Below, piece after piece: positions 1 through 64,000 of a stretch of DNA of 64,000 bases. The notes below the pieces were generated by a model, which did not search any database, was not told where the DNA came from, and worked only from the letters and a program-made list of their open reading frames with translations. How positions within the stretch are numbered: the stretch's first letter is position 1; every line of letters begins with the position of its first letter. The stretch is taken from positions 28,727-92,726 of the forward strand of contig CAZSBG010000009.1 of NCBI GenBank assembly GCA_964605145.1, read 5' to 3'. The stretch comes from an uncultured Cytophagia bacterium (lineage in GTDB: Bacteria > Zhuqueibacterota > Zhuqueibacteria > Thermofontimicrobiales > Thermofontimicrobiaceae). The translations under genes and the position numbers were made by a program.

Positions 1-527
1 TTATCAACGCAATCTACCATGATATCCGTACGGGAATCAATATTTTTTGATAATCCCAATGATAAACCATAAATCCAGTGGTCTACCAATTTTATTACTT
101 CTTGCTTCATTTCTGGAGAGGACAGGATTTGACGAAGGCGTTGAATTTTAAGGCGGTATAATTTCGTATTATGTGTTCCAACCGCCAATAAGCCAAGTCC
201 AAGCCCATATTTTTTAATGTTCATTCCAAAAATCGCTTGACCTGCAATGGCGCTGAAAAAATGGTTGCGACTTCCTTTGACCTTTCCATTTTCCACTTGG
301 ACAGAAAAAATTTCGACTTTACCTGAATGAACATACCACACACTTTCATCATCATCCAATACAAACGGTGTATTTCCACCGACAACGCTAAGGCTGCCTT
401 CTCGTTCAAATAAGTCTCTCAGAGAACGGGCTGATGATTTGCTGTGTTGTTTAAAAACCTCCTGTCCAATAAAGGAGGCCGTTTCAGTTGTATTATCTGG
501 CTTGTATCCTATTGATTTATCTGCCAT
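1..527 (-). CDS. 5' part (N-terminal ~175 aa) of an NHLP/NHLM-type bacteriocin export ABC transporter, cyclic-nucleotide-binding-like domain; the gene continues beyond the window start
   Basis: Manual reverse translation from ATG at ~527 gives MADKSIGYKPDNTTE...VWYVHSGKVEIFSVQVENGKVKGSRNHFFSAIAGQAIFG..., with no stop before position 1. The beta-roll resembles a cNMP-binding domain. Such a domain at the N-terminus of the second ABC protein is typical of NHLM bacteriocin systems. The ORF is absent from the track because it is open-ended. Confidence 0.5.
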   Translation of the reverse strand, partial: MADKSIGYKPDNTTETASFIGQEVFKQHSKSSARSLRDLFEREGSLSVVGGNTPFVLDDDESVWYVHSGKVEIFSVQVENGKVKGSRNHFFSAIAGQAIFGMNIKKYGLGLGLLAVGTHNTKLYRLKIQRLRQILSSPEMKQEVIKLVDHWIYGLSLGLSKNIDSRTDIMVDCVD

Positions 528-796
528 AATAGCTCCTTGTTCGGAAAAAATATAATGGGAATTAGGAATTTGGAAAAATCAGAAGTTTCTTTTCTAATTC
601 TGAGCTGACCTAACCTGGATAAACCAGAAATTCCAAAACACAAAAATCAAATAACAAATAAAATCCAAACTTCAAAAAGATAAATTTAAAACAATATTAT
701 TTTAATATTTCCACTGGATCTATTTTCTGCCAAAAATGGTCAGGATTTTACTTGTCAGGTACTAAAGTCTAAAAATCCCAATTCTAATTTCCAACG

Positions 797-3055
797 TTAA
801 TTTTCAATCAAATTTGAGTAAGGTCCTTCCATATCTTTCAATTCGTCATGCGTCCCTCGTTGTACTACTTTTCCTCTGCTCAACACAATAATTTCATCAC
901 AGTCTCGAATTGTACTTAATCGATGCGCGACAATAAGACAAGTACATCCACGTCTACGTAAATTGTCATCAATATTTTTTTCAGTTATGGGATCCAGCGC
1001 GCTTGTCGCTTCGTCTAAAACTAAAATTGTCGGATTATTGACCAGGGCACGGGCAATTTCTAATCTTTGCCGCTGACCACCACTAAAGTTATAACCACCT
1101 TCATCGAGAATTCCATCATACCCCCCTGGTTTCACTGTAATGTCATCATGAATACAGGCGTCTTTTGTAGCCAGCACCATATCAACCTTTGGCGCTGTAG
1201 AATCCCATAGCGTTAAGTTGTCTCTTACATTGCCTTCAAAAAGAAAAATATCCTGGTCTACCATTCCTAATGAATTATTGATAACTGTGCGTGGAATTTC
1301 ATACCTGGGTATTCCATCAAAAAGTATTTGTCCACTCCATGGTTTGTATAGACCAGCGACTAATTTGGCCACAGTGGATTTCCCACTTCCAGAACCGCCC
1401 ACAAGCGCAACTCTGGCGCCGGGTTTTATTTTTAAATTCAAATTTTCGATCAATGGCTTTTCTAATCGGCTATATCCGAAACTGACGTTTTTTAATTCTA
1501 CATCTCCAGTTAATTTAATCAACATCTCGTCCTCTTCATCAACCTCTTCATTTTCGTTCTTTATCAAATCATCTTCCTCATATTTTAAAACATCATCTAA
1601 CCGACTCATATCACCTTTTGCATCTTGAAGGGTGGCGCCTAAATTAACAAGCTTGCTCACAGGCCTGGTAAAGCTAGCCATCAAACTTTGAAAGGCTACC
1701 AGCATACCCATACTTAAATGGCCATTCATTACACGCAAACTTCCAATTGCCAGAATTGCAGCTGTATTGAGCATTGTAAGAGTAACAGGAAAAGACGTTA
1801 GAATGTGTGTATAAAGGCCCAGTTTCTGCTGGGCATTCACCATTTTTGATTGGTACCCAGACCAACGAGCAAAAAATTCAGATTCACTGCCATCCGCTTT
1901 GAGCGTTTCGATCATTTGCAGTCCATTCATTGCCACACCAAGCATTTTGCCTTGCTCTTGAAGCAGTTTTTGGTTTTCGTCAATCCTCTTTCGGGAAACG
2001 TATTTTAATGCTAATACATTTAGAACCGCAATACTTATTCCAACTAATGTAAGAACAATGTCATAGTAAAACATAAGGACTGCGTAAAAAACCAGAGTTA
2101 TTAAACTGAGTACCGTAGTTGCCATTTCGCCAGAAAGTAACTGAGCAATTCGGTCATTAATCAGTACTCGTGAAGATATTTCGCCACCATATCGTTGCGA
2201 GAAAAATTCAATGGGCAATTTGAATACGTGCCACAGGAATTTACTTGAAGAACTAAGTGTGAATTTTGTTTCCATGCGTAGCAGATAATATTGCTGCAAC
2301 CATGTCAAACCGGCTCGTAGAATTGCGGTAATTCCCATTGCCAACAGCAATGGTTTTATCCAATCTTTCATTTGTTTTACTAAAAACTCATCAACAAAAA
2401 TTTTACTGAAAATTGGAATGACTAATCCTGGAATTACAAGCATCAAGCTGATTAATACAATATAGACAATGGCGCTTCTGGATCCTTTTAGCCTTACTTT
2501 TAATGATTTAATGATACTTGCTTTTGCACCGCCTCGAATAAAATCTGGTCCAGGCTCAAATGTTAAAATAACACCGGTAAATGATTCATCGAACTCTTCT
2601 TCACTGACAGTACGTGGGCCTTTTGCTGGATCGTTGAGATAAACACAATTTTTACCAAATCCTTCCAAAACAACAAAATGGTTGAAATTCCAATGGATGA
2701 TAGCCGGCAACTGCAAATTTCTCACTTGTTCAGGTTCTTTCAGAAAACCTTTGGCAATCAATCCATATTTTCGGGCTGCTTTGATCATATTGTTTGCTTT
2801 GCTGCCGTCACGTGAGACACCACATTCAATCCGTAATTCTTCTAATGGAACATATTTCGCATGATAGGCCAGAACGATACCCAAAGCGGCTGCACCACAT
2901 TCCACTGCTTCCATTTGCAGGATGGTCGGAGTTTTTGCCCGGCGTTTGCCTAAAATGTGTTTTATTATCCTGTCAAAAATTTTATTTTTAAAAATGAGGT
3001 TTAAGTTTTTCAATTTTTGATAGGTATCAGTCAATATTATTTTTACGGAATCCAT
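797..3055 (-). CDS. Bacteriocin-processing and export ABC transporter with N-terminal peptidase C39 domain, permease and ATPase
   Basis: The N-terminus has QMEAVECGAAALGIVLAYH with the catalytic Cys, and a downstream His in HWNFNHFVVL. A six-TM permease core follows. The C-terminal ABC ATPase carries GGSGSGKST (Walker A), LSGGQRQRLEIARAL (signature) and ILVLDEATSALD (Walker B). Confidence 0.85.
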   Translation of the reverse strand: MDSVKIILTDTYQKLKNLNLIFKNKIFDRIIKHILGKRRAKTPTILQMEAVECGAAALGIVLAYHAKYVPLEELRIECGVSRDGSKANNMIKAARKYGLIAKGFLKEPEQVRNLQLPAIIHWNFNHFVVLEGFGKNCVYLNDPAKGPRTVSEEEFDESFTGVILTFEPGPDFIRGGAKASIIKSLKVRLKGSRSAIVYIVLISLMLVIPGLVIPIFSKIFVDEFLVKQMKDWIKPLLLAMGITAILRAGLTWLQQYYLLRMETKFTLSSSSKFLWHVFKLPIEFFSQRYGGEISSRVLINDRIAQLLSGEMATTVLSLITLVFYAVLMFYYDIVLTLVGISIAVLNVLALKYVSRKRIDENQKLLQEQGKMLGVAMNGLQMIETLKADGSESEFFARWSGYQSKMVNAQQKLGLYTHILTSFPVTLTMLNTAAILAIGSLRVMNGHLSMGMLVAFQSLMASFTRPVSKLVNLGATLQDAKGDMSRLDDVLKYEEDDLIKNENEEVDEEDEMLIKLTGDVELKNVSFGYSRLEKPLIENLNLKIKPGARVALVGGSGSGKSTVAKLVAGLYKPWSGQILFDGIPRYEIPRTVINNSLGMVDQDIFLFEGNVRDNLTLWDSTAPKVDMVLATKDACIHDDITVKPGGYDGILDEGGYNFSGGQRQRLEIARALVNNPTILVLDEATSALDPITEKNIDDNLRRRGCTCLIVAHRLSTIRDCDEIIVLSRGKVVQRGTHDELKDMEGPYSNLIEN

Positions 3056-3157
3056 TTTATAAATTCCTTAGCAGTTTCAATTTTATTGGTTATAATAAAT
3101 TAAGTTTTTGCCCCAAAGCCGATTAAAGCAGATTCAATTTAATCGATTAGTCATTCA

Positions 3158-4417
3158 CTAAATACCAAACTTCTCTCTGATTTTGGGAATTACTAAACTG
3201 ATTGGCTTTTGCTCTCGAACAATGATAGCGCTGGAACAGAGAGTTCCACTGTGTATTTTAATTGATGGACCACTGGAAGATGACCACTTATAACCACTTT
3301 CAGTATTCGGGTCAGTGATCAGGTCTGCATAAACTTCAAATGGCGCTCCGCTTCCTGAGAGAACAGTCACGAGTTTTTCATTCTTTAAAACACGCATCAT
3401 ACCCTGGCCGGTGGATGGAAACTCCGCTACAGAAGTTACTTTGCCCAGCATAAATCCAAATTCCTCTTGTTTAACTGTACTGGGAGAGATTTGAATTTCC
3501 ATTCCTGGTCGTACCTTCTTCCCTTCTGTTGGAGAAATATACATGACAGCTTCGATGTCTTTAATTTTATCTCCAATTAAATCCAATTTGAACAATGGTT
3601 CTCCAGTGCGAATTACTTCTCCAACATTTTTGACTACCTCCAAAATTCTTCCGTGGTATGGACTGATAATCTTGGAATTTAATTCCAACTCATTTTTCAG
3701 TATGGACAAACTCCGTTCAGCTTCATTAATTTTTAACTGACTGGCCATGACTTCCTGTTGTTTTCTGTTTTTCAGAGACAACTCAGTTACTGAAATTTCC
3801 TTTAGCTTATTTTGTAGGTTTTCTACTTCAGCCTGGGTCGCATAAAAATTCTGCTTTGTTGACAACAATGTTTGCCTGGTAATTAGGCCTTGTTTCAACA
3901 AATCTTCCTGTACACGTACTTTCTCTTCGATCCAGTTTAATTGCTTTTTTGAAGCTTCAATAGACGAGAGCAGAATATTCCGCTGTTGGGTCAAAAAATC
4001 AGATTGGAGTCTCAGGTCTTTCGTTCCAAAATCAATCAGTTCATCGTGTCGCAGTTTTAGCTCTTGCAGGCTTGTATCAGCTTGTTGGATTTTTAGCATC
4101 AGGGCCGGTTGAGCAATATTGACTATCACTTGCCCCTTTTTAACTTGTTCGCCACTCTGAACCAGAATATCTGTAATTTGACCATTGCCAAGAGAGACAA
4201 TGTCAAAGACGCCACCTGATCTAATTAACATACCGCTTCCCATTACCTTTGTTGGAATTTCTCCATATAATCCCCATATTAAAACTGTGACCAATATGCA
4301 CGCCAATGCAATAAGCGCAATCCAACCTCTTGATGTTGTAATCTGCATTAACTCGTCTAACTGCTCCGGGGAAGATAATCTTTCCAGAGAAACTTTTCGA
4401 AACACTTGTTTTTTCAT
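3158..4417 (-). CDS. HlyD-family membrane fusion / bacteriocin secretion protein
   Basis: It has a single N-terminal TM segment, a long coiled-coil and a C-terminal beta domain. It overlaps the downstream ABC transporter gene by 4 nt, so the two are probably co-transcribed. Confidence 0.8.
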   Translation of the reverse strand: MKKQVFRKVSLERLSSPEQLDELMQITTSRGWIALIALACILVTVLIWGLYGEIPTKVMGSGMLIRSGGVFDIVSLGNGQITDILVQSGEQVKKGQVIVNIAQPALMLKIQQADTSLQELKLRHDELIDFGTKDLRLQSDFLTQQRNILLSSIEASKKQLNWIEEKVRVQEDLLKQGLITRQTLLSTKQNFYATQAEVENLQNKLKEISVTELSLKNRKQQEVMASQLKINEAERSLSILKNELELNSKIISPYHGRILEVVKNVGEVIRTGEPLFKLDLIGDKIKDIEAVMYISPTEGKKVRPGMEIQISPSTVKQEEFGFMLGKVTSVAEFPSTGQGMMRVLKNEKLVTVLSGSGAPFEVYADLITDPNTESGYKWSSSSGPSIKIHSGTLCSSAIIVREQKPISLVIPKIREKFGI

Positions 4418-6015
4418 TGTGTTAAATCCTCCTTAAAAGGAATTGATAATAATTTGTTTGAATCTACCTCTATCCCATCCTGATTCATGTCAATTAAAGT
4501 CCCGGTTTCATACCTTAATTTTGCTATGGCTTCTGCATAGCTAAGCTGTGCTAAAATCTGGTTGAGCAAAGCGTTTGTCAACCGATCTTCGTAGAGAATT
4601 AAATCGATGAGTGTTGAAAGACCCTGTTGAAATTTGATTTTTTCATTTTCAACTGTTGACTGATATAGAGTAATTGCTTCCTTTGATTTATTAAGTCGCT
4701 GCATACTGCTTTTGAGGTTATTAAGAGCAATAATGACATTTGATTTGATATTCCTGGCAATTTCATCGCTTTGAATAATATTTTGTTGATATTCCGAATT
4801 TCGTTGCAATACCAGTCCATGATGAACATTTGTTGGCAATTCCCAGGTCAGTGTACCGCCAAAATTTAAGCCGGAGATATTTTGATTGAATGGCGTAAAA
4901 TAATGATTAAATGTATTTCCCTCATTAAGTCCTTTGTATCCTGAATATAAATCTAAAGATAGTTTTGGCTTTTCCAGATTTTGTGATTCAACCAGGAGCA
5001 CTTTGGATTCATTTTCCCTGTTCACTGACGCTTCCAGATCTGTTCGTTTTTTCAAAGCTGTATTTATGAAATACTCGGGATCGATATTGGCAAAGACGCT
5101 GTCATTTACTATTGCAGGAAAGTCATCTATTGGTGCGGGAAGCGCGAGGATTTCCCGATTGGGGAGCCCCATAGCCAGGCCTAAACTTTGTCTTGATTGG
5201 TAGAGATCCTGCGCAGCAGCGATTCGTATTGATATTTTATCTGCCAGGTTCGCTTGTAATTGATTGATTTCAGCCCTGGGGCGTTCCTCTGCCTCGATTA
5301 GAATTTCGGTCTCCTTGACCAATTTCTGCGCTCTCAACTCAGATTCTTTCTTTATTTCAAGAATTTTGTATGACGCCACATAGTTCCAGTAGGCAATAGT
5401 GGTAGTATAAACGTTGAATGAGGTTGAATGATTTAATTCCAACTGACTGGCTTTATATTCTATTTTTAATGCGGCTTCCCTGGCTGCCGTAACTGATTTT
5501 CCTCTTCCTCTCAACAATGGAAGCGTAGCGGTCATATTAAATTCTGCATAATTAGGCACAGTTGGATAATTAATGCTATCTTCTATCCGATTCAATGTAA
5601 TACTCGAATTAACTACAATCCCGGTTCGAAACTGTTTTTGGATGCCAATATCATAGTAAGATTGATTTTGCGTGAGATAAGATAAACCGTTTATACGTTG
5701 ATCTTGAAGTAACGGATTATTATCCCTCTCAGCGCCAAGACTTGATTGAAAACTCCACGAGAATTGCCCTTCTGCGGCTATTAACTGCCCCTGTATTTGA
5801 TTTACCTGCTCTTTGTATAGTCGAATATTGGGATGTTGCTTTATTGAGGTATGTACAGCACTTATTAGCTTCAATTGTTTAATAGTGGTAATCTGAGCAG
5901 ATGTGGTTGCATTTTGTAATAAAACTAAAAGAATTAGGAAACCAATCCTTTTTAATTTTTTATAAACCGCAATCAAGTTATTTTGATAAGCGCTCGCTAT
6001 TCTATACATTCTCAC
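4414..6015 (-). CDS. TolC-like outer membrane efflux protein (OEP family)
   Basis: The 533-aa protein has an N-terminal signal region and repeated helical/coiled-coil halves of OEP type. It sits at the head of the HlyD-ABC operon and overlaps hlyD by 4 nt. The start codon is uncertain. Confidence 0.7.
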   Translation of the reverse strand: MRMYRIASAYQNNLIAVYKKLKRIGFLILLVLLQNATTSAQITTIKQLKLISAVHTSIKQHPNIRLYKEQVNQIQGQLIAAEGQFSWSFQSSLGAERDNNPLLQDQRINGLSYLTQNQSYYDIGIQKQFRTGIVVNSSITLNRIEDSINYPTVPNYAEFNMTATLPLLRGRGKSVTAAREAALKIEYKASQLELNHSTSFNVYTTTIAYWNYVASYKILEIKKESELRAQKLVKETEILIEAEERPRAEINQLQANLADKISIRIAAAQDLYQSRQSLGLAMGLPNREILALPAPIDDFPAIVNDSVFANIDPEYFINTALKKRTDLEASVNRENESKVLLVESQNLEKPKLSLDLYSGYKGLNEGNTFNHYFTPFNQNISGLNFGGTLTWELPTNVHHGLVLQRNSEYQQNIIQSDEIARNIKSNVIIALNNLKSSMQRLNKSKEAITLYQSTVENEKIKFQQGLSTLIDLILYEDRLTNALLNQILAQLSYAEAIAKLRYETGTLIDMNQDGIEVDSNKLLSIPFKEDLTQ

Positions 6016-6913
6016 ACCTATGTTAGTTTGATTATTTATTTTCTATTACCGATTAGTTCTGTGCATTATTGGCAGAAAACAACAAACGACAAAATTTAAA
6101 TGCACCAAAGGATGCACCAGTATATGGTTAGTCCCTATTAAATTCCAAATCTCAAAACTCAATCATCAAACTTTATTTGAAAATACAATCCAGCCAGGGA
6201 CGGGTTTGTTATTTTGGATTTTCTTATGGTGATTTGTTTATTTTTTGGTTTGTGGTTTTTGTTGTTTCCAACTTATCCGGCTTAGGAATATGTATCTGTT
6301 TCCATACTGAATTGACTTGTATATCCATAGATTATATTAACAAAGAATATGCCTATAAATGTTATATTATTTAACATATTAATTATTTTATAAATAAGAG
6401 ATAAATAATTTGTGAAGGAAATATATAAATATAGAGTTGCAGCTCTATGTCGTGTTTGAAATAATTCTACATAATAAGTGTTGACGCGCTGACATTTTCA
6501 ACTTCAAAAAGTACCTGTCGATAAAATCTTATTCAAACTAAGTTAGACTGTTTTACGTAGAAATATAGATTAATAATAGAATTATAACATAAAAATAAAC
6601 AGTATATTATATTAATATTTAAATTATCTTGATACAAATCGAAATTCAATGACATTAGTTTTTAATGACTAATTTTCAGTCTTTGCTATTCTTGGTTTGT
6701 AATGATACTGGTTCAGCCAACCGCCTTTAAATAGAAAGGTAGCTCTATTAAAAATGAATTTTCAAACTGATTTTTTAATAATATTTTTGAATTGGCAATG
6801 TATGTCTATTAATGAGGATTAAGGGAGAATTTATGTTCACAGGTAGATTGAGATGATTATTGTGTAAAATTAATCAATTGTCTGGTAAAATGAGCAGGAT
6901 AATTGGGGAGCAC

Positions 6914-6959
6914 AGAAAAAAAAGCGGCTGGCCCTTCTTCGTAAAAGATCCAACCGCTG
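6914..6959 (-). terminator. Rho-independent terminator downstream of ppdK
   Basis: Read on the minus strand, the sequence is AGCGGTTGG-loop-CCAGCCGCT followed by TTTTTTTT. Confidence 0.6.
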
Positions 6960-6988
6960 TAAATATATGACCAGATAATTTTCAAACA

Positions 6989-9664
6989 TTATTTGTTTTT
7001 TAATACGGCATGCGCTGCTGCCAACCGGGCGATGGGCACGCGATATGGCGAGCAACTGACATAATTCATGCCAACGCGATGGCAAAAATCAACGGAGCGG
7101 GGATCGCCACCGTGTTCACCGCAAATTCCAATTTTAAGGTTGGGTTTAGTTTTCCGGCCTTTTTCAACCGCCATTTCAACCAATTGGCCAACACCGTTTT
7201 GGTCCAGAGTCTGGAACGGATCATCCGGTAGAATTCCTTTATCATCGTACTCTTTGAGGAATTTGCCGGCATCGTCGCGGCTGAAACCAAATGTCATTTG
7301 CGTCAGGTCGTTGGTTCCAAAAGAGAAAAACTCGGCTTCTTCTGCAACCAGATCTGCTGTCAGTGCGGCGCGGGGAATTTCGATCATGGTTCCAACCATG
7401 TAATCGATTTGCACGCCCATATTTTTCTGCACCTCCTCAGCGACTTTCACAACGACGACTTTCTGGTTTTCCAGTTCTGCCTTTGTGCCGATGAGAGGAA
7501 TCATGATTTCAGGCAGGACATTGACGCCTTCTTTTTTCAACTGGCAGGCAGCTTCGATGATGGCGCGCACCTGCATTTCGGTGATTTCCGGGTAGCTGAT
7601 GCCCAATCGACAACCGCGATGTCCGAGCATGGGATTAAATTCGTGCAGCGAATCGACCTTGGCTTTGACTTCTGCTGGAGAAACACCCATTTCTTTTGCC
7701 ATTTCAGCCTGATTTTCTTCATCGTGAGGTAGGAATTCGTGCAAGGGTGGATCCAGTGTGCGGACCGTTACCGGCAAATCATGCATGGCTTTGAAGATGC
7801 CATAAAAATCTTCGCGCTGGTATGGCAGCAATTTTTCAAGCGCTATACGGCGACCTGCTTCATCGTCGGCCAATATCATTTCGCGCACCGCTTTGATTCG
7901 ATCGCCTTCAAAGAACATGTGTTCAGTTCGGCACAATCCAATACCTTCCGCGCCAAAATTTCTGGCAACTGTTGAATCGTTCGGTGTATCCGCATTGGTG
8001 CGTACTTTGAGTTCTCGGATTTCATCGGCCCATTCCATTAATTGACCAAAGTTCCCGGAGAGTTCAGGATTGACAGTCGGGACTTTTCCTTCGATAACTT
8101 CACCTTTGGAGCCGTCCAGTGAGATCCAGTCACCTTCATTGTACATTTTACCAGCCACGGTCATTGTTTTGGTTTTATATTTTATTTCAAGCGCTCCACA
8201 GCCGGCAACGCAGCATTTGCCCATTCCTCTGGCGACCACCGCTGCATGCGAGGTCATTCCGCCACGGGCGGTTAAAATGCCTTTTGCGACGTTCATTCCG
8301 CCAATGTCTTCCGGCGAGGTTTCGATTCGAACCAGAATGACATTTTCTCCTCTGGCAGCCCATTCTTCTGCATCATCTGCGTGAAAGACAATTCGTCCTG
8401 TTGCCGCGCCTGGTGAGGCAGGCAGGGCTTTGGCAATCACTTTTTTCTCTGCATTGGGATCGAACATGGGATGCAGCAATTGATCGAGTTGGTGAGGCTC
8501 CACCCGCAACACGGCCGTTTCTTTATCGATTAATCCTTCTTCTACCATTTCAACGGCAATTCGGACAGCGGCTGCTGCGGTACGTTTGCCGGTCCTTGTC
8601 TGAAGCATCCACAATATGCCTTTTTGAATCGTGAACTCGATATCCTGCATTTCTTTGTAATGATCTTCCAGCTTAAGATAGATGGCCTCCAATTCATCAT
8701 ACGCTTTCGGCATAATTTCCTGAAGGGTCTTATGCGAGGGATCGCTCTTTGTGGAGTCGTTGATCGGCTGGGGCGTACGAATTCCGGCGACAACGTCTTC
8801 ACCCTGGGCATTGACCAGGTATTCACCGTAAAATTGTTTGTTGCCTGTTGCAGGATCCCGCGTGAATGCCACGCCTGTGGCGCAGTCATCGCCCATATTG
8901 CCAAATACCATGGATTGAACATTCACTGCCGTGCCCCAGTGGCTCGGAATTTGATTCAATTTACGATAGGTGAGTGCCCGGGGATTATTCCACGAACTGA
9001 ACACTGCTCCAATAGCGCCCCATAATTGTTCCCACGGATCGGTTGGGAATTCAGTGCTGGTTCGTCTTTTGATTTCAGCCTTGAACTGAGAGACCAGTTC
9101 TTTCAGATCATCTGCTGTCAATTCTGTATCTAACTTCACACCTTTTTTGTCTTTCATTTCGTCGATGATGATTTCAAAGGGATCTTCTTCTTCTTTGGAT
9201 TCCGGTTTCATCCCCATGACAACATCGCCATACATCTGAACGAATCGGCGGTAAGAGTCCCATCCAAATCGTTCGTTATCGGATTGCTTAATGATTCCCC
9301 GAACAGTGACATCATTCAGGCCCAAATTTAAGACTGTGTCCATCATGCCCGGCATGGACGCTGGAGCACCTGAACGCACTGAGAGGAGTAATGGATTTTC
9401 ATTATCACCAAACACAGCGCCCATTTCTTCTTCAATGTGTTTCACACCTTCTTTAACCTGAGTTTTTACGTCGTCGTTATACTGGCCTTTGTTTTCATAA
9501 TAGGCTAAACATACTTCGGTTGAAATAGTAAATCCGGCAGGTACAGGAATCCCCAGATTCGACATTTCCGCCAGGTTAGCGCCTTTTCCGCCCAACAATT
9601 CTTTCATTGTCGCTTCGCCATCGGCTTTGCCTTTTCCAAAAAGATAAACATACTTCTTACCCAT
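6989..9664 (-). CDS. ppdK: Pyruvate, phosphate dikinase
   Basis: The 890-aa protein opens with the canonical [12 protein letters not shown]...[11 protein letters not shown]-terminus. It has the central phospho-His domain [19 protein letters not shown] and a C-terminal PEP-utilising domain. The true start is probably the second Met of the tracked ORF. Confidence 0.95.
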
Positions 9665-9883
9665 CAAAATTTCTCCCTAACTTTGTTCAAAAAAATATAT
9701 ATTTATTTAAAATGATTATATTCAATGTTTCATATTTTACTGATAAAAAGAAGAGATGCTCGGCTCGTTTTTCGAATAGATTTTTTGAGACTTGCAAGCA
9801 TCTCTCATTTCGTTGGAAAGAGAAAGGTTCCCAACTGTGTGTCAATATGAATTTGGCTATTTGTATCTAAAACTGATTATAAT

Positions 9884-11608
9884 TTATCGAATGTCAACAT
9901 TGCTGCTGAGCAAGGCTGAATAATTATCCTTGTCTGAGGCGATTTCAATCGCTTTTTTAATTTCAGGCACCCATTTGAACTCACTGTGATATTTTCCTTC
10001 GGTGCCCCAGAGTTTCGCTGAAATTTCTGTTCTGAGTTTCCATTTAATCAAATCCAGATCGCGCTTAAAATCCGCTTCTTTGGCATCTTCAAGGGCTTTT
10101 TTAAAATTATCGAAAGCCTCTACAACTGAGGATTCATACTTTTTTTCTCGTATAATCTCTTCAATCGCTTCGCAATGCTCTTCTGCTTCGGTTTTATAGG
10201 TGAATTTTTTCTCTTTCAGAAATTTTTTGAAATCAACGATCATTTCGTCTGAGACCTGAAAATCCTGGCTTAGATCGCCATTTTGAGAGGCGTATTCCAG
10301 TGCATAATTGAAGAACATGGATTTCATGATTAAATTTCCGAACAGAGCAGAAATCTCATACGGCTCGACTTTGATGTCCGGGACAATACCACCTTCGCCA
10401 TGCACCTTTCGTTTTGAACTGGTGTAAAATACATCTTCTTCCTCTTCATTCGTTGCTGTATCTTTCGTTGCGTCATAACCCCAAATCACGTTTTTGGTTC
10501 GGATGAAGTCAGGTTTTTGGATAAGACGGCCGCTGGGGATATAATATTTTGCGGTCGTTATCTTCAATGAAGCGCCTTTTCGATTCAGTGGGAGCACGGT
10601 TTGAACCAGGCCTTTGCCAAATGTTCTTGAACCGATAATCAGCCCCCGATCAAGGTCTTGCACAGCGCCGGCCACAATTTCCGAAGCAGAGGCGCTATAT
10701 CGATCGACCAGGATAATGAGCGGTTTTTCACCCCAGATGGGCTCTCGTTTGGCGCGGTATTCCACGTTTGTGCCGGAAGCGCGGCCCTTGGTGTAAACGA
10801 TTAATTCGCCTTTGGGGATGAAATTTTCAGCTACCTGGACTGCAGATTCCAGCAATCCACCGGGATTGCCCCGCAGGTCCAGAATCAGAGTTTCCATCCC
10901 CTGATCTATGAGCACGGCAATGGAATCGTGAACCTGTTTTCCTGCATAGCGCGAAAAGTGGCCTAAACGAAGATACCCAATCTTATCATCGACGAATCCG
11001 GCAAAGGTGACATCACTGACTTTAATTTCAGCACGAATCAATCGAAATTCGAGTGGTTTAATTTCTCCGACGCGGCGGATTTTAATGGAAACTGCGGTGC
11101 CAATTTCGCCACGCAGTTTTTGTGCGGTTTCTGAGATGGTCAGGTTTTTTGTGGTCATTCCGTCAATTTCAATTATTCGGTCTCCCTCCCGAATACCGGC
11201 TTTTGAGCTTGGAGTGCCCTCGAATGGAGGCTCCACAACGGTGGGCCAATTATCGCGTTTGGCAATTCGCATGCCAACGCCCCCATACTTGCCAGTCGTC
11301 ATTATCTTTAGATCTCCGGTATTTTCATATTCGATGAACATGGTGTACGGGTCAAGTGTTCGCAACATGCCATTGATGCCCGATTTCATGAATTTTTCGG
11401 GATCAATTTCTTCAATATATCGCCGAGCAATCTCTTCATACACCTTGCCGAAGAGTTGAATATTTTTGTCTATTTCAAAATAATAATCCGGTTTGGGTGT
11501 ATTCGTTTCTCTGGCAATCCAGCCGCCTAAAAATGTAACAGAGAACAGCAAGATAATAACGAAGAATATGGACAAATAATTGTGTCTATTTTTCATAATC
11601 TTCTCCAA
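9884..11608 (-). CDS. S41 family C-terminal processing (tail-specific) protease with PDZ domain
   Basis: It has an N-terminal TM anchor, a PDZ domain (GDRIIEIDG) and the S41 core LILDLRGNPGG...SASASE. A C-terminal extension of about 200 aa follows. Confidence 0.85.
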   Translation of the reverse strand: MEKIMKNRHNYLSIFFVIILLFSVTFLGGWIARETNTPKPDYYFEIDKNIQLFGKVYEEIARRYIEEIDPEKFMKSGINGMLRTLDPYTMFIEYENTGDLKIMTTGKYGGVGMRIAKRDNWPTVVEPPFEGTPSSKAGIREGDRIIEIDGMTTKNLTISETAQKLRGEIGTAVSIKIRRVGEIKPLEFRLIRAEIKVSDVTFAGFVDDKIGYLRLGHFSRYAGKQVHDSIAVLIDQGMETLILDLRGNPGGLLESAVQVAENFIPKGELIVYTKGRASGTNVEYRAKREPIWGEKPLIILVDRYSASASEIVAGAVQDLDRGLIIGSRTFGKGLVQTVLPLNRKGASLKITTAKYYIPSGRLIQKPDFIRTKNVIWGYDATKDTATNEEEEDVFYTSSKRKVHGEGGIVPDIKVEPYEISALFGNLIMKSMFFNYALEYASQNGDLSQDFQVSDEMIVDFKKFLKEKKFTYKTEAEEHCEAIEEIIREKKYESSVVEAFDNFKKALEDAKEADFKRDLDLIKWKLRTEISAKLWGTEGKYHSEFKWVPEIKKAIEIASDKDNYSALLSSNVDIR

Positions 11609-11751
11609 CTATTATTGTAAAATGCATATAAATTTGAACCAAATGTTCCGGTCATATCAAATATTCTTTAAACTGATTTGTAAAACATCAGCAAAGGACA
11701 GTACAATTTTAATATCAATACAGAAATTTTTTCGAAAAGCGGAATTTATTT

Positions 11752-12372
11752 TTACAGGAGCTGATTTACCTTGTGCCAAATTTCTTCCGCAATGGAGTCA
11801 ATAGTACTTGAACCATCGATAACAGAAAATCGTTCCGGTTCCTGGCTTATTATTTGTAAATATCCATTACGCACATTTTCGAAAAAGGTTTTGGTTTCCT
11901 GCTCCATTCTGTCTAACTTGCCTTTTAGCCTGATTTTCCGGCGTTCCATTTCATCCAGATCAATATCGATGAAAAACGTAATCTTCGGGACGAGACCTTG
12001 TGTAGCAATGTGATTGAGTTGATGCACAAATTCAAGGTCCATTTTTCGGCCATATCCCTGATATGCAGTGGATGAATCGTAAAACCGATCTAAAATAACC
12101 AGCAAACCCTGTTGAAGGGCCGGAAGAATATTTTCTTTCACAACCTGGGCGCGTGCTGCTGAGTAAAGTAAATATTCGGTGAGCGGAGACATGGTTTCGT
12201 CTTCGACTGTCAGTAATGCTTCCCTGATTTTTTCGGCGATGACCGTGCCGCCCGGTTCACGGAAAAGTTTGAAATTTATGTCATTCGCTTTGAGTCGCTC
12301 TACAAGTTTTTCAATTTGTACAGACTTCCCGCAAAAATCGATACCTTCGAAAGTTATTAGTGTTCCATTCAT
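11752..12372 (-). CDS. tmk: Thymidylate kinase
   Basis: The N-terminal P-loop is ITFEGIDFCGKS. The length is 206 aa, typical of dTMP kinases. Confidence 0.9.
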   Translation of the reverse strand: MNGTLITFEGIDFCGKSVQIEKLVERLKANDINFKLFREPGGTVIAEKIREALLTVEDETMSPLTEYLLYSAARAQVVKENILPALQQGLLVILDRFYDSSTAYQGYGRKMDLEFVHQLNHIATQGLVPKITFFIDIDLDEMERRKIRLKGKLDRMEQETKTFFENVRNGYLQIISQEPERFSVIDGSSTIDSIAEEIWHKVNQLL

Positions 12373-12378
12373 TGAGAA

Positions 12379-13719
12379 TTATACCTTAATCGCTTTCCAG
12401 CGTCCGCCTTTGAATCTCCAGTAATTCAGGATGAGTCTCAAAGTTTCATCAATTAAATGTGCAAACCACAAACCGGATACGGCTAATGAAAACGTAAATG
12501 CAAACACCCAGGATGCGAATAGTTCCAGAATCAGCACACCGATGATGGTCATGTACATTAACCATTTCAGGTCGCCGGCGCCGCGCAAATTTCCAATAAT
12601 CACATTATCGACAGCTTTCGGAATTTGCACGATGGCGAAAATAATAACAGCATTCACGCCCAACTGAATCACTGTTTCGTCAACAATAAACAGGTGCAGA
12701 ATTGTTTTTGAAAAAATGATCAGCGTTAAAGCAATAAAGCAGGAAAAAACGAATCCCACCCATCCTGATGTACGAGCCGTTCGTTCGGCTAACTGCTGTT
12801 TTTCAGCGCCGAGATTTTTCCCCATCAACGTCATGGCTCCCATGCTGAAGCCCAGGTAAGCCATGGAGAGTACGTTTTGAATTCGATTGAACGCCGTATG
12901 AATCGCCAGGTATTTTGGTCCCAGCATGGCCGCATAAATTGTAACAATCAATAATCCCAATGCCCAGACCAATTGCTCAACAGTTGTTGGAACGCCTGTT
13001 TTTAGCAATCGTTTGAATGTCTTGAAATTCGGCGTTGTCAATTCTTTGAATGATAGAAACAGGACGGTTTTTCGCGTCCTCAAAATGTACAGCGTGACAA
13101 TGAATCCTATGGAATGGGAAATTCCAAACGCCATGGCCGCACCTTCTATTTCCCAGCGTGGAAAGCCAAACCAGCCAAATATGAGCAGCGGAGCGAGAAT
13201 TACATTCAGACCATTAATCACCACATTGATGATCATGGACAGGTGCGTATCGCCGGCGCCGCGTATGCAGCCGACTGCCACAAAGTTGGTGATCATTATG
13301 GGCGCAAACAACGCGACAATGCGAAGATAAGTGATCCCTGCGCGCTGAGCTTCGGCTGAGCCTCCTTCTTTGATTAATTTGAATAAATAAACGCCACCAA
13401 AATACCAGACCAGGGCAAACGCAAATGAGATGACAATACTTATCATCAATGCCTGTCCCAAAATATGATTGGCCTCTCTCCGCTGATCAGCGCCGAGATG
13501 TCTGGCGATTATCAAAGAACTGCCCACGATAAACGTGATGAGAACTGTTAAAAACGCGATGATAATCTGAATTGCCAGGCCCTGCCCTGCAAAAGCGGCC
13601 GTACTTAGCCTTCCAATTAATATTGCTTCAATCGTAAACATGATTGTTTGGGAGGATAAGTCCACAACCGCCGGAATAGAAGTCTTTAAAATGTTTTTTA
13701 AAGGGGAACTCTGGCCCAA
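12379..13719 (-). CDS. MATE family efflux transporter
   Basis: The 446-aa protein has twelve predicted TM helices in the MATE/NorM arrangement. Confidence 0.8.
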   Translation of the reverse strand: MGQSSPLKNILKTSIPAVVDLSSQTIMFTIEAILIGRLSTAAFAGQGLAIQIIIAFLTVLITFIVGSSLIIARHLGADQRREANHILGQALMISIVISFAFALVWYFGGVYLFKLIKEGGSAEAQRAGITYLRIVALFAPIMITNFVAVGCIRGAGDTHLSMIINVVINGLNVILAPLLIFGWFGFPRWEIEGAAMAFGISHSIGFIVTLYILRTRKTVLFLSFKELTTPNFKTFKRLLKTGVPTTVEQLVWALGLLIVTIYAAMLGPKYLAIHTAFNRIQNVLSMAYLGFSMGAMTLMGKNLGAEKQQLAERTARTSGWVGFVFSCFIALTLIIFSKTILHLFIVDETVIQLGVNAVIIFAIVQIPKAVDNVIIGNLRGAGDLKWLMYMTIIGVLILELFASWVFAFTFSLAVSGLWFAHLIDETLRLILNYWRFKGGRWKAIKV

Positions 13720-13824
13720 TTTCTACCTCTGATGGCATTGAATAGAGAAACTCGATCTGTATATTAAGAGTGGCTGGATGTCAATCGTCCAGCCACTCAA
13801 TGATATTTGAGAATTACTTATTTT

Positions 13825-13866
13825 TTTCGGGCTGAAATAAATCTCCCCGAATGAAATCAGGGGAGA
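13825..13866 (-). terminator. Probable intrinsic terminator after the inositol-phosphate synthase gene
   Basis: Read on the minus strand, a TCTCCCC-loop-GGGGAGA hairpin is followed by TTTATTTC. A second perfect 10-bp hairpin, AGTGGCTGGA...TCCAGCCACT, lies at 13771-13799. Confidence 0.45.
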
Positions 13867-13878
13867 TCAATCATGAAA

Positions 13879-15192
13879 TTAATCGTAATATTCAAGCCCC
13901 AAATGCGTGATTAATCCCTCACCCTTCAGATGACGCAGTGTATTTTTCAGCTTGATTAATTGAATGAACAAATCATGCTCAGGATAAACTTCCCTGGCAC
14001 ACATCGGGCTTTTGAAATAAAATGACAGCCACTCCTGAATGCCTTTCATGCCTGTTCGTTGTGCCAGGTCCATGAAGAGCGCTAAATCCAAAACAATCGG
14101 CGCTGCTAAAATGCTGTCGCGACATAAGAAGTCGACTTTTATTTGCATGGGATAGCCGAGCCATCCGAAGATATCTATGTTGTCCCAGCCTTCTTTGTTG
14201 TCTCTTCGAGGCGGATAGTAATTGATTCGCACTTTATGGTAGAAATCTTTGTACAGATCCGGGTACACTTCTGGCTGAAGGATATATTCCAGAACCGACA
14301 GTTTACTTTCTTCTTTTGTTTTGAATGAAGCAGGATCGTCAAGCACTTCGCCGTCCCTGTTGCCTAAAATATTCGTTGAAAACCAGCCGTTCAATCCTAA
14401 TAATCTGGCTTTCAATCCCGGGGCTAACAAGGTTTTCATCAGAGTCTGGCCTGTTTTGAAATCTTTTCCTGCAATTGGTACTTCATGCTGGCGTGCCAGT
14501 TCAATCATCGCTGGAATATCAATGGTTAAGTTTGGGGCGCCATTGGCAAAAGGCACACCGGCTTTTATGGAAGCATAGGCATAGATCATGCTGGGGGCAA
14601 TTGCCGGATGGTTTTCTTTCATGGCTTTTTCGAATGATTCAACAGTTTCATGCACCGGTTCCGGTTTGAGAAATATTTCTGTGCTTGCGCACCAGACGGT
14701 CACCATTCGGTCCAGGTTATTTTTTTCTTTGAAATTCTGAATGTCTTCAATTAACATTTGAGCATAGTCATATTTGGTTGCTGCTTTTTTTACGTGCACT
14801 CCTGACAGTTTTTTAACATAATTTTGATCGAAAACTGCTTTCATGGGAATGATTTTTTCAATTTCCGGGCGAACCTGGTCCAAAAGATCAGTTTTTAAAA
14901 CACCTGCATTTATTGCTGCTTCATATACATTGTCTTCAAATATATCCCAGCCGCCAAATACGATATCATTCAATTCTGCCAATTCAACAAAATCTTTAAT
15001 CATGGGGGAGCGTTTTTCGGTTCGTTTTCCCAGTCGAATAGTGCCCATTTGGGTTAATGAACCAATGGGTTTTGAAATACCATTTCGAACGGCGATCACG
15101 CCGGTAATAAATGTAGTTGCCACAGCGCCAAGGCCCGGGCACAGGATTCCTAATTTACCTTTTGGTTTCTCAATTTCGTATTTTTCTTTCAA
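13879..15192 (-). CDS. myo-Inositol-1-phosphate synthase (MIPS/Ino1 family)
   Basis: A Rossmann-type N-terminus (GILCPGLGAVATT) is followed by the MIPS-like motifs VWCASTE and FANGAPN. The length is 437 aa. Confidence 0.7.
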   Translation of the reverse strand: MKEKYEIEKPKGKLGILCPGLGAVATTFITGVIAVRNGISKPIGSLTQMGTIRLGKRTEKRSPMIKDFVELAELNDIVFGGWDIFEDNVYEAAINAGVLKTDLLDQVRPEIEKIIPMKAVFDQNYVKKLSGVHVKKAATKYDYAQMLIEDIQNFKEKNNLDRMVTVWCASTEIFLKPEPVHETVESFEKAMKENHPAIAPSMIYAYASIKAGVPFANGAPNLTIDIPAMIELARQHEVPIAGKDFKTGQTLMKTLLAPGLKARLLGLNGWFSTNILGNRDGEVLDDPASFKTKEESKLSVLEYILQPEVYPDLYKDFYHKVRINYYPPRRDNKEGWDNIDIFGWLGYPMQIKVDFLCRDSILAAPIVLDLALFMDLAQRTGMKGIQEWLSFYFKSPMCAREVYPEHDLFIQLIKLKNTLRHLKGEGLITHLGLEYYD

Positions 15193-15243
15193 AGTTGTCC
15201 CTCCTCAATTCAATAGGATCATTTAAATAGGATTGGTTGAAGT

Positions 15244-15594
15244 TCATTCAATTTTTTGGTTTTTATCATTTACATAGACCACGCTGGGAACAAATTCTTT
15301 TGCTTCAGCTTCAGTCATCATTCCATAGGCCACAATAATTAAAAGGTCCCCGATTTCGACCATTCGTGCCAAAGCGCCATTGCAACAAATTGTTCCCGAG
15401 TCCGGTTCGCCTTCAATAACGTATGTTTCAGCACGTTCCCCGGTGTTGATGTTGAGGACTTGTACTTTTTCGAATGAGAGAATGTTGGCTGCGTCCATAA
15501 GTGTTCGGTCTATCGTGATACTTCCTTCATAATTTAAATTTGCGTCTGTAACTGCCGCGCGATGTATTTTGGATTTGCACATGGTTACATACAT
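15244..15594 (-). CDS. panD: Aspartate 1-decarboxylase
   Basis: The sequence [25 protein letters not shown] contains the self-processing Gly-Ser site. The length is 116 aa. Confidence 0.9.
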
Positions 15595-15841
15595 GATGTC
15601 TGCTCCCGTGTAAATTTTTATTACAAAAATAACCTGATGTCTCAGGAGTTATCGCACTTTTTTCGCCCGAGATCAATGAAAAAAACTGGATGCGTTGAAT
15701 ATTTCTTATGAAAATGACTTTAATTTCTATATTTACTTTAACACGATAAAAATTACCTGAAAATATCTAAAATTTCAGATTTTGAAAAAAATAATGATAA
15801 CGAATTTAAATTTCTTCGTTAACGGGGTTCTGGTGCGCAAG

Positions 15842-16495
15842 TTACTTTTCATGAATTGTCGCGGGTTTTTTTCCGCTTTCCATGATCCATATATGATAGA
15901 CACGTTGAATAGCAGTAATATTTGCAAAAATCGCGACAAGAAAAATAGCAAGGATTAGAGCAAATTCATGAATAAGGGCTCCCAAAGCGATGAACAGCAC
16001 TCTTTCGGGGCGCTGCATCATGCCCACTTTGCATTCCAGCCCGAGACCCTCTGCGCGCGCTCTTACGTAACTCGTCATCACAGAGCCGCCAATAGCTACG
16101 GAAACGGCTACGGCTGCCACAAGTGAAACATTGACACCGCCAATTTCCCAGGGTTCAGTGACAAAGTAGTAGGCCAGACCAAAGAAAATCATCACTTCAG
16201 AATATCGGTCCAGGGTTGAATCGTACAGTGCACCAAATTTGGTCACACGATTTGTTGCCCGGGCAACGCGTCCATCGATGACATCAAACACGCCGCCGAT
16301 CAACATTAATAACCCTCCCCAGCGAAGGTCCCCACCTCCAAATAAGTAGGCGGAAAAAACACTGATGATTAATCCAATGGTCGTGAAGTGATTCGGATTA
16401 AGTCTGCGTTTAATAAAGAAATCAGTAATCGGGGTCAATATTTTTAAAAACGTAGATTTAGCCCGTTCCGGTAAAAAAATTATGTCTAACTTCAA
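15842..16495 (-). CDS. CDP-alcohol phosphatidyltransferase, phosphatidylinositol-phosphate synthase-like
   Basis: It carries the D-G-x2-A-R-x8-G-x3-D-x3-D motif (DGRVARATNRVTKFGALYDSTLDRYSE). The 217-aa multi-TM protein matches the size class of bacterial PIP synthases and lies beside the MIPS gene. Confidence 0.75.
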   Translation of the reverse strand: MKLDIIFLPERAKSTFLKILTPITDFFIKRRLNPNHFTTIGLIISVFSAYLFGGGDLRWGGLLMLIGGVFDVIDGRVARATNRVTKFGALYDSTLDRYSEVMIFFGLAYYFVTEPWEIGGVNVSLVAAVAVSVAIGGSVMTSYVRARAEGLGLECKVGMMQRPERVLFIALGALIHEFALILAIFLVAIFANITAIQRVYHIWIMESGKKPATIHEK

Positions 16496-16517
16496 AGTGC
16501 TCCTTAATAATATAGAT

Positions 16518-17270
16518 TTATTTATTCCCTTCGATAATTATCACAAATTCTCCTTTGAGGGTAATTAATTCTTCGTCCATTAAAATTTCTTTTAGATTAC
16601 CCCGGTAGAATTGCTCGAATTTTTTTGTCAATTCTCTTGCAATAACAATCCGCCGATCCCCAAGAAATTCTAAAAGATGTTTCAAGGTTTTCAAAAGTTT
16701 CTTTGGGGATTCATAAATAATTATTGTACGTTTCTCTTCAGCCAATTCCGTGAGCCTTGTCTTTCTGCCTTTTTTGGCCGGAAGAAAGCCTTCAAATACA
16801 AAACGATCCGTCGGCAGGCCTGAGCAGACTAAGGCTGCGACAAAGGCTGTCGGGCCGGGGATGGCTTCAACTGGAATGTCATCTTTTATTGCTTCCCGTA
16901 CCATGTAAAATGCAGGATCAGAGATTCCGGGAGTTCCTGCATCAGAAATTATGGCTATCGAATCCCCCCGGTTGAGCTTTTTTATGAGCCCCGGTGTCTT
17001 CTTCTCTTTATTGAAATCAAAATAGCTTGTCGTTTGCGTGTTGATATTGTAATGTCTCAGCAGAATGGCGGCGTGCCGCGTGTCTTCGGCAGCTATCAAA
17101 TCTACCCGGGACAAAACTTCAACAGCACGAAATGACATATCTTTCAAATTGCCAATTGGCGTACTGACGATATATAGTGTTCCTTTTTTACCGGGATCGT
17201 TCAGGTTTAGAGTTCTCCTTTTCCCTGTTTTTCTTCCACTGGTCTTATTTTGTGCAGATCTGCAGAACAT
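16518..17270 (-). CDS. rsmI: 16S rRNA (cytidine1402-2'-O)-methyltransferase
   Basis: The sequence TLYIVSTPIGNLKDMSFRAVEVL...AAEDTRH belongs to the tetrapyrrole-methylase family. The annotated 5' end overlaps the upstream gene by 64 nt, so the real start is probably internal or non-ATG. Confidence 0.8.
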   Translation of the reverse strand: MFCRSAQNKTSGRKTGKRRTLNLNDPGKKGTLYIVSTPIGNLKDMSFRAVEVLSRVDLIAAEDTRHAAILLRHYNINTQTTSYFDFNKEKKTPGLIKKLNRGDSIAIISDAGTPGISDPAFYMVREAIKDDIPVEAIPGPTAFVAALVCSGLPTDRFVFEGFLPAKKGRKTRLTELAEEKRTIIIYESPKKLLKTLKHLLEFLGDRRIVIARELTKKFEQFYRGNLKEILMDEELITLKGEFVIIIEGNK

Positions 17271-18574
17271 TTATCGATTATTTCAATGGCTTTGTTTATA
17301 ATTTGTTCCGTTGTATTCAAAGAGGGACGGAATCGGATGGAGCTTTCTCCGCACTTTAAAACCAACATGCCCAATTCCTGGGCCTTGGTCATAAATTTGT
17401 TTCGCAAACAATCGGTCGGCAAATCAAACGCGATGAATAAACCTTTGCCCCGAACATTGGAAATAAAATCTGAATATTTTTCCTGCAAATTCAACAGTTC
17501 GTTTTGAAAGTAGTTGCCAACTGTAGCAGCATTTTCGACAAGATTTTCTTCTTCGATAATTTCTAAATATTTCTGACTGCGCACCATATCGACTAAGTTG
17601 GCGCCCCAGGTCGAATTAATTCGACTGGATTCCTGAAAAACATTGTCTTCAACTTCATCAATTTTCTTGCCGGCCAGAATGCCGCACACCTGCGCTTTCT
17701 TTCCAAAAGCAAGAATGTCCGGCTCTACGTCGTGGTGTTGATATGCCCACATTTTCCCTGAAACACCAATTCCCGATTGAACTTCATCGAATATTAAAAG
17801 AATATCATTTTCATCGGATATTTTTCGGAGCTGCTTGAAAAATTCTGTTCTGAAGTGATTGTCTCCGCCTTCTCCCTGAATCGGCTCGATGATAATCGCG
17901 GCAATATCATCCGAATTTTCCTCAATTGATCGCTGAATTTGGTTGAGACTCATCTGCTCATGTTCTTCCACTTGTTTCAGATTTTCTCCTTCAAGCGGAA
18001 AGGTGATTTTCGGATTCAAGACCCGGGGCCAGTTGAATATTGGAAAATATTTTGTCTTTGCCGGATCTGCCGTGTTGGTTAATGATAGGGTATATCCACT
18101 TCGACCATGAAATGACTGTTGAAAATGAATGACTTTGCTCCCAAGTTCTTTTATGTGACCTTTTTTGTGATTTTTCCGTACTTTCCAGTCAAAGGCTGTT
18201 TTTAATGCGTTTTCTACAGCCAGAGCGCCGCCGCTTATCAAAAACAGGTGAGGCAGAGTTTCGGGAATTGAGACTCGGGAGAATGTGTCCACAAATTCGG
18301 CCATTTCCACCGTGTAAAAATCAGAATTGGATGGTTTATTCAATGCTGCAAAAGATATTTTTTCCTTGAATTCAGGCGTTAACATTTTAGGGTGATTGAG
18401 ACCAACCGGCAGCGTCGCAAAAAATGTGAAAAAATCGATATATTTGCGCCCTGTTTTGGCATCCACTAAATAACTTCCCTGACTCTTTTGCAAATCAACA
18501 ATAATATCGAATCCATCTACCAGCATGTGCTTAGATAAAATAGGGATAACTTCAGCGGGTTCAATTCTTTTCAT
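17207..18574 (-). CDS. Class III PLP-dependent aminotransferase, L-lysine 6-transaminase-like
   Basis: It has the class III motif FDEVQSGIGVSGKMWAYQ and a PLP-Lys region FGKKAQV. The N-terminal HMLVDGFDIIVDL...GSYLVD resembles lysine epsilon-aminotransferases. Confidence 0.65.
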   Translation of the reverse strand: MKRIEPAEVIPILSKHMLVDGFDIIVDLQKSQGSYLVDAKTGRKYIDFFTFFATLPVGLNHPKMLTPEFKEKISFAALNKPSNSDFYTVEMAEFVDTFSRVSIPETLPHLFLISGGALAVENALKTAFDWKVRKNHKKGHIKELGSKVIHFQQSFHGRSGYTLSLTNTADPAKTKYFPIFNWPRVLNPKITFPLEGENLKQVEEHEQMSLNQIQRSIEENSDDIAAIIIEPIQGEGGDNHFRTEFFKQLRKISDENDILLIFDEVQSGIGVSGKMWAYQHHDVEPDILAFGKKAQVCGILAGKKIDEVEDNVFQESSRINSTWGANLVDMVRSQKYLEIIEEENLVENAATVGNYFQNELLNLQEKYSDFISNVRGKGLFIAFDLPTDCLRNKFMTKAQELGMLVLKCGESSIRFRPSLNTTEQIINKAIEIIDKCSADLHKIRPVEEKQGKGEL

Positions 18575-18980
18575 CCATTCTGCTCCTTGATTTACTTTGA
18601 ATAGGTTGTAAAAATTATATCGTTAAAATTATTAATGAGTTAAAATGATATTATAGTCACATCTCAGCAGCGTAAAGATTTATCCATATTCAGGCGGTAG
18701 ATAAACCAATCCCAAAAAAATAAAACTAAATATTATAATAAAAATAAATCTAAAAGTCAAGATAAAACAGGTTTATCTTACAAAAGCTGTCGAAAGGAAA
18801 ATAGGCATGAATTTAAAAAACTGCGGCAATTCGGCAAGGAAGTTGTTGCAATCCAAATCATGACCGGATGGTGTGCAGAAGGCAGGGAATTTTTGGGGAA
18901 TAATTTAATTCCCCAATTTTTTCATTTAATGTCAAGAAGATTGAGATTCACCCTCAAGGCATGGAAAATACAGGCTATTT

Positions 18981-19463
18981 TCAATATTTATCAAATTGTT
19001 CTTTTAGTTTTTCCCAGGTCTCTGTCAGCCCTTCGGAAACGACTTTGGTATGCCCCAAAATTGGCATGAAATTGGTGTCGCCGCTCCAGCGGGGAACAAT
19101 GTGAAAATGAAGGTGGTCTTTTACACCTGCGCCTGCAATTTCACCCAGGTTCATGCCAATATTGAACGCATGGGGCAGCATGGTTTGGGTTAGAGCCTGC
19201 TTGCACAATGCCAGCAATTCCATCAATTCCAAACACTCTTCGCTGGTGAGTTCGGAAATATCCGATGTGTGGCGGAAGGGGACAACCATCAGATGCCCGT
19301 TATTGTACGGATAAAAATTCATAATCACAAAACAGTGCTCTCCGCGGTACAGAATGAAATTTTCTTTATCTGTGTTTTCAGCAGGTTTTTCACAAAAAAT
19401 ACATCCCGGCGGTTTGGGTTGCTTGATATACTGAATCCGCCATGGCGCCCATAAAGTTTCCAT
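18981..19463 (-). CDS. HIT family hydrolase
   Basis: It has the histidine-triad HLHFHIVPRW and a CxxC zinc motif near the N-terminus. Confidence 0.85.
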   Translation of the reverse strand: METLWAPWRIQYIKQPKPPGCIFCEKPAENTDKENFILYRGEHCFVIMNFYPYNNGHLMVVPFRHTSDISELTSEECLELMELLALCKQALTQTMLPHAFNIGMNLGEIAGAGVKDHLHFHIVPRWSGDTNFMPILGHTKVVSEGLTETWEKLKEQFDKY

Positions 19464-19574
19464 AATTATTCCAGATATTGATGGTAAAGTTTAATTTGCA
19501 TAATACGGACAAAGGGCAATCGGAATGTCCGCTCGCCCTTTGTCTGTTATCGTGTAATTCGTATTGGTCAATTA

Positions 19575-21659
19575 TCAGGCGTTTTTCTCAGCCTCGGTCT
19601 GCTCGATGATTTTTTCGGCCACGTCTTTGGGGACTTCCTCATAATTCGATAATTTGCGCGTATGTGCGCCGCGCCCCTGGGTGAGTGACCGCAATGTTGT
19701 GGAATATTTGTACAACTCGGCCAAAGGGATTTTGGCATTGATGACCTGAAACGGGCCATTAGAATCCATACCAAGAATTTTACCGCGTCGGCTTGAAATG
19801 TCACCCATTACATCGCCCATAAAATCTTCCGGCACCTGGATTTCAACGTCATAAATAGGTTCCAGTAATACGGGTTTGGCTCCTTTGAATACTTTTTTGA
19901 AGCACATGGACCCTGCAATTTTAAAGGCCATATCAGAAGAATCCACCGAATGGTAACTGCCAAAGAATAAAGTCACTTTGACATCAACGACAGGATAACC
20001 GGCGATTACGCCGTCGGCCATGGCTTCTTTTACACCTTTTTCAACGGCCGGGATGAATTTACCCGGAATGACACCGCCAACAATAGCGTCAACGAACTCA
20101 TACCCTTCGCCTTTGTTCGGCTCCAGTTTCAATGAAACGTCGCCGTACTGTCCGCGACCACCTGATTGTTTTTTGTGTTTGTACTGACTTTCACCTGCCG
20201 CGCGAATGGTCTCGCGATAGGGGATTTTCGGTTCGATCAGATTGACATCGACGCCGTATTTTTCTTTCAATCTTTTTACAACGATGTTCAAATGCAATTC
20301 GCCCTGACCGGAAATAATCACCTGCTTCAGTTCTGCATCAACATTTACTTTGAACGTTGGGTCCTCGTCCTGAATGCTGTTCAATCCGGATGAAATTTTA
20401 TCTTCATCGCCTTTGGCTTTTGGCTCAACTGCAACACGAATGACTGGTTCCGGAAAGGCGATTTCTGGAAGGATAATGGGATTCGATTTGTCGCACAGTG
20501 TGTTGCCGGTGGATGTGTTTTTCAATTTCACGATAGCGCCGATATCGCCGGTGCCGATTTGGCCAATTTCTTTTCTGTTCTTACCATTCATCAGGTAAAT
20601 CTGTCCAATTTTTTCTGCAGAATCTTTGGATGAATTCAACACCTCGGTGCCTGTTTTCAAAATACCGGAATACACTTTCACAAAGGATAATTCACCCACA
20701 TGTGGTTCTGAAATTGTCTTGTAAACCAATGCGGAAAGCGGTGCGTCATTCTTTATTTCCCGGGTAATTTCATCGGAGGCGCCCGGTTTTACGCCGACAG
20801 CTTCAGGCATGTCAGCTGGCGAAGGAAACGTACTGACGACCAAATCCAGCAGCGGACGTGTCCCAATATTTTCTGTCGCGACGCCGCACATAATTGGAAA
20901 TAAATTTCCTGATATGATGCTTTTTCTAAGGCCTTGCTTCAATTGTTCATCTGTCAATTCACCTTTATCACAAAAAATATCCAATAATTCTTCATCATTT
21001 TCTGAAACAGCTTCCATTAGTTCATTGCGCAATTCTTCTGCCCTGTCTGCAAATTCTGCAGGAATGGCTTCTTCTGTGAATTTTCCGGATTTATTCTTTT
21101 CAAATTTTAATAATTTCATCTTGATAATATCCACTATACTATCGAATTTTTCATTCCCTTCATTCACCGGAAATTGAAGCGCCGCAACGCTATTGCCAAA
21201 TCGTTCTTTTGTCATGTCGTACACTTTGGCGAAATTGGCATGTTCCTTGTCCAGGCGATTGACAAAAAACATCCGCGGGATTTCGTTTTTCTCAGCAATT
21301 CTATACACGGATTCAGTGCCAACTTCGATTCCTGAAACACCATTAAGCAGGACAATCGCTGCATCGCTGACTCTCATCGCACCGATTACTTCACCTACAA
21401 AATCTGAATATCCCGGCGTATCCATTACATTGATTTTATGATTCTTCCAATCCATATGCAACATCGAGGTGCTGATAGATATTTTTCGTTCAATTTCATC
21501 ATGATTGTAGTCGGAAATTGTTGAGCCATCGTCAACGGTCCCAATTCGGTTTGATTCCCCGGCTGTAAAGGCAATTGCCTCGGCCAGGGATGTTTTGCCA
21601 ACATCTCCGTGAGATATAAGTCCCACATTCCTGATTTGTTCTACTGTGTATTCTTTCAC
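19575..21659 (-). CDS. Elongation factor G paralog (EF-G2-like translational GTPase), not in an str operon context
   Basis: The G domain has HGDVGKTSLAEAI as G1, a divergent Ser in place of the usual Thr. Domains II-V follow, and the length is 694 aa. Confidence 0.85.
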   Translation of the reverse strand: MKEYTVEQIRNVGLISHGDVGKTSLAEAIAFTAGESNRIGTVDDGSTISDYNHDEIERKISISTSMLHMDWKNHKINVMDTPGYSDFVGEVIGAMRVSDAAIVLLNGVSGIEVGTESVYRIAEKNEIPRMFFVNRLDKEHANFAKVYDMTKERFGNSVAALQFPVNEGNEKFDSIVDIIKMKLLKFEKNKSGKFTEEAIPAEFADRAEELRNELMEAVSENDEELLDIFCDKGELTDEQLKQGLRKSIISGNLFPIMCGVATENIGTRPLLDLVVSTFPSPADMPEAVGVKPGASDEITREIKNDAPLSALVYKTISEPHVGELSFVKVYSGILKTGTEVLNSSKDSAEKIGQIYLMNGKNRKEIGQIGTGDIGAIVKLKNTSTGNTLCDKSNPIILPEIAFPEPVIRVAVEPKAKGDEDKISSGLNSIQDEDPTFKVNVDAELKQVIISGQGELHLNIVVKRLKEKYGVDVNLIEPKIPYRETIRAAGESQYKHKKQSGGRGQYGDVSLKLEPNKGEGYEFVDAIVGGVIPGKFIPAVEKGVKEAMADGVIAGYPVVDVKVTLFFGSYHSVDSSDMAFKIAGSMCFKKVFKGAKPVLLEPIYDVEIQVPEDFMGDVMGDISSRRGKILGMDSNGPFQVINAKIPLAELYKYSTTLRSLTQGRGAHTRKLSNYEEVPKDVAEKIIEQTEAEKNA

Positions 21660-21839
21660 AAAATCCTCCTTAAATTACGATAATCTTTATCTTTATCACT
21701 GCCAAGTCACATTGTAACGAAATTGTCGATTAAACGACTGTGTCTTCGGGGTGAATCATTTTGTGCGTAGTGGCAGACCAGTCAAACGATTAAATTATCA
21801 TTTAAATCTAACCAAGCAGTTTTATTTATTTCAATAATA

Positions 21840-23375
21840 TTAGCTTTGTTTCAATTTCCTTTTTAAAATCTGACCAATTTTATTTCGGGGTAATTTGTTA
21901 TAGAATTTAATGACTTGTGGGCATTTATAGACCGGCATTTGATTTTTGCAATAGTCAATAATTTCTGAAGCAGTCAGTTTTTCATCCGGCCGCAGAACAA
22001 GGCATGCCTGCACGTCTTCTTTGTGGTCCGGATGAGGCATCGAAATGACGGCAGCTTCCTGAATTTGGGGATGCGTTACCAGGATTTCTTCGATCTCCTT
22101 GGTATAAATATGGAATCCGCTTTTGATAATCACGTCCGATTTTTTGCCGCCAATGTACAGATATCCCATTTCATCTTTTTTCCCCAGATCACCGGTGTAT
22201 AACCACCCATTTTTCAATCGTTTTGAAAAAAGATCTGAATCGTTCCAGTAGCCTTTCAGCACATCCTGGCCTAAAATTGCAATCTCTCCAATTTCGTTGG
22301 GTTGAATCTCGTCGCCACGCTCGTTGTGAATTTGAATTTCAAGGCCGGCCAATGCGACACCCACCGAATCGTTTCGAATATCCAGGGACGGATGGTTGGA
22401 GGACACAATCCCACCGCTTTCTGTTAAACCATAGCAATTAAGAAGCGGCACCCCAAATCGGTCTTGAAATTCGGCGTGCAACTGCTCTGAAATGGATGTC
22501 CAGGATGACAAACAAAATTTTAATGAGTTCCCTTTGAAAGATTCCGGCTTTAATTTTATGAATGACTCATAAATTTCCGAATTAGCGACAACCACAGACG
22601 TTTTTGTAGCATCCGTTTCAGCGGCAATTACCGGAATGTCAAGTTTGCCGTGAAGCACAACTGAGCCGCCGATTGAAAGAGCGCTGTTCAGGATGATATT
22701 TTGACAGGACACTAAAAATAACGGTAAAATGGCTGCAAATACATCGTTGCGGGTAAACCGAAAAAAATCAATGGCCCGGTTTGCGTTCGCCGATAAATTG
22801 AGATAGCTCAGCTCCACTCCCACCGGCAGCTCAGTCATGCCTGAAGTATACTGAATCTGCGCCACGTCCTCTGCTGTTCGGCCCTGGTAGGAAAAATCGG
22901 CCGGAGCTTCTGCAATTAAGGTGATCAGGTTGTAATCAACATCCCCCGCCGATGTTCCCAGGCAAATCGTTAAAGGCTTTTCTTCAACAAATTCCAATGA
23001 GCGACTGATTGTGTCGGAGAATCCCGCCCAAAAAATGATAGCATGTGGCTTAAGATTTTTTAGCACATGAAAAATATCATCTTTTTCCAGCAAAAAATTA
23101 ATAGGGGAGACGATAGCTCCAATTTTCAGCACAGCATAATAACTGAAAACAAAATGAGGCAAGTTCGGCAACATGAGCGCGATACGGTCGCCACTCTTTA
23201 ATCCGATTTTCCTCAATCCATTAGCTAATTTGTTTGTAATGTTTTCAACTTGCCCAAAACTTATTTTGTGATCTTTAAAAATGATTGCATCTTTATTGGG
23301 AACTTCCTGTGCGACTTTTTGAAATTTCTCAATAATCATAACGACAATACAAATTCCTCCAATTTTCCGAATCAT
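21840..23375 (-). CDS. AMP-dependent synthetase/ligase (acyl-CoA ligase family) with atypical P-loop
   Basis: It has the adenylation motifs YGLTESGG, GEIAILG...GYWN and GWLYTGDLG. Motif I reads YTSGMTELPVGV in place of the canonical TSGTTGxPKG. Confidence 0.75.
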   Translation of the reverse strand: MIRKIGGICIVVMIIEKFQKVAQEVPNKDAIIFKDHKISFGQVENITNKLANGLRKIGLKSGDRIALMLPNLPHFVFSYYAVLKIGAIVSPINFLLEKDDIFHVLKNLKPHAIIFWAGFSDTISRSLEFVEEKPLTICLGTSAGDVDYNLITLIAEAPADFSYQGRTAEDVAQIQYTSGMTELPVGVELSYLNLSANANRAIDFFRFTRNDVFAAILPLFLVSCQNIILNSALSIGGSVVLHGKLDIPVIAAETDATKTSVVVANSEIYESFIKLKPESFKGNSLKFCLSSWTSISEQLHAEFQDRFGVPLLNCYGLTESGGIVSSNHPSLDIRNDSVGVALAGLEIQIHNERGDEIQPNEIGEIAILGQDVLKGYWNDSDLFSKRLKNGWLYTGDLGKKDEMGYLYIGGKKSDVIIKSGFHIYTKEIEEILVTHPQIQEAAVISMPHPDHKEDVQACLVLRPDEKLTASEIIDYCKNQMPVYKCPQVIKFYNKLPRNKIGQILKRKLKQS

Positions 23376-23690
23376 TAATAGTAAAAAAAAAAAATGTCAA
23401 AATCAAGTTTTTTTTAAAACATGCATTGGTTCCGATTTAAAACACTGAAGTTGTTATTGATTTCGGTGAGATAGTCCTTTCTGATTTATACAGCAGAATA
23501 AAGTGCTTGACTATTTAGGAAATAATGTTAAATTAAAAAGTTCGTTTCTATTCTATTATTTCCCACATAACAGCGCCAATTAAAACTCGCTGGTAAGCGA
23601 AAAATTGTGAAACTGGTTTTTCGTGCAGAATTTGTCACAGACGTAATTGAATTTTAAAAATATGAACGTAATGTCAGGAGGGCGAACTGG

Positions 23691-25796
23691 ATGTATATTC
23701 TTGGTTTGCATATTTTGGATTTCAGTATTATTGTCTTCTATGTTATATTTATTCTATGGCTTGGAAAAAAAGCTTCAGACAAAACAAAAGATACGGGCGA
23801 TTTTTACATTGCCGGTCGTAAATTGGGCAAATTCTACCAGTTTTTTCTGAATTTCGGCAATTCAACCAACGCGGATCAGGCCATGGCCGTTTCCCGGGAA
23901 ATCTATCGTCAGGGTATTGGCGGTATGTGGATTCAGTATCTTGTTTTGTTTCTCACACCTTTCTACTGGTTTACAACGATGTTGTTCCGCCGGGCGAGAA
24001 TGATTACCATTGGTGATTTATTTACAGAGCGATTTCGGAGTGAATTCCTTGGGGGCGCGTATGCTATATTTACGCTGATTATGGCATTTATCGGCGGTGG
24101 AGTCGGATATATGGTTGCCGGCAAAACCATGATGGCGCTCACCCCCAAGCCGGCTGCTGAGTATTCCATTGAAGAAGCTCGCAGTGTGGAAATGTTTGAG
24201 GAATATAAGCTGCTATCAGGTAAGAAAGAAATGGGCCTCACCGCGGATGAGGAGCTCCGCTACAAAGAGCTCGTGGAACGAAACAAAAAAGGGGAATTGC
24301 AGTCGTTCGTATCATATATTAATGTGGTGATTTTTTATTTATTATATGCTGTGATTGTAGGAATTTATACCGTGTTAGGAGGGTTTTTAGCTGCGGCGAT
24401 TACAGATGCCATCCAGGGGGTGCTAATTATCACGTTTTCTTTCATACTCATTCCCATTGCGCTGAGTAAAATAGGAGGATTCTCAGGTCTGCATGCTGCG
24501 GTGCCTGATTATATGTTTCTCCTGTTCGGTTCAGCAACAATGAGCGAGTACGCCTGGTACACAATTTTTGCTATGGTATTGGCCAATCTTGTCTCCATTG
24601 TTGCCAGCGCGCCGATGATGGCAACTGCCGGCTCGGCGAAAAATGAAGATACTGCCCGGTTTGGGATGATTGGCGGCATGTTCTTCAAGCGATTTCTGAT
24701 GATTTTCTGGGCACTGGCCGGTCTGCTGGCCATTGGTCTGTTTGCCGGTGAACTGCACGATCCTGATTTGATCTGGGGATTTATGACGTACAAGCTGCTG
24801 TTTCCCGGCGCCATCGGCTTGATGCTGGCAGGAATTTTAGCCGCAAATATGTCCACACTGGATGCCGCTTCGGTTACCAATGCCGCGCTATTCATCCGAA
24901 ATATTTATCAACCCTTTCTGCCGGATAAATCGGAAAAGCATTATATCAATGTGGGGAGAATTGTCATTGCAGTGACCCTGCTGGGGGGTATTGGAACAGC
25001 GCTGTTTGTAGGCAATCTTCTCGATCTATTTAAATATTTCATTTCGTTCCCGGCAATCTTCGGGGCTCCCATCTGGCTGGCGTTTGTATGGCGTCGCCTG
25101 ACCAAATGGGCGGTTATTATTCAGGTATTTGTCTGCTTCATTATTTATGCGATCATCCCCAATGTGTTTCAGACAATAGACTCTGTCAGACACAATGCAA
25201 CCTTTTTACTGGAAACAAGGCCGAAAATTGTGACGATTAACACAGGCGCCCTGGCAGAAGATGTAGAAGAAGGACGAGCCACTGAAGTTGGAGAAGTGAT
25301 CCAAAAGGAACATACTATTTTGCCCACAGGTGTATTTTTTGAAAAAGTCGCGTTGAAAAATCCTGAAGATCCCAGTCAGGGTAAAGAGGGCCTGGGACGT
25401 TTTAACGCTGAAATTTGGGTGCTGAGTTGGCTGGGAATTGACTTTACTAAATTTACAAAAGCACAACTTGTAATGACCCGATTCCTGTTCGATGCATTAT
25501 TCCCGTTTGTGCTGTTATTTATTTTGAGCTATTTAACGCCTCAGGTTTCGAAAAACGATCTGGATCGGTTCTATGGAAAACTGCATACGTCGGTGAAGCC
25601 AACTCAGGAGGAGGAAGATGAGGCTCTTGAGGATGCCTACAAAAATCCGGAGCAATTCGAAAAATCCAAACTGTTCCCCGGCACGAATTGGGAAATCCTG
25701 AAACCCAGTTGGAAAGATGTGTATGGATTCGGCGGAAGCTGGCTGCTGGTTCTGCTGATGCTGTTACTGCTGTGGTTGATGGTGAACATAAAATAA
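23691..25796 (+). CDS. Sodium:solute symporter family transporter
   Basis: The SSS-type N-terminus is FYIAGRKLG. A 701-aa multi-TM protein with a large inserted soluble loop follows. An AGGAGG ribosome-binding site lies 10 nt upstream of the ATG. Confidence 0.75.
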   Translation: MYILGLHILDFSIIVFYVIFILWLGKKASDKTKDTGDFYIAGRKLGKFYQFFLNFGNSTNADQAMAVSREIYRQGIGGMWIQYLVLFLTPFYWFTTMLFRRARMITIGDLFTERFRSEFLGGAYAIFTLIMAFIGGGVGYMVAGKTMMALTPKPAAEYSIEEARSVEMFEEYKLLSGKKEMGLTADEELRYKELVERNKKGELQSFVSYINVVIFYLLYAVIVGIYTVLGGFLAAAITDAIQGVLIITFSFILIPIALSKIGGFSGLHAAVPDYMFLLFGSATMSEYAWYTIFAMVLANLVSIVASAPMMATAGSAKNEDTARFGMIGGMFFKRFLMIFWALAGLLAIGLFAGELHDPDLIWGFMTYKLLFPGAIGLMLAGILAANMSTLDAASVTNAALFIRNIYQPFLPDKSEKHYINVGRIVIAVTLLGGIGTALFVGNLLDLFKYFISFPAIFGAPIWLAFVWRRLTKWAVIIQVFVCFIIYAIIPNVFQTIDSVRHNATFLLETRPKIVTINTGALAEDVEEGRATEVGEVIQKEHTILPTGVFFEKVALKNPEDPSQGKEGLGRFNAEIWVLSWLGIDFTKFTKAQLVMTRFLFDALFPFVLLFILSYLTPQVSKNDLDRFYGKLHTSVKPTQEEEDEALEDAYKNPEQFEKSKLFPGTNWEILKPSWKDVYGFGGSWLLVLLMLLLLWLMVNIK

Positions 25797-25820
25797 TTGA
25801 TATTCTGAAATATTTTGATA

Positions 25821-25870
25821 AAAAAACCAGCCTCAAATTTTTTGTTGGGGGCTGGTTTTTTTTGTTTTTG
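25821..25870. terminator. Bidirectional intrinsic terminator between convergent genes
   Basis: The hairpin AAAAAACCAGCC-loop-GGCTGGTTTTTTTT has an A-tract on one side and a T-tract on the other. Confidence 0.6.
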
Positions 25871-25916
25871 CGGAGAAGGATCTCCACCCCGGAAATGGAG
25901 GCCATCTATTACTCAA

Positions 25917-26693
25917 TTAATCATTTTCGGTGTAATCACCAGTCACCAAATCCAGCGTGAATTTATTGCCGCTTGGCAGCACCACAATCACCTGGTTCCC
26001 GCCGTTGAATTCAATGGAAGTGCTAAAACTGTATTCCACGCTCTTGTCTTTGATGACACCATCGCGGGAATACACGCCTTTGAATGAACACTCCAATTTT
26101 CCGCTCAGCGGAATATACGAAGCTGAATTTTTATTCAGAACAAGATCTGTGACCGCATAAGCGCTTTCTACTTGCACTGTGAGATCGTTTCGCAGGCCGT
26201 TGAAAGTATAGGATGAGTTATTGGAAGACGTGCCTGAAAAATGCAGGTTATCCGTCGTAATTCCGGAAATGTCCAGCGATGAACCTTTTTGAAGCTCAAT
26301 TGACTGGCGGGCGCCTTCCACGTCATACGCGCCGCTGAGAGAACTGGCGTACACAATTCTGTCGGTCAGGTTGTCCACGTACATGGCCTGCTCACGGTCA
26401 TCGGCCGTGTAAAACGCCAGGCTCAGAGAAAATGTAATCCAGTTGGTGGTAAAGGTTGTGTCGTAACCGGAAGGCTTCAGCAGACTGCCCGGCTGGCCTG
26501 TGGCGGCTGTCGCTGTTGCCATTTCCAGGTCCGCCATCATACCGCCATTATCATGACTCACCTCCGCCGCGATAATGGCCATTTTTTCGTTATCAGACAG
26601 TTCAATGATGGGATCGCCGGAATCGGTTGGATTTTTTTCGCAGCCATACATCATAAAAATTGCGCTCAACAGAATGATCGTCATTTTTTTCAT
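25917..26693 (-). CDS. Hypothetical lipoprotein
   Basis: The signal peptide MKKMTIILLSAIFMMYGC carries a lipobox Cys. The remainder has no motif I recognise. Confidence 0.5.
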   Translation of the reverse strand: MKKMTIILLSAIFMMYGCEKNPTDSGDPIIELSDNEKMAIIAAEVSHDNGGMMADLEMATATAATGQPGSLLKPSGYDTTFTTNWITFSLSLAFYTADDREQAMYVDNLTDRIVYASSLSGAYDVEGARQSIELQKGSSLDISGITTDNLHFSGTSSNNSSYTFNGLRNDLTVQVESAYAVTDLVLNKNSASYIPLSGKLECSFKGVYSRDGVIKDKSVEYSFSTSIEFNGGNQVIVVLPSGNKFTLDLVTGDYTEND

Positions 26694-27291
26694 CTTACTA
26701 TCTCCTTTGTTGTTAAAATGTTTGTTGATTTATTTATGATTTATTTTATCGCCTTTTAATGAAAAAACTGCTCAGCCACTAAGCCTCAAAAACTCGAAGT
26801 TCAAAATAAAGAATACAAAATTCTGTTTTCATCTTTATTTTTATCAGTGTAGATCTGTGGGTATTTGTGTCCAAAACCAAATTGTCTAAAAAATTAACTT
26901 GAATTATTTATCGCTGAATAAATATACTGAAATAAAAATAAAAATGTGTTGCAAACATGTTGAGATAAAATTGAAAAATTTTGCATGTTGTATTGAATAT
27001 TGCTTTTGATTCACTGAATCAACGCGGGAAAAAAAGAAGGTTTTAAAAGTAATTTCCGTGGATTTGATTTATATCACGTTAAAATAATATCACTATTTTT
27101 CAAGATTGGGAAAATTATCAAAATCAAAGTCTGTTTTGGGAATTTACTGACAGATGTGGCGCGCTTGTAAAAGAGTTGTTGAGAAAATGTTGCGGTCATC
27201 TTAAAAAAGTGTTAACGCTATATTTTTGCTATGAATTGTCGAATTAAATTTATACATTCTTCACAGAATCCTTTTTTGGAGGAAATCCTTC

Positions 27292-27975
27292 ATGAAACAA
27301 ATTTTACTCATAGAAGACGAAACCGGCATCGCCCAGACCATTAGCGTGCAGTTGCAGATGTTTGGCTTTTCCGTGCACACAGCTTCGGACGCCGCAACGG
27401 CACTTCGGTTCGAAAACTTGAGAGATGTAGACGCCATCATTCTCGACTGGATGCTGCCGGACGAGAACGGCCCGGACATTATCCCAAAATTGAGAAAAGT
27501 AACCGACGCGCCCATTTTGATGCTCACTGCCCGCTCGGAAATCATCGATAAATTGGTGGGCTTCGAAGCCGGGGCGGATGATTATCTCACCAAGCCGTTT
27601 GAAATGATGGAGCTCATCGCGCGCATCAAAGCGCTTATTCGGCGCAGCGGCGGAAAAGGCGAGGGTGAAGAAAAAACGCAAATCGTTTACGATGAAATTA
27701 TGATGGATCTGGATACGCGCCAGGTTCAGGTGGATGGCGAGCCCATCGATTTGACGCCGACCGAGTTCAGGATTCTCGAAATCCTCATTAAAAAACCGGG
27801 CGTTGTGTTCAGCCGGAACACGCTCATCGAAATGGTCATGGGCTATGAATATGAAGGCTACGGCCGAACCCTCGACTCCCACATTGCGCGGCTGCGCAGC
27901 AAAATAGAAATCGACGCCAAAGCGCCGGAGTACATTAAAACAGTCTTCGGAATCGGATACAAATTCGGAAAATAA
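27292..27975 (+). CDS. OmpR-family response regulator
   Basis: The receiver domain (LLIEDE, phospho-acceptor Asp in ILDWMLPD) is followed by a winged-helix output domain. It is directly upstream of the kinase gene. Confidence 0.9.
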   Translation: MKQILLIEDETGIAQTISVQLQMFGFSVHTASDAATALRFENLRDVDAIILDWMLPDENGPDIIPKLRKVTDAPILMLTARSEIIDKLVGFEAGADDYLTKPFEMMELIARIKALIRRSGGKGEGEEKTQIVYDEIMMDLDTRQVQVDGEPIDLTPTEFRILEILIKKPGVVFSRNTLIEMVMGYEYEGYGRTLDSHIARLRSKIEIDAKAPEYIKTVFGIGYKFGK

Positions 27976-27977
27976 TT

Positions 27978-29354
27978 ATGATATTCAAATCGTTCTATCC
28001 CAAAATTATTGCCATTTTAGCGACGGTTTCACTCGTTCTCTTTGCCATTCTCGCGTTGATTAACACCGTGCTTTTCCGGGATGAATTTTTGAGATTGCTG
28101 AGCCGATTGGAAGAACCGCGCGTCAACAAGCTGTTCGCTGACCTGGACAGAAATTATCCGCCAGATTCACCGCCGGAAAAAATCATGGCGAAACTCGATT
28201 CCATGTTCTTTGAATTCAACGTGGAATTATTTGATAAGGAGGAAAAATGGATCACCGGGGTATATCCCAATTTTCCGAATCTCGTTGTGGCCGAACATTC
28301 GAAGGTGCTGCATGAACCGTTTCAATTCACCGGCTTCACTCGAATTTATTACAATCACAATCCGGAATCATTTTATCACGCAGCAAAAATTCGATTGAAC
28401 TTCATCAATACGCCCATTTTCGACAAAATCTTTTTCAATTTTCTCATGTCCGGCGTTATCGTGATTCTGGTTTCGGCCGTACTGGGCTATCGGCTCGTTT
28501 CTTACCTGATAAAGCGCCTGGACAGGTTGAAGACAGGTGTCAGCAAATTGGCAAAGGGGGATTTCGATGTGCGGTTAGAGGATACCGGCGATGATGAAAT
28601 TGCTTTCCTGGCCAAAAGCTTCAACCACATGTCCCGGCAATTGCAGAAAACCATCGAGAGTCTGGAGGAGAGCAACGCGGCGCGGCAGCGATTGCTGGCT
28701 CATGCGTCGCACGAAATAAAATCACCTCTCACGTCCATCAAAGGCTTCATTGATATTGTGGAATTCATGAATATACTTTCAAAGGACCAGCAGCAGAGCT
28801 TGTTGCCTGTGGTGAAAAAAGATCTCAATCGCGTGGTTAAAATCACCAATGACATGCTGCAACTCACCAAAATCCGGGATCCCCAATATCATCTCACACT
28901 GAAGAAGATCAATCTTAAGGAATTCCTGTTAGAAGAGCATAGCTTTTTCGAGCACAAAGCGTTGGCCATTGGCGCGCTGGCAATTTACAACACCACAGTT
29001 GAGCGAGAAATTGAGTTGAATACGGATTCCGAGCGACTCTCTCAAATTCTCGATAATCTGTGGAATAACGCCCTGAAGTACGGCGATCTGTCCCAACCGA
29101 TTCGAACGGAATTGTCTTCGGAAGGCGATTTCTTCGGAATAAAAGTGGCGAATAATTTAATGCACAAAATCGAAATTCCGGTCGAACAGCTCTTTGAACC
29201 GTTTTATCGCGGCGCCGGCACCAGCGACAAGGTGAGCGGCTCCGGCCTGGGATTGGCCATTGTTAAAGAATTGATGGAAAAATTGAATGGCAAAATCGCA
29301 ACAAAGCTGACGACCAATCGGATCGAAATTTCGCTGCTTTTCAAAATGGTGTGA
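27978..29354 (+). CDS. Sensor histidine kinase (HAMP-HisKA-HATPase)
   Basis: It has two TM segments and a HAMP domain. The H-box is HASHEIKSPLTSIKG and the C-terminal G-box is GSGLGLAIV. Confidence 0.85.
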   Translation: MIFKSFYPKIIAILATVSLVLFAILALINTVLFRDEFLRLLSRLEEPRVNKLFADLDRNYPPDSPPEKIMAKLDSMFFEFNVELFDKEEKWITGVYPNFPNLVVAEHSKVLHEPFQFTGFTRIYYNHNPESFYHAAKIRLNFINTPIFDKIFFNFLMSGVIVILVSAVLGYRLVSYLIKRLDRLKTGVSKLAKGDFDVRLEDTGDDEIAFLAKSFNHMSRQLQKTIESLEESNAARQRLLAHASHEIKSPLTSIKGFIDIVEFMNILSKDQQQSLLPVVKKDLNRVVKITNDMLQLTKIRDPQYHLTLKKINLKEFLLEEHSFFEHKALAIGALAIYNTTVEREIELNTDSERLSQILDNLWNNALKYGDLSQPIRTELSSEGDFFGIKVANNLMHKIEIPVEQLFEPFYRGAGTSDKVSGSGLGLAIVKELMEKLNGKIATKLTTNRIEISLLFKMV

Positions 29355-29439
29355 TTTGCAAGGATTTGTATTTCAAATAAAACGTGGATGATCCGCTAAA
29401 AAGATGGCGGACGTTCCGCGCTGTCTTGTCAAGAAAAAA

Positions 29440-29565
29440 TCGAGCATCGAAAATCCGACATCGACTATCAACAATCTAACACGAGCATCGAAAATCCAAT
29501 ATCGAACATCCAACATCGAGTATCGACTATCGAAAAACGAATATCGAACATCCAAAACGCGAACC
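29440..29565. repeat. Degenerate tandem repeat, units of ~9-45 nt built on ATCGAA(C/A)ATC
   Basis: GAGCATCGAAAATCC occurs twice, and ATATCGAACATCCAA and TATCGACTATC each recur. The repeats lie in the intergenic gap between two convergent genes. Confidence 0.5.
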
Positions 29566-30392
29566 TACAACTCGGCACCGCAGTGTTTGCAGAACTTCGC
29601 ATCACCATCATGCCCCTCGCCGCCGCACTCGGGACAGGCCTGGGTGGTTACTTTCTTTTCTTTAACTTTGGCAATTTCCACCGTGACAATCCCGGTGGGC
29701 ACGGCGATGATGCTGTAACCGAGTATCATAATAATTGCAGCCAGCGCCTGACCTGCGCCTGTTTTGGGCGAAATATCGCCGTATCCAACGGTGGTCAGCG
29801 TGACCACAGCCCAGTAAATGCTCCTCGGAATGCTGGTGAAGCCATGTTCCTCGCCTTCAATGATGTACATGAGAGAGCCTAAAATGATCACCAGCGTTAA
29901 TACGGCAAAAAGGAAAACCGTGATCTTCCGGCGACTGGCACGCAAGCCCTGCATCAGTACGCGCGCCTCGCTGAGGTATTGCACCAATTTCAGCACTCGA
30001 AAAATTCGTAAAACGCGAAGCACCCGAATGACAACGAGATATTGGCTGCCCGGGTAGAAAATGCTCAGGTATGTTGGAAGAATGGCCAGCAGATCGACAA
30101 TGCCAAAAAAGCTTCGCGCATAATACAGCGGTTTACCAACGCTGATTAACCGCAAAAAATATTCGATGGTGAAAAGAATGGTGAAAAACCACTCCATGGT
30201 AAAAAGTAATTGTCCGTGTCTTTGCTTTATGCTGCTCACGCTGTCCAGCATGACAACGATAACGCTGGCGACAATGCTCAAAATTAAAATGACATCGAAC
30301 CATTTGCCGGCCGGCGTATCTGCTTCGAAAATAATAACCTGAAGCGTGTTGCGCCAACCTTTGCGCGGACGTTTTTTTCTGTTTTCTTTCAT
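29565..30392 (-). CDS. Voltage-gated-like K+ channel (6TM) with C-terminal zinc-ribbon
   Basis: It has an S4 segment with Arg at every third position (RVLRVLRIFRVLKL) and the selectivity filter TTVGYGD. The C-terminus is CPECGG...CKHCG. Confidence 0.8.
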   Translation of the reverse strand: MKENRKKRPRKGWRNTLQVIIFEADTPAGKWFDVILILSIVASVIVVMLDSVSSIKQRHGQLLFTMEWFFTILFTIEYFLRLISVGKPLYYARSFFGIVDLLAILPTYLSIFYPGSQYLVVIRVLRVLRIFRVLKLVQYLSEARVLMQGLRASRRKITVFLFAVLTLVIILGSLMYIIEGEEHGFTSIPRSIYWAVVTLTTVGYGDISPKTGAGQALAAIIMILGYSIIAVPTGIVTVEIAKVKEKKVTTQACPECGGEGHDGDAKFCKHCGAEL

Positions 30393-30411
30393 TGGATTTG
30401 GGGTTTAAAAT

Positions 30412-31070
30412 TCAATCAAAATAGGCTGGTCGATTTGAATCCTTCAAATGCGCTTGAATTTCCTCGAGATGCCGGTCGTTGGTCCGACTCCACGAAAGCG
30501 GCGGCATATTACTAAATTCGAAAAAATCGACGCCCATGGTTTCGTTACTGGTCTGCGCCTCACCGCCGATAAGCTTGCAAAAGAATACAATTTTGTATGC
30601 ATGATAGAATTCCATTGGCCGGCCATCGCGATTTGCGTCGAATACACCGATGACTTTCGTTGGCTCGACATGGAATCCGCTTTCCTCTCTTACCTCGCGG
30701 GCCACCATGTCCGAAGGTGCGTCGCCCACATCTGCCCAGCCGCCTGGCATGCACCAATGCTCATCCGAGCGCTCCTGAACCAGCAGGATTTTGTTGTTGC
30801 GAATGACTGCACCGCGCACATCGATCTTGGGAGTGGCATAGCCCGGCTGCAAGCGGAAATTGTCGATGATTTTATCCTTCGGCAACTCCGCGTGATTTTG
30901 GATGATCTCCGCAGCAATCTCGCGCAGTCGGTGATAGCGAATGGCGTCGTAATCATCGCGACTGAACGTGAGCCCTGTCTGGCTCAGCGCCTGAATTTCC
31001 CGAGCCCAGGCTAACCACTGCGGCATGGTGGAATCCGGGAACGGTTTTTCTTCTTCATTGATTTGCATGT
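30412..31070 (-). CDS. Nudix hydrolase with Nudix N-terminal domain
   Basis: The Nudix box is GGWADVGDAPSDMVAREVREESGF. The tracked ORF extends 5' into the upstream gene, so the likely start is MQINEEEK at ~31070, which is preceded by an AGAGGG ribosome-binding site. Confidence 0.75.
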
Positions 31071-31192
31071 TGTATTTTCCCTCTATGGGTAATTCATTTT
31101 TTTTAGCCACAGAGACCGGAGAGCACTGAGAAAAGCTAAAAGTATTTCTGCTTTTATTTTTCCTCTGTGATCTCTGCGGCTCTGTGGCGCGT

Positions 31193-33115
31193 TCAGGGTA
31201 GCACTCGTCCATCATCCCTGTCGTCGCGTTCCATGGTGCGCAATCGTTTGAACATGTATTTAATATCTTTAAATCCGCCAAGCGTGAACCAAACTACTAC
31301 AACGATGGCAGCCACGAAAAATATGGTTAAATAAACATACCAGAATTTCATCCACGCCAAGTCGGACGGTTTGAGAATCAGGTTCAAAATGGTGCCAATG
31401 ACAAACACGGTGAACCAACCGAATATCCAGGTATACGTTGCAATATAAATAATTTTATCCCAAAATGAAAACTCCTTTCCAATACCAAGCAGTTTCAGGC
31501 CGCGTTGCTCTTTGTATGTTTCGTGCGCATGGTCAGCTTTTATTCGGTATCGTCCGCGCTTTAAAAGTTTATCCAAGTTGATCGGTTCCTTTCGGCTCAG
31601 CAAAGAAACGATAACGTAACTGAGCACCGCAGAGGACATGGCGATGAACGTCATTACCTGGCCGTTAATCGGGAAATTTTTTATGACCAGTTGAAGAACA
31701 ATACCGGAGATTGAAACGGTAGCGCCCACAATCATGGCGGTATACGCTGCTGTTGTGGTGCCCCTTTTCCAGTAAAGCCCGCCAATGATGACCGCTCCTG
31801 ACCCACCGGCAAAAATGGCCGCGGTAATGGCGAAGAACATTATGATATAATCGGTTTGTTTGAACAGCAGACTGAACAGAAAAATGAAAATCGCCACACC
31901 AACAATAGCGGCTCGCAATAAATTAATATGGGCTTTGGCTGAAAGTGGTTTTTTTCGCAATGGCATAACAACATCCTGGATGAAAATGGAGGCCCACGAG
32001 TGCAGGTAGGTATCGTGCGTGCTGATGAACGCTCCCACCATGACAGCCACGAACGCGCCCATTAATCCCACCGGCAGAAATTTCTTGAGCACCAACGGAA
32101 CCCGAAGCTGGTTTTGAATTTCCGGATTGTCCACGGTCTTCAAAACGTTGTTGACGAAAGTGGCCTCCGTAAAAAAATCAGCGTGATGCAGCACTGTGTA
32201 AGCGATCACCGGAATCAGCAGCATAAAAATAACCTGGGGCATGTTCCGCCAGTTGGACAGCACTGCGCCCATTTTAAACTCGTGCGCGCTTTTCGCGGAT
32301 GAATTGTAGCCCTGCGTGCCCTGCCAAGAAAGCGTGTTGTAAAAAACAATGGAAACGCCGATGAGAAAAAACCACAGGTTGAAATCAACAGCCTGGCTGG
32401 TTTTGAACGGATTGATGAGCGACGCGTTTTCCGGGGCAGTGGACAGCGCTTCGTAAATTTGTGTGAAATTGAATTTAGTGAAAAAGAAAATCACAATGAT
32501 GATGAAAATGATGTTGACGAACGTGCCCTGAATGAAGTCGGCGACCATCACTGCGATTTGCCCGCCGGCAAAGACGAAGAACACCGAAATGCCGATGAGC
32601 ACAATCATGCTGAACGCATACGTGGAAATGTCCAGTCCCAGGAATTGGAACGACGCCGGCAGTCCGCAGAAGTAAATGAAGAAGCGAGCGCCGACAGAAG
32701 GGAAAATTCCGAAGTTAATCAGCCCGGAAAAGAAAGCGAGCATGCCGGCAAATATTCTGAAATTTTTGCTGTAGCGCTGTTCGAAAAACTGCTGCATGGT
32801 GAGCGCGCGGGTCTCGCGGAAGCGATAACGCACCCAGCCGCTGGCAGTGACGATCAGAACAAAAATACCCATGGTCATATTCCACCAGGCCATGGGAAAG
32901 CCGGCATTGTAATTCATCTGAAAATTGGCGATGACGGTGATGGCCCCCAGCGCCGCGATTCCCTCGGCCACGCTGACGAGGTACCGACCGGCTGTTCTCC
33001 CTGCTGATAAAAAGTCTGCCACGCTGCGCATCAGTTTCCGACTGATGAGGACGCCGCTCAGCATAAAAGCAAACAGCGCAAGGACGATGGCCCAGTCGAT
33101 CCAGGTTAGGTTCAA
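31193..33115 (-). CDS. Sodium:solute symporter family transporter
   Basis: The SSS N-terminus is FLSAGRTAGR. A 640-aa multi-TM protein follows, with a C-terminal extension. Confidence 0.8.
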   Translation of the reverse strand: MNLTWIDWAIVLALFAFMLSGVLISRKLMRSVADFLSAGRTAGRYLVSVAEGIAALGAITVIANFQMNYNAGFPMAWWNMTMGIFVLIVTASGWVRYRFRETRALTMQQFFEQRYSKNFRIFAGMLAFFSGLINFGIFPSVGARFFIYFCGLPASFQFLGLDISTYAFSMIVLIGISVFFVFAGGQIAVMVADFIQGTFVNIIFIIIVIFFFTKFNFTQIYEALSTAPENASLINPFKTSQAVDFNLWFFLIGVSIVFYNTLSWQGTQGYNSSAKSAHEFKMGAVLSNWRNMPQVIFMLLIPVIAYTVLHHADFFTEATFVNNVLKTVDNPEIQNQLRVPLVLKKFLPVGLMGAFVAVMVGAFISTHDTYLHSWASIFIQDVVMPLRKKPLSAKAHINLLRAAIVGVAIFIFLFSLLFKQTDYIIMFFAITAAIFAGGSGAVIIGGLYWKRGTTTAAYTAMIVGATVSISGIVLQLVIKNFPINGQVMTFIAMSSAVLSYVIVSLLSRKEPINLDKLLKRGRYRIKADHAHETYKEQRGLKLLGIGKEFSFWDKIIYIATYTWIFGWFTVFVIGTILNLILKPSDLAWMKFWYVYLTIFFVAAIVVVVWFTLGGFKDIKYMFKRLRTMERDDRDDGRVLP

Positions 33116-33300
33116 AGTATTCTCCTGAAATCATGAAATCTTTAGAAATCAAGTAAAAAGAATTATTTGATGCAGTGGTTATATGGAATATTGGAAGAAT
33201 GGAATGGTGAAACAGCAATTTTCCAACATTCCAGAATTCCATCCTTCCATAATTTTGAATTTTTAGTACTATTTCGGAAAAATGCAATATTCAATTTTGA

Positions 33301-34410
33301 CTACTGTTGCCACACCCTGCCATCCTGATCAATGTGCCAGGTTTCATCATTGGTTTTATTCTTTATTCGCGCTTCAAATAAATTTTGGGTGATTTCGATT
33401 TTCGGGGGCCAGGTCCAATCCTGCAAATTCGGATTGGTCAGTCGGATGTCGATCAGCGCTGTGGTGAATTTGCCGTGCTTCATGAAATAATTTTTCTGGC
33501 CGTAATAAATTTGCCGCAGCGCCCATTTTATGTCTTCTCGCTCATCCCACGTAAATTCATCCTTTTCTGTGCCGGCAATGTTTTCGGAAAACCGGACAAA
33601 TCCCCACATTTCCGGGTAATGCATGTTTATCAATCCCTGGGGCGACCAGACCCAGTTGTCCTCCGGATAGGATTTGCCTGTTTCCGGATTGATGAGCTTG
33701 CGGTACTTGCCGTCCTTTGTTTCAATTTGCCACTCGACGCGGGAAAAATTAACGCGCCACACATCGCCGGAAAGGGGAGGGGCCTGTTTATGCGCACATT
33801 CGACGAGAACGCTCCAGGGCATGGCCACTTCCAGGGTCCAAAATTTGTCCTCATGCCGGGGATCATTTATGGTGCCATCGACCCATACAGCGGTTTGCAG
33901 ACCCTGAATGTCCCACGAGTCAACAGCAGAGCCGCCATCGCGATACGGCTTGGTCAGAAACAAGTCCCACTCGGTGCTGAACGCGTTCATTTCAAATTCA
34001 TAGTATTCGTGTGTGTCCCCATCCGGATCGATGAAAATTTCAAAATCATTGTCATAGAAAATGACGGCATCGCGTTTCGTCAACGTTGCCCAGATGTGAG
34101 GTTCTTCCAGTTCCGCGGCAAAATAGAAAAAGTTATCATCCCACAGCATCTTGGCCCGGGTTCGGAAACGCGGCTTCGGTTTGAGCGAGCCTTCGATGTC
34201 CACGAAATCGTCCGTCCACGCGGCTTCGGCCCAGATGGCTTCGTCAATTTTCCCATCGATAATAATGGGCGATTGGCTGCGATAGCAGATGTAATGCCTG
34301 GGCCCAAATTTTATTTTCGGGACCGGATATTTATTCCCGGATTGGGCGAAGCTACCGTTCGTAGAAAGGAAAATGAAAAGAACAGCGTAAAAAGATAAAA
34401 CTCGTTTCAT
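33301..34410 (-). CDS. Secreted CBM9-like (DOMON-like) carbohydrate-binding domain protein
   Basis: A signal peptide is followed by IIIDGKIDEAIWAEAAW...FYFAAELEE, an aromatic-rich beta-sandwich pattern typical of CBM9-like domains. The long ORF on the opposite strand, 33385-34398, looks like antisense noise. Confidence 0.55.
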   Translation of the reverse strand: MKRVLSFYAVLFIFLSTNGSFAQSGNKYPVPKIKFGPRHYICYRSQSPIIIDGKIDEAIWAEAAWTDDFVDIEGSLKPKPRFRTRAKMLWDDNFFYFAAELEEPHIWATLTKRDAVIFYDNDFEIFIDPDGDTHEYYEFEMNAFSTEWDLFLTKPYRDGGSAVDSWDIQGLQTAVWVDGTINDPRHEDKFWTLEVAMPWSVLVECAHKQAPPLSGDVWRVNFSRVEWQIETKDGKYRKLINPETGKSYPEDNWVWSPQGLINMHYPEMWGFVRFSENIAGTEKDEFTWDEREDIKWALRQIYYGQKNYFMKHGKFTTALIDIRLTNPNLQDWTWPPKIEITQNLFEARIKNKTNDETWHIDQDGRVWQQ

Positions 34411-34546
34411 AATTCTCCCCTGTAATCATCCAGCAAGTGAAAATATATTTTGATAAACCACGAAGCTCGCGGAGTTCACGAAGAAAAAGATGTTGAAAAA
34501 ATATTCTTTTCCTTCTCAGTAGTGTAATTCACTTTTTTAAATATCG

Positions 34547-34708
34547 CTACCGAACATTTTTAAATTATGTTCGGTAGAGCTGTCATTCCCGTACCACAGG
34601 CATTCCCTTCGGTCACATGCCTGCAAAGTTGCATTATATTTTTAGATGAAAGCAGACTTTGCTTTTAGCGGAATCTCATCGAGATATAGAATGAGATTCC
34701 TGTCCTCC
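34547..34708. repeat. MITE-like palindromic element, copy 1 (TGTCATTCCCG... family)
   Basis: A hairpin CTACCGAACAT...ATGTTCGGTAG is followed by TGTCATTCCCGTACCACAGGCATTCCCTTCGGTCACATGCCTGC. An internal GGAATCTC...GAGATTCC hairpin follows. Near-identical sequence recurs in reverse orientation at 38744-38885 and 45470-45548. Confidence 0.6.
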
Positions 34709-34827
34709 AAAAAGATGGCGGATCTACGACAAAAAACGCGCGCGCGACCGAATGAAGTCCAGCGGAAATGACGGACAAAGGGTATTCTGACTATATAGCA
34801 CTTTTCAGTACTGACAATTCACAATTC

Positions 34828-36198
34828 TCAATTGATTTTGTTTCGATAAACCGGATGCGCCTCGGTGTTGAAAATCACACCATCGAAATCCAGTGTTTCT
34901 TCCGGCGCGAACAACAGGTGCAAATATTTCAGTGTTTCAGCCAGGAAAAAACTTTCCATGCTGTCGTCTTTTTCTTTGGTGATAACGCTCTTCAGCGCGG
35001 CAAATCCGGAGTCTGTACGGCAGAATTTGATGATGCTGTTCAGGTACGTTTCACCCATGTGCAAATATTTTTCATCCTTTGTGAAATGGTACAAATAATA
35101 AGCGGACTCTATGTTTTCAGGGCGAAGCACGTAATAGGGAGCCGTGACCTGCATGGCGCTGTAATCGATCTGCTCCGGCTCGATGTCGTGAAGCGCCCAC
35201 ATTTTGTAGCACGATTCCTGGAGCCGGGCCGCTCGCTCCACATCGCCACCCAGGGCTAACACGGCAGGGAAAAACGCATCCAGCGCGCCGAACCGGGCCG
35301 CAACTCGCTCCCCGCTGTCCATATCGACGTGACCGTACCACAGCCCGGTTTCCGTTTCATCGGCCAGGTATGTGTTGATGGCAGCGACGCTCGTTTCCCA
35401 CATATTTTTGAATTCGTCATCTTCAAACAAAATCGCTGCTTTGAGCAGGTACTCGTAAAACGAATCGATCATGCCGCTCAAATGGCAGGTTTTGTTGATC
35501 CATTGCCCGGTCTCGACATTGATTGTTGTGCCCACCAAATCTATTTCGGAGCGGCGCGAAAACAATTCCACGATGGCGCGCTTTGCTTTGTCGAAATAAA
35601 CCGGATTGCCGGTCATCCGGGACAGCGTCCCGAATTCGATGATGAGCGTGCCAATCTCAGCCGGATTGTTGATGGAGCCGCCGCTGACGCCGGTTTTCAA
35701 ATTGACGTTCACGTATGGCATGCCGGTGGGTGAATCGAAAACAGGGAGGAGGCGATTGCCCAGATCGGTCGCCAGATCGAGGAAACGCTGGTCGCCATCC
35801 AGTTGATATGCGGAGAGGAGTCCACCCAGCAGTCGAATGGTGATCTCAAAATTCTGAACTGAAATGTCCAGGTCGAAGGTCAGGTTATTGAGGATCAGGT
35901 CTTTGGCTTCCCGGGCCTGTTCATCCAGCCCCATCAAAATCATGGTGTCGAACGCATCCACCGGGGTCATGTACAGCGAAACGCCGTACCAGTCGCGGTA
36001 GGATTTGCTCAACGGTTTCAGGGCGTCGTGGCCCCAGGCGTATTGTTTGTAGCTGTTCCACGCATGGAGAAATTCAGCGCGGACCTGCTCGGCCAATTCC
36101 GGCTTTCTTTGGGAAATGGTTTTTGTATCTTTTTTTGAATTGCAACCGAACGTGAAAATTAACACAGGTAAAAGCAAAACAAACTTTATAATTTTCAT
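34828..36198 (-). CDS. Glycoside hydrolase family 47 alpha-1,2-mannosidase-like lipoprotein
   Basis: It has the GH47 motifs AWNSYKQYAWGHDALKPLS and RLLGGLLSAYQLDGDQRFLDLATDLGNRLLPVFDSPTGMPYVNVNL. The likely start is MKIIKFVLLL...FGC at ~36198, carrying a lipobox; the tracked ORF extends further 5'. Confidence 0.8.
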   Translation of the reverse strand: MKIIKFVLLLPVLIFTFGCNSKKDTKTISQRKPELAEQVRAEFLHAWNSYKQYAWGHDALKPLSKSYRDWYGVSLYMTPVDAFDTMILMGLDEQAREAKDLILNNLTFDLDISVQNFEITIRLLGGLLSAYQLDGDQRFLDLATDLGNRLLPVFDSPTGMPYVNVNLKTGVSGGSINNPAEIGTLIIEFGTLSRMTGNPVYFDKAKRAIVELFSRRSEIDLVGTTINVETGQWINKTCHLSGMIDSFYEYLLKAAILFEDDEFKNMWETSVAAINTYLADETETGLWYGHVDMDSGERVAARFGALDAFFPAVLALGGDVERAARLQESCYKMWALHDIEPEQIDYSAMQVTAPYYVLRPENIESAYYLYHFTKDEKYLHMGETYLNSIIKFCRTDSGFAALKSVITKEKDDSMESFFLAETLKYLHLLFAPEETLDFDGVIFNTEAHPVYRNKIN

Positions 36199-36461
36199 TT
36201 CAAAGCTCCAACAAAAATTCTCTTTTGAAAATATTGAATTACCACAGGTCACATAGTCCACAAATAAAAAATCAAAAGCAAATTTCATTTTGATCAACCT
36301 GGATCGTTCTGGAGTTTTCTCCAGAACGCAATTTAAATTCAGACATTTGTCTGATCTGTAAAATGGACCGACTCATCTGATCGCTGACTGCAAAATTTAT
36401 TAAAGCCTTTTCTTTGTGCCCTCTGCGCGCTTTTTGGTTCCATAGTTTTTTACAAAAAATT

Positions 36462-37619
36462 TTATTCAACCGAATCCTTCCCACTGGTCAGCCAATTCAG
36501 CGAAAATTTTTCGAATACGATTGTTTCGTACGGATGCTCGCTTCCGGCTTCGTACAAACAAGCAATGTCCAGGTTCGGGAGCACCGCCAGGCCGGAATAG
36601 GCCGAAGGCCCTTCGTGCAAAGTGCGGGCAACCGGCCAGGTCTTGCCTTCGTCGTAGCTGAGGCGAACCGTCATTTTTACGCGGCTCTCCTCGCTTGCAG
36701 GATTGGAAAATAGCAATCGGTTTTTCCCATCCTCTGATTCCAGCGTGTAGCGAATGAAACTTGCCTGGCAAATCGGCTCGATGAGTGTGGAATCGTAATA
36801 CACCTCGGACCAGCTTTCGCCGCCGTCTTCGCTGGTGGATATGGCGCGGTATTGGAATTCCCGGCGATTATAATTGCGCATGTTCAGCATCAGTCTGCCA
36901 TCGGCCAATTCCACAGCCTGACATTCGTTGACCTGGTCGACCGGCGTGCTGCCGCCCAAATGCCAGGTTTGTCCCGCATCATCGGAATAAATGATGTGCG
37001 AAAAATATTTCTCTGTTTCCGCTTCGATGTGATCGCACGGAATGACCAGTCTGCCGGCGCGCTCGCCTCGCTGCAATTGAATGCCGGTGCAGGGCCCGGT
37101 GGCGTACCACGTCCAGTTTTCCTGCTTGACGTCTTGGGTAATTTCGGTTGGCGTTGTCCAGGTCAATCCATCATCGCTTGAGGATGAAATGAAAATTCGC
37201 CGCGTATCCTCACTTTCCTGCTTAATGATTTGCGGCTCGTGGTCAGTGCCGAGATTCCGGGTCATCAGCAGAAAAATTGTCCCTGATTTTTGATCAACCA
37301 CAGGACAGGGATTGCCGCACACATTAACGCCATCGTCCCAGATCACCTGCTGGTCGCTCCAGGTTGCTCCATTGTCCGCGGATCGCTTCACCAGCATGTC
37401 GATGTTGCCTGTGTCGCCCTGGCTTCCTTTTCTGCCTTCACAAAAAGCCAATAACGTCCCCGCTTTCGTCACAAGCAGCACCGGGATTCGGTATGTGTGA
37501 TATCCGTCCTGTCCGCTCACGAATAAATTGACTCTTGTTGTTTGTTGTGGTTTTCCGCAGAATAGAAAGATGGAAATAAGGGAGAGAAGGAAAATCAATT
37601 TAATGAAGTATTTTTGCAT
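36462..37619 (-). CDS. GH33 exo-alpha-sialidase (BNR/Asp-box repeats)
   Basis: It has the YRIP motif and four Asp-boxes: [23 protein letters not shown] and SEDGGESW. The likely start is MQKYFIKL...FCG at ~37619, a lipoprotein signal. Confidence 0.8.
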
Positions 37620-37705
37620 GTTTTGGTTATTCCTTTGTGGTTTGATGGAATAGTGTTGTAAAAAAGAATCACGCAAAGACGCAAAGAAAAACTAAAATTT
37701 TCTTA

Positions 37706-38575
37706 TCATAGTTCAGATTTTATTAAATCTCTGAGATACGCCCGGAGCGGCTCGGCAAATTCTTCGCGCTTCAAGCCGAATTCGATTTGCGTTTTGAGAT
37801 AATCAAATTTATTCCCAATATCGTACCGCTTGCCGTGAATGGTGTGCGAGTAGATCGATTCTTTTTTCAGCAGCATTCGCATGGCGTCGGTCAATTGAAT
37901 TTCATTATTTTTGTCGATGGGCGTTTGTTCGAGAATGTCAAAAATTCCCGGGGTGAGAATGTAACGCCCGGCAATGGCCAGGTTGGAGGGGCTCTGCTCG
38001 GCCGAAGGCTTTTCGACAAGTTGTGAAAGCTTCAAAATCCCGGGACTTACTTCATCACCCCCAACAATGCCGTAACTTGACACTTTTTCGCGGGGTACTG
38101 TTTCCACGGCCAGAACGCTGCTTTTGAATTGTTGAAAAATATCCATCAATTGCCGCGTTACAGGCATTGGCGAATCGAGAATGGTATCGCCCAATAACAC
38201 GGCGAACGGTTCGTCGCCCACGTGACTCCTGGCGTACCGAATGGCGTCGCCCAAACCGTTCTGCTCTTTCTGCCGAATGAAATGAATATCAGCCATGTCC
38301 GCTAATCGAATCATTTCATCGTAGGCAGGATCGTTTTTTTCGCGGAGTCGCTGTTCCAGCTCAAAATTGCGATCGAAATGATCGCCAATGGCGCGTTTGC
38401 CCTTGCCTGTGATGATGAGAATGTCTTCAATGCCTGAATCGACCACCTCTTGCACGACCAATTGAATGGTTGGCGTATCGATAATGGGCAACATTTCTTT
38501 GGGCTGGGCTTTTGTCGCCGGAAGAAAACGGGTGCCAAATCCTGCTGCCGGAATCACTGCTTTCTTTATTTGCAA
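37706..38575 (-). CDS. galU: UTP--glucose-1-phosphate uridylyltransferase
   Basis: The sequence KAVIPAAGFGTRFLPATKAQPKEMLPI is the canonical GalU N-terminus. Confidence 0.85.
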   Translation of the reverse strand: MQIKKAVIPAAGFGTRFLPATKAQPKEMLPIIDTPTIQLVVQEVVDSGIEDILIITGKGKRAIGDHFDRNFELEQRLREKNDPAYDEMIRLADMADIHFIRQKEQNGLGDAIRYARSHVGDEPFAVLLGDTILDSPMPVTRQLMDIFQQFKSSVLAVETVPREKVSSYGIVGGDEVSPGILKLSQLVEKPSAEQSPSNLAIAGRYILTPGIFDILEQTPIDKNNEIQLTDAMRMLLKKESIYSHTIHGKRYDIGNKFDYLKTQIEFGLKREEFAEPLRAYLRDLIKSEL

Positions 38576-38743
38576 AGAATTTCTCCTTAAAAAATTGATT
38601 TTTTTAAATCCTCAAACTATTATTTAGAATTGCGATCAGCTCTCAGCATTCAGCTATCAGCTTCCTGAGTAAAAAAGGAATCATCATTTGACCATTCTTC
38701 TTTCAATGAACCTAATACTACTTGGCCAGATTATCCATTTGTT

Positions 38744-38885
38744 GTCATTCCTGCGTGCTTTTTGCAGGAATCTCAATCAATATCGTGAGGAGATTCCCTA
38801 AAAGCAAAGTCTGCATTCATTTAAAAATATAATGAAACTTGGCAGGCATGTGACCGAAGGGAATGCCTGTGGTACGGGAATGACA
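38744..38885. repeat. MITE-like palindromic element, copy 2
   Basis: It runs from TGTCATTCCTGCG to CGGGAATGACA. Nested hairpins are present (CCTGC...GCAGG and GGAATCTC...GAGATTCC). The right half is the reverse complement of copy 1. Confidence 0.6.
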
Positions 38886-39005
38886 TTGATATGGAAGAAT
38901 TACTCAGTATTTCGAGACAATTGTTAATTAGACAAAATCGTACTAAGTTACGTTTTGTAACTCAATTCTTTTCCTTCGTGCTCTTTGTGGTTGAATAAGT
39001 TTTAT

Positions 39006-40001
39006 CTAAACCAGCTTAGGAATAATCACTTCCGCATCAATTTTTTTCATCGCTAATCTTAATTCTTCCAAGATGGCTTCCGATTTGTACGTGCCAATAA
39101 TCGAACCGCCGGAGCCGGCGAATTTGGCCGAAACGCCGCACGCCCGGGCCGTCCCCACCAGTTCCTTGTTCCGACCGCTGATGTTCATGATTTTACTGCG
39201 GAGATCAAAATTTTCATTGATCAATTGGTGCAGCGATTGGGAGTCGCCGCGTTGCAATGCTTCTTTGCCCTGTTCCGTGATGGCTGCAATTCGATTCAGC
39301 GTTTTGATGACATGCCTGTCCCCGCGGTCGTATTTCACGCGAATGTCGTTCAAAACACGGCCGGAGACTTTGCTCAGCTTCGTGCTGTACGCAATGTACA
39401 CCGGCGGCAATAACCCGATGGACAATGGCTCATAAATGCCGTAACCGTTTTTGTCCAAAAATTCTTTATCGAAATCCATGAAAACGCAGCCTTCGTAAGT
39501 TTGAATCACCCGATCCTGCAACCCGGCGTTGATGCCTAATTCTTTCAGCTCTGCGTTGAGAATGAGCGTCGGCAAAATGTGGCGGGGAATGGCTACATCG
39601 TAAAATTGCAAGAGCGCCCGCATACACGCAGTGACGATGGCGCTGGACCCTGCCAATCCGATTTGCCGGGGAATGGTGGACGCGTATTCGATGGTGAAAT
39701 TTTTTCGCTCCAATTTAATTCCATTTGAATTGCAGTATTCGTGAAATTTTTTGATAGCTGCTTTGATGAGCCGCTCGCCCCCGTAATAGCCGTGAAGCGC
39801 GATTTTTTCGGAGAGATCATCTAAACTTTCGAACTCATTTAAGTCCTGTTGTTGCGGAGTGATTTTCAGTATTTTCGATTCAGTAAGTTTAACCCTGGCG
39901 GAAAAATTCTTAACAATGATGGAAGTCGTCTTTCCGTTATATCCGTCCGAAGGATTGCCCAAAAGCCCGGCGCGTGCGTATGCGAAGGTTTCGATGGTCA
40001 T
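39006..40001 (-). CDS. GHMP-family sugar kinase
   Basis: The N-terminal motif ARAGLLGNPSDGY is followed by the GHMP ATP-binding loop GLAGSSAIV. It is adjacent to galU. Confidence 0.6.
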   Translation of the reverse strand: MTIETFAYARAGLLGNPSDGYNGKTTSIIVKNFSARVKLTESKILKITPQQQDLNEFESLDDLSEKIALHGYYGGERLIKAAIKKFHEYCNSNGIKLERKNFTIEYASTIPRQIGLAGSSAIVTACMRALLQFYDVAIPRHILPTLILNAELKELGINAGLQDRVIQTYEGCVFMDFDKEFLDKNGYGIYEPLSIGLLPPVYIAYSTKLSKVSGRVLNDIRVKYDRGDRHVIKTLNRIAAITEQGKEALQRGDSQSLHQLINENFDLRSKIMNISGRNKELVGTARACGVSAKFAGSGGSIIGTYKSEAILEELRLAMKKIDAEVIIPKLV

Positions 40002-40214
40002 GCGCGTGTTCCGTGTTCCTTAGATTCGAGGTGGTTTATAAATTAAATTCTACCATAAAATTGTATTTTGAATTAATTTTGACGTTTTGATGGCAAGCCT
40101 ATAATTAAAAATAAATTTGGTAATAATGCAAACAAAAAATGAAATATTTTAAAATTCTTGTGGTTGCTGCTGAGAAATAATAAAAATAACTTCAAGCCCT
40201 GGAGACTTTGTGGC

Positions 40215-40263
40215 AAAATAAAAAAAGCCATCAACACCGGGATTTAACCCTGTATTGATGGCT
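40215..40263 (-). terminator. Intrinsic terminator downstream of dcp
   Basis: Read on the minus strand, AGCCATCAATAC-loop-GTGTTGATGGCT is followed by TTTTTTTA. Confidence 0.55.
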
Positions 40264-40284
40264 GTAATTTCACACATTAAAAAC

Positions 40285-42381
40285 CTATTTCAAACCTTTT
40301 CGTTTGAGCAGCGGTTCGATGCTCGGCTCAGCGCCGCGGAACCGTTTATACAATACCATGGGATCTTCGGTGCCGCCGGCAGCTAAAATATGGGTGCGGA
40401 ATTTTGTCGCCGTTTCCTTGTCGAACAGGCTGGTTTCTTTGAATGCCTGAAATGCGTCCGCGTCCAGCACTTCGGACCAGATGTAGCTATAATAACCGGC
40501 AGAGTACCCACCAGAAAAAATGTGACGGAAATACGGGCTGCGGTATCTCACCACGATTTCCGGAATCAATCCAATTTTTTTCATGGATTTGTTCTCAAAC
40601 TGAATGGCGTCTTTTTCTTCCGGGGTCTCCAGGGTGTGCCAGTCCATGTCCAGAAAAGAAGCTGCCAGATATTCCACTGTGGCAAATCCCTGGTTGAAAT
40701 GACGCGCCTTTTTGATTTTTTCGATGAGTTCATCCGGAATTGGCTCGTCGGTTTCAAAATGTTTGTAGTACAATTTCATCACCTCCGGTTCCGAAGCCCA
40801 GTTCTCCATAATTTGCGAGGGCAATTCCACAAAATCGCGGGGAACGGCTGTGCCGGACAATCTTTCATAAGAGCAGTTGGACAATAATCCATGCAGCGCA
40901 TGGCCAAATTCGTGGAACATAGTGGACACTTCTTCAAATGTGAGCAGCGATGGTTTATCGCCGGTGGGTTTGGAGAAATTGCCCACATTGCAGATCACCG
41001 GGGTAATCATTTGTCCATCTTTCCGGGATTGTTTCCGGTAGGAGCTCATCCAGGCGCCACCGCGTTTGCTTTCCCGCGGAAAATAATCGACGTACAAAAT
41101 ACCAATGTGAGTGCCATCGGCTTCTTTCACTTCAAATACGTTAACGTCTTCATGGTACACCGGTATGTCATTGCGTTCATCGAGCGTAATTCCGAAAAGC
41201 TTATTGGCCACATCGAAAACACCCTGACGCACATTTTCCAGCTTGAAGTAGGGACGCAGCACTTCATCGTCCAGCTCGTATTTTGCTTTCTTCAGCTTTT
41301 CTGCGTAATACCACCAGTCCCAGGGCTGCAATTTGAAATTTTCCCCTCCATCAAAAATCATGGATTGCAGCTCATACGCTTCCTTTTTTGCCATGGTGAG
41401 GGCAGGCTCCCAAAGTTTATAGAGCAAATCGTAAACATTGGCCGGCGCTTTTGCCATATTTTCTTCAAGCACGAAATGAGCGTGTGTTTTGTAATCCAGC
41501 AATTTTGCCCGTTCCACACGAAGGGCGGCAATTCTTGAAAGAATTTTTTTGTTGTCGTATTTGTTATCATTATCGCCTCGATTGATGTAGGCTTTGAAAA
41601 TCTTTTCCCTGAGATCGCGTTTTTCTGAATATTGCAGGAAGGGGATCATGCTGGGTTTGTGCAGCGTGAACACCCACTTGCCTTCATGGTCGCGCTGTTT
41701 GGCAGCTTCAGCCGCGCCAATAACGGCTGCTTCAGGCAATCCTGCGAGATCAGCTTCATTTTCAATCACAAGCTCAAATGCGTTGTCTTCGGCTAAAACA
41801 TTGTTACCAAAATTCACGGTGAGTGTTGCAAGTTCTTCGTTTATTTTGCGTAGCGCTGCTTTTTTCTCATCATCCAGATTTGCGCCACCTCGCACAAAAT
41901 CCTTGAAATATTTTTCCAGCAGGGTTTCCTGTTCATTGGTGAGTTCCAGTTCATCTTTTTTCTCGAACACAGCTTTCACCCGCTGAAATAAAGTATCATT
42001 CAATAAAATATCATCTCCGTGTTTCGAAAGAAGCGGAGCCATTCTTTGCTGTATGTTCTGGAGAGAGTCGTTCGTGTTCGCTGAAGTCATGTTGAAGAAT
42101 ACATTGGTTGCATTAGTGAGCAACTCTCCGGAATGTTCCATGGCTTCGATGGTATTTTCGAAGGTGGGTTCTTCATGATTATTGGCAATGGATCGTATTT
42201 CTTCGATGTGTTGCTTCATTCCCTGTACAATGGCAGGCTCAAAATGCTCGTCTTTAATTTTGTTGAAAGGTGGCGTTTTGAACGGTGTTTTCCATTCCGT
42301 AAAAAATGGATTGCCGCTGTCCTGTGCACAGAATGAAAATAACAGACTGACAATAACGGTAAGCAATAGTACTTTTTTCAT
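40285..42381 (-). CDS. dcp: M3 family peptidyl-dipeptidase (Dcp/oligopeptidase A-like), secreted
   Basis: A signal peptide is followed by the zinc site HEFGHALH in a 698-aa protein. Confidence 0.85.
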   Translation of the reverse strand: MKKVLLLTVIVSLLFSFCAQDSGNPFFTEWKTPFKTPPFNKIKDEHFEPAIVQGMKQHIEEIRSIANNHEEPTFENTIEAMEHSGELLTNATNVFFNMTSANTNDSLQNIQQRMAPLLSKHGDDILLNDTLFQRVKAVFEKKDELELTNEQETLLEKYFKDFVRGGANLDDEKKAALRKINEELATLTVNFGNNVLAEDNAFELVIENEADLAGLPEAAVIGAAEAAKQRDHEGKWVFTLHKPSMIPFLQYSEKRDLREKIFKAYINRGDNDNKYDNKKILSRIAALRVERAKLLDYKTHAHFVLEENMAKAPANVYDLLYKLWEPALTMAKKEAYELQSMIFDGGENFKLQPWDWWYYAEKLKKAKYELDDEVLRPYFKLENVRQGVFDVANKLFGITLDERNDIPVYHEDVNVFEVKEADGTHIGILYVDYFPRESKRGGAWMSSYRKQSRKDGQMITPVICNVGNFSKPTGDKPSLLTFEEVSTMFHEFGHALHGLLSNCSYERLSGTAVPRDFVELPSQIMENWASEPEVMKLYYKHFETDEPIPDELIEKIKKARHFNQGFATVEYLAASFLDMDWHTLETPEEKDAIQFENKSMKKIGLIPEIVVRYRSPYFRHIFSGGYSAGYYSYIWSEVLDADAFQAFKETSLFDKETATKFRTHILAAGGTEDPMVLYKRFRGAEPSIEPLLKRKGLK

Positions 42382-42572
42382 GCGAATTGTTCCTCTGTTT
42401 AGTTAGTGGATTGGAATTATTTGCCATAAAAATAAGAATTTATTTGAATAAATTCAAGGATTTTTTGGAAGGAAAGGAAAATTTTTATAATCCTGATGAA
42501 GAACCAAGTTGCTCAACAATAATTGAAGATATTTTGATGTAAGATAAAGAAATCATGAATAAGGTGATTCAT

Positions 42573-42614
42573 AAAAAAAAGATCATGTACGAAAAAATGA
42601 TCGTACATGATCTT
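42573..42614 (-). terminator. Intrinsic terminator after small Rho_N-like gene
   Basis: Read on the minus strand, AAGATCATGTACG-loop-CGTACATGATCTT is followed by TTTTTTTT. Confidence 0.6.
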
Positions 42615-42636
42615 CGTGATGTTGTCGAATCGTTTA

Positions 42637-42966
42637 TCAAACTGTCGCGCGCTTCAACGCGTTTTTCAGTTTTTTCATTTGATTCCGAACCGCTTTCAAT
42701 TCTTTATTGTCATGTGCTTCCAGGGCGGCGTCTCGTTTCTTTTTCAATTGCCGTATTTGAGATTTGATTTTTGATTTATTAACACCAACCACTTCATGGT
42801 GGATGTGCATGTCGATATCCAGCGCTTTGCATACTGCTTCCAGCAAGTGCTCCTTGTTCAATTGAGTGTACCCCTGAACTGCTTCGTGTTCGGTTCCCGC
42901 AGCAATTTCACGAAGTTGAGCGACTGTCTTCTTCTTTAATTCTTCATAAGTGTGAGACATTGTCAT
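42637..42966 (-). CDS. Small hypothetical protein with Rho N-terminal-like helix
   Basis: The N-terminus YEELKKKTVAQLREIA resembles Rho_N or SAP-like segments. A basic coiled C-terminus follows. The gene has its own terminator. Confidence 0.4.
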   Translation of the reverse strand: MTMSHTYEELKKKTVAQLREIAAGTEHEAVQGYTQLNKEHLLEAVCKALDIDMHIHHEVVGVNKSKIKSQIRQLKKKRDAALEAHDNKELKAVRNQMKKLKNALKRATV

Positions 42967-43225
42967 CCTCCTCGACTAAGGTTCTCATTTTTTATGATTC
43001 GATACGATTAATTATATTTGTTCAAACGCGAATTATGCCAATTGCGCAAATTACCGGTTGTCTGTTCAAACAATTCGAAACTATTTTATTTCTCGACTAT
43101 TGCATATATCGTTTCACTTTTGACGTTTGCCATTTCACGTCTCACAATTATTTTAATGCATAAAAACCAAAAAGTCAATCACTTTTTTTAGAATACCGCG
43201 ACGTAGTCTCACCCAGTTTTTTTCA

Positions 43226-44245
43226 TCATCGATATTTATGAATTGCTTTTACCAGCGCTTCGACATTCTCGAATGGCGCGTCGTTTTCGATTTCCACGTA
43301 AAAAATACCGCCGCCGCCCAGTCGATGGTATCTTTCAGCATATCGCGCAATGGTCGCTTCGATTTGCTGCGGCGAGCCCAGCGGAATCAACGTTTGCCGA
43401 TCCGGGTGGATGTACAGCGTCATTCGGGCAGCTTCGCATTTTTCAAACAGGACCGGGTCTTTTTCGAAAAGCACCAACTGCGGCCAGAGTCCGTGAAAGC
43501 CCATATCGATGATTTCATCCAAAATTTCGCCCATAAATCCGCAGCAGTGAAAGAAAATTTTCCGATTCGCTTTCAGAATCGGTTGCATCATTTTTTCGTA
43601 GCGGGGTCTGAAAATTTCCCTGAACATGGCCGGCGAAATTAGCGTGGAGGATTGTGTGCCCCAGTCATCACCGAAGAAAATCACATCGATGCCGGTGTCG
43701 ATGAGCAAGTCGATGACCTTCATCCAGTGGTCCACGAGGCGATCCAGAAAAGCCAGCAGGTGCCTGTCTTCGGTGGCCAGGCCGATCATCAATTCATCCA
43801 TGGGCCGCAGCGAATGGAGCCGCTCCAGAATGGAAATCCAGCCGGAGATGAACAGGTGGGTGTCCTTTTTTTGCTGCACATCCGATTTTTGAAATTCCCG
43901 AAAACTGTCGATGGGGGGGAACTCGTAATCCTGAGCCGCTTCCCAGGAATCGAACGGAAATTTTTTGGGATGGCCCTGAATGCCGTAGATCAAAAACTCC
44001 CAGCAAATTCCCCATTCGTCGGTTTTGAATTCGTGATACGTGCCATTGGCATCGATGGCTTCGGCTGGCGGCTTCGGAATCGAGTTGAATGTAATCGGAT
44101 TGTCCGGCGGATATTCATTGAACAAATCCAGCATTTTCTGGCCGTGCACATACAGCCCGGCCGTGGAGGGATGATAAAACACCGGGATTTTATCGGGATT
44201 GTTGAAATTCATGGCGTCCAAAAAACGCTGTCTGGGAGTGCTCAT
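43226..44245 (-). CDS. Uroporphyrinogen decarboxylase (URO-D)-like family protein
   Basis: The N-terminus RQRFLDAMNFNNPDKIPV and the overall 339-aa TIM-barrel pattern resemble URO-D/MtaA-like proteins often found in glycan loci. Confidence 0.5.
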   Translation of the reverse strand: MSTPRQRFLDAMNFNNPDKIPVFYHPSTAGLYVHGQKMLDLFNEYPPDNPITFNSIPKPPAEAIDANGTYHEFKTDEWGICWEFLIYGIQGHPKKFPFDSWEAAQDYEFPPIDSFREFQKSDVQQKKDTHLFISGWISILERLHSLRPMDELMIGLATEDRHLLAFLDRLVDHWMKVIDLLIDTGIDVIFFGDDWGTQSSTLISPAMFREIFRPRYEKMMQPILKANRKIFFHCCGFMGEILDEIIDMGFHGLWPQLVLFEKDPVLFEKCEAARMTLYIHPDRQTLIPLGSPQQIEATIARYAERYHRLGGGGIFYVEIENDAPFENVEALVKAIHKYR

Positions 44246-44300
44246 GGTCGGTCTTTCATAAAATGAAAAAGAGATTCAAAATATAAAAAAGGGATTCCTT

Positions 44301-45260
44301 TCAATTTTCTTTCAGGATATCCCTGCAAATATCTGCAATTCTCGCGGCGGCGTTTCCGTTTTGAACCGGCTTCATTTTGCGAATTGTGTCTTCATCAAAA
44401 TCGGAAATTACTCTTTTATCCAATGCAGCAGCCACCAGGATTGTGGACGAATACCGCGTGATGAGCGTGTGGCAATTGGCGATCATTTCTTCTGCGCTGC
44501 CGCTGGTGTAAACCAATGCGTCCGGGGCTTGGCGGTTTATTTCCCGCGCCGCTCGCTCGTGATTTTCGTTGGGATGGAGTTTGAAAATTAACTGCCTGCC
44601 ATCGGCCTTTTCCAGAGCGAATTGGATAAATTTTTTCCTGTTTTCGAAATGATATTTTTCTCTCAAATCGGATGTGCACACCAGGACAAAGTCTTTATGC
44701 GGAAAATCATTATTCGCATATTCGATGCAATAATCAAAATTAGGAATGCCGGTCACGCGAATTTTCTCTGGCTTCACCCCACGCTCAATGAACATCTGTT
44801 TGAATCCCTCGCTGGCCACACAGAAAAATTCATAGTGATCATTCAGCCCGGCGATGGACGTGCCGGCCATCCATAGCGGTAAAAATTTGATTTTGGTTAC
44901 CAGATGAAACACCCAGTTGATGGGATCGATCATCCCTTCCTGAACGAGCACGACTTTTTTGCCGCGCAGGTTTTTCTGCACCAATAGGTCAGAGCAGGTA
45001 ACCACCAAATCGTAGTCGTCATTCTGTCCGCGAAAATCGATTTTCAGTTGGTGCTCATTTAAATAGTCCAAACATTTCTTGACTAATTTATTGCCCACCA
45101 CGGTCATTTCTGTGAGCTTCAGCCTGCGAAGATGTTCGACGACGCCGTCCGCATAATGGGGCGTGAAATAGGTGTCGTATTCAGAGAGTTCGGTGGCAAC
45201 CTTGTGCATTTGCGTTGTTTGATTGCGGCTGCCGCCGATGAAGAGAATTTTCTTTTTCAT
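44301..45260 (-). CDS. Hypothetical protein, possible glycosyltransferase or capsule-biosynthesis-like (KpsS/TagF-like HP motif)
   Basis: The only recognisable motif is FKLHPNENHE, with a Rossmann-like N-terminus. Function is not assignable from sequence alone. Confidence 0.3.
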   Translation of the reverse strand: MKKKILFIGGSRNQTTQMHKVATELSEYDTYFTPHYADGVVEHLRRLKLTEMTVVGNKLVKKCLDYLNEHQLKIDFRGQNDDYDLVVTCSDLLVQKNLRGKKVVLVQEGMIDPINWVFHLVTKIKFLPLWMAGTSIAGLNDHYEFFCVASEGFKQMFIERGVKPEKIRVTGIPNFDYCIEYANNDFPHKDFVLVCTSDLREKYHFENRKKFIQFALEKADGRQLIFKLHPNENHERAAREINRQAPDALVYTSGSAEEMIANCHTLITRYSSTILVAAALDKRVISDFDEDTIRKMKPVQNGNAAARIADICRDILKEN

Positions 45261-45322
45261 CGAAAATTAGTTTCGTTATTCAGTGTGAAATTTGGCAGGG
45301 GATTAAATTATAATTTTAGCCT

Positions 45323-45548
45323 CACTACCGGACACTTTTTCCAAAATTACATTTTAGATCAAATTGTCATGCCCGAATGCCATGTCCAGCTTCCATTAAA
45401 TTTATAAAGGATGACAGACTGGGCTTCTATCGGGCATCCATTTGACAAAATTTTATGAGATTCCCGCCAAAAACATGTGACCGAAGGGAATGCCTGTGGT
45501 ACGGGAATGACAGCTCTACTGAACATAATTTGAAAAGTGTCCGGTAGT
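45323..45548. repeat. MITE-like composite palindromic element, copy 3, bounded by an 17-18 bp perfect inverted repeat
   Basis: CACTACCGGACACTTTT at 45323 is reverse-complementary to GAAAAGTGTCCGGTAGTG at 45532. The interior holds TGTCATGCCCGA...TCGGGCAT and the family core ...CATGTGACCGAAGGGAATGCCTGTGGTACGGGAATGACA. Confidence 0.6.
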
Positions 45549-45697
45549 GAAAATATAGAAAAAAACTTGAGGAATGCAAGGAATAATTGAGGCGAACATT
45601 GTAACATCGAATTAGAAAATAATACAATTCTCAATTAGCCGTTGACAGTTATCAATCTTCAATTGTCAATAGCTAATTGTCAATGTACATTTATGAT

Positions 45698-47191
45698 TTA
45701 AAATTTCTCTTGCTCCGAAATCCATTCCACAACAGCGCCGTTCTGTTTCAATGCTTCCCGCAGCATTTTCACATCGATATTTCTGAACTCAATTTTGTTT
45801 TTCACGACCTGCGCAGCCGCGATGCCGGCAGCTTCGCCCATGGCAAAACACGGGGCCATCACGCGCAGCGGGCCTAACACATCGCGCTCCACGGAAATGG
45901 CGCGGCCGGGACATATCAAATTTTCCACCGGGTGCGGTACTAAAAGCCGATAGGGGATTGGCGTGACAGGCAGCTTTTTCTGCATCTGTTTATCGTGCAT
46001 GGGCTGGTAACTGGGACGTTTCGGATCCGGCAAATCCCAGCCATACGCCGAGAATCCAATGGTGTCCGGGAATTCTTTGCCTTCGATGAGGTCGTCCACG
46101 GTGAGCGTGTATTGGCCGAGAATGCGCCGCGTTTCGCGAACGCCTAACAGCGGCGCCACGGATTTGATGCGGGCATTCTGAAATCCCGGAAAATGCTTCT
46201 TCATTAATTCAAACAATTGCTGTGTTTCCCGCCGGCCGTGAATCATGCCGCGCGTTACCGATTTGCCGTCGGTTCCGTCGATGCCGGTGAGCCGTGATGT
46301 GTTGATCATCATCGAGCCTTTTTCGTGAAGCTGAACGCTGATGAAAATATCGTACGGGAACGGCCATTCACCAGCCTGGCGCAATTCCTTTATTCTCTCC
46401 CTGAACCGCGGGGAATCGTGCGTTGTAATGTATTTCGCCAATTCATCCTGATTTACATGCGTCACATGAAATTGCAGCGTGGCCGGGGTCGTCAGCCCGT
46501 CGCTTTCGCGGCCCTTTACGTAGCGGCAACCGCTTCGGGCGGCGATGTCAGCGTCGCCGGTGGCATCGATGACCGCAGTCGCCGGCACGGCGGCCAGGCC
46601 GCTTTTGTTGAAAATTATCACATGGGTGATGCGATTTTGACTTACTCGCACATCCACAACCTGGGTGAGCAAGAGCAGGTTTATGCCGCCAGTTTCGATT
46701 TTTTCATCCAGAAACGCGGCCATGGCATAAGGATCGAACGGGATGCCTGTGGCCAACTGGCCCTTGTACCATCCGTGAGGCTGATATTTTATTTCGGAAT
46801 CCGGCGTTGGAATGAGCGCGATGCCGGCTTTCTCGGCTTCCTGCACCATGGTTCGGAACAGTCCGCCAACTGCCCATCGGCTGCCATCGTCGGTGCGACC
46901 GCCCAGCCAGTGGGACACCAATCCGGAAATGCTCATCCCGCCCAATTGTCCCTGGCTTTCGATGAGCAGCACTTTTTGCTTGGCGCGCCGGGCAGCTAAC
47001 ACCGCAGCAATGCCGGCGGGTCCGCCTCCGCAGACGACAGCATCGTACGCCTCAATTATGGGAATATCCCGGTTGAAGGAAAGCGTTGAACTATTTTTCG
47101 AACGCGCCGTTTTCCAGGGCAAAATCGACGAAAAAATCGCCCCGGTCGTCGCGCCCAAAAATTTTCGACGGTTGAGGGAGGTCGGTTTCAT
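45698..47191 (-). CDS. FAD-dependent oxidoreductase with twin-arginine signal
   Basis: The TAT signal is RRKFLGATTGA and the FAD-binding site is DAVVCGGGPAGIAAV. Confidence 0.75.
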   Translation of the reverse strand: MKPTSLNRRKFLGATTGAIFSSILPWKTARSKNSSTLSFNRDIPIIEAYDAVVCGGGPAGIAAVLAARRAKQKVLLIESQGQLGGMSISGLVSHWLGGRTDDGSRWAVGGLFRTMVQEAEKAGIALIPTPDSEIKYQPHGWYKGQLATGIPFDPYAMAAFLDEKIETGGINLLLLTQVVDVRVSQNRITHVIIFNKSGLAAVPATAVIDATGDADIAARSGCRYVKGRESDGLTTPATLQFHVTHVNQDELAKYITTHDSPRFRERIKELRQAGEWPFPYDIFISVQLHEKGSMMINTSRLTGIDGTDGKSVTRGMIHGRRETQQLFELMKKHFPGFQNARIKSVAPLLGVRETRRILGQYTLTVDDLIEGKEFPDTIGFSAYGWDLPDPKRPSYQPMHDKQMQKKLPVTPIPYRLLVPHPVENLICPGRAISVERDVLGPLRVMAPCFAMGEAAGIAAAQVVKNKIEFRNIDVKMLREALKQNGAVVEWISEQEKF

Positions 47192-47286
47192 TTTATTCCT
47201 TTATTTGTTTAGTATTCAGTTGCCACGAAGCCTCGAAGTCTCGAAGGCAAAGTATTCCTTTCAAGAAACTTGATTTTTTTTCCAAT

Positions 47287-47316
47287 GTCATTCCCGCATT
47301 CTGTTGGCGGAATCCA
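47287..47316. repeat. Partial MITE-like element (left end only), copy 4
   Basis: TGTCATTCCCGCATTCTGTTGGCGGAATCC matches the left terminus and first hairpin of the 59876 copy. No right terminus is present. Confidence 0.35.
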
Positions 47317-47862
47317 TTGATTGTGCAAGACTTGAAATGCAAATAGAATCGTTTCTAATTAGTAAGTTTTTGGTTTTTCGTTTTCAAATAGATTTGCGCC
47401 TTCACCGAATCTTGGACACTGTTTTGGAAATGAAAAATATACTACTGATTTTTTAATCCTTTGTAGCTCATAATTCATTTTATTGGGATCTGTTCGAAAT
47501 TGTGTGGGTAATTTTAAATCAGTCAAAAACTAACCAGGGCGCGGAGAATGAACAGAGTTCGCAGAGTTTTTTTAATTTAAAAGCTTTGTGACAACAACTT
47601 ATTAGTCGAAAAGACAACGTTTTTTCAGAATTATAAAGATTCAACAATAACTTCTTTTTAAATAAGTGAAGACACTGTTTATAAAAATATGAAATTGAAC
47701 TTACCCATGTTAATTCGTTTTTTTTCTTAGCGATCGTTGCTTTCCATTGCGTCCTTGCGGTTAATATTTTTGACCCACCCGAATATGATTAGAACCTTTA
47801 TTTTAAATCTGCGTGTATCAGTGAATATCTGTGTCTCAACCCAAAAAGGAGTAAAAATTAAT

Positions 47863-48093
47863 TTAGCTCTGCTTCGTCCCTGTATAAACAAACGCGTGTC
47901 GGTTCATTTTGATGTACCCACCCATAACCGTTCCGATAATTTTGCCGCACGGGCATAGCACATTCGTCCCGTCAAATTCGGCGTCATAAATTTTGGTGAT
48001 CCGCGAGCGGTAGCATCGCAGCACCTCGCCGCTGCCGATTTTTTCGTACTTCCAAAGTTTTCGCTTGCAGCCGGCGCATTTTATGGTTAACAT
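47863..48093 (-). CDS. Small zinc-ribbon protein (hypothetical)
   Basis: The 76-aa ORF has CAGC...C and CPCG Cys pairs. It lies directly downstream of the large secreted protein gene on the same strand. Confidence 0.4.
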   Translation of the reverse strand: MLTIKCAGCKRKLWKYEKIGSGEVLRCYRSRITKIYDAEFDGTNVLCPCGKIIGTVMGGYIKMNRHAFVYTGTKQS

Positions 48094-48141
48094 GTGATTT
48101 CCATTTTCTTAATTTCTTTAGCTCACAATTCGGGAGCCATT

Positions 48142-50619
48142 CTATTTTGTCACCGCCGCCGGATTGAATTTGAATGTGACGCCTAAAATCAAAAACCAGG
48201 GTTTGTCATCATCCCGACTTTCCGTGATTACAGCTTCATCGCTCGTTGAATGATTGTAACTGTTGGCGGTAAATTGTTTGCCAAGCCCTAAAATCATGTG
48301 GTTCCACAGGACCATGGAAACGCCGGCGCCAATGTCGGCATTGAAACCATCGTCTGTGTTGGGATTCATAATATAGGCGCTGACGTTCATTTTTGCCCAG
48401 GTGAGACGATCGTCGAAGCGGTAATTCAACCCCAGCGCAATGTCGCCCAGAAGTTGAACATTGTCTCCGTTCATTGGAATGCGCATGGCCGTGACCCCTG
48501 TGGCTGCTTCCACGCGTTCATGCCATTTGCTCACTGTTTTCAATCGGAGTGAATATTCATTCTGATGGTTGATATTGGAGATGGAAAGGCGAAGTACGTT
48601 GCCTGGCTGAATTTGTCCGCTGAGGCTAATGGGCAGATACTCGGCTGGTTTGCCGGGTACAATGGTATCCGAGCGCGTGAAGAACGGAACCGAATTCAAT
48701 GAGTCGAGTCTGGCTTCGATGGAGACAATCTGTTTCCCTTCGGCCTCTGCTATTTTGCTTCCATCCAGCTCCAATTGAAAAACACCGCGCGAATAAATTT
48801 CCTGTTCGGCATAGGTGAGTTTGCGCAGTCTTGGAAACCGTCCCTTGCCCCAGCGAATATAGTTGTCGAAATTCACCCACTGTTTCACCCGTATGGGAAT
48901 GGTCTCGAATGAAAGACCATCTTTGCTCAACATGATTTCATAATTCCCGTCCATAATGGCATTGCCAGCAGTGATCGAAGCGACCAGTTGATTTTGCGTT
49001 GATTTGATTTCAGAAATGACGATGTTTTCATCTGTGATTAAACTGGCTTTGGCGAGTTGATTCCCATTGAGGATAATCGTCAAACGCTCCCCGGGGTGAA
49101 GAATTAATTTCGGCGGATTTTTGATTGTCGGTGGGAAATAGGCATCCACTTCGCCTGTCCATTCAGCGACCTTGCTTTTTTCGCCAACAGAAAAACTCAA
49201 TTTCAAATTTTCAGTGTCAGAACTCAATGTTTGACCTGTAGGCAGATCGATGAGCGCGCGGAGCGTTACCTGGTTCACATATTCTGCCGGAAATGAACTG
49301 CTTCCAATTTTTACCTCGTATTTCGAGCCCCGGCTGAATTTTCGCCGTTGGGCGTCTTTCTCCGGGAAGATGATGAATTCCATAGTGGTCGGTTTTCCGA
49401 AATATAATCGCTGCGCGCGATTTTTGATGGCTGGCGAGGCAATGGCAAATCGTCGCGACGCCAGTATTGTCCCGCGCGTAGACTGGCCGTCCGGATTGGT
49501 GACGATCACCTGATAATTCACATTATTTCGGGTAATGGGCACGCGCACGTGAAATTGCAGTTCCGTTCGGTCTTTGAAAATCATGGGTGCAGTATTTGCC
49601 CCTGTAAGTTGAGGAAGCACAACCCGCGCGTTACGCGAAAAATTCATTCCCTTGATGGTAATCGACTGAACCGAGCCGTCGGCGCGGAGCTCATCCGGAT
49701 TAAAATTGATGATAAACGGGCGTTCCGCTGATTTGATGTTGAGAACGCCATCGAAGTTCGTCATGGCAAACGGATGGGAAATGCGAAATTTTTGCGGCCC
49801 GATTTCAGGGGGCCTGTTTTTGTCGATTTCCAAATGTGCAATAAGTTGGGTGATATCTGAATTGCTTGATGTCGGCGAACTCGTCACGGTGATCGCCGGG
49901 TCGTCGAAGATTATTCGCGAATCCTTGTAAAAACCCTGGCCTTTGACCACGATATCGACTGAAGTGTTTGAATCTTTGAATAATTGCAATGTGTCCTGCA
50001 ACGTGTTTTTCGATAGAATATGAACCGAATGTATCTCCGGACGAGGCGCTCGGAATTCTATGAATCCCATTGCTTTGGTTGTTTTATTCTGCGGCTTCTT
50101 TGCATGTTTGAAAATCAGGGATCGATATTGTCGTACGGCTGTTTCTTCTATCTTTGTGTGAAGAATATTTTCAAAGTTTCGTTCCCCCACACAAAGCTGG
50201 TTTTTTAGGGATTCCAGCGTAGCCAGGATGTTGAATGGCAATCCCTCAGATTTCAGGTTCGATAAAACGTCGTCATTGATGAGAAAAGAGGATTTGGATT
50301 TGATCTGAAAGTATCTCTTGCCCAATTCATTCAATCCGGGCAAAACATTACAGGTAAATACAAGCGTATTTTTATTCTCTCGCCGAATTGTTTCAAGTTG
50401 TATAAAATTCTCTAACTCGTCCCAGAGCAAGGTGTCTGTATCAATAAATTCTAATTTTGAACTGTAGATGCTTCGCATGAATGAAAATTCCTGACCGGGT
50501 GATACGCTAACAGGCTGGACTTGAATGAGATCGGATTGAGCGAACACATTTTTGGGGTGGTTGTAAAAAATACTGAGCGTTAAAAGAAAGAATAGCAAAG
50601 TAAATTTTTGTAACTTCAT
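48142..50619 (-). CDS. Large secreted hypothetical protein (825 aa), possible outer-membrane or surface protein
   Basis: It has a signal peptide and several beta-rich repeats. The C-terminal Gly- and aromatic-rich segment ends in ...FKFNPAAVTK, but I recognise no enzymatic motif. Confidence 0.5.
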   Translation of the reverse strand: MKLQKFTLLFFLLTLSIFYNHPKNVFAQSDLIQVQPVSVSPGQEFSFMRSIYSSKLEFIDTDTLLWDELENFIQLETIRRENKNTLVFTCNVLPGLNELGKRYFQIKSKSSFLINDDVLSNLKSEGLPFNILATLESLKNQLCVGERNFENILHTKIEETAVRQYRSLIFKHAKKPQNKTTKAMGFIEFRAPRPEIHSVHILSKNTLQDTLQLFKDSNTSVDIVVKGQGFYKDSRIIFDDPAITVTSSPTSSNSDITQLIAHLEIDKNRPPEIGPQKFRISHPFAMTNFDGVLNIKSAERPFIINFNPDELRADGSVQSITIKGMNFSRNARVVLPQLTGANTAPMIFKDRTELQFHVRVPITRNNVNYQVIVTNPDGQSTRGTILASRRFAIASPAIKNRAQRLYFGKPTTMEFIIFPEKDAQRRKFSRGSKYEVKIGSSSFPAEYVNQVTLRALIDLPTGQTLSSDTENLKLSFSVGEKSKVAEWTGEVDAYFPPTIKNPPKLILHPGERLTIILNGNQLAKASLITDENIVISEIKSTQNQLVASITAGNAIMDGNYEIMLSKDGLSFETIPIRVKQWVNFDNYIRWGKGRFPRLRKLTYAEQEIYSRGVFQLELDGSKIAEAEGKQIVSIEARLDSLNSVPFFTRSDTIVPGKPAEYLPISLSGQIQPGNVLRLSISNINHQNEYSLRLKTVSKWHERVEAATGVTAMRIPMNGDNVQLLGDIALGLNYRFDDRLTWAKMNVSAYIMNPNTDDGFNADIGAGVSMVLWNHMILGLGKQFTANSYNHSTSDEAVITESRDDDKPWFLILGVTFKFNPAAVTK

Positions 50620-50863
50620 GAATACATACTCCCGAAAATAATGTTACAAACTGAAGAATATAAGTGGCTTCGCCAGAATAGAGATCTGTTTATTCCATCG
50701 CTGTACATCACTGGATGACAGTGTTTTTTGATCTGATCGATGGATTCATTGATTTTGAAATACAATGTACGATAAAAATGAAATTATTTCAAGTATAACT
50801 TTGGATAATTTTGATGGTTTTTTTCTTTGGATTTGATATGATTGAGTTAAAGAATTTGATCAT

Positions 50864-50900
50864 AAAAAAAAGAGCAGGTAAATCTTTCTACCCGCTCTTT
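50864..50900 (-). terminator. Intrinsic terminator after DUF4870 gene
   Basis: Read on the minus strand, AAGAGCGGGTAG-AAAGAT-TTACCTGCTCTT is followed by TTTTTTT. Confidence 0.55.
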
Positions 50901-50945
50901 AATGAATGTTAAACAGTCTGTTAATCGTTATTTGAAACGTATTTC

Positions 50946-51317
50946 TCAGTCAATAAATCGAATCGTCATGGGATATCGATACTGCTCTCCATCATTGGCT
51001 TTGATTGCGGCGATAATCGTCACCACGAAACCAAAGATCAAAAAACCGATCAATAATGGAATACCCACAAGCACGATCGATAAAATTGACGCGGCAATCA
51101 CGTAGATCGTCAGGGTTATCTGAAAATTCAGAGCCTCTTTGCCCTGATCGTCAACAAACGGCAATTCATCTTTTTTGATCAGCCAAATGACGAGTGGACT
51201 GATAATATTGCCAAACGGGATAAAAAAAACAGTAAAGGCGCTGATATGACATAGCATGGCCCACATATTTTCATCTCTTCTGACGTTGGTCGTGGAATTT
51301 GAATTCACTGTGCTCAT
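50946..51317 (-). CDS. DUF4870-family small membrane protein
   Basis: The motif WAMLCHISAF...FIPFGNIISPLVIWLIKKD is characteristic of DUF4870. There are two or three TM helices. Confidence 0.6.
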   Translation of the reverse strand: MSTVNSNSTTNVRRDENMWAMLCHISAFTVFFIPFGNIISPLVIWLIKKDELPFVDDQGKEALNFQITLTIYVIAASILSIVLVGIPLLIGFLIFGFVVTIIAAIKANDGEQYRYPMTIRFID

Positions 51318-51433
51318 TTTCTTGCTCCGGTTAATGGAATAACTAATTCGATCTCTTAAGTGTCCTACGAAGGAATTTTGTTGATGTTTCCTTTTTGTTT
51401 CGATTTGAACCGGGAATCAGCGATAACCATCGC

Positions 51434-53674
51434 TTACAGATTTTTTTGCCAGAATTCCACCATCCGATTGAACAAGTGAATCCGAGCCGGACGGTCCGCA
51501 ATGCCGTGCTTTCGCATGGGATAGATCATCATATCGAACATTTTATTGGCTTTGATCAACTCATCCGTGAAGCTCCACGCGTTTTGAATGTGGACGTTGT
51601 CGTCGTACGTGCCGTGCACGAGCAGCAGCCTGCCGTGGAGGTTTTTCGCGCTTCGCAGCAGGGACGTGTTTTCGTACCCCTCTGGATTTGCTTCCGGTGT
51701 TTTCATCACGGTTTCGGCCCATTTGGTGTCGTAAAAATGCCAGTCTGTCACCGCAGCCACAGCGATGCCGGCCTTGAACTCTTTGGATTTGGTCATGCCT
51801 AACAGGGTGTAACTTCCACCGCCGCTCCAGCCCCAGATTCCCACGCGTTCCGGATCGATATAGGGCCGGGATTTGAACCATTGCACTGCGTCAACCAAAT
51901 CATTCAGTTCGCTTTCACCCATCATGTTTTTGTAAATATCGGTCTCCAGGGTTTTGCTGATGGCGGTGGCGCTGCGATTGTCCACACTGGCAACGAGAAA
52001 ACCATTTTCAAGCAAAATCTGGTTGAAATAATTGGAGCTGCTCCAACTGTTGGAAACCGTTGGCGCGGAAGGTCCGCCGTAGACATTGAAAATGATGGGA
52101 TATTTTTTTTCAGGATCGAAATTTTTTGGTTTCAGCAGCGAGGCCGGCATGGGAAATCCATCGCGGGCCGGAACAGTGAAAAGTTCCGGGTAGTGCATGT
52201 CGTATTCAACAGCCAGCATGGTGTTGGAAAGCGCCAACATTCTGACCAGTTTGCCATTGTTTTTATGTAAGCCCAGTGAAGGCGGTTTGGAAATGGTCGA
52301 AAATCTGTCAAAATAATATTTCGCGTCCGGGCTGAAATAGATTCCGTGGGTGCCCTCAGTTTGGGTGAGCTTTTTCATGTCGCTTCCATCGAAGTTGATT
52401 CGATACAGATGCTTTTCCACGGATGATTCTTTCAGCGATGTGAAATAGATCCACTCCTTTTTTTCATCGATGGCAGCAACCGCCTGGCGCAGCCAGTACA
52501 CACCGCCGGATGCGCGAATCGCCCATTTACCTCTGGTGATTTGATTGACCAATTGGCCATCCATCGTGTAGCGATAAAGATGAGCATAGCCGTCCCGCTC
52601 CGATGACCAGATGAAATGGTTGCCATTTTTCAGGAAGTACAGGTCGTCGTGAATGTTGACCCAGGCCTCATCGGTTTCCTTTAGAATGTGGGTGGATTTG
52701 CCAGTGCTGCGGTCCGCGAAAAAGAGATCCAGCTCGGTCTGTTCGCGATTCAGCGTTTGAACGCTCACCTGTTTGCTGTCCGGCAGCCATTTCACGCGCG
52801 CGATATATTCCCAGGGGTGTTGCTCCAGGTTTACCCACGTTGTTGCGCCTGATTCAATTTCGACAATGCCGACGCGGACAATGGGATTCGCGCCGCCGGC
52901 TTTCGGGTACCGCTGTTTGATAACGCGGGGAACAGCCGGTTCGAAATCCACATAATGCATCACGCTCACTGGCGAATCATCGGTTCGCAGGAACGCGATG
53001 GCTTTGGAATCTTCGGCCCACCAGTAGCCGTTATCCTGCCGCCCGTACACTTCTTCCCAGTACACCCAGGAAAGCGTGCCGTTGAGAATGGTATCGGAAC
53101 CATCGCTGGTGAGCCGCGTTTCCGCGCCTTCAGCAATGTCGTACACGTAAAGATCGTTCTCCCGGACAAAGGCTAATGCGTTGCCATCCGGCGAGAAATT
53201 GACGCACTTTTCCTCGGCTTCGGTTTCGGTGACGCGACTCAAAGTGGCGTTCTTCAAATCGAGAAGAAAAATATCGCCCTGCATGAGATACACAGCGCGG
53301 TTTCCGCTCGGATCGAAAGAATCCGGCCACATCACAGATTTCGGGGCGTGGTCTTCTCCCAACAGCGAAGTAGCGCTGGCAATGGCCTTTTCACGATCCA
53401 GGGCTGGTGCCCGCTTCCCGTTTTTGGGATCGAGCTGTTCGAAGGTCCGCTCTTCGCCCGGGACTCGCGTGTCGTAAATGAGCGCGTTTCCATCTTCCAG
53501 CCAGAAATACAGCGGAACCGAGGTAATTTTGCGGCTCTCGCCGCTGTAAAGCCATTCCACGGTGATGGATTTCTTTTCCTGGGCCAGACAAAGAACCGTC
53601 GAAAATAGAAAAACGATAATAAGAGCAGAAGAAATAGAAAATATTGAAAAACGACGCATGATAATTTCTCCCAA
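51434..53674 (-). CDS. S9B family dipeptidyl-peptidase IV-like serine peptidase
   Basis: A signal peptide precedes a beta-propeller N-terminal region. The nucleophile elbow is GIWGWSGGG, with Asp and His downstream. The length is 746 aa. Confidence 0.85.
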   Translation of the reverse strand: MGEIIMRRFSIFSISSALIIVFLFSTVLCLAQEKKSITVEWLYSGESRKITSVPLYFWLEDGNALIYDTRVPGEERTFEQLDPKNGKRAPALDREKAIASATSLLGEDHAPKSVMWPDSFDPSGNRAVYLMQGDIFLLDLKNATLSRVTETEAEEKCVNFSPDGNALAFVRENDLYVYDIAEGAETRLTSDGSDTILNGTLSWVYWEEVYGRQDNGYWWAEDSKAIAFLRTDDSPVSVMHYVDFEPAVPRVIKQRYPKAGGANPIVRVGIVEIESGATTWVNLEQHPWEYIARVKWLPDSKQVSVQTLNREQTELDLFFADRSTGKSTHILKETDEAWVNIHDDLYFLKNGNHFIWSSERDGYAHLYRYTMDGQLVNQITRGKWAIRASGGVYWLRQAVAAIDEKKEWIYFTSLKESSVEKHLYRINFDGSDMKKLTQTEGTHGIYFSPDAKYYFDRFSTISKPPSLGLHKNNGKLVRMLALSNTMLAVEYDMHYPELFTVPARDGFPMPASLLKPKNFDPEKKYPIIFNVYGGPSAPTVSNSWSSSNYFNQILLENGFLVASVDNRSATAISKTLETDIYKNMMGESELNDLVDAVQWFKSRPYIDPERVGIWGWSGGGSYTLLGMTKSKEFKAGIAVAAVTDWHFYDTKWAETVMKTPEANPEGYENTSLLRSAKNLHGRLLLVHGTYDDNVHIQNAWSFTDELIKANKMFDMMIYPMRKHGIADRPARIHLFNRMVEFWQKNL

Positions 53675-53763
53675 TTAATGGAATTTTAGTTTCATCGTGA
53701 TTAATAATTTCAGGGATTTTGATTTTGTAATGGTTCTTAAATTTCTGCAAAATGCGAAAAAAT

Positions 53764-53855
53764 GTCATTTCGAGCGAAGCGAGAAATCTGCATAATTATT
53801 TGATATGATGAAAAATCCAGATTTCTCACTCCACTTCGTTCTGTTCGAAATGACA
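53764..53855. repeat. MITE-like palindromic element, copy 5 (TGTCATTTCGAG subtype)
   Basis: It runs from TGTCATTTCGAGCGAAGCGAGAAATCTG through a loop and CAGATTTCTC to TTCGAAATGACA. It is flanked by an outer 9-bp inverted repeat, CTGCAAAAT and ATTTTGCAG. Confidence 0.55.
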
Positions 53856-53976
53856 TCCAATTGTTAATTTTGCAGTAAATTAAAATGGTTATGCAATAGA
53901 AATTCTTTTTTTAACTTTGAGTTTAATTCGATATTTTCAGTTTTACATATTGGAATTTTTCAATAAGAACGTTAAA

Positions 53977-54492
53977 TTATTTATCATAAACCAATTTCTG
54001 TATCATGCTTTTCAATACTTGAAATTCTTCTTTGTTAAATCCCACAGACTGGTAAGCGATCTTGCCTGTTTTGTCGATCAAGTAATTTCTGGGAATGTAG
54101 GCTTTGGCGAACAATCCGTACACGTCGCGTTTTGGATCCGGCGCCATTAAAAACGTGAATCCTTTTTCGTTGTTAAATTTCACCAGTTCCTCGCTGCTGT
54201 GCTCGCGTCCCACAGCGATGACCACGAAGTTTTCTCCCTTGAATTTCTCCCAGATTTCTTTTTGCAGATGCGGCATTTCACTCATACACGGCCCGCACCA
54301 GGTGGCGAAGAAGTTAATCAGTACGGTTTTGCCTTTCATTTTCTGGATGTCGAATTCCTCGCCGGTAATCGTCGTCAGCTTGAATGAAGGAACGGCCTGG
54401 CCAACCTCTGTGAGCGTGGATTCTTTTTCGTCCTGGGCAAGAACAATGAGCGGCAGCAGCAAAAGTAGAATTGAGAAAAAAATAGTGCGGTT
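53977..54492 (-). CDS. TlpA-like thiol:disulfide oxidoreductase (thioredoxin fold), secreted
   Basis: The active site is WCGPC. The likely start is MNRTIFFSILLLLLPLIVLA, a signal peptide at ~54492. Confidence 0.8.
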   Translation of the reverse strand, partial: NRTIFFSILLLLLPLIVLAQDEKESTLTEVGQAVPSFKLTTITGEEFDIQKMKGKTVLINFFATWCGPCMSEMPHLQKEIWEKFKGENFVVIAVGREHSSEELVKFNNEKGFTFLMAPDPKRDVYGLFAKAYIPRNYLIDKTGKIAYQSVGFNKEEFQVLKSMIQKLVYDK

Positions 54493-54759
54493 CATGAAAT
54501 CCTCCAGATTTTCTATTTCCAAATTGATTTCCGTTGGATGAAATTTAAACAAATGTCGAATAAAAAACAAGCACGAAATGTGCGGGATAAAAGTCAGAGT
54601 TTTTTAACGATGGATTGTACAAAAAGTTATTATATTTTTGTTACGAATATTGTCTGTTTCAGCAAAATTAATTACATTGGAAAATTGAAATAACAAAGTT
54701 TGATTTAACTAAAATTATACGTTTTTCACCCTGTCAAAATTTAAGGATTTGAGCTGCAT

Positions 54760-55770
54760 TTGACCTACGCTATCGAAACAGTCGGATTGACCAAAGAATA
54801 TCCGCAACATCGGGGCTATTCGGAATTGCTCCTGCATCCGCTTCGAAAGAAATCGTTCACGGCGCTGAAAAATATCTCGTTGCAGCTTCGTCACGGTGAA
54901 CTGTTCTGCCTGTTAGGATCCAACGGCGCCGGAAAAACCACACTCATCAAAATTTTGTGCTCGCTGGTTTTGCCCACATCCGGCAAGGCATTTGTGGACG
55001 GATTCGATGTGGTAAAGCAGGGGGGAGAAGTCCGAAAAAAAATAGGTTACGTGGTCAGCGATGAACGCAGCTTTTACTGGCGCTTGACAGGCCGGCAAAA
55101 TCTTCAGTTTTTTGCCACGCTGCACAAAATGCCATCTTCCATCATTCCCGAAAAAATAAATCGATTGCTGGATATGACTGGTTTGCAGCCGGATGCCGAC
55201 AAGTTATTCAAAGATTATTCGTCGGGCATGAAGCAAAAGCTTGCCATTGCGCGGGGATTGCTCAATGACCCTGAAATGGTGTTCATGGATGAACCAACCC
55301 GCAGCCTCGACCCGTACACATCGCACATTTTGAGGAATTTCATCAAAGAAAAAGTTGTGGGGGAAAACGGAAAAACTGTTTTCCTGGCCACGCACAATCT
55401 GCAGGAAGCGGAAACGCTGAGCGATAAAGTCGCCATCATTCACAAAGGTCAATTTCGCGCGTTTGGAACCATGCAGGAAATTCTTCAAAATGGAAAGACG
55501 CGTCCGGTGTTCGCAGTTTCGCTCGCCCGACCAACGCCGGAAGTCCTGTCCCGCTTGAAAGAATCCTTGTTTTCAATTGAATTTATCAGGGATAATGTTG
55601 AATTGCCGCTGAATGGCACTCCTTTTGAATTTGAGATTTCTGGTTCAGAAAATGAAATTCCGAAAATGATTCGAATGATTGTTGAAGCCGGCGGGGATGT
55701 ATTGAGTTGCGCCCCAAAAAAAATATCGCTCGAGCATGTTTTCGCCAATTTCATTCAGGAGGGAAAATGA
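54760..55770 (+). CDS. ABC transporter ATP-binding protein (ABC-2 exporter type)
   Basis: Walker A is GSNGAGKTT, the signature is YSSGMKQKLAIARGL and Walker B is VFMDEPT. A C-terminal extension follows. The apparent start codon is TTG. Confidence 0.85.
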   Translation: MTYAIETVGLTKEYPQHRGYSELLLHPLRKKSFTALKNISLQLRHGELFCLLGSNGAGKTTLIKILCSLVLPTSGKAFVDGFDVVKQGGEVRKKIGYVVSDERSFYWRLTGRQNLQFFATLHKMPSSIIPEKINRLLDMTGLQPDADKLFKDYSSGMKQKLAIARGLLNDPEMVFMDEPTRSLDPYTSHILRNFIKEKVVGENGKTVFLATHNLQEAETLSDKVAIIHKGQFRAFGTMQEILQNGKTRPVFAVSLARPTPEVLSRLKESLFSIEFIRDNVELPLNGTPFEFEISGSENEIPKMIRMIVEAGGDVLSCAPKKISLEHVFANFIQEGK

Positions 55771-56582
55771 GAGCGAGCCTTGCCATTCCCTGGGCGTTTT
55801 TAAAACGCGACCTCCGCAACGAATCCAGTTACAAACTGCATTTTTTCATGCAAATGGCCGGGATTCTTTTTTCCACGGTGACATTTTATTTCTTGTCAAA
55901 ATTAATCGGCACAAAATTCAATGCGTATTTGAAGCCATACGGCGGCGATTACTTTTCGTTCGTTCTCATTGGAATTGCCTTTTCCCATTATTTGCAGGTG
56001 TCGTTGCAGGGATTCAGCAAGGTCATCCGCGAAGCCCAGGTGATGGGCATCCTCGAGCCGCTGTTGGTCACCCAAACGCGAGTCGAAACCATCATCCTGT
56101 CTTCGACGCTGTACAATTTTCTACTCACGTCGCTCCGCGTGATGGTTTTTCTGCTGCTGGGCGCCCTCGTTTTTTCGATGGACATCAGCAATGGAAATTT
56201 CCCCGGCGCGCTGTTGATTTTGCTGCTGACCATCCCATCGTTCAGTTGTCTCGGCATCATTTCAGCAAGCTTCATTATGGTGATGAAAAAAGGCGATCCG
56301 CTGTCCTGGCTGTTCAGCAGCGTTTCGTGGTTGATCGGGGGCGTTTACTATCCAGTTGCGATTCTTCCGCAATGGATGCAGCATTTGGCGTATCTGCTGC
56401 CCATTCGCCATTCCCTGGAAGGCATGCGCATGGCATTGCTGCAGGGATATTCGCTGAAACAACTGCTGCCCAGCATTATCCCGCTGCTGGTTTTTTCGGC
56501 GATCATGCTGCCGCTCAGCTTGTTAATTTTCCGTTTCGCGGTGAGAAAAGCAAAAATAGATGGGACGCTTACTCAATATTGA
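55767..56582 (+). CDS. ABC-2 type transporter permease
   Basis: The product has six TM helices. Its ATG overlaps the upstream stop codon (ATGA) by four nucleotides, which suggests translational coupling. The alternative-frame ORF 55736-56662 was rejected. Confidence 0.75.
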   Translation: MRASLAIPWAFLKRDLRNESSYKLHFFMQMAGILFSTVTFYFLSKLIGTKFNAYLKPYGGDYFSFVLIGIAFSHYLQVSLQGFSKVIREAQVMGILEPLLVTQTRVETIILSSTLYNFLLTSLRVMVFLLLGALVFSMDISNGNFPGALLILLLTIPSFSCLGIISASFIMVMKKGDPLSWLFSSVSWLIGGVYYPVAILPQWMQHLAYLLPIRHSLEGMRMALLQGYSLKQLLPSIIPLLVFSAIMLPLSLLIFRFAVRKAKIDGTLTQY

Positions 56583-57864
56583 AATCAGTGGCAGGGTTTA
56601 TGGGGCATGGGAAACCGGCTTTGTTCAACATCAATAATGATTTTTTTCTGCAAAGCAAATAAAAATAAAATACGACCGGAATGATGCGGTTAAAGAAAGC
56701 AATCACGGGATGAAGTACACTCAAAAGATAGACTTTTTTCGAATTTTGGGAGAGTCGGTATTTATTCCGTAATTTCTCATGAGAAGGGAACAGGCTGACG
56801 AAAATATGCCTCAATTTATTTCCGAAATTTTCAGCAAGTGAAAGACGGCGTGAGAACGAGAATACCTGCTGGTCAACTTTCTGGGCCATGTATAATCGGT
56901 CGAAATAATCCGGGGAAAACTCGGATTTCAATGCAATAAGTATTTCTGAGGGGATTATGTCTGGTATTACCTCATTTGCGAAAAACAGTCCTGCATAAAC
57001 AAAGTGCGACAATTTGTATTTGTGACAGTTAACCAATAACTGCTCCCAATTCAATCTTTCTTTAAACCGAAAAATTACAGCCGAAATATCGTTAATTTCC
57101 CGATAGGTGATGTTCGTGTTTAATTTATAGAAATGATGCACACACAAATGAAGAAGTGTATCTTCAGGGGAAAGGAAAAGAGCATCGATCTTGTCAATTT
57201 TTCCTTGTTTTACTCGGTCCCATATTTCATCAATTTCAATTTTGATAATTTGATTGTTAGTCCGTAACGTCCAGTGCAGTTCAATGGCCGGTCTCCTTTT
57301 TCGGGACATTGGAGCAGAATGGTGGGAAACTGGTGTGCCGTCTTTTCTCATGGCAGTTTTTGATGAAGATGAATAGTTATGCTCATGTAGAATTCTTCGC
57401 GCCCGATTCATATCATCTTTTTTCACCAACAAGTCAAGGTCGCTGGTCTTACGCACGCCCCAATCCTTGTAAACAGTATCCAGCAGCATTGGCCCTTTAA
57501 GAACGACTGTTTCAATTCCCTCTTTTCGAAATAATTCCAGCACAAATTTTAGTTCATCAAAGATAACCACATTCCAGCCGTATGCAGCAATGTATTTTTC
57601 TTTCAATAACGCGAAATGATCGGATGGAATCAAATCCTGTTTTCCGAAACATTTCAGGTTTGAATAAATCAATGAAGCGACCTGCTGATTTATGGCAAAC
57701 TCGACCAGAAAATCACAGCTTGTCTCGCTGGTTATCAGCGATTCAATTTTCTGAAAAATGGTTTCATCCGGAATGACTGTCGACAGAAGCCTGACCAGTT
57801 TTTTCTCTGTTGCAAATTTATTTCTCACAGTGAGCCTCGAAATGCAAGAAGGTTGGAAAAACAT
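56569..57864 (-). CDS. Uncharacterised nucleotidyltransferase family protein (NTP_transf_5/PF14907-like)
   Basis: The minimal nucleotidyltransferase fold motif is LKGPMLLDTVYKDWGVRKTSDLDLLV. The tracked ORF extends 5' into the upstream peptidase gene, so the start is uncertain. Shown here from the internal Met, MFFQ. Confidence 0.55.
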   Translation of the reverse strand: MFFQPSCISRLTVRNKFATEKKLVRLLSTVIPDETIFQKIESLITSETSCDFLVEFAINQQVASLIYSNLKCFGKQDLIPSDHFALLKEKYIAAYGWNVVIFDELKFVLELFRKEGIETVVLKGPMLLDTVYKDWGVRKTSDLDLLVKKDDMNRARRILHEHNYSSSSKTAMRKDGTPVSHHSAPMSRKRRPAIELHWTLRTNNQIIKIEIDEIWDRVKQGKIDKIDALFLSPEDTLLHLCVHHFYKLNTNITYREINDISAVIFRFKERLNWEQLLVNCHKYKLSHFVYAGLFFANEVIPDIIPSEILIALKSEFSPDYFDRLYMAQKVDQQVFSFSRRLSLAENFGNKLRHIFVSLFPSHEKLRNKYRLSQNSKKVYLLSVLHPVIAFFNRIIPVVFYFYLLCRKKSLLMLNKAGFPCPINPATDFNIE

Positions 57865-58364
57865 CGGTTGGTGTAATGAAACAATCGGCGAAACACACCT
57901 CGGAAAAAGCGGTTTTGCCGGGTGAAAAAATAGTTGCTCAGAATTCGCCATTGCATCTGTAGCAGCTTCCCGTACAAGAAATGAATTATGCGATAGCGCC
58001 GGCGTGTAAGATCAATATCTTGATTTTTGGCTTTTATTTCAACGACTTTTCCAAGCACAAGAGACTCCGGAAAAGGATTGTCGAAACGTCCCACAGAATC
58101 ACCCTTTGTGACGATGTAATTAAACATGCCTCTCTGAAATCGGGTTACAAATCGATGTGTGTAATATTTTGTTTCACAATCGATGAGAATAATGTCCCCC
58201 GGAATCAGTTCGGACGCTTTTGCAGCTTCAACAATAATATTATCCCCGGCGTGAATGACCGGGGACATGCTGTTAGTGATAACCTGAGATTTGATTGTTT
58301 GGCAAATAGCCAACTGCTCACGAAGAATTTCAGTTATCACACTTGCCAATTTTTGATCATTCAT
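57825..58364 (-). CDS. S26/S24-like serine peptidase (signal-peptidase-I/LexA fold)
   Basis: The Ser nucleophile box is NSMSPVIHAGDNIIV, and VTKGDSVGRFDNPFPES resembles box D with a candidate general-base Lys. The C-terminal tail is Arg/Phe-rich. Confidence 0.5.
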   Translation of the reverse strand: MNDQKLASVITEILREQLAICQTIKSQVITNSMSPVIHAGDNIIVEAAKASELIPGDIILIDCETKYYTHRFVTRFQRGMFNYIVTKGDSVGRFDNPFPESLVLGKVVEIKAKNQDIDLTRRRYRIIHFLYGKLLQMQWRILSNYFFTRQNRFFRGVFRRLFHYTNRCFSNLLAFRGSL

Positions 58365-58386
58365 AAAATAATTGCAAGTGATTTAT

Positions 58387-58536
58387 TCTATGTATGAGAT
58401 GGGGTACAAAGTAATGAAACAGATGTACAAGAACCAGCCAATGATTCAATAGTATTTGAATGACTGATGTTTGGTTTTATATATCGTTTCTTAATTGATT
58501 TTCTTTTCTTTTTCTCAGAAAAATTTTTTTCTGTCA
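58387..58536 (-). CDS. Candidate RiPP precursor peptide (49 aa; not in the ORF track because it is under 60 aa)
   Basis: Manual translation gives MTEKNFSEKKKRKSIKKRYIKPNISHSNTIESLAGSCTSVSLLCTPSHT. GGGAGA lies 10 nt upstream of the ATG. The start is 50 nt downstream of the radical SAM gene stop, and the stop is 23 nt upstream of the peptidase gene start. The leader is basic; the tail is rich in Cys, Ser and Thr and ends in Thr. Confidence 0.45.
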
Positions 58537-58590
58537 TGATACCAGATCTCCCTAATTTTATGATTTAGCGCAATGAAACAAACCTTAGAA

Positions 58591-59681
58591 TTAGTATATT
58601 TTTTCAATTGGATAATTGATAATGGTTTTTTTTGTTACCGATTTCCTGATACTCGCATGCCTGCATGATTCTTTTGCCGGCTCATAAAGGCTTCCATGCT
58701 CCATTAAAGCGAGCCCCGGGCAGGGACTACAGTAATCCATGTCGTCACAGGTTGCACAATGCTTTAGCTTTGTTAACGTTAATTCACGAATATGTTTTAA
58801 AACCAATGAATTCGACCAAATTTCACGAAATGGTTGTTGGCGTAAGTTACCTGCTTTTTGTTGTATTCGGACACAAGGATAAACATCTCCAAATGGCGAA
58901 ATTAATGTGACTATTTTGCCAGAACTACATATTGTTTCATTTAGGTCGCGATGAAAAAAATCCAAATTTGAAAAATTTTGCTTATAAAATTTAATAATGT
59001 CTTGTGTCTCTAACCGATATTTCAGCGGTAGTTTATCATTGTTCGCTTTTGGATTAATCACTGGATCCGGAAGAAATTTTGCACCAACAAAATCTGCATA
59101 CTCCTGAATGGCTCTCAATTCATTTATATTTTGTTTCATGACAATCGTTTTTATATGCACATTCATTTTGAATTTTATCAGATGATGTATTGCAGACATT
59201 GTTCGCGCAAAAGAACCGGGGATTTGTGTAATACCATCATGTATGTCTTCGGACATGGCATAGATGCTGATTTCAACAAACAGTGGATAGAACTCTGCAA
59301 TTTTCTTCGCGTAACCTTCTGTGATCAGCGTTCCATTTGTGAATAACCGCAATGCAAATCCTTTAGATTTCGCGTGCGAAATAATGTCAAAATAGTCTTT
59401 CCGTAGCATGGCCTCGCCGCCGGAAATTGCAAGGTACAATGTCCCTGCCTCTGCCAATTGATCCAAAATGTCTTTTACTTCATCTGTTGTCAATTCCTGT
59501 CTGTCCGGTTCGTTCACCGCGTAACAATGAACGCATTTCAAATTGCAGCGGTAAGTCAAATCCAGGTGCGCGTAAAGCGGTATATTTTTAGCTGCGGCTC
59601 TGCGCTCGAGGTCACCATAGGATGTGCTGTGTTTTTTGTTTGTCGGAGCTGATTGCATCAATAAATTTCCCCATTCAATCA
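58591..59681 (-). CDS. Radical SAM/SPASM-domain peptide maturase
   Basis: The CX3CX2C motif is YRCNLKCVHCY. The C-terminal Cys-rich SPASM region reads CVRIQQ...CATCDDMDYCSPCPG. The tracked N-terminal 31-50 aa read through a repeat element, so the start is placed at MIEW or MQSAP (~59657-59714, uncertain). Confidence 0.85.
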
Positions 59682-59709
59682 TTTCTAGTCGTTCGTTTCC
59701 AAAATAGTG

Positions 59710-59797
59710 TGTCATTGCGAGCGAAACGGGGTGAAGCGAAGCAATCCCCTGCCCACAAGCGTGAGATTGCTTCGGCCAAAAATGCCTCGCAATGACA
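59710..59797. repeat. MITE-like palindromic element, copy 6 (TGTCATTGCGAG subtype)
   Basis: It runs from TGTCATTGCGAGCGAA through an internal GAAGCAATC...GATTGCTTC hairpin to GCCTCGCAATGACA. It overlaps the annotated 5' end of the radical SAM ORF. Confidence 0.55.
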
Positions 59798-59875
59798 ATT
59801 ATTTGCAATGTTATTTAGTACTACATAGTCAGATTAAAAAATGTCTCGAAAAACAAAGCAGTATTTCATAATCAT

Positions 59876-59954
59876 TGTCATTCCCGCATGCTTTTAGCGG
59901 GAATCTCCTCGTGTTTTAGAATGAGATTCCTGCAAAAAACGTGCAGGAATGACA
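59876..59954. repeat. MITE-like palindromic element, copy 7 (short TGTCATTCCCGC subtype), inside an 18-bp outer inverted repeat
   Basis: TGTCATTCCCGC is followed by hairpins ATTCCCGC...GCGGGAAT, GGAATCTC...GAGATTCC and CCTGC...GCAGG, then AATGACA. The outer inverted repeat is TACTACATAGTCAGATTA at 59818 and TAATCTGACTAAGTAGTA at 59964. Confidence 0.55.
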
Positions 59955-60036
59955 GAAAAATGGTAATCTGACTAAGTAGTATTAGTATATTACAAATTAT
60001 TTTCTGATCATTTTTGGCAGAATATTTAAATACTCT

Positions 60037-60132
60037 ATATAGAACACGGATGACGCTGATGAAACAGATTTACGCAGATAAAAATCCGTGAAGATCAGCG
60101 TCATCCGTGTCATCTGCGTTCTATTTTTTATT
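60037..60132. promoter_or_regulatory. Large perfect hairpin (17-bp stem, 33-nt loop) with a 3' T-tract on the plus strand, between the PqqD and radical SAM genes
   Basis: ACACGGATGACGCTGAT-loop-ATCAGCGTCATCCGTGT is extended by ATAGAAC and GTTCTAT, then TTTTTTATT. It has terminator-like architecture in the plus orientation and lies inside a minus-strand operon. Confidence 0.4.
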
Positions 60133-60183
60133 CTGGTTTATCCAGGTTAGGAAACGTAATAGTAGTATTATTCATTTGAAGTA

Positions 60184-60468
60184 TCACATTTTGCTTACAA
60201 ATTCAATCATGTTTTTCTCAACCAATTCTTCGATAAAAATTGTCGTGTCCGCTTCCGCGGTCGCCAATTCCACATCAAACTCATTTTGAATTTCAGCGGC
60301 GATCTCTCGCACTGTTCGAGAACCATCGGTCAATTCCCAAACGCGGGTGCCAACTTCATTCAATGTGTTAATTGATCCTTCCATGGGTTGCACGATTACG
60401 GCCTCGCCATCCACAACGCGGGACGCGGTTTGGGTGCTTTTGTTTGGGTAATTGTCAAGAAAGCTCAT
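60184..60468 (-). CDS. PqqD-family RiPP recognition element (RRE) protein
   Basis: The PqqD-like pattern is DGEAVIV...LNEVGTRVWELTDGSRTVREIAAEIQNEFDV...FIEELVEKNMI. The likely start is MSFLDNY at ~60468, which has a GGAGG ribosome-binding site; the tracked ORF extends further 5'. Confidence 0.8.
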   Translation of the reverse strand: MSFLDNYPNKSTQTASRVVDGEAVIVQPMEGSINTLNEVGTRVWELTDGSRTVREIAAEIQNEFDVELATAEADTTIFIEELVEKNMIEFVSKM

Positions 60469-61315
60469 GAATTGTCCTCCAGAATGAATTGTCTTTTGTG
60501 AAATGTAGTTCATAACAGGGAATGCGGTTGGCCAAACTTGTACAGAATTCCAGGGCAGTTTCACTGCCAATCGAGTGATTGCTCAAAGGCCGAACGCTGT
60601 TTAATAATTCAAAAACAGCGTTTACAGGTTTCATTTTTAGCGCATAGGTGCGCGTATCCTGAATAAGCCGGAAACACGCTCTTATACGCGCAGTGGTGTT
60701 GGTAAGCTGGAAGCCATTTTTTTCTGAATTGAACGGGCAGGCTGAAACGTTCGCAGAACCATTTTTCTGCTGCAGCACAAGCAAATCGTCCCCTAACACA
60801 AATCGCGGTTTTGAGAAATTCGTCACTGTTGTTTTTCCCACGCCGGACGGCCCGAAAAAAATGTATCCTTCTTCGTTTTCAATGATACCGGCTCCATGAA
60901 ATACGGTGGATTTGTTCTGCAGAGCAACGACAGCAAAGGCAACCCGTAAAAAATGCTCCAGCCAGGATAACGGATTAGCTTCATTGATCGCCATCTCAGC
61001 GATACCTGTTTCCAAATTCACATATCCAATAAAATAGTTAGACCGGACAAAGCAGGTGTTCCCTTCGTATCGCTGATCCACATACAAATTATCGTTGCCT
61101 TCAGAATCGGGAAAGTGAATTCCCTCTGTCAGATGAATGTCAATCTTCAGAAAACAGCCTGTTTCTTCGGTGGTAAATTTGATATATTGGTCCCCCAACG
61201 CATCCATCAACGCTTTATCTGTAGAATTCAATTGAACCACAAAATCAGCGATTTTTAATTTCAGAGAATAGGGTTCGTGTGCGAATTTATAGGAGTCGAA
61301 TGGAAATGTGTTCAT
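60455..61315 (-). CDS. HprK-related P-loop kinase (HPr kinase C-terminal domain-like)
   Basis: The sequence HGAGIIENEEGYIFFGPSGVGKTTV resembles the HprK C-terminal Walker A region. The length is 286 aa. The stop codon overlaps the PqqD gene start. Confidence 0.65.
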   Translation of the reverse strand: MNTFPFDSYKFAHEPYSLKLKIADFVVQLNSTDKALMDALGDQYIKFTTEETGCFLKIDIHLTEGIHFPDSEGNDNLYVDQRYEGNTCFVRSNYFIGYVNLETGIAEMAINEANPLSWLEHFLRVAFAVVALQNKSTVFHGAGIIENEEGYIFFGPSGVGKTTVTNFSKPRFVLGDDLLVLQQKNGSANVSACPFNSEKNGFQLTNTTARIRACFRLIQDTRTYALKMKPVNAVFELLNSVRPLSNHSIGSETALEFCTSLANRIPCYELHFTKDNSFWRTIHELS

Positions 61316-61710
61316 GTGCCAGGCCTGATCCGTAAAATGTCGTTTTAATTTCGTTTACAAATAATTTTGAAAACATGTATCTGTCCGGGTTAACTATTTT
61401 TGAATAGACTAATAATAAATAATCAGGCCGACAATGTCAATAAAAATAAGAACATTATCTATAATTTCACAACTATTCCAGAATTGCAATAAATAAGGCT
61501 TTTATTCTCTTTTATCTATTTAATTTTTATTAACATTGTACCAAATAATTAAAGCCTTTATTCAAAGTTTACGATATAATGAAGAAGGCTTGGATAATCG
61601 TTGTAATTGTGTGATTGAAAAAAACTTGGCGTTAAAAATATCAGGTGTTGCAGAATTTTTTTTCTGCAATATTAAATGATCAATTAAAAAAGAGTTGAAA
61701 GGAATTTGAA

Positions 61711-64000
61711 ATGAAAAAATTAATGTTTGTGCTGGCGCTTTCTGTTCTAGTTAGCGCAAATGTATTTTCTCAGAATAATGCCCTCGATTTTGATGGGACA
61801 AATGATTATGTGGATTTAGGTAATAGTAATGGTTTAAAACCAACTTCAGCTTTGACTTTTGAATGCTGGATGAATCCTGATAGCTGGAGTATCAGCGGTA
61901 ATCATCACGTATTTGCCGGGAATACTCAAAGTGGTGGTTACAATATTGCTCTGGGCTATCCCACAGGGACAGATATCGGTTTTGCCGTTTATTCTTTTTC
62001 AGCTTATCGTAGAGTGGATGCCTCTGTGAGCGGTTTTTCCGGCTGGCATCATGTGGGTGGAACTTTTGATGGGCAATATGTTAAACTTTATATCGATGGG
62101 CAATTGGTCGATGAATTTGATATGAGCACTTCTGGAAATACTATCACCTATACAGTCAGTAATAGCACCTTACTGGGGGCAGAAGCAGGTTCTGGGTCAG
62201 GATCTGGCGGGTATGAATATGATGGAAAATTAGATGAAGTGCGATTTTGGAATGTTGTCCGCACACAAACAGAAATTCAGGATAATATGTACACCAGTTT
62301 AGCAGGCAATGAAAGCGGATTAATCGCCTACTACAAAATGACCGATGGTAGTGGCACAAGTTTGACGGATAATTCGACAAACAGCTATACGGGCACACTC
62401 ACAAATGGAGTAAGCTGGACTGATGATATTGCTACTGTCGTACCCTTTGATACAGATAGTGATTCTAAATTGGAAATAAACAATGACGCAAATCTATTTT
62501 ATTTGTCGCTACACTCTGGATTATGGGATCTCGACTTCATTCAAACCGCTGATATTGCATTCAATGAAGATCAAACTCTGGTGGACTGGGATGGAGACGG
62601 TGTATTGGAACATATGGATTTTTATCCCGAAAATGATGATTATTATGGACTGGCAACCATTGGAAACAACAGTGTGTCATTTTCAGGAGAATATGATGGG
62701 CAGAATCATACGATTACAAATTTGTATATTAATAGGGATCAGAATTATGTAGGGCTTTTTGGAAAAGCCAGTGGAGGCACTGTAAAAAATCTCGGGCTTC
62801 CCGGAGTGTATGTGAGAAGTGCGTCTTATAATTTTGTGGGCGGCCTTATCGGGTATCAGGGCACGGCAATCAATTGCTATACCACCGGCACTGTAAGCGG
62901 TGCGGCCTGTGTTGGTGGACTGATGGGTTACTATGGCAATGCCCAATCCTGTTATTCCACCGCTAATGTTTCCGGTTATTATAATATTGGAGGCCTGATG
63001 GGAACGGGTGGCAGTGCCAGCAACTGCTATGCAATGGGTAATGTAAGTTCAAATATTGGCCCTGATGGCGGACTTATTGGAAGCCTGGAAGTTGGCCATG
63101 TCATTAATTGCTATTCGGCTTCTTCATCGCAAACGGATGGTGGTCTCATTGGCGAAAAAAACCCAGATGAAAATATGGCATCTGTTACGAATTCTTTTTG
63201 GGATGTGACTATCTCAAATCAATCAACAAGCGATGGGGGCACAGGAAAAACAACGGCAGAAATGAAAGATGTGAATACTTACTGGAATTCAACCTGGGAT
63301 TTTGTGATTGAAACGGTTAATGGAACGAATGATTACTGGGAAATGGATGAATCTGGATCTGTAAATAGTGGATATCCTTTTCTTTTCTATCAGAATGGAG
63401 ATGAAGAATTAATCCCCGATGGGCTTGTTGCATTTAGTGGAGGAGCTGGTACTGAAGAAGATCCATACAAAATTGCAGATCTGGACGATCTGATTGGGCT
63501 CAGTGACAATAGCGGATATTGGGGAAGTGGAACCTACTTTATACAAACAGCAAATATAGATGCATCATCCACGAGTGGTATGAATAGTGGTGCGGGATTC
63601 AGTCCTATCGGAAACGGTAGTACATCCTTTGGAGGCAATTATAATGGTCAAAATTATACGATATCAGGGCTGACAATTGACAGAGATCAGAATTATGTCG
63701 GATTGTTCGGCCGCGGAGGAACGATTTCAAATTTGGGTGTCGTGAATTGCTCCATTAGTAATGCATCCGGAAATTATACAGGCGCTCTGGTTGGGCGGGG
63801 GGGAACAGTAACGAATTGTTATTCCACCGGTACAGTAAGCGGAGCTAGCCACGTTGGGGGATTGATCGGATATTGGGGTAGTGCGGAATCCTGTTATTCT
63901 TCGGCTAATGTTACTGGCTTTATCTATGTTGGTGGTCTAATGGGAACGGGCGGCAGTGCCAGCAACTGCTATGCAATGGGTAATGTAAGTTCAATTGTCA
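61711..64000 (+). CDS. Large secreted LamG-domain / GLUG-repeat surface protein (5' partial; no stop codon in the window)
   Basis: Manual translation from ATG 61711 is open to the window end (at least 763 aa). A signal peptide MKKLMFVLALSVLVSANVFSQ is followed by a LamG_3-like region (LDFDGTNDYVDLG...DEVRFWNVV). Repeated GLUG-type motifs then occur (VGGLMGY, IGGLMGT, GGLIG), including a near-exact internal duplication (...GGLMGTGGSASNCYAMGNVSS appears twice). The gene is missing from the ORF track because it is open-ended. Confidence 0.75.
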   Translation, partial: MKKLMFVLALSVLVSANVFSQNNALDFDGTNDYVDLGNSNGLKPTSALTFECWMNPDSWSISGNHHVFAGNTQSGGYNIALGYPTGTDIGFAVYSFSAYRRVDASVSGFSGWHHVGGTFDGQYVKLYIDGQLVDEFDMSTSGNTITYTVSNSTLLGAEAGSGSGSGGYEYDGKLDEVRFWNVVRTQTEIQDNMYTSLAGNESGLIAYYKMTDGSGTSLTDNSTNSYTGTLTNGVSWTDDIATVVPFDTDSDSKLEINNDANLFYLSLHSGLWDLDFIQTADIAFNEDQTLVDWDGDGVLEHMDFYPENDDYYGLATIGNNSVSFSGEYDGQNHTITNLYINRDQNYVGLFGKASGGTVKNLGLPGVYVRSASYNFVGGLIGYQGTAINCYTTGTVSGAACVGGLMGYYGNAQSCYSTANVSGYYNIGGLMGTGGSASNCYAMGNVSSNIGPDGGLIGSLEVGHVINCYSASSSQTDGGLIGEKNPDENMASVTNSFWDVTISNQSTSDGGTGKTTAEMKDVNTYWNSTWDFVIETVNGTNDYWEMDESGSVNSGYPFLFYQNGDEELIPDGLVAFSGGAGTEEDPYKIADLDDLIGLSDNSGYWGSGTYFIQTANIDASSTSGMNSGAGFSPIGNGSTSFGGNYNGQNYTISGLTIDRDQNYVGLFGRGGTISNLGVVNCSISNASGNYTGALVGRGGTVTNCYSTGTVSGASHVGGLIGYWGSAESCYSSANVTGFIYVGGLMGTGGSASNCYAMGNVSSIV

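Follow-up and report, generated by a model that had tools for sequence, protein, structure and literature searches.

Three protein families (TIGR03794, TIGR03796 and TIGR03797) form a three-gene cassette, hereafter the NHLM cassette, that was tied to the NHLP and N11P precursors by phylogenetic profiling (Haft, Basu & Mitchell 2010, PMC2887384). Among peptidase-containing ABC transporters, structures have been solved for PCAT1 of Clostridium thermocellum (PDB 4ry2/8vp3) and for ComA (8hf4), homodimers of monoderm bacteria that work without a membrane-fusion (MFP) or outer-membrane (OMP) partner. In cyanobacteria, CAP_ED domains occur in bacteriocin ABC transporters (PMC4558948), where the clusters concerned are summarised under the groups I-VII of Wang et al. 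2011. HlyB/HlyD/TolC type I secretion, finally, follows the tripartite ABC-MFP-OMP logic over two membranes, with an inactive C39-like domain in HlyB.

The locus described here opens the window, that is, the whole 64 kb stretch of DNA that was analysed; its nearest relative among genomes is a MAG of candidate division KSB1. The features at this end of the window are the following:

4414..6009, minus strand: TolC-like outer-membrane factor, 531 aa from the ATG.
3158..4417, minus strand: HlyD-type membrane-fusion adaptor of the NHLP bacteriocin system, 419 aa (TIGR03794).
797..3055, minus strand: ABC1, of the PCAT type, with C39 peptidase, permease and ATPase, 752 aa (TIGR03796).
3..527, minus strand: ABC2, N-terminal 175 aa only, continuing past the window start; recognised by identity to ABC2 of the related loci L003 and L015.
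528..796, no strand: intergenic gap between ABC1 and ABC2, 269 bp (108 bp in L003), with motif B1 at 610-629 and motif B2 at 725-743.
6016..6988, no strand: AT-rich upstream region of 973 bp (GC 26-33%), presumably the promoter region.

An earlier sequence-only reading had listed four minus-strand ORFs, encoding a TolC-like protein, a HlyD protein, a C39 ABC transporter and a second ABC transporter; all four are found at the positions it gave, the ABC label of the last one being based on its orthologues. The operon is complete-looking but cut by the window, about 2.5 kb short of where ABC2 should end. The TolC-like gene could also begin at a GTG (4414-6015), but the ATG at 6009, called on public contigs, is the likelier start. 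Its product has a hydrophobic signal-like segment at the N-terminus, matches Pfam OEP (PF02321) over two stretches with 79 bits, and is 56% identical to its L003 counterpart, the figure for the HlyD adaptor being 77%. The stop of TolC and the start of HlyD overlap by 4 nt. This first position of TolC, and the order TolC-HlyD-ABC1-ABC2 as a whole, are kept in L003, L018 and L019. Directly next to the cassette, 6 out of 12 related metagenome loci encode an RsbW-like kinase/anti-sigma factor, a STAS antagonist or both.

The same reading had proposed an exporter of the NHLP/Nif11 type, and profile searches with the transport proteins agree. The HlyD adaptor matches TIGR03794 end to end (1-420/421) with 406.5 bits for a cut-off of 156.2, and ABC1 matches TIGR03796 with 1149.1 bits (cut-off 853.3), while the general HlyB, HlyD and bacteriocin_ABC models stay below their own thresholds. 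For TIGR01193, which describes class II bacteriocin cleavage and export ABC proteins of the same superfamily but another subfamily, ABC1 reaches 364.8 bits (cut-off 523.85). Pfam divides ABC1 into C39, ABC_membrane and ABC_tran domains. In the C39 domain (about residues 41-180), Gln47, Cys53, His126 and Asp142 are present and align to the catalytic residues of PCAT1 (4ry2/8vp3); the Walker A (553), signature (657), Walker B (677) and H-loop (710) motifs of the ATPase are intact. ABC1 indeed aligns with PCAT1 and ComA over its full length (E about 1e-107), with the four peptidase residues and all ATPase motifs conserved, but the operon adds to this scheme a peptidase-less ABC protein, an MFP and an OMP. 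With the NHLM cassette (PMC2887384), the locus has in common the gene order HlyD-ABC1-ABC2, and relatives carry adjacent TIGR03793 precursors. It differs from the published three-gene version by its translationally coupled TolC-like gene in front, also seen in L003, L018 and L019, by the lack of any precursor or maturase adjoining the operon in the visible DNA, and by its KSB1-like host lineage, in place of a cyanobacterium, Chlorobi or Firmicute. We conclude that the locus, from a diderm bacterium, very probably encodes a tripartite exporter of peptides that belongs to the NHLP/Nif11 ('NHLM') class.

The second ABC gene called for a closer look. ABC2 starts at an ATG (527-525), its reading frame leaves the DNA at the window start, and the portion inside holds neither membrane nor ATPase domain. 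Searched alone, the 175-residue fragment has no match in NCBIfam or Pfam, and TIGR03797 in particular is missed because this model begins near residue 326 of the full protein. We retain the ABC transporter call because the orthologues are TIGR03797 members: ABC2 of L003 (1011 aa, 67% identity to the fragment) and of L015 (66% identity) score 977.6 and 974.9 bits, respectively (cut-off 709.4). A first homologue search with the fragment was empty, an exhaustive search of representatives returned 716 relatives, and related metagenome loci were obtained by scanning with a 2-sequence alignment. Residues ~35-160 are predicted to form an eight-stranded, CRP/FNR-effector-like beta-barrel followed by a C-helix (AF2 model, pLDDT 87, pTM 0.74), and the best 50 Foldseek matches in the PDB are all CRP, FNR, CooA, CprK, NtcA or GlxR (E about 1e-5, probability 1.00, TM 0.45-0.59). 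Pfam cNMP_binding (PF00027), for its part, has no match in the fragment or in L003 ABC2, and matches 1 of 61 members of the N-domain family (E = 0.009); the profile of this family finds one PDB entry, the Crp-family protein 4ev0 (E = 0.032). The N-terminus had been described as cNMP-binding-like, which stands at the level of the fold but not by the Pfam model. The phosphate-binding cassette (FGE ... R-[ST]-A) is not found: FG is followed by Met102, where most of the 61 homologues have M, I, F or L, and the Arg position is occupied by Leu111, Arg being present in only 13 of 61. With the contacts to a cyclic nucleotide lost, the ligand would most likely be another one, such as the leader, a partner protein or a small signal. 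A degenerate C39-like domain at residues 300-470 of L003 ABC2 was also considered, but pairwise BLAST gave no significant match.

Like the cyanobacterial CAP_ED clusters, the operon combines a CRP-like N-domain on a bacteriocin ABC transporter with a short-type C39 ABC protein and a HlyD protein. One difference is that the CAP_ED-like region is here on a peptidase-less ABC protein, which makes group V (with a separate two-CAP_ED protein) or group VII the closest; another difference is that ABC2 has no Pfam cNMP_binding match and that the Glu and Arg of its phosphate-binding cassette are replaced. In the literature searched, we found no experiment on this operon or any close homologue, and no experimental work on the function of a peptidase-less second ABC subunit.

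How might such a machine work? The analysis shows to which families the proteins belong, which residues the peptidase and ATPase sites have, the fold, the synteny and that the window lacks precursors; heterodimer formation, the class of substrate, the direction of transport and any role of the N-terminal domain are inferences from the families involved. The C39 domain of ABC1 would recognise a ribosomal precursor whose long nitrile-hydratase-like or Nif11-like leader ends in GG, AG or GA, and the putative triad Cys53/His126/Asp142 would cut this leader. The core peptide would then cross an ABC dimer, probably of ABC1 and ABC2, both of which have canonical ATPase motifs, and leave the cell by way of the HlyD adaptor and then the TolC-like channel. 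ABC2 carries N-terminal CRP/FNR-like effector domains in place of a peptidase.

What, then, is exported? The window had been said to contain no precursor, and our searches lead to the same result: neither the models, applied to the 139 intergenic ORFs of the 64 kb window, nor tblastn detect an NHLP (TIGR03793/03795) or Nif11 (N11P, TIGR03798) precursor, and the large ORFs include no LanM or YcaO, the classical maturases. The two gaps singled out earlier (528-796 and 6016-6988) are real and hold no plausible precursor ORF. The model does recognise the positive controls, bona fide NHLP precursors of the related loci L016 and L017, which lie beside cassettes with the same ABC2 N-domain: L016 has one, with 91 bits on TIGR03793 (cut-off 50.9), and L017 two, with 56 and 61 bits, directly after ABC2. 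L003 and L015, the two closest relatives, have no precursor in the flanking DNA available, nor is any NHLP/N11P precursor visible in the short flanks of L018, L019, L020, L022 and L025. In seven related loci, fragments of ABC genes dominated the NCBIfam results for small ORFs, which rule out only NHLP matches stronger than about 6e-15; tblastn complements them for NHLP and, only weakly, for Nif11. Since the operon runs off the window edge and the L017 precursors sit directly 3' of ABC2, the cargo could be encoded just outside the window. The substrate genes may thus lie just downstream of ABC2 or elsewhere in the genome, and 'orphan' status is not established.

The intergenic DNA offers few recognisable signals. 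Within 1-7200, Rfam detects no RNA family, and neither sigma-70-like promoters (32 vs 23.3±4.7 in shuffles) nor terminators (8 vs 5.1±2.4) clearly exceed shuffled sequences. The upstream region contains GGCATATTCTTTGT at 6340-6353; a GGCATATTNTTTGT motif in common with the upstream DNA of L003 is spaced in a sigma-54-like manner, but reads GT, not GC, at -12. Two motifs are confined, within the window, to the intergenic DNA of the export operon and to a radical-SAM RiPP cluster that lies 52 kb from it, near 60 kb. B2 (TTCTGCCAAWAATGNNCAG, 19 nt) has three copies where 0.04 are expected by chance, two in the operon (725-743, and 6059-6077, in sense orientation and 50 nt ahead of the TolC start codon) and one between the PqqD and rSAM genes of the cluster; B1 (CTAACCTGGATAAACCAGAA, 20 nt) occurs at 610-629 and 60131-60150. 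A default repeat search of 1-7200 gave nothing remarkable, and the inverted B2 pair in it stood out only after blastn. An exact-protein look-up returned only public contigs of 4-5 kb that end at the edges of the operon: L001 and L002 both stop at window position ~737, inside B2, and 4/4 contig ends coincide with B1/B2 motifs. Proteins identical to ABC1 and to the ScmC-like protein of the cluster are encoded in SRR7048224/SRR7048225. Because the motifs lie at assembly breakpoints, dispersed repeats are the probable reading, not operators that the two loci share. A simple MITE spanning B1...B2 was discarded, the interiors of the two copies being unrelated (z = 0.02).

Other readings of the cassette can be weighed against this background. 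Its TolC + HlyD + ABC layout could suggest classical type I secretion of large proteins that are not processed, or an exporter of glycolipids like DevBCA/HepA, and sub-threshold matches exist to TIGR01846, TIGR01843, TIGR02971 and NF045513. These models all remain far under their cut-offs (403.3 vs 725.55 for HlyB, TIGR01846; 83.7 vs 208.65 for HlyD, TIGR01843), as does the TolC model TIGR01844 (35 vs 225.15), whereas the NHLM models exceed theirs. HlyB-type C39-like domains lack the catalytic Cys, while ABC1 has kept it; the operon thus differs from the type I systems by a C39 peptidase with predicted catalytic residues and by its two ABC genes, and no RTX-like gene is found nearby. We give this reading almost no credence. 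A cargo of another double-glycine-leader class unmatched by the NHLP/N11P models, for instance a leader family particular to the lineage or a peptide used in signalling, is improbable, if less so; if true, the TIGR equivalog names would overstate substrate specificity. C39 transporters mainly read a short helix preceding the GG site, as established for PCAT1 and ComA, and an NHLP precursor is present in only 2 of about 10 informative loci, the window and the seven relatives above showing none near the cassette. Against this, only short flanks were examined, precursors are often unlinked from their transporters, and the phylogenetic profile ties exactly these three families to NHLP/N11P (PMC2887384).

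Could the exporter serve, alone or additionally, the cluster at 54.7-61.3 kb? This cluster resembles a SynChlorMet cassette, with ScmC-like, PqqD-like, radical-SAM/SPASM (rSAM), S26-like peptidase and NTP_transf_5 genes, and includes one further feature:

58388-58537, minus strand: candidate RiPP precursor of 49 aa, with a good ribosome-binding site.

The sequence-only reading had judged such a link improbable for want of a GG motif. The verdict survives but its ground does not, for the candidate (MTEKNF...ESLAGS/CTSVSLLCTPSHT) has a relaxed double-glycine-type site, I-E-S-L-A-G-S, after which ABC1 would cut to export a 13-aa core with two cysteines. It is the sole biologically plausible small ORF of the window to fit [LIVMF]xx[LIVMFA]xG[GAS], although five implausible ORFs fit as well among the 190 intergenic segments scanned. 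Its leader, short and basic, is not matched by any NHLP/N11P model, and the cluster encodes a signal-peptidase-like protease and a DrrA/B-type ABC exporter of its own. Besides B1 and B2, the two loci have in common a GC content of 37-39%, under the window mean. However, the DNA between B1 and B2 differs entirely in the two copies, the orientation of the motifs relative to the genes is not constant, other repeat families populate the same intergenic region, and contig ends falling at the motifs are as expected of dispersed or variable repeats. We therefore regard a function in this cluster as unlikely, slightly more so than a different leader class, and keep the assignment to the NHLP/Nif11 class.

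The operon is an ordinary member of a known exporter class, a matter of correct annotation rather than discovery. Two features would be potentially interesting if upheld on whole genomes: the recurrent RsbW/STAS neighbours and the cNMP-blind CRP-like domain of ABC2. That TolC-HlyD-ABC1-ABC2 cassettes with such a domain are signal-gated exporters instead of constitutive pumps is a speculation to which we attach little probability. If the RsbW/STAS and B1/B2 links were functional, the exporter would be under partner switching and common to unlinked RiPP pathways, non-NHLP ones included. KSB1 is a phylum poorly explored for natural products. A KSB1-like bacterium here possesses a standard leader-cleaving exporter of the NHLP/Nif11 class together with its own outer-membrane channel gene, and for genome mining the cassette serves as a flag that precursors of double-glycine-leader RiPPs are to be expected somewhere in the genome.

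The interval 1-6015 is occupied by four ORFs on the minus strand, and the coordinates and gene order proposed by the sequence-only reading are correct:

4414-6015, minus: TolC-like ORF, 533 aa from GTG; the ATG at 6009, the start called on public contigs, gives 531 aa
3158-4417, minus: HlyD ORF, 419 aa
797-3055, minus: ABC1 ORF (C39 peptidase), 752 aa
from the ATG at 527-525 past the window start, minus: ABC2 ORF (second ABC transporter), 175 codons visible

A 4-nt overlap between the TolC-like and HlyD genes points to their translational coupling; the HlyD-ABC1 and ABC1-ABC2 gaps measure 102 bp and 269 bp. Upstream, 973 bp of DNA with 26-33% GC extend to the 3' end of a pyruvate phosphate dikinase gene (PPDK, 6989-9667). 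GC content is 37-39% in the export operon (1-6000) and 38-39% in the core of a RiPP cluster (58000-62000), against 42-48% typical of the window. The upstream region carries GGCATATTNTTTGT at 6340-6353(-), a motif also found upstream of TolC (~6940) in L003, the closest genome relative, and having three matches in the window at ≤1 mismatch (0.22 expected). With its GG-N10-G spacing the motif is reminiscent of a sigma-54 -24/-12 promoter, except that GT replaces GC; nearby genes of L003 (137-2980) encode a histidine kinase and a sigma-54-type response regulator.

Family scores and cut-offs were taken from NCBIfam, which includes the TIGRFAM models, and bear out the proposed NHLM (NHLP/Nif11-type) identity of the exporter. 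The HlyD protein reaches 406.5 bits on TIGR03794 (cut-off 156.2) and stays under the cut-off of TIGR01843 type_I_hlyD (83.7 versus 208.65); ABC1 reaches 1149.1 bits on TIGR03796 (cut-off 853.3) and falls short of both TIGR01846 HlyB (403.3 versus 725.55) and TIGR01193 bacteriocin_ABC (364.8 versus 523.85). Judged from these sequence profiles, the ABC proteins belong to the NHLM subfamilies and not to the general HlyB/T1SS families; placement in those general families was what the sequence-only reading had named as its first possible refutation. The TolC-like protein is of the OEP family (Pfam, 79 bits) and matches no curated TolC subfamily (TIGR01844, 35 bits versus 225). As for the second ABC transporter, the window shows its N-terminal extension only, and this 175-aa fragment has no NCBIfam match, even at E = 10, because the TIGR03797 model begins only at residue 326 of the L003 protein (1011 aa, 977.6 bits). 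Its annotation as an ABC transporter rests on orthologues: the fragment shares 67% identity with residues 47-184 of L003 ABC2 and 66% with the corresponding stretch of the protein from L015, a related locus, whose full length scores 974.9 bits on TIGR03797.

L003, a candidate division KSB1 MAG (JAFGDW010000007.1), has the same four genes in the same order, with identities of 56% (TolC), 77% (HlyD), 79% (ABC1) and 67% (ABC2 N-terminus). The flanks are wholly different (PPDK in the window; a radical SAM protein, a solute-binding protein and a two-component system in L003), which suggests that the four genes move together. Phylogenetic profiling has established both the three-gene cassette and its link to NHLP/N11P precursors (PMC2887384). 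The published cassette has no TolC, whereas a TolC gene is added here and recurs in L003 and in the related loci L018 and L019, but is absent from L016.

ABC1 aligns end to end with PCAT1, a solved peptidase-containing transporter (E ~1e-107), and the oxyanion and catalytic residues of PCAT1 are matched by Gln47, Cys53, His126 and Asp142 of ABC1. Both ABC1 and L003 ABC2 have canonical Walker A, signature, Walker B and H-loop motifs; neither this alignment nor these ATPase motifs show signs of decay. By homology, the C39 domain would cleave the leader and the peptide would then cross the ABC dimer, driven by ATP, before leaving by way of HlyD, the adaptor, and the TolC-like channel. We infer that ABC1 and ABC2 heterodimerise, and likewise any role for the CRP-like domain of ABC2; the literature searched holds no experimental work on either.

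The description of the ABC2 N-terminus as cNMP-binding-like stands for the fold but not for the ligand site. Pfam cNMP_binding matches neither the fragment nor full L003 ABC2. An exhaustive search returned 716 relatives of the fragment, many of the best-scoring being 960-1000 aa long with the domain at the N-terminus; PF00027 was reached by one of 61 relatives (E = 0.009), and the domain profile had a single match among PDB sequences, a Crp-family regulator (E = 0.032). The AlphaFold model of the domain is confident (pLDDT 87), and each of the 50 PDB structures that Foldseek ranks best is an effector domain of CRP, FNR, CooA, CprK, NtcA or GlxR (E ~1e-5, probability 1.00). The position after the conserved FG is Met102, hydrophobic in most of the family, and Leu111 stands in place of the Arg, which 13 of 61 members have. 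Since the phosphate-binding-cassette residues are absent, binding of cyclic nucleotides by the domain is improbable. In cyanobacteria, bacteriocin ABC transporters that carry CAP_ED domains have already been described (PMC4558948).

The window contains no recognisable NHLP/N11P precursor, as previously claimed. We compared 139 stop-to-stop segments (≥36 aa, with ≥25 codons outside long genes) with NCBIfam at E ≤ 1; none matched TIGR03793, 03795, 03798 or 01847, and PanD, one signal-peptidase-like and one PqqD-like protein were the only real matches. Precursors from related loci validate the scan as positive controls, passing the TIGR03793 cut-off of 50.9 bits: L016:4079-4360(-) with 91.4, L017:4875-5198(+) with 56.1 and L017:5219-5575(+) with 61.1. 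A tblastn search of the window with the L016 and L017 precursors and an approximate ProcA-like leader gave nothing. The ABC1-ABC2 gap and the AT-rich upstream region, where no small GG-leader ORF had been seen, indeed hold low-complexity ORFs only. Pfam identified no LanM or YcaO among 20 larger window ORFs, finding housekeeping genes instead. Two small conserved-looking ORFs are unrelated to the operon: 42637-42966(-), 109 aa, Rho-N-like and lysine-rich, and 47866-48108(-), ~76 aa, four-Cys zinc-ribbon-like.

The cargo genes may be a few kb outside the window or at a distant site. The last ~2.5 kb of ABC2 lie outside the window, and in L017 two Cys-rich NHLP precursors (…EELEAVAGG/SRCAASCGGSCAASC…) directly follow ABC2, so the cargo is possibly just off-window. 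L016 has one NHLP precursor just upstream of the cassette, divergent and adjoining an FAD-dependent oxidoreductase-like ORF (weak geranylgeranyl-reductase-family match, under cut-off); this precursor has an unusual ...SIAAG/HEQDPCLYESY end. Both precursor-bearing cassettes share the ABC2 N-domain of the window. No precursor was seen in the short flanks after ABC2 of the two closest relatives, L003 (0.45 kb) and L015 (1.1 kb), where L015 has RsbW-like and STAS genes. An "orphan" status of the operon is thus not established. In L003, a B12-binding-type radical SAM protein (5074-6459(-)), divergent and immediately upstream of TolC, is a possible maturase; the 550 bp between the two genes showed no precursor.

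In six of 12 related metagenome loci, the NHLP-type cassette has an RsbW-like anti-sigma kinase, a STAS anti-sigma antagonist or both as direct neighbours:

L015 4831-5730; L016 13195-14029; L020 4966-5641; L022 7194-7720: complete pair
L018 2314-3170: two STAS genes only
L019 2952-3359: RsbW-like gene only

In L015, the closest of these (66% identity), the pair comes right after ABC2, in a stretch that the window lacks. The literature searched includes no paper connecting the RsbW/STAS pair with an NHLP-type export cassette.

A second peptide system lies at the other end of the window:

54760-56582, plus: DrrA/B-like ABC exporter
56569-57951: NTP_transf_5
57825-58364: signal-peptidase-I/S24-like protein (S26/S24-like peptidase)
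58388-58537, minus: 49-aa ORF, precursor candidate, MTEKNFSEKKKRKSIKKRYIKPNISHSNTIESLAGSCTSVSLLCTPSHT, C-terminus with two Cys, good ribosome-binding site
58591-59808: radical-SAM/SPASM protein, below all equivalog cut-offs
60184-60570: PqqD-like protein
60455-61315: HprK-related/ScmC-like protein (Pfam ScmC on the public record)

The cluster (54760-61315) resembles a SynChlorMet-type cassette, its radical SAM protein scoring 106 bits on the SynChlorMet-type equivalog, under the cut-off of 400. Two short motifs are common to this cluster and the export operon:

B2, TTCTGCCAAWAATGNNCAG, 19 nt, with palindromic arms TTCTG...CAGAA: 725-743(+), 6059-6077(-), 60004-60022(-)
B1, CTAACCTGGATAAACCAGAA, 20 nt: 610-629(+), 60131-60150(-)

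B2 has exactly three copies in 64 kb (0.04 expected by chance), and within the window both motifs are confined to export-operon intergenic DNA and the PqqD-rSAM intergenic region, with B1-B2 spacings of 95 and 108 nt. L003 has a B2-like copy ~400 nt after ABC2 (15706-15724(-)).

Are the two systems co-regulated, or do they share export? The sequence-only reading held a link unlikely, and we also consider it improbable, although the shared motifs and a relaxed double-glycine pattern in the 49-aa peptide (I-E-S-L-A-G-S ahead of the core) soften the dismissal. That pattern matches implausible ORFs too, and the cluster has its own protease and its own exporter. Between B1 and B2 the two copies have unrelated sequence (z = 0.02), and the orientation of the motifs relative to genes differs. 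Moreover, all public Logan contig ends for the genes next to these motifs fall at B1 or B2, all four ends of the independent contigs lying at or within ~11 nt of them: the start of L001 is 11 nt before B2 at 6077, L001 and L002 both stop within B2 (~737), and the ends of L027 and L028 are 11 nt past B1 at 60131. Such ends are produced in assembly graphs by repeats or strain-variable junctions. B1 and B2 may be operators, recombination sites or a repeat family. Other dispersed palindromic repeats crowd the same intergenic region at 60 kb, and the intergenic DNA of this genome is repeat-rich. One palindromic family, with 84-94% identity between copies (34530-34702, 38743-38885, 45474-45564, 47283-47314 and 59889-59954), has hairpins including ATTCCTGCA...TGCAGGAAT and ATTCCCGC...GCGGGAAT.

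Three observations are leads rather than results: the RsbW/STAS neighbours, the CRP-like domain predicted to be cNMP-blind, and the sharing of B1 and B2. The annotation of the export operon is correct and ordinary: it is an NHLM exporter, a known kind of system, from a lineage that has been little studied.

Follow-up and report, generated by a model that had tools for sequence, protein, structure and literature searches.

The repeats between 34.5 and 60 kb of the window, the 64-kb stretch of DNA analyzed here, are a new example of an already described and widespread class of intergenic hairpins, which usually occur as inverted pairs. They are probably TGTC-tagged REPs, of the class that holds the CGTC-tagged REPs and the NTS-like motifs related to the nuclease Ssn. 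The basic unit consists of an unpaired (T)GTC tag, a hairpin whose stem opens with ATTNC...GNAAT, and a 3-nt tail beginning with C; two units on opposite strands with their tags outward make up an HH dimer, the "nested palindrome" of the earlier note on this DNA. This region contains 12-13 hairpin units following the formula (T)GTC + ATTNC...GNAAT + C, and every one is intergenic. They are arranged as inverted pairs (elements B, C, E, F and G), a truncated pair (A) and a single unit (D). The earlier note had listed seven copies, all intergenic, and was right on both points.

TGTCATT occurs 28 times in the window, against 15.1 expected, and 20 hairpin units anchored on GTC-AT were observed where 4.45 +/- 2.2 were expected. 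Fourteen of these 20 fall in the non-coding, intergenic DNA that makes up 15.5% of the window. The elements measure 66-148 nt, have no coding capacity and, in all copies, lie between co-directional genes, 3' of an ORF. A 39-nt module is 100% identical in B and C, which occupy unrelated loci, and is present in reverse complement in A; its occurrence in both orientations had been recognized, but its length had been given as 45 nt. A and the reverse complement of B are 95% identical over an ungapped 88 nt and 92% identical over 122 nt. By the start of the stem, four subtypes can be told apart (ATTCC, ATTTC, ATTGC and ATGCC) rather than the three proposed before.

Element A (34581-34702, plus strand) contains one TGTC-tagged unit of the ATTCC type (34582-34675) with nested insertions. 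Its central stem is GGAATCTC/GAGATTCC, its second unit is truncated at GAGATTCCTGTCC, and it has a single TGTCATT end. A start at 34547 had been assigned to this copy, but the palindrome CTACCGAACAT...ATGTTCGGTAG at 34547-34577 flanks A and is separate from it. Element B (38743-38885) is an HH dimer with units at 38744-38772 (plus) and 38792-38884 (minus), of which the left reads GTC-ATTCCTGC-loop-GCAGGAAT-C and the right carries nested insertions of 24 nt and about 45 nt. B and G also have homologous flanks, which in B (38712-38742 and 38886-38954) are inverted relative to G. Element C (45365-45512) is a heterotypic HH dimer; its left unit (45366-45438, plus) is of the ATGCC type with the tail CCA, and its right unit (45459-45511, minus) is of the ATTCC type with a 24-nt insertion. 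C had been credited with a TGTCATT left terminus; the copy is there, but this terminus is TGTCATGCC, of the fourth subtype. Element D (47286-47317, plus strand) is a single unit, TGTC-ATTCCCGC...GGCGGAAT-CCA.

The remaining elements are HH dimers. Element E (53763-53855), of the ATTTC type with tandem G.A pairs, has units at 53764-53788 (plus) and 53820-53854 (minus), the left one reading GTC-ATTTC-GA-GCGAAGC-GA-GAAAT-C. Element F (59710-59797), of the ATTGC type and also with G.A pairs, has units at 59711-59746 (plus) and 59765-59796 (minus). In element G (59876-59954), of the ATTCC type, the units lie at 59877-59905 (plus) and 59925-59953 (minus). Outer inverted repeats had been reported around three of the copies and were found again: C is enclosed by perfect 18-bp arms (45322-45339/45533-45550, 18/18), the arms of G (59816-59836/59964-59984) match at 19 of 21 positions, and E has a 9-bp repeat at 53745 and 53867. 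A possible extra single unit, GTC-ATTCAA-ATACTA-TTGAAT-C, lies in intergenic DNA at 58443-58464 (minus strand) and is a pattern match only.

The anatomy of the units is constant in some respects and variable in others. TGTC stands directly 5' of the stem in 12 of 12 clear units, and in the same 12 of 12 GTC precedes the palindrome and C follows it. The 3-nt tails are CTC in most units, otherwise CTG, CCC or, in D and the left unit of C, CCA. All stems begin with AT. They comprise 8 bp in the Watson-Crick types (B-left and G), and in the G.A types tandem G.A pairs come after 5 bp. Loop length ranges from 4 nt, in metagenome units, to more than 70 nt, the window's own Watson-Crick units having 9-nt loops. 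When folded as single-stranded DNA, five of the seven elements were better than all 200 shuffled sequences, with z values of -4.0 for A, -5.4 for B, -4.5 for E, -3.9 for F and -7.1 for G (-21.9 kcal/mol). Folding of C was marginal (z -1.9, with 9 of 200 shuffles equally good) and that of the single unit D was not significant. Compensatory changes were found at 3 of 3 variable stem pairs, with 96.6% of cells paired; these values were reached by 0 of 500 shuffles and point to selection on the hairpin.

The sharp dimer boundaries at TGTCATT...AATGACA, the size of the elements, their many copies and their lack of coding capacity resemble those of a classical MITE, a deletion derivative of an insertion sequence with a DDE transposase (IS630/Tc1, IS5 and the like) that is mobilized in trans through its terminal inverted repeats. 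This idea, raised in the earlier note, is very improbable. Not one of 59 paired elements shows a target-site duplication of 3 nt or more. The halves of the dimers are independent and often unlike each other (exact mirror images in 6 of 55 pairs, heterotypic in 34 of 55), and a single unit, D, exists. The supposed terminal inverted repeats are the (T)GTC tags and stems of two opposite-strand hairpin units. No transposase was found among the window ORFs of at least 100 aa that were scanned, as had been stated before, and no gene recurs beside 120 metagenome copies. The partner enzymes suggested earlier (IS630, IS200/605, TnpB and RAYT) receive no support here, whereas the alternative that the same note had offered, structured REP/BIME-like repeats, is essentially correct.

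Among the closest described relatives are the CGTC-tagged REPs, families CGTC-1 to CGTC-4, of Di Nocera, De Gregorio and Rocco (2013, BMC Genomics 14:522), which were already reported in Bacteroidetes and Chlorobi. Those REPs have a stem of 8-9 bp opening with A-T and T-A, a loop of 4-5 nt and a 3-nt tail with the consensus CCA. The window units share with them an unpaired CGTC/TGTC tag at one end, the A-T, T-A start of the stem and a 3-nt tail, which in D and C-left is the consensus itself. Common to both are also the prevalence of HH dimers with the tags outside, homodimers as well as heterodimers, spacers with complementary ends, the location of some dimers within longer palindromes, the position between unidirectional genes and the absence of an adjacent transposase. 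In contrast to the published families, the perfect stem here is often a mere 5 bp, beyond which come tandem G.A pairs; loop length varies between 4 nt and more than 70 nt, with hairpins nested inside; tails are mostly CTC, four stem classes occur within 26 kb, and the host belongs to a candidate FCB phylum outside the 2013 survey.

Inverted doublets that fold as one long hairpin, the tagged hairpin unit, non-autonomy, intergenic mosaic clusters and the lack of target-site duplications are likewise features of REPINs (Bertels and Rainey 2011) and E. coli BIMEs. The pairs might then be REPINs copied by a RAYT, a single-copy HUH tyrosine transposase encoded elsewhere. We regard this as improbable, since RAYT-associated REPs are tagged GTAG rather than CGTC/TGTC and neither that tag nor its enzyme was seen in the window. 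Di Nocera et al. (2013) found no tyrosine transposase genes flanked by CGTC units, and no RAYT-like ORF was detected among the window ORFs or in loci L001-L242 with an approximate YafM seed of limited sensitivity.

The experimentally linked partner of the motif class is Ssn, a small GIY-YIG nuclease of single-stranded DNA (PMC11893778). According to Chenal et al. (2025, Nat Commun 16:2388), SsnA cuts the ssDNA hairpin of the Neisseria NTS, and GTC before and C after the palindrome matter for its cleavage and binding. The window units retain GTC and the 3' C. The CCCGC subtype corresponds to the NTS, to which the left unit of G is identical over GTCATTCCCGC and GCGGGAATC. The published SRM pattern, HGTCWYN(0-2)YYVSBRHN(0-5)WNVSBRGN(0-2)RNCYNB, fits D and G-left, two of the 13 window units, where 0.1 matches would be expected; most units, that is, the TGC, GGC and G.A types and those with long loops, lie outside it. 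Further points of likeness to the NTS, dRS3 and SRM elements are the clustering in mosaic intergenic regions and the G-N-A-N loop of 24-nt metagenome units, where 90% or more of the units have the G and the A.

Genes for Ssn homologues (Pfam PF01541) are themselves accompanied by such hairpins. In loci L106, L245, L252 and L254, tags-outward hairpins lie 7-74 nt off both gene ends, other homologue loci have one on one side, and in 4 of 4 Flavobacteriaceae-type ssn loci TGTC-tagged hairpins of the G.A type lie on both sides, again with the tags outward. The dimers have the tags-outward arrangement of the NTS-ssnA-NTS cassette described by Chenal et al. (2025), in whose searched main text gene-less inverted doublets are not mentioned. 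In contrast to the NTS/SRM systems, no Ssn homologue or GIY-YIG gene of the cd10448 type is present in the 64-kb window. An intact adjacent Ssn gene was found at 3 of 120 NTS-type loci and at 0 of about 320 loci centered on G.A-type ATTCC, ATTGC and ATTTC hairpins. An Ssn HMM applied to 40 + 158 loci of these G.A types returned one frameshifted homologue only, with the unit not adjacent to it, and a protein search with proteobacterial Ssn, which had sphingomonads among the matches listed, was uninformative for FCB bacteria. The absence of ssn from the window and from the neighborhood of G.A hairpins, the few SRM matches and the loops, in many units far longer than the 4-5 nt of the described families, were counted against a link with Ssn, as was the point that Ssn is demonstrated as a cutter of ssDNA, not as a mover of DNA.

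Tandem G.A pairs beside the stem, read from the tag, occur in 51 of 110 units and the complementary TC..TC form in 0 of 110. This restriction to one strand indicates a strand-specific, single-strand function. The predominant core is GCGAAGC with tandem G.A pairs, a classic and very stable mini-hairpin of DNA, and this argues against the notion that the elements act in RNA, as 3'-UTR or intercistronic hairpins that stabilize mRNA or attenuate read-through in the manner of some REPs, their dispersal being secondary. A role of this kind, which we consider unlikely, would suit the co-directional intergenic sites 3' of ORFs and the strong predicted hairpins, and Di Nocera et al. (2013) favored it for many REPs. 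However, the RNA form of the NTS is not bound by SsnA (Chenal et al. 2025), and no Rfam family was matched at gathering and E-value thresholds, miRNA hairpin models alone appearing below threshold. No T tract follows any element and the genuine-looking terminators of the window differ, so that a reading as terminators was rejected. An RNA role and the assignment to TGTC-tagged REPs are not mutually exclusive.

The window elements are most likely non-autonomous recognition hairpins of the Ssn type. An Ssn-family nuclease with a single GIY-YIG domain, encoded elsewhere in the genome, would bind the single-stranded unit and cut it a few nt 5' of the tag, so that a dimer would offer one predicted cut site per strand. 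Since dimers share their geometry with the compact hairpin-ssn-hairpin cassettes, they may represent derivatives of these without the gene, and their spread may be non-autonomous. It is conceivable, though we put this forward tentatively, that the inverted pairs are miniature derivatives of hairpin-ssn-hairpin cassettes, MITE-like and mobilized by a GIY-YIG ssDNA nuclease instead of a transposase, that the 5-nt stem start (ATTCC, ATTTC, ATTGC or ATGCC) is a specificity code, and that the tandem G.A subtype is the commonest in environmental bacteria and some phages. With such a code, several nuclease/repeat pairs might coexist in a genome. Hairpins nested in loops and dimers within longer palindromes give rise to a BIME/NIME-like mosaic.

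Location within longer palindromes was found for 11 of 59 dimers, against 4 of 300 controls. This could reflect insertion into structured sites, as would be expected of passive recombination targets, attachment sites for IS110/Piv-type recombinases or filamentous phages, and dRS3 of Neisseria is cited as a phage recombinase target. Neither a recombinase nor a prophage lies beside copies in the window or the sampled loci, and a role as target leaves the multiplication of the sites themselves unexplained; this possibility therefore seems very remote. Clustering of the neighbors of 776 half-sites in 318 loci yielded no nuclease or transposase family, and the viral contigs among them contributed phage structural genes only.

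As the earlier note had supposed, the elements form a dispersed family rather than a duplication confined to this region. Their core was also found in many metagenomes and, twice, in a Candidatus Zhuqueibacterota MAG, where the two loci are unrelated and non-syntenic. The paired architecture is present in at least 120 metagenome stretches, with the full dimer in at least 58 among those listed; the ATTGC subtype of F is widespread (more than 120 stretches), and metagenome locus L198 carries a heterodimer homologous to C. Plasmids gave no match to the canonical dimer by blastn. In the comparison of empty sites that had been proposed, the nearest relative found, L258 (86% amino-acid identity), lacks C and D, but its intergenic DNA is too diverged to give precise element boundaries.

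These results link the "orphan" CGTC/TGTC-tagged REPs of 2013 with the Ssn nuclease motifs of 2025, described in two papers that do not refer to a common concept, and extend the range of the class to a candidate FCB phylum and to many metagenomes, where it occurs as tags-outward pairs. Most of the diversity (G.A-type stems, long nested loops, heterodimers) escapes the published search pattern, and a literature search for the G.A-type sequences found no paper. For the biology of Ssn, the units suggest a catalog of candidate natural ssDNA recognition sites. In practice, they disrupt short-read assemblies and yield spurious small ORFs; one short-read assembly contig ends inside element C.

A shorter motif, CCACGAAGCCTCGAAG, had been associated with the repeats. 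The motif is real: when up to 3 mismatches are allowed, it is matched 3 times where 0.3 matches would be expected, and two of these matches overlap at a single locus. It precedes three gene starts by 30-85 nt, and it is also conserved in a relative without the element; for these reasons we regard it as a separate upstream motif and not as part of the repeats.

The repeat family described in the earlier note is real, as judged by reading its seven places (designated A to G), by a whole-window repeat search and by a sensitive self-BLAST. In the self-BLAST, A (34581-34702) is 92% identical over 122 nt to the reverse complement of B (38765-38885). The module CATGTGACCGAAGGGAATGCCTGTGGTACGGGAATGACA is present with 100% identity in B and C and is reverse-complemented in A; this shared core had been noticed before, but its length is 39 nt rather than 45 nt. 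The outer inverted repeats were also recovered, matching at 18 of 18 positions at 45322/45533, at 19 of 21 at 59816/59964 and as a 9-mer at 53745/53867. Two details require revision. A is indeed a copy of the repeat, but it possesses TGTCATT at one end only, the sequence at 34547-34577 being a separate palindrome, and to the several subtypes that do exist must be added a fourth, found in C and starting TGTCATGCC. TGTCATT occurs 28 times in the window, compared with an expectation of 15.1. A stricter test, which demanded GTC, a 5-mer starting with AT, the reverse complement of this 5-mer within 90 nt and then C, returned 20 units compared with 4.45 ± 2.2 in Markov simulations. Fourteen of these are located in intergenic DNA, which comprises 15.5% of the window, and the six in coding DNA approximate the number predicted by chance.

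All of the clear units can be written as (T)GTC + ATTNC ... GNAAT + C. B, C, E, F and G each consist of an inverted pair of such units, one on each strand, whose tags face outward and whose center holds the 3' tails (CTC/GAG) plus a short spacer; the pair is truncated in A, and D has a single unit. The pentamer is identical at all four places in a given element (ATTCC in G, B and A, ATTTC in E, ATTGC in F), and C is an ATGCC/ATTCC heterodimer, with a homologous heterodimer in the metagenome locus L198. Some units carry insertions within the hairpin, one of them 24 nt long and following ATTCCCG, and B and A contain an additional hairpin of about 45 nt. The insert in the ATTCCCG stem (34592-34601, 38865-38874 and 45492-45501) holds GCCTGTGGTA adjoining CGGGAAT. 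In sphingomonad units near ssn genes, which encode small GIY-YIG single-stranded DNA nucleases, GCCTGTG...GTA adjoins CGGGCAT in the opposite arm relative to the tag (L247-L249, ~1811-1908); either a common inserted module or chance may account for this. Single-stranded DNA folds are better than those of all 200 shuffles for five of the seven elements, namely G (-21.9 kcal/mol, z -7.1), B (z -5.4), E (-4.5), A (-4.0) and F (-3.9). The fold of C is marginal (z -1.9, with 9 of 200 shuffles equally good), and D, a single unit, does not differ significantly from shuffles.

These repeats closely fit the "CGTC-tagged REPs" catalogued earlier by Di Nocera et al. (2013). In that catalogue the tag is often TGTC, the stems start with AT and the tails are of 3 nt; the repeats occur mainly as "HH dimers" (homo- and heterodimers with the tags outside), some within longer palindromes, in Bacteroidetes, Chlorobi and others, with "no dedicated transposase", and family CGTC-1 is the Neisseria dRS3. 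This fit implies that the nested palindromes of the window are TGTC-tagged HH dimers. A full-text search with the terminal sequence led also to Chenal et al. (2025, PMC11893778). In that paper, the NTS, the hairpin target of the Neisseria nuclease SsnA, is defined as CGTCATTCCCGCGMAVGCGGGAATCYRG, encompassing dRS3, and is generalized to "Ssn-related motifs", which typically flank ssn genes. SsnA is described there as a single-domain GIY-YIG protein of 94 aa that binds the hairpin only as single-stranded DNA and cuts a few nucleotides upstream of it; cleavage depends on the three bases preceding the palindrome, and the key base for binding is the C that follows it. The left unit of G is identical to the NTS except in the loop. 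This unit and D match the published Ssn-related motif pattern (2 hits against 0.1 expected), whereas the other subtypes do not. To judge from their sequences, the window elements are CGTC/TGTC-tagged REPs, alias Ssn-related motifs, a kind already known, and the earlier note was right in its "REP/BIME-like" alternative. Its reading of the elements as classical MITEs is unsupported, in that a direct repeat of at least 3 nt flanks none of 59 pairs. Beyond the published descriptions are the G.A-type stems, the long nested loops, the presence of four stem classes within 26 kb and the occurrence in a candidate FCB phylum.

The occurrence of copies in another MAG and in many metagenomes argues against both a local duplication and a single large structural RNA, and upholds the claim of a dispersed family. 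A 25-nt piece of the core is present at two loci, on separate contigs, of the Candidatus Zhuqueibacterota MAG JBMOPW01, which belongs to the FCB group, and synteny with the window is absent at both. The pattern TGTCATTCC-N-GGAATCTC-N-GAGATTCC was found in at least 120 metagenome stretches from very diverse environments, and among the matches listed 58 loci contain a complete pair, 66-127 nt in length; the ATTGC and ATTTC subtypes are likewise widespread in metagenomes. In the Logan assembly of SRR7048225, a 2-kb contig with the FAD oxidoreductase gene of the window stops within the outer arm of C, which is the behavior expected of a multi-copy repeat. In the nearest relative found (86% amino-acid identity), C and D are absent, but the intergenic DNA has diverged too far for an empty site to be delimited precisely. 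Five phage-like IMG/VR contigs (L305, L317, L338, L434 and L450) carry 3-7 G.A-type TGTC-tagged hairpins amid structural genes (capsid, portal and terminase-like clusters), so that the repeats are not restricted to bacterial chromosomes.

Exact mirror-image halves are present in 6 of 55 unique metagenome pairs, and 34 of the 55 are heterotypic. Since the halves are mostly unlike, the unit of selection would be the single hairpin and not the long palindrome. Tandem G.A pairs lie beside the pentamer stem in 51 of 110 units, with the tag-first reading GTCATTCC-GA-GC-GAA-GC-GA-GGAATC, and the complementary TC..TC form appears in none of the 110; this is a strict strand asymmetry. Among 22 distinct 24-nt units, which have the loop G-N-A-N, all three variable stem pairs exhibit compensatory substitutions and 96.6% of cells are paired. 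None of 500 shuffles reached the observed values, and slid controls gave 17-47%. No recurrent gene family adjoins the copies at the sampled loci.

An outer inverted repeat of at least 9 nt encloses 11 of the 59 pairs, compared with 4 of 300 mismatched-flank controls. B and G have homologous flanks, inverted relative to each other; the homology (59807-59985 and 38712-38954) spans 30-70 nt on each side of the dimers, with 18-21-bp arms, ATACTACWTAGTCAGATT, so that the hairpin dimer would occupy the center of a longer palindromic carrier (about 180-240 nt). Another palindromic repeat, with the sequence CTACCGRACA...TGTYCGGTAG or CACTACCGGACACTTTT, adjoins or encloses A and C (34547-34577 and 45322-45339/45533-45550), and a palindrome of the same type surrounds the L198 heterodimer homologous to C (L198 1600-1860). 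The junction GTAGAGC|TGTCATT is common to A and reverse-complemented C. Together, this palindrome and junction suggest a larger composite unit or a favoured insertion site.

Searching elsewhere with the NTS pattern revealed a GIY-YIG ORF adjoining the motif in three viral-contig loci, and hairpins lie near the gene in most of 13 Ssn loci. In L106, L245, L252 and L254 the gene has a hairpin on both sides, with outward-facing tags, at distances of 14-50 nt (upstream) and 7-36 nt (downstream). All four loci with Flavobacteriaceae-type homologues (Christiangramia forsetii, Maribacter hydrothermalis and two metagenome contigs) have TGTC-tagged hairpins on both sides, again with tags outward and with G.A pairs beside a short stem, e.g. 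TGTC-AGGCT-GA-GCGCAGTC-GA-AGCC. G. forsetii is among the species with CGTC repeats and no transposase (Di Nocera et al. 2013). Five to six partial hairpin halves (CTTCAACYGCGCTCGACCTGACAAA) are arrayed in tandem downstream of one Flavobacteriaceae-type ssn gene (L463 1520-1670). The matching geometry suggests that the window pairs correspond to a hairpin-ssn-hairpin cassette minus the gene. In about 320 sampled loci no intact Ssn homologue adjoins ATTCC, ATTGC or ATTTC G.A-type units, which is not strong evidence against a link, given hundreds of units per single gene. The link of Ssn to these window-type units is indirect. Ssn cuts DNA and is not known to transpose it.

The region itself consists of ordinary genes, almost all on the minus strand; among them are GH47, a nucleotidyl transferase, a GHMP kinase, an FAD oxidoreductase, DPP-IV, AhpC and a radical-SAM/SPASM-PqqD cluster. 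No transposase was found among the scanned window ORFs of at least 100 aa, and the 64-kb window yielded no GIY-YIG ORF, no RAYT-like ORF (in a search of limited sensitivity), no tRNA and no Rfam family. The elements are not terminator-like, and two genuine-looking terminators in the window differ strongly from them. In a RiPP-like cluster (54760-61315; ABC transporter, NTP_transf_5, S24-like peptidase, radical SAM/SPASM, PqqD), F and G separate the radical SAM gene from that for PqqD.

The short motif GAGACTTCGAGGCTTCGTGG, which the earlier note associated with the repeats, is unrelated to them. It is read in the minus-strand sense at 47223-47246, 34447-34475 and 26776-26791, 30-85 nt ahead of the start codons of three minus-strand genes, and is kept upstream of the orthologous gene in L258, the nearest relative found, where the hairpin element is missing. 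It resembles a motif of a promoter, operator or 5'-UTR. Between histidine kinase and ion-channel genes is a tandem array (29436-29557) in which a 7-nt unit, ATCGAAT, is repeated about 17 times; periods of 14 and 21 were scored as well. The ORF at 61699-64000 is open-ended, extends over at least 767 aa and has strongly positive GC skew; it encodes a secreted repeat protein and contains a 238-nt direct repeat (62815-63052 vs 63757-63994, 73%). Finally, between the FAD oxidoreductase gene and an 825-aa TIG-domain gene lies a small ORF (47870-48110, minus strand; 76 aa) with zinc-ribbon-like CxxC...CxC motifs, which is conserved in L258 (2570-2800).

Follow-up and report, generated by a model that had tools for sequence, protein, structure and literature searches.

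A radical SAM-containing gene cluster related to those for linear polyphosphorylated peptides in an uncultured Cytophagia bacterium

Genes and other features of the cluster

The window considered here is a stretch of 64,000 nucleotides from an uncultured Cytophagia bacterium (GCA_964605145.1, CAZSBG010000009.1:28727-92726). Positions 54760-61315 carry eight tightly packed genes, seen here with the features that accompany them:

54760-55770 (+), ABC transporter ATPase (DrrA-like), 336 aa
55767-56582 (+), ABC-2 type permease, 271 aa
56569-57828 (-), PF14907 (NTP_transf_5) nucleotidyltransferase-fold enzyme (NTase), 419 aa
57825-58364 (-), SipW/archaeal-type signal peptidase I-like protein, predicted leader peptidase, 179 aa
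58388-58537 (-), precursor peptide, 49 aa, preceded by a GGGAG ribosome-binding site
58591-59658 (-), radical SAM (rSAM)/SPASM peptide maturase, 355 aa
59659-60183, 525-nt spacer with three palindromic REP/MITE-like elements (59710-59797, 59876-59954, 60044-60110)
60184-60468 (-), stand-alone PqqD-type RiPP recognition element (RRE), 94 aa
60455-61315 (-), HprK/PEPCK-fold P-loop protein (Pfam PF27840, ScmC family), predicted peptide Ser/Thr kinase, 286 aa
61412-61440 (-), sigma-70-like promoter match
61711-64000 (+), gene for a Laminin_G_3 + GLUG-motif secreted protein, divergent from the kinase gene and running off the window

The identities of most of these genes are evident from profile searches: ABC_tran (1.8e-28) and the drrA subfamily (8.8e-73) for the ATPase, ABC2_membrane (4.6e-15) for the permease, PF14907 (9.2e-49) for the NTase, TIGR02228 (6.1e-11), SipW (3.7e-4) and Peptidase_S24 (4.7e-4) for the peptidase, Radical_SAM (3.8e-22) and SPASM (2.9e-9) for the maturase, PqqD (2.5e-17) for the RRE, and Laminin_G_3 (5.2e-24) and GLUG for the neighboring gene. 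The start of the PqqD gene overlaps the stop of the kinase gene by 14 nt, the stop of the peptidase gene overlaps the start of the NTase gene (ATGA), and the genes for the ATPase and permease overlap by 4 nt. An independent gene call gives 94 aa for the PqqD protein, and the gene call for the NTase is 419 aa.

The original prediction, that this region encodes an uncharacterized RiPP-like operon, is supported and survives each of the refutation tests proposed with it, but it needs correction in some particulars. The ABC transporter genes were described as divergent, but they are convergent with the NTase gene, the 3' ends overlapping by 14 nt (56569-56582). The peptidase is of the SipW/archaeal signal peptidase I type rather than S26. 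Long ORFs beginning with TTG overstate the sizes of the genes for the rSAM protein, PqqD, NTase, and permease. The comparison made with the transporter of the subtilosin alb locus adds nothing, and the closest characterized relative, discussed below, was not recognized.

The spacer between the PqqD and rSAM genes is full of palindromic repeats. A motif, TGTCATTSCSRS, is enriched in the window, occurring 5 times against 0.2 expected. Short-read assemblies (loci L002 and L073) break exactly at the spacer, and a search of Rfam gave only spurious hairpin hits. The promoter match (TTGACA-17-TATTAT, 11/12), about 100 nt upstream from the kinase gene, comes from a consensus scan only and is weak evidence, since the region has fewer such matches than does shuffled sequence.

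The kinase and the radical SAM protein

The P-loop protein is assigned to PF27840 by precomputed annotation and gives weak NCBIfam hits to HprK_rel_A, HprK_rel_B and ScmC. Motifs invariant in the family are FHGAG (H140), the Walker A sequence GPSGVGKTT (155-163), and LGDD (174-177). Its AF2 model (pLDDT 86.8) was compared by Foldseek to known structures, and the best PDB matches are ATP-PEPCK (E 4e-8) and HPr kinase 1knx (E 8e-6).

The rSAM protein is not a housekeeping enzyme. Its best NCBIfam hits all lie far below the family cut-offs (AhbD 164/500, NirJ2 149/500, MftC 144/265, PqqE 101/381, MoaA 78/325), and there are no pqq, mft, heme or sulfatase genes adjacent. The CX3CX2C motif is conserved in 47 of 47 homologues from similar cassettes, and the seven Cys of the SPASM domain are conserved in most of them. 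The closest solved structures are those of SkfB (4.8e-14), PqqE (1.5e-9), and CteB (1.3e-6).

A conserved precursor peptide

The 49-aa ORF, MTEKNFSEKKKRKSIKKRYIKPNISHSNTIESLAGSCTSVSLLCTPSHT, is a genuine precursor. It is called as a gene in a Logan assembly, and homologues lie at the same position in about 30 loci from FCB-group, Chloroflexota and Zixibacteria MAGs, with the consensus K-rich-YEKPxhhH..hE(S/T)hAGxC-x6-17-C-x4-S. In the alignment, Y19, P22, A34, C37, and C44 are invariant, there are always exactly two Cys, the last Cys lies 5 residues from the end in 27 of 30, and the C-terminal residue is Ser in 28 of 30 (Thr in this window). The predicted leader comprises residues 1-32, and the predicted core is LAGSCTSVSLLCTPSHT (calculated [M+H]+ of 1676.80 unmodified).

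The cluster is more than a chance arrangement, as judged by the recurrence of the same gene order in independent loci at 37-61% protein identity. The order kinase-PqqD-rSAM-precursor-peptidase-NTase-ABC2 is found in three other loci (L003, L012 and L013) at 37-83% identity, the permease being 83%, 64%, and 67% identical, respectively. The order kinase-PqqD-rSAM-precursor...peptidase recurs in about 25 Chloroflexota/Zixibacteria loci. NTP_transf_5 and ABC-2 genes are missing from most of the Chloroflexota loci, so they are accessory rather than core.

Comparison with characterized systems

The closest characterized system is that producing linear polyphosphorylated peptides (LPP) in Bacillota (Popov et al. 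2026, PMC13381572). LPP clusters contain the same four enzyme families: a discrete PqqD-type RRE, an HprK-like kinase (hitting TIGR04249), a TIGR02228 peptidase that acts as leader peptidase, and an NTP_transf_5 enzyme. They also have an exporter. The peptidase in the window is similar to the characterized LppS (BLASTP E 7e-8), with S32/H70/D95 aligned to the LppS catalytic residues S29/H68/D93. The C-terminus of LppK, deduced from a primer (NDTFWELIS), matches the C-terminal motif of the kinase family (DNSFWRxI). The LPP leader motif, YxxPxVLxHQxIxFET, aligns with YEKPxVIH..hE(S/T), although the spacing is 2 residues shorter in the latter.

There are also clear differences. No radical SAM enzyme is mentioned in the text of that work or in the supplements examined, whereas here an rSAM/SPASM gene lies inside the operon and is conserved with it. 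LPP clusters use an MsbA-type exporter rather than a DrrA-like ATPase with a separate ABC-2 permease. LPP cores are 35-200 aa long, variable, free of Cys, and phosphorylated on core Ser3, while the cores considered here are about 17-30 aa, with two invariant Cys, a C-terminal Ser/Thr, and Gly at position 3. Finally, the RRE in the window shows no BLAST similarity to LppB.

An HprK-like kinase and an uncharacterized NTP transferase also act together in tailoring lasso peptides of the paeninodin/pseudomycoidin type (PadeK/PsmK and PsmN). The kinase adds one or more phosphates to the C-terminal Ser, and in pseudomycoidin PsmN is required to add hexose to the phosphate. The leader carries YxxP and is read by a PqqD-type RRE, and the best NCBIfam hit of the RRE in the window is lasso_PqqD_Bac (5.9e-11). 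However, all ORFs of the cluster are accounted for by other families, and no lasso cyclase or transglutaminase-like B2 protease lies within 54.7-61.3 kb. Leader removal is assigned instead to the SipW-like serine peptidase, and an rSAM/SPASM enzyme is present.

The SynChlorMet cassette (TIGR04248-TIGR04251), a bioinformatic definition with no known product, likewise combines an ScmC-family P-loop protein, a relative of PqqD, and rSAM/SPASM protein(s). All four equivalog models score far below their cut-offs in the window (ScmC 15/125, ScmD 37/100, ScmE 106/400, ScmF 81/400), and there is one rSAM gene rather than two.

Sactipeptide and ranthipeptide maturation (SkfB, AlbA, StsB, CteB) also relies on an rSAM enzyme with a full SPASM domain, an RRE, and a short core containing Cys. 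No curated model is reached (AlbA 91/850, SkfB 76/300, StsB 135/625), the RRE is here a separate protein rather than an N-terminal domain, and the kinase, NTase, and SipW-like peptidase have no counterpart in those pathways. In the literature searched, no paper combines radical SAM, HPr kinase, and PqqD.

A proposed pathway

I propose that the cluster directs the synthesis of a RiPP (a ribosomally made, post-translationally modified peptide) by means of an LPP-type tailoring and processing set plus an rSAM/SPASM maturase. In this view, the RRE binds the precursor through its YIKPNI (YxxPxh) leader motif, and the rSAM enzyme modifies the short core, most likely by forming thioether bridges (sactionine- or ranthionine-type) from the two invariant Cys. 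The kinase then phosphorylates a Ser/Thr, most likely at the near-invariant C-terminal Ser (Thr49 or Ser47 in this window), and the PF14907 enzyme adds a hexose or nucleotide to that phosphate. The SipW-like peptidase, presented with the leader by the RRE, cleaves after the conserved h-E-(S/T) (IES|LAGSC here), and the ABC-2 pump exports the product or confers immunity to it. There is precedent in LppK, which polyphosphorylates its precursor, and in LppS, which cleaves after F-E-T and only when the RRE is present.

This model is more likely than not, but every chemical step, the order of the steps, and the sites of cleavage and phosphorylation are inferred, and no product has been observed for any member of the family. 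The site phosphorylated in LPP is not conserved, and the C-terminal site is assigned only by analogy with lasso peptides. The precursor in the window and its nearest relative end in Thr, and LppK did not accept Thr in place of Ser3. LppN was inactive in the one system tested. Since the best (though sub-threshold) scores of the rSAM protein are to heme and mycofactocin enzymes, thioether formation is only the guess favored beforehand. The model also does not explain the association with C25 genes described below.

Alternative views

It is possible, though less likely, that the cluster makes a RiPP as proposed but that its rSAM enzyme performs some other chemistry, such as a C-terminal oxidative reaction like that of MftC, a C-C or C-O cross-link, or epimerization, with the two Cys forming a disulfide or binding a metal. 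The hit to MftC is the only high-ranking NCBIfam hit that spans the whole protein in one stretch (residues 76-361, 144 bits). The fixed distance of the second Cys from the C-terminus (C-x4-S) points to chemistry measured from that end, and the residues between the Cys are not conserved across lineages, so no conserved acceptor is evident. On the other hand, the two Cys are the only invariant core residues besides one Ala, the nearest solved homologue, SkfB, is a Cys-thioether synthase, and most Cys-rich substrates of rSAM/SPASM enzymes probably become sactipeptides or ranthipeptides.

The idea that the locus is decaying in this genome, or is not expressed as a unit, is improbable. The spacer does split the operon, while the corresponding gap in relatives is 0-285 nt, and a second copy of the cassette in the related MAG (L017) has a precursor broken by a stop and a frameshift. 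But all eight ORFs are intact with catalytic motifs preserved, the precursor retains every invariant residue, and REP-like hairpins between genes would not normally be expected to abolish expression. A chance juxtaposition of housekeeping functions, suggested by the heme-pathway hits of the rSAM protein and the unusually well conserved permease, is effectively refuted by a gene order that recurs across phyla together with a co-varying precursor. Those hits are also far below cut-offs, and the genes overlap or abut.

An association with C25 genes and the wider family

There remains a view, doubtful but ranking above decay, in which the same parts serve a different purpose, coupled to PorU-like C25 "sortases" and their cargo proteins. 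In six distinct FCB-type loci, C25 genes with strong but sub-threshold PorU scores (T9SS_sortase 237-389 bits against a cut-off of 420) sit directly upstream from the kinase gene. In Chloroflexota/Zixibacteria loci they sit directly after the precursor and again after the peptidase. Of 28 kinase-seeded genome loci with enough flank, 16 have C25 within 9 kb. LamG_3 proteins with a T9SS C-terminal domain (Por_Secre_tail) lie inside the cassette in loci L005, L012, L013 and L014, unannotated Chloroflexota proteins flanking the cassette share a domain with the L005 LamG protein, and a LamG_3 gene lies next to the kinase gene in the window. Against this, the window has no C25 gene in 64 kb yet keeps an intact cassette plus its own exporter, adjacency to porU in FCB bacteria could be inherited synteny, many of the loci are MAG contigs that are cut short, and no biochemical precedent links a RiPP to a PorU-type sortase. 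If this view were correct, the modified peptide would not be a free antimicrobial but an acceptor, anchor, cofactor or regulator in a system for sorting or processing cell-surface proteins.

Whatever its function, the precursor belongs to a large peptide family found across several phyla that nobody has studied. A profile search finds 726 clusters of such peptides, all of them annotated as hypothetical.

The gene cluster

ORF listing and HMM scans confirm the set of genes named in the original prediction. On the minus strand, in order of transcription, are:

61315-60455 (-), a 286-aa P-loop protein, placed by the precomputed annotation in Pfam PF27840 'ScmC' and hitting HprK-related kinase A/B and ScmC only weakly in NCBIfam
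60468-60184 (-), a 94-aa PqqD protein (Pfam 2.5e-17), whose ATG lies 14 nt before the kinase stop
59659-60183, a 525-nt spacer
59658-58591 (-), a 355-aa radical SAM/SPASM protein
58537-58388 (-), a 49-aa ORF with a GGGAG ribosome-binding site
58364-57825 (-), a 179-aa protein matching archaeal-type signal peptidase I and SipW (TIGR02228 6e-11)
57828-56569 (-), a 419-aa PF14907 nucleotidyltransferase (9.2e-49), whose start overlaps the peptidase stop

On the plus strand are:

54760-55770 (+), a DrrA-like ABC ATPase
55767-56582 (+), an ABC-2 permease

The two ABC genes converge on the nucleotidyltransferase (NTase) gene, with 3' ends overlapping by 14 nt, and so they are not divergent as had been originally predicted. 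Independent gene calls on short-read assemblies of the same locus give the same boundaries and also call the 49-aa ORF.

The spacer between the PqqD and radical SAM (rSAM) genes holds three palindromic REP/MITE-like elements (TGTCATTGCGAG...CTCGCAATGACA at 59710-59797; 59876-59954; 60044-60110), and related TGTCATTSC motifs occur at 20062 and 47286. Short-read assemblies of the same locus break in this spacer, and the long TTG-start ORF of the rSAM gene reads through one of the elements. A search of the region against Rfam gave only spurious miRNA-hairpin hits on a palindromic repeat, and a promoter/terminator scan was not informative, finding fewer sites than in shuffled sequence.

Enzymes that appear functional

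Twelve homologues of the kinase share invariant FHGAG (H140), Walker A GPSGxGK(T/S)T, and LGDD motifs, which seem to resemble the motif arrangement of the HPr kinase C-terminal domain. A sequence search of the kinase profile against the PDB gave only P-loop-level hits, and a fold search was needed to see the relationship. The best solved matches to an AlphaFold2 model (pLDDT 86.8) are ATP-dependent PEP carboxykinases (E 4e-8, TM about 0.5) and HPr kinase/phosphatase 1knx (E 8e-6). HprK and PEPCK are, it would appear, classed in one P-loop superfamily.

In the radical SAM enzyme, CX3CX2C is conserved in 47/47 cassette homologues, and seven further Cys in the SPASM arrangement are conserved in most. 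The protein reaches no curated family cut-off: AhbD 164/500, MftC 144/265, StsB 135/625, PqqE 101/381, AlbA 91/850, MoaA 78/325. A housekeeping identity (MoaA, PqqE, AhbD/NirJ, MftC, or anSME) is rejected, since all scores are far below cut-offs and there is no cognate context. Membership of the SCM cassette or of the HprK_rel_A/B systems is likewise rejected on scores. The closest solved relatives by sequence are the thioether synthase SkfB (4.8e-14), PqqE, and CteB.

The peptidase aligns with the experimentally characterized leader peptidase LppS (E 7e-8), with Ser32, His70, and Asp95 opposite the LppS catalytic residues S29, H68, and D93.

A conserved precursor peptide

The 49-aa peptide in the window is MTEKNFSEKKKRKSIKKRYIKPNISHSNTIESLAGSCTSVSLLCTPSHT. 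It has homologues immediately after the rSAM gene, or after inserted genes, in locus L003/L015 (from a MAG labelled uncultured Cytophagia) and in two further loci, L012 and L013. It also has homologues in about 25 Chloroflexota, Zixibacteria, and Acidobacteriota loci, sometimes as tandem duplicates. Such duplicated precursor genes, with identical or near-identical cores, are found in four loci (L019 9372-9721; L025 5264-5654; L028 12214-12576; L031 8762-9123).

Thirty distinct sequences align as: Lys-rich N-terminus - Y-E-K-P-x-h-h-H/Y - x3 - h-E-(S/T/A) - h-A-(G/A/S)-x-C - 6 to 17 variable residues - C - x4 - S. All have exactly two Cys, the second lying 5 residues from the end in 27/30. The last residue is Ser in 28/30 and Thr in the window and its nearest relative. 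A profile of 20 of them retrieves 726 protein clusters from 5.8 billion sequences, every one of them unnamed or 'hypothetical' and none with a Pfam domain. NCBIfam has no model for them. In the protein collection the window peptide (58388-58537) is recorded only from Logan assemblies and not from the NCBI record that carries its neighbouring genes, and therefore the deposited MAG annotation probably lacks this gene.

Not every cassette has a precursor so easily recognized. In variant loci L005/L006 and L014, the kinase gene abuts the rSAM gene with no PqqD gene between them, and there are one to three LamG_3 genes. No precursor was found by pattern search in L005 or L014: these may be degraded loci, or the precursor may lie elsewhere. 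An alternative-frame ORF inside the L005 NTase gene begins VIYQKPRI, but with a GTG start, no Lys-rich region, and no E(S/T)xAGxC motif, it was judged a chance match. A second cassette copy (L017 13380-13530), in the same 'Cytophagia' MAG as L003/L015, has a precursor-like ORF (…KKEKYQKPQIVHTSEIQTLLGS) interrupted by an early stop and a frameshift before …ECTPNYS, either a pseudogene or an assembly error.

Distribution of the cassette

The kinase has only 13 word-indexed relatives, but a profile search of 1.84 billion cluster representatives (clustered at 50% identity) gives 506 hits at E <= 1e-30 and 5027 at E <= 1e-10. The full order in the window (kinase, PqqD, rSAM, precursor, peptidase, NTase, then the convergent ABC-2 permease and ATPase) is reproduced in L003/L015 and also in L012 and L013, there with a LamG_3 gene inserted after the rSAM gene. 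Protein identity is 37-83%. A scan of one genome per species, seeded with the kinase profile, returned 58 loci.

Table. Components found in loci seeded with the kinase profile (component: all 58 loci; 28 loci with enough flank)
PqqD: 49; 23
rSAM/SPASM: 42; 19
SipW-like peptidase: 31; 21
Recognizable precursor: 26; 15
Peptidase_C25: 28; 16
NTP_transf_5: 12; 6
ABC-2 permease: 4; 1

The core of the system is therefore kinase-RRE-rSAM-precursor-peptidase, while the NTase and the ABC-2 exporter are features of the window's subgroup and a few others. A 539-aa Chloroflexota peptidase protein (in L018) might have been taken for a fusion of peptidase and NTase, but hhalign of its C-terminal family against the NTase family gives a probability of 0.1, and in most loci the peptidase is a stand-alone protein of about 200 aa. 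A locus from an archaeal MAG (L038 6283-17283) combines a kinase homologue, ABC-2 transporter genes, a peptidase-NTase-like 478-aa ORF, and four rSAM-like genes. It may be nearer to the original SynChlorMet cassette.

Relationship to linear polyphosphorylated peptides

Literature searches for SynChlorMet, for ScmC with radical SAM, and for HPr kinase with radical SAM and PqqD returned nothing. The closest known system is in Bacillota, the 'linear polyphosphorylated peptides' (LPP) defined by Popov et al. 2026 (PMC13381572). The LPP core set is a SipW-like signal peptidase LppS, a discrete RRE LppB, an HprK-like kinase LppK, an uncharacterized NTP transferase LppN, and an MsbA-like pump. LPP precursors carry the motif YxxPxVLxHQxIxFETxxS. 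LppK adds up to four phosphates on core Ser3, and LppS removes the leader after F-E-T, in vitro only when LppB is present. The unphosphorylated precursor is processed poorly, and LppN was inactive in the heterologous host.

The domain table of that study lists PqqD, NTP_transf_5, TIGR02228, and TIGR04249, the same four families as in this window. The LPP leaders align with the present family through Y-x-x-P-x-V and h-E-(T/S), and the C-terminus of LppK deduced from a cloning primer (NDTFWELIS) resembles the family's conserved C-terminal DNSFWRxI. Radical SAM, SPASM, and Peptidase_C25 do not occur in that paper's text or in those of its supplements that were examined, one of them incomplete. 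A second precedent comes from the lasso peptide pseudomycoidin, in which the HprK-type kinase phosphorylates the C-terminal Ser and the NTase-like PsmN is required for adding one or two hexoses to that phosphate.

A proposed pathway

I propose, by homology, that the RRE binds the YIKPNI leader segment and that the SipW-like peptidase cuts after I-E-S, which corresponds to F-E-T in LppA and gives the core LAGSCTSVSLLCTPSHT (calculated [M+H]+ 1676.80 unmodified). Conservation suggests that the two invariant Cys are the targets of the rSAM/SPASM enzyme, most plausibly as thioether bridges, and that the near-invariant C-terminal Ser, at a fixed distance from Cys2, is the kinase site, then extended by the PF14907 enzyme as in the lasso systems. 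The ABC-2 pump would export the product. None of these steps has been observed, and there are points that sit uneasily with the scheme: the LPP phospho-site (core Ser3) is Gly here, and the window peptide ends in Thr. The window locus is a real and apparently intact member of a widespread, uncharacterized RiPP family, best described as a radical-SAM-containing sister of the LPP family.

Association with PorU-like sortase genes

Then there is the company that the cassette keeps. In six distinct FCB-type loci, a 1300-aa Peptidase_C25 protein with a T9SS C-terminal domain lies directly upstream of the kinase gene, scoring just under the PorU cut-off (385-389 bits against 420), and LamG_3 proteins with T9SS sorting domains are inserted after the rSAM gene. 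In Chloroflexota and Zixibacteria (L018-L032 and similar loci), two PorU-like Peptidase_C25 genes are embedded in the cassette (e.g. L018 12826-15918 and 17562-19718), one following the precursor and the other following the peptidase and an unannotated gene of about 340 aa. A roughly 140-aa ORF sharing a domain with the latter protein precedes the kinase gene. These unannotated Chloroflexota proteins share a domain with each other and with the FCB-type LamG/T9SS-CTD protein (L018 9449-9856; L022 16601-17665; L005 12904-14730), and none has a Pfam match.

The window itself has no C25 gene in 64 kb. It does have genes for two putative surface or sorted proteins:

61711-64000 (+), a secreted-looking Laminin_G_3 + GLUG-repeat protein, starting 395 nt from the kinase gene, divergent from it, and running off the window end
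48142-50619 (-), an 825-aa protein with a signal-peptide-like N-terminus and a 'choice-of-anchor Z' repeat domain (NF058597, 2.6e-11), another putative surface or sorted protein near the cluster

Association across such distant lineages argues for a functional link, but I cannot say what the link is.

Alternative views

The rSAM chemistry could be something other than thioether formation, a tentative possibility that is compatible with the pathway proposed here. A less likely view is that the peptide is not free but has a sortase-coupled role at the cell surface. In its boldest and still more doubtful form, the kinase-RRE-rSAM-precursor-peptidase cassette may be one half of a conserved two-part system with PorU-like C25 sortases, operating both in T9SS-bearing FCB bacteria and in Chloroflexota, where no type IX secretion system appears to have been described. 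The cross-linked peptide with a phospho-glycosylated C-terminus would then be covalently joined to sortase-processed surface proteins, or serve as their acceptor or anchor, or regulate them, a new role for a RiPP in cell-envelope protein sorting. It is quite unlikely that the repeat-filled spacer reflects local decay of the cluster. Chance juxtaposition is contradicted by the synteny and by the co-varying precursor.

A large and unannotated family

New RiPP families are found regularly. What is of interest here is the combination of genes, the clean precursor consensus, and above all the linkage to sortases. The cluster joins two maturation strategies not previously seen together, radical SAM/SPASM chemistry and the kinase/NTase/SipW-peptidase set of the LPP family, which was first reported only in 2026. 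It defines a large, entirely unannotated RiPP family, spread over Chloroflexota, Zixibacteria, FCB-group, and other uncultured lineages, with a clear precursor consensus, a predicted cleavage site, and predicted modification sites. The LPP end product was never identified, so this sister family may help to reveal what the PF14907 enzyme does. The recurrent embedding among PorU-like sortase genes hints at a function beyond antibiosis.

Follow-up and report, generated by a model that had tools for sequence, protein, structure and literature searches.

A conserved 49-residue open reading frame as the likely precursor gene of a RiPP operon with radical SAM/SPASM, PqqD and HprK-like proteins

Between the genes for a radical SAM (rSAM)/SPASM maturase and an S26-like peptidase on the minus strand of a contig from an uncultured Cytophagia bacterium lies a very short open reading frame (ORF), and the question raised by this locus is whether it encodes the peptide on which the surrounding enzymes act. 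We examined the whole stretch of 64,000 nucleotides (64 kb) that contains it, hereafter called the window, together with related loci. We consider it likely that the 49-aa ORF is the translated precursor (A-peptide) gene of a RiPP and that the surrounding operon makes this peptide.

The ORF and its ribosome-binding signal are placed as follows.

58388..58537, minus strand: candidate gene for a precursor peptide of 49 aa, stop codon included, with homologues in the same slot of related loci and a family profile match at E 1.2e-12
58547..58552, minus strand: Shine-Dalgarno GGGAGA, 9 nt before the ATG

The ORF starts with ATG, comprises 49 codons and includes its stop codon within the span; its translation, MTEKNFSEKKKRKSIKKRYIKPNISHSNTIESLAGSCTSVSLLCTPSHT, is exactly the peptide given by the initial annotation, which had recognized the ORF and set it one base off, at 58387-58536. 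The Shine-Dalgarno site was likewise rightly found, at a spacing of 10 nt that is in fact 9 nt, and of the two gaps reported, the 23 nt to the ATG of the S26-like peptidase gene (58364) are confirmed and the 50 nt from the rSAM stop codon (58591-58593) become 53 nt. These numeric slips are immaterial. Among database records only the Logan gene calls hold the peptide gene, and the NCBI copy of the contig carries no call, in agreement with the earlier remark that the ORF is absent from the track. As computed from base composition, the chance of a 50-codon open frame at 43% GC is about 5% per frame, so the ORF proves little by itself and the case for it rests on comparison.

The order of genes on the minus strand is ScmC/HprK-like, PqqD, rSAM/SPASM, 49-aa ORF, S26-type peptidase and NTP_transf_5; Pfam and NCBIfam matches agree with the initial description of the rSAM/SPASM, PqqD, S26-like and HprK-like neighbours.

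60455..61315, minus strand: ScmC/HprK-related P-loop protein, 286 aa, with GPSGVGKTT; predicted peptide kinase
60184..60468, minus strand: stand-alone PqqD-family protein (RRE), start approximate, overlapping the end of the upstream gene
58591..59658, minus strand: radical SAM/SPASM maturase, 355 aa, start MQSAPTNKK, matching Pfam Radical_SAM and SPASM
57825..58364, minus strand: S24/S26-like protein (signal peptidase I of the archaeal/ER type) of 179 aa, the predicted peptidase for the leader
56569..57828, minus strand: NTP_transf_5 nucleotidyltransferase, 419 aa, PF14907 at E 9e-49, its start overlapping the S26 stop by 4 nt
54760..56582, plus strand: convergent ABC exporter, with the ATPase at 54760-55770 and the ABC-2 permease at 55767-56582

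The rSAM protein (Pfam E 3.8e-22 for Radical_SAM and 2.9e-9 for SPASM) lacks an N-terminal RRE domain. Its CX3CX2C motif (C38/C42/C45) is invariant, as are seven Cys of the SPASM region (C244, C262, C301, C304, C310, C313 and C332), and its nearest solved relatives are SkfB (8e-25), PqqE (6e-20) and CteB (3e-14). The stand-alone PqqD protein matches Pfam PqqD at E 2.5e-17 and has the lasso PqqD chaperone as its best NCBIfam match, below the cut-off; some rSAM homologues are PqqD-rSAM fusions, which supports a partnership between the two proteins. The S26-like protein scores below the cut-off of TIGR02228 (E 6e-11, 42.4 against 51.85) and is thus a divergent relative, with the boxes S32-M-S-P35 (SMxP), H70-R71 (HR) and G88-D89 (GD) conserved in 47 homologues and no N-terminal membrane anchor evident in its sequence. 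The G...DxD motif of the NTP_transf_5 protein is conserved, and the same pair of ABC ATPase and ABC-2 permease is found in the related loci L002/L003.

The ScmC-like protein of the window gives weak HprK_rel_B/A matches (22 bits against a cut-off of 200), and the 286-aa protein at the same operon position in L002/L003 matches PF27840 ScmC. Members of the ScmC family alignment (A4) match HprK_rel_B (33/44), ScmC (32/44), HprK_rel_A (25/44) and HPr(Ser) kinase (3/44) and share the consensus HAxGV..G.LF.G.SG.GKST...VL.DD. Profile matches of the family to the PDB are remote (PEPCK at 1.3e-5; HprK 1jb1 at 1.5e-3 over 58 residues), a PDB search with the single ScmC-like sequence returned P-loop noise only, and a single-sequence AlphaFold2 model of the window's protein has a pLDDT of 35. 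Judging by their conserved motifs, the rSAM, S26, nucleotidyltransferase and ScmC enzymes all look active.

Two further stretches of the operon deserve description. Upstream of the ScmC gene, where an alternative precursor was sought, lies a divergent gene on the plus strand instead. The spacer between the PqqD and rSAM genes is filled with nested palindromic repeats, which explain both the sub-threshold miRNA-hairpin matches in Rfam and the spurious N-terminal extension of a 405-aa rSAM ORF. These matches, all outside the 49-aa ORF, were the only ones in an Rfam scan of 54-64 kb, and the reading of the region as an RNA gene was rejected. A 38-aa ORF in the same spacer (59997-60113) was considered as another precursor and rejected, since it gave no family match and is enclosed by a perfect palindrome.

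Used as a single query in a word-based search of 5.8 billion proteins, the peptide retrieved only itself, so its homology becomes visible only through synteny and profiles. Small ORFs in syntenic loci and codon periodicity had been named initially as checks on the candidate, and both were carried out. In the closest intact loci the slot is filled by homologues: two syntenic loci with rSAM proteins 61-65% identical to that of the window hold a homologous ORF of 45-50 aa, namely MKNVKQNKNNNKRYLKKKYEKPKINHSTRIETLAETCTNNVGCVPSNPLT in L005 (rSAM 65% identical), where it is followed by a 179-aa gene placed as the S26-like peptidase gene of the window, and MKKENKTCSNSRKKIYQKPRITHTSVIETLAGSCIQVGGCVPSST in L002/L003 (rSAM 61% identical). 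A Shine-Dalgarno sequence (GGGAGA/AGGAGA) stands at equal distance in the window, L005 and L002. Across a conserved block of 21 codons the three peptides differ about 6 / 6 / 12 times at codon positions 1 / 2 / 3, with synonymous differences at 5-7 of the 21 codons per pair, and this bias towards the wobble position together with the synonymous codons constitutes a protein-coding signature.

The locus with the closest rSAM relative (L004, 69%) lies on a 2.6-kb contig, where the 817 nt downstream show neither the peptide nor an S26 gene, and the family peptide was not detected in L007, L008 and L009. The same MAG as L002 also contains a paralogous cluster (L006), whose peptide copy is broken, with a TAA in frame and, at the codon of the first Cys, a frameshift; a shift of +1 brings back ...SCNDTSECTPNYS*.

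For the wider family, 160 further loci of rSAM relatives were fetched and the small ORFs in them were put through an iterative profile search that started from the three peptides (window, L005 and L002/L003). The counts comprise 165 loci with rSAM homologues, of which 48, from many phyla, hold 52 family peptides; that small ORFs thus recur beside rSAM/PqqD/ScmC genes bears out the initial claim of a precursor. Nearly half of the peptides (25/52) start no more than 150 nt after the rSAM stop codon. The presence of the peptide is strongly linked to that of a ScmC/HprK-like gene, found in 44/48 peptide loci and in 30/117 peptide-free loci (Fisher p 1e-15), and is also linked to that of an S26-like gene (32/48 compared with 15/117, p 2e-11) and of an NTP_transf_5 gene (20/48 compared with 16/117, p 2e-4). 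Some loci have the family peptide on the strand opposite to the rSAM gene or at a distance of kilobases from it, and several contain it in tandem duplicate copies. An iterative PqqD search was left out of the counts, as its 301 matches in 165 loci indicate drift, probably through PqqD-rSAM fusions.

Applied to the whole 64-kb window, the family profile has a single match, the 49-aa ORF. Among 5.8 billion proteins it finds 117 matches, none with a Pfam domain and every named one labelled "hypothetical", and an exhaustive HMMER scan of 1.84 billion cluster representatives yields 909 matches at E <= 1e-3. The phyla include Acidobacteriota, Nitrospirota, Omnitrophota, Gammaproteobacteria, Myxococcota and others, and weaker leader-like ORFs were seen in ANME archaeal loci. 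When ten diverse members were compared with NCBIfam and Pfam, no model matched; by these scans the candidate precursor family is widespread yet uncatalogued.

Members of the family share one build, in which a basic N-terminus is followed by the motif Y-x-x-P-x-[ILV], a first Cys, a variable loop, a second Cys and a short tail. The leader motif is conserved and the core varies in length and sequence. In the window peptide the leader would span approximately residues 1-34 and the predicted core approximately residues 35-49, and three elements can be located on the DNA.

58466..58483, minus strand: leader motif Y19-I24 (Y-I-K-P-N-I), of the form Y-x-x-P-x-[ILV]; predicted PqqD (RRE) binding site
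58406..58429, minus strand: codons C37 to C44, with the two invariant Cys, where the rSAM/SPASM enzyme is predicted to act
58391..58393, minus strand: codon of T49, the hydroxyl residue at the C-terminus, which the ScmC/HprK-like kinase is predicted to target

In the family alignments A2 and A3, P22, C37 and C44 are invariant and Y19 is at least 90% conserved. The distance from the Tyr to the first Cys is 18 in 217/255 members and 20 in 34/255 (251/255 in total). The window peptide has the distance 18 and carries P22, C37 and C44 at the invariant columns; its C-x7-C loop falls short of the 10-15 usual in the family. A short ORF that adjoins modifying enzymes, is co-directional with them and is conserved in syntenic loci, with a recognition motif in a conserved leader followed by a variable core, is what is generally found in RiPP precursors.

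The C-terminal residue is Ser or Thr in 48/52, 116/116 and 138/139 members and is at least 90% conserved in the alignments, against a background of 14.5% for the small ORFs of the same loci (binomial p 8e-36). These counts, together with the co-occurrence of HprK-like genes, support the initial guess that a C-terminal hydroxyl residue is a kinase target. Divergent leader-bearing ORFs that lack a terminal Ser/Thr stand beside ScmC genes in L011 (...IYA) and L023 (...SYV), and the leader-bearing ORFs of the ANME loci end in ...CPPC[K/P], so the C-terminal rule is limited to the core family and does not extend to every ScmC system.

If the ORF encodes a precursor, the product might be a redox cofactor made from the peptide, as PQQ and mycofactocin are, instead of an exported peptide. 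The mycofactocin maturase MftC gives the only full-length, single-stretch NCBIfam alignment of the rSAM protein among its top matches (E 8e-42, below the cut-off), PqqE is the second-best solved relative, and both the separate PqqD protein and the modification of a C-terminal residue are reminiscent of MftA and PqqA. Against this, the cores of the family are hypervariable in length and composition, unlike those of cofactor precursors, the operon contains a leader-type peptidase and an ABC-2 exporter and no dehydrogenases, and all PQQ and mycofactocin scores fall below their cut-offs, which leaves a cofactor an improbable product.

The ORF might also encode a conserved small protein that is not a substrate, such as an immunity, regulatory or scaffold protein, with the true precursor located elsewhere. 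The pairing of enzymes and substrate is read from gene context, and some of the family peptides, as noted above, are kilobases away from the rSAM gene or encoded on the opposite strand. Against this, the 49-aa ORF is the sole ORF of the family type in the 64-kb window, and the operon offers no other candidate, the region upstream of ScmC being taken by the divergent gene and the PqqD-rSAM spacer by palindromes. A conserved leader bearing an RRE-type motif and joined to a hypervariable, Cys-containing tail is a hallmark of RiPP precursors, for which tandem copies are also common, and we regard a non-substrate role as quite unlikely.

That the ORF arose by chance in non-coding DNA separating the rSAM gene from the peptidase gene would agree with the frequency of open frames of this length, the self-only word search and the uncalled NCBI copy, but is very hard to maintain and effectively refuted by conservation, given that homologous ORFs fill this slot in related loci, where the Shine-Dalgarno sequence is kept and changes are biased towards wobble positions, and that profile searches find hundreds of relatives of invariant architecture.

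The 49-aa ORF is a conserved coding gene, and its family is genetically tied to ScmC, PqqD and rSAM/SPASM. Conservation in the sequences compared raises it far above chance, and we hold it to be very likely a genuine precursor gene.

For this precursor a pathway can be proposed, all of whose chemistry we infer from sequence and each individual step of which has, by itself, a roughly even or slightly lower chance of being correct. The stand-alone PqqD protein would bind the Y-I-K-P-N-I motif of the leader and present the core to the RRE-less rSAM/SPASM enzyme. Binding at Y19-I24 and delivery of the core are most likely the part of PqqD because the motif is YxxPxL-like, lasso B1 proteins provide a precedent, the rSAM protein has no RRE and PqqD-rSAM fusions exist. 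The rSAM enzyme would then act on the core, at its two invariant Cys or by means of them. These two residues and the thioether-forming relatives SkfB and CteB, with PqqE (C-C) a relative too, make Cys-to-carbon thioether cross-links of the sacti- or ranthipeptide type the leading guess for the core modification, one that we rate somewhat short of an even chance.

The HprK-related ScmC protein may phosphorylate a hydroxyl on the peptide. The near-invariant C-terminal Ser/Thr points to Thr49 as the most likely target, an assignment that is evenly poised and leans on the analogy with lasso kinases. The NTP_transf_5 enzyme could extend the phosphate on Thr49, as happens in phosphoglycosylated lasso peptides, such that kinase and nucleotidyltransferase would decorate the C-terminal Thr prior to ABC export. 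The soluble S26-like Ser/His peptidase would cut off the leader, plausibly after A34 of a conserved E-x-x-A, to release GSCTSVSLLCTPSHT. Signal peptidase I follows a -3/-1 rule, which E-x-x-A ahead of the first Cys fits; S26-type cleavage after A34 is speculative. The ABC-2 transporter would export the finished product.

Together these steps might describe an uncatalogued hybrid class of RiPPs, in which an rSAM/SPASM enzyme would make the Cys cross-links under the guidance of a lasso-type leader and a separate PqqD protein, an HprK-like kinase, in many cases with an NTP_transf_5 enzyme, would put a phospho-, phosphoglycosyl or nucleotidyl group on the C-terminal Ser/Thr, and an S26-like enzyme would be the leader peptidase, with a scope of at least 900 sequence clusters; we put this forward tentatively. 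The family supplies candidate precursors for orphan cassettes of HprK-related/ScmC, PqqD and rSAM/SPASM genes, which so far have protein-family models but, in the libraries searched, neither a precursor model nor a characterised product. With the peptide profile (a basic N-terminus, YxxPx[ILV], Cys at +18/+20, a second Cys and a C-terminal Ser/Thr), better annotation is within reach for hundreds of metagenomic clusters in which the peptides are now uncalled or "hypothetical". If the kinase step is true, C-terminal phospho-tailoring of the lasso type would reach a radical-SAM peptide class.

Several known systems resemble parts of this operon. Sacti- and ranthipeptide systems (SkfA/SkfB, SCIFF/CteB, subtilosin AlbA) likewise have an rSAM protein with a full SPASM domain beside a short precursor that combines a conserved leader with Cys in its core, and among the solved relatives of the rSAM protein SkfB ranks first and CteB third. 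The features of that class found here are a SPASM maturase with auxiliary Fe-S Cys and Cys donors in the core. Against the curated sactipeptide maturase models the protein scores far below the cut-offs (StsB 135 against 625, AlbA 92 against 850 and SkfB 76 against 300 bits). The present system differs in its RRE, which is a separate PqqD protein and not an N-terminal domain of the rSAM protein; in the further genes of its operon, for an HprK-like kinase, an NTP_transf_5 protein and an S26-type peptidase; and in its precursor, where the leader is of the lasso-like YxxPx[ILV] form and a C-terminal Ser/Thr is obligatory.

Phosphorylated and phosphoglycosylated lasso peptides (paeninodin PadeK, pseudomycoidin PsmK/PsmN, BsfK/BsfN) share the combination of an HPr-kinase homologue, a nucleotidyltransferase and a stand-alone PqqD-type RRE, the likeness of the lasso nucleotidyltransferases to the PF14907 protein of the window being one of enzyme kind. 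HprK homologues phosphorylate linear lasso precursors on the C-terminal Ser, and this phosphate is then glycosylated by a nucleotidyltransferase (PMC8498205). Lasso leaders have a conserved YxxPxL at positions -17 to -12, B1 (PqqD-type) proteins recognise leader residues, and one HprK-type kinase needs an RRE; the target of the lasso kinase BsfK is Ser3 and not the C-terminus (PMC10368454). The window peptide corresponds in its leader (Y19-I-K-P-N-I24, with the PqqD-type RRE already described) and in the C-terminal hydroxyl, which in the lasso systems is that of a Ser. A lasso precursor would thus agree with the form of the leader motif, with the best NCBIfam match of the PqqD protein and with a kinase and nucleotidyltransferase pair known from lasso clusters (PMC8498205), but none of the seven operon proteins matches a model of the asparagine-synthetase-like lasso cyclase or of the B2 transglutaminase-type peptidase, the rSAM/SPASM enzyme stands in the cyclase's stead as the class-defining enzyme, and the window peptide, which has no Asp/Glu beyond residue 31, offers in its predicted core no acidic residue at positions 7-9 for a macrolactam ring, all of which makes a lasso product highly improbable.

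The SynChlorMet (SCM), GeoRSP and HprK-related A/B systems are defined only by NCBIfam/TIGRFAM models (ScmC-ScmF, TIGR04302/04303, TIGR04352/04355) and have the same gene kit of an HprK-related/ScmC protein, a PqqD homologue and an rSAM/SPASM protein. The proteins of the window match these models weakly and their family relatives do so more clearly; the SCM scores (TIGR04248-04251) lie far below the cut-offs for ScmC (15/125), ScmD (37/100), ScmE (106/400) and ScmF (81/400), as does that for the GeoRSP rSAM protein (103 against 400). The SCM cassette contains two rSAM/SPASM genes and the window operon one. The description of the SCM cassette reportedly states its precursor to be unidentified, and NCBIfam and Pfam hold no precursor model for any of these systems. 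Our literature coverage, from which subscription RiPP journals were mostly absent, yielded analogies from lasso peptides only and no description of a system of rSAM, PqqD and HprK-like proteins or of its TIGRFAM/Pfam accessions, and an earlier description elsewhere is possible.

PQQ (PqqA/D/E) and mycofactocin (MftA/B/C) biosynthesis, finally, resembles the operon in its stand-alone PqqD-type chaperone, short peptide and RRE-less rSAM/SPASM enzyme and in a modification near the C-terminus, and differs in precursors that are highly conserved and yield cofactors, whereas hypervariable cores, together with an exporter and a peptidase, mark the family described here. The system is therefore most likely sacti- or ranthipeptide-like, with a chaperone in the style of PQQ and with leader recognition and C-terminal tailoring in the style of lasso peptides.

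The gene for the predicted precursor peptide (window 58388-58537) is on record only in the Logan assembly gene calls; the 96-kb contig as deposited at NCBI includes the rSAM and peptidase proteins on either side, and the peptide is absent from it. Nested palindromes crowd the spacer between the PqqD and rSAM genes (window 59711-60110), and a thioredoxin-family gene directly adjoins the ABC exporter genes:

53977-54570, minus strand, thioredoxin/AhpC-TSA-family protein with a CGPC motif
59711-59796, GTCATTGCGAG...CTCGCAATGAC element
59816-59836 and 59964-59984, outer TIR-like arms of 21 nt, enclosing the 32-nt arms
59876-59907 and 59923-59954, inner palindrome arms of 32 nt
60044-60060 and 60094-60110, perfect 17-nt pair

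The spacer palindromes look like MITE/REP-type insertions, and they account both for the sub-threshold matches to miRNA-hairpin Rfam models and for the spurious stretch at the N-terminus of the rSAM ORF. The gene for the thioredoxin/AhpC-TSA-family protein is also called in locus L001, and its product may help to handle the peptide with its Cys residues.

Homologous rSAM/SPASM proteins of ~455-474 aa with a fused PqqD domain (database matches P0035, P0037, P0041, and P0047-P0049) provide Rosetta-stone support for the partnership of PqqD with the rSAM enzyme. Two long predicted proteins, P0240 (714 aa) and P0352 (1426 aa), also close with an entire peptide of the family, which takes up their last ~55 residues and ends in ...GPISS; they are probably gene-call read-throughs rather than true fusions.

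A broken precursor copy lies at 7247-7400 of L006, a paralogous cluster from the same MAG (GCA_964498785.1) as the syntenic locus L002. Its codon 4 is an in-frame TAA, a TGA stands at the expected place of the first conserved Cys codon, and ...LLGSCNDTSECTPNYS* is regained with a +1 frameshift; the copy is either a pseudogene or the product of an assembly indel. Locus L004 encodes the closest relative of the window's rSAM (69% identity), and the 817 nt downstream of it (1784-2600 of a 2.6-kb contig) lack both the peptide and the S26 gene, possibly because of an insertion, a rearrangement, or a chimeric assembly.

In archaea, ScmC-like genes and rSAM genes share loci in Methanophagales/Methanogaster ANME MAGs (L018, L020, and L022). 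The small ORFs of these loci carry the leader Y-x-K-P-E-I-R-S-E-E-I, with cores that differ from those of the family and end in L-C-P-P-C-[T/K/P], so the rule of a C-terminal Ser/Thr has exceptions. In four other related loci (L086, L098, L062, and L085), the precursor gene is present in two tandem, slightly different copies per locus; such tandem duplicates are common among RiPP precursors.
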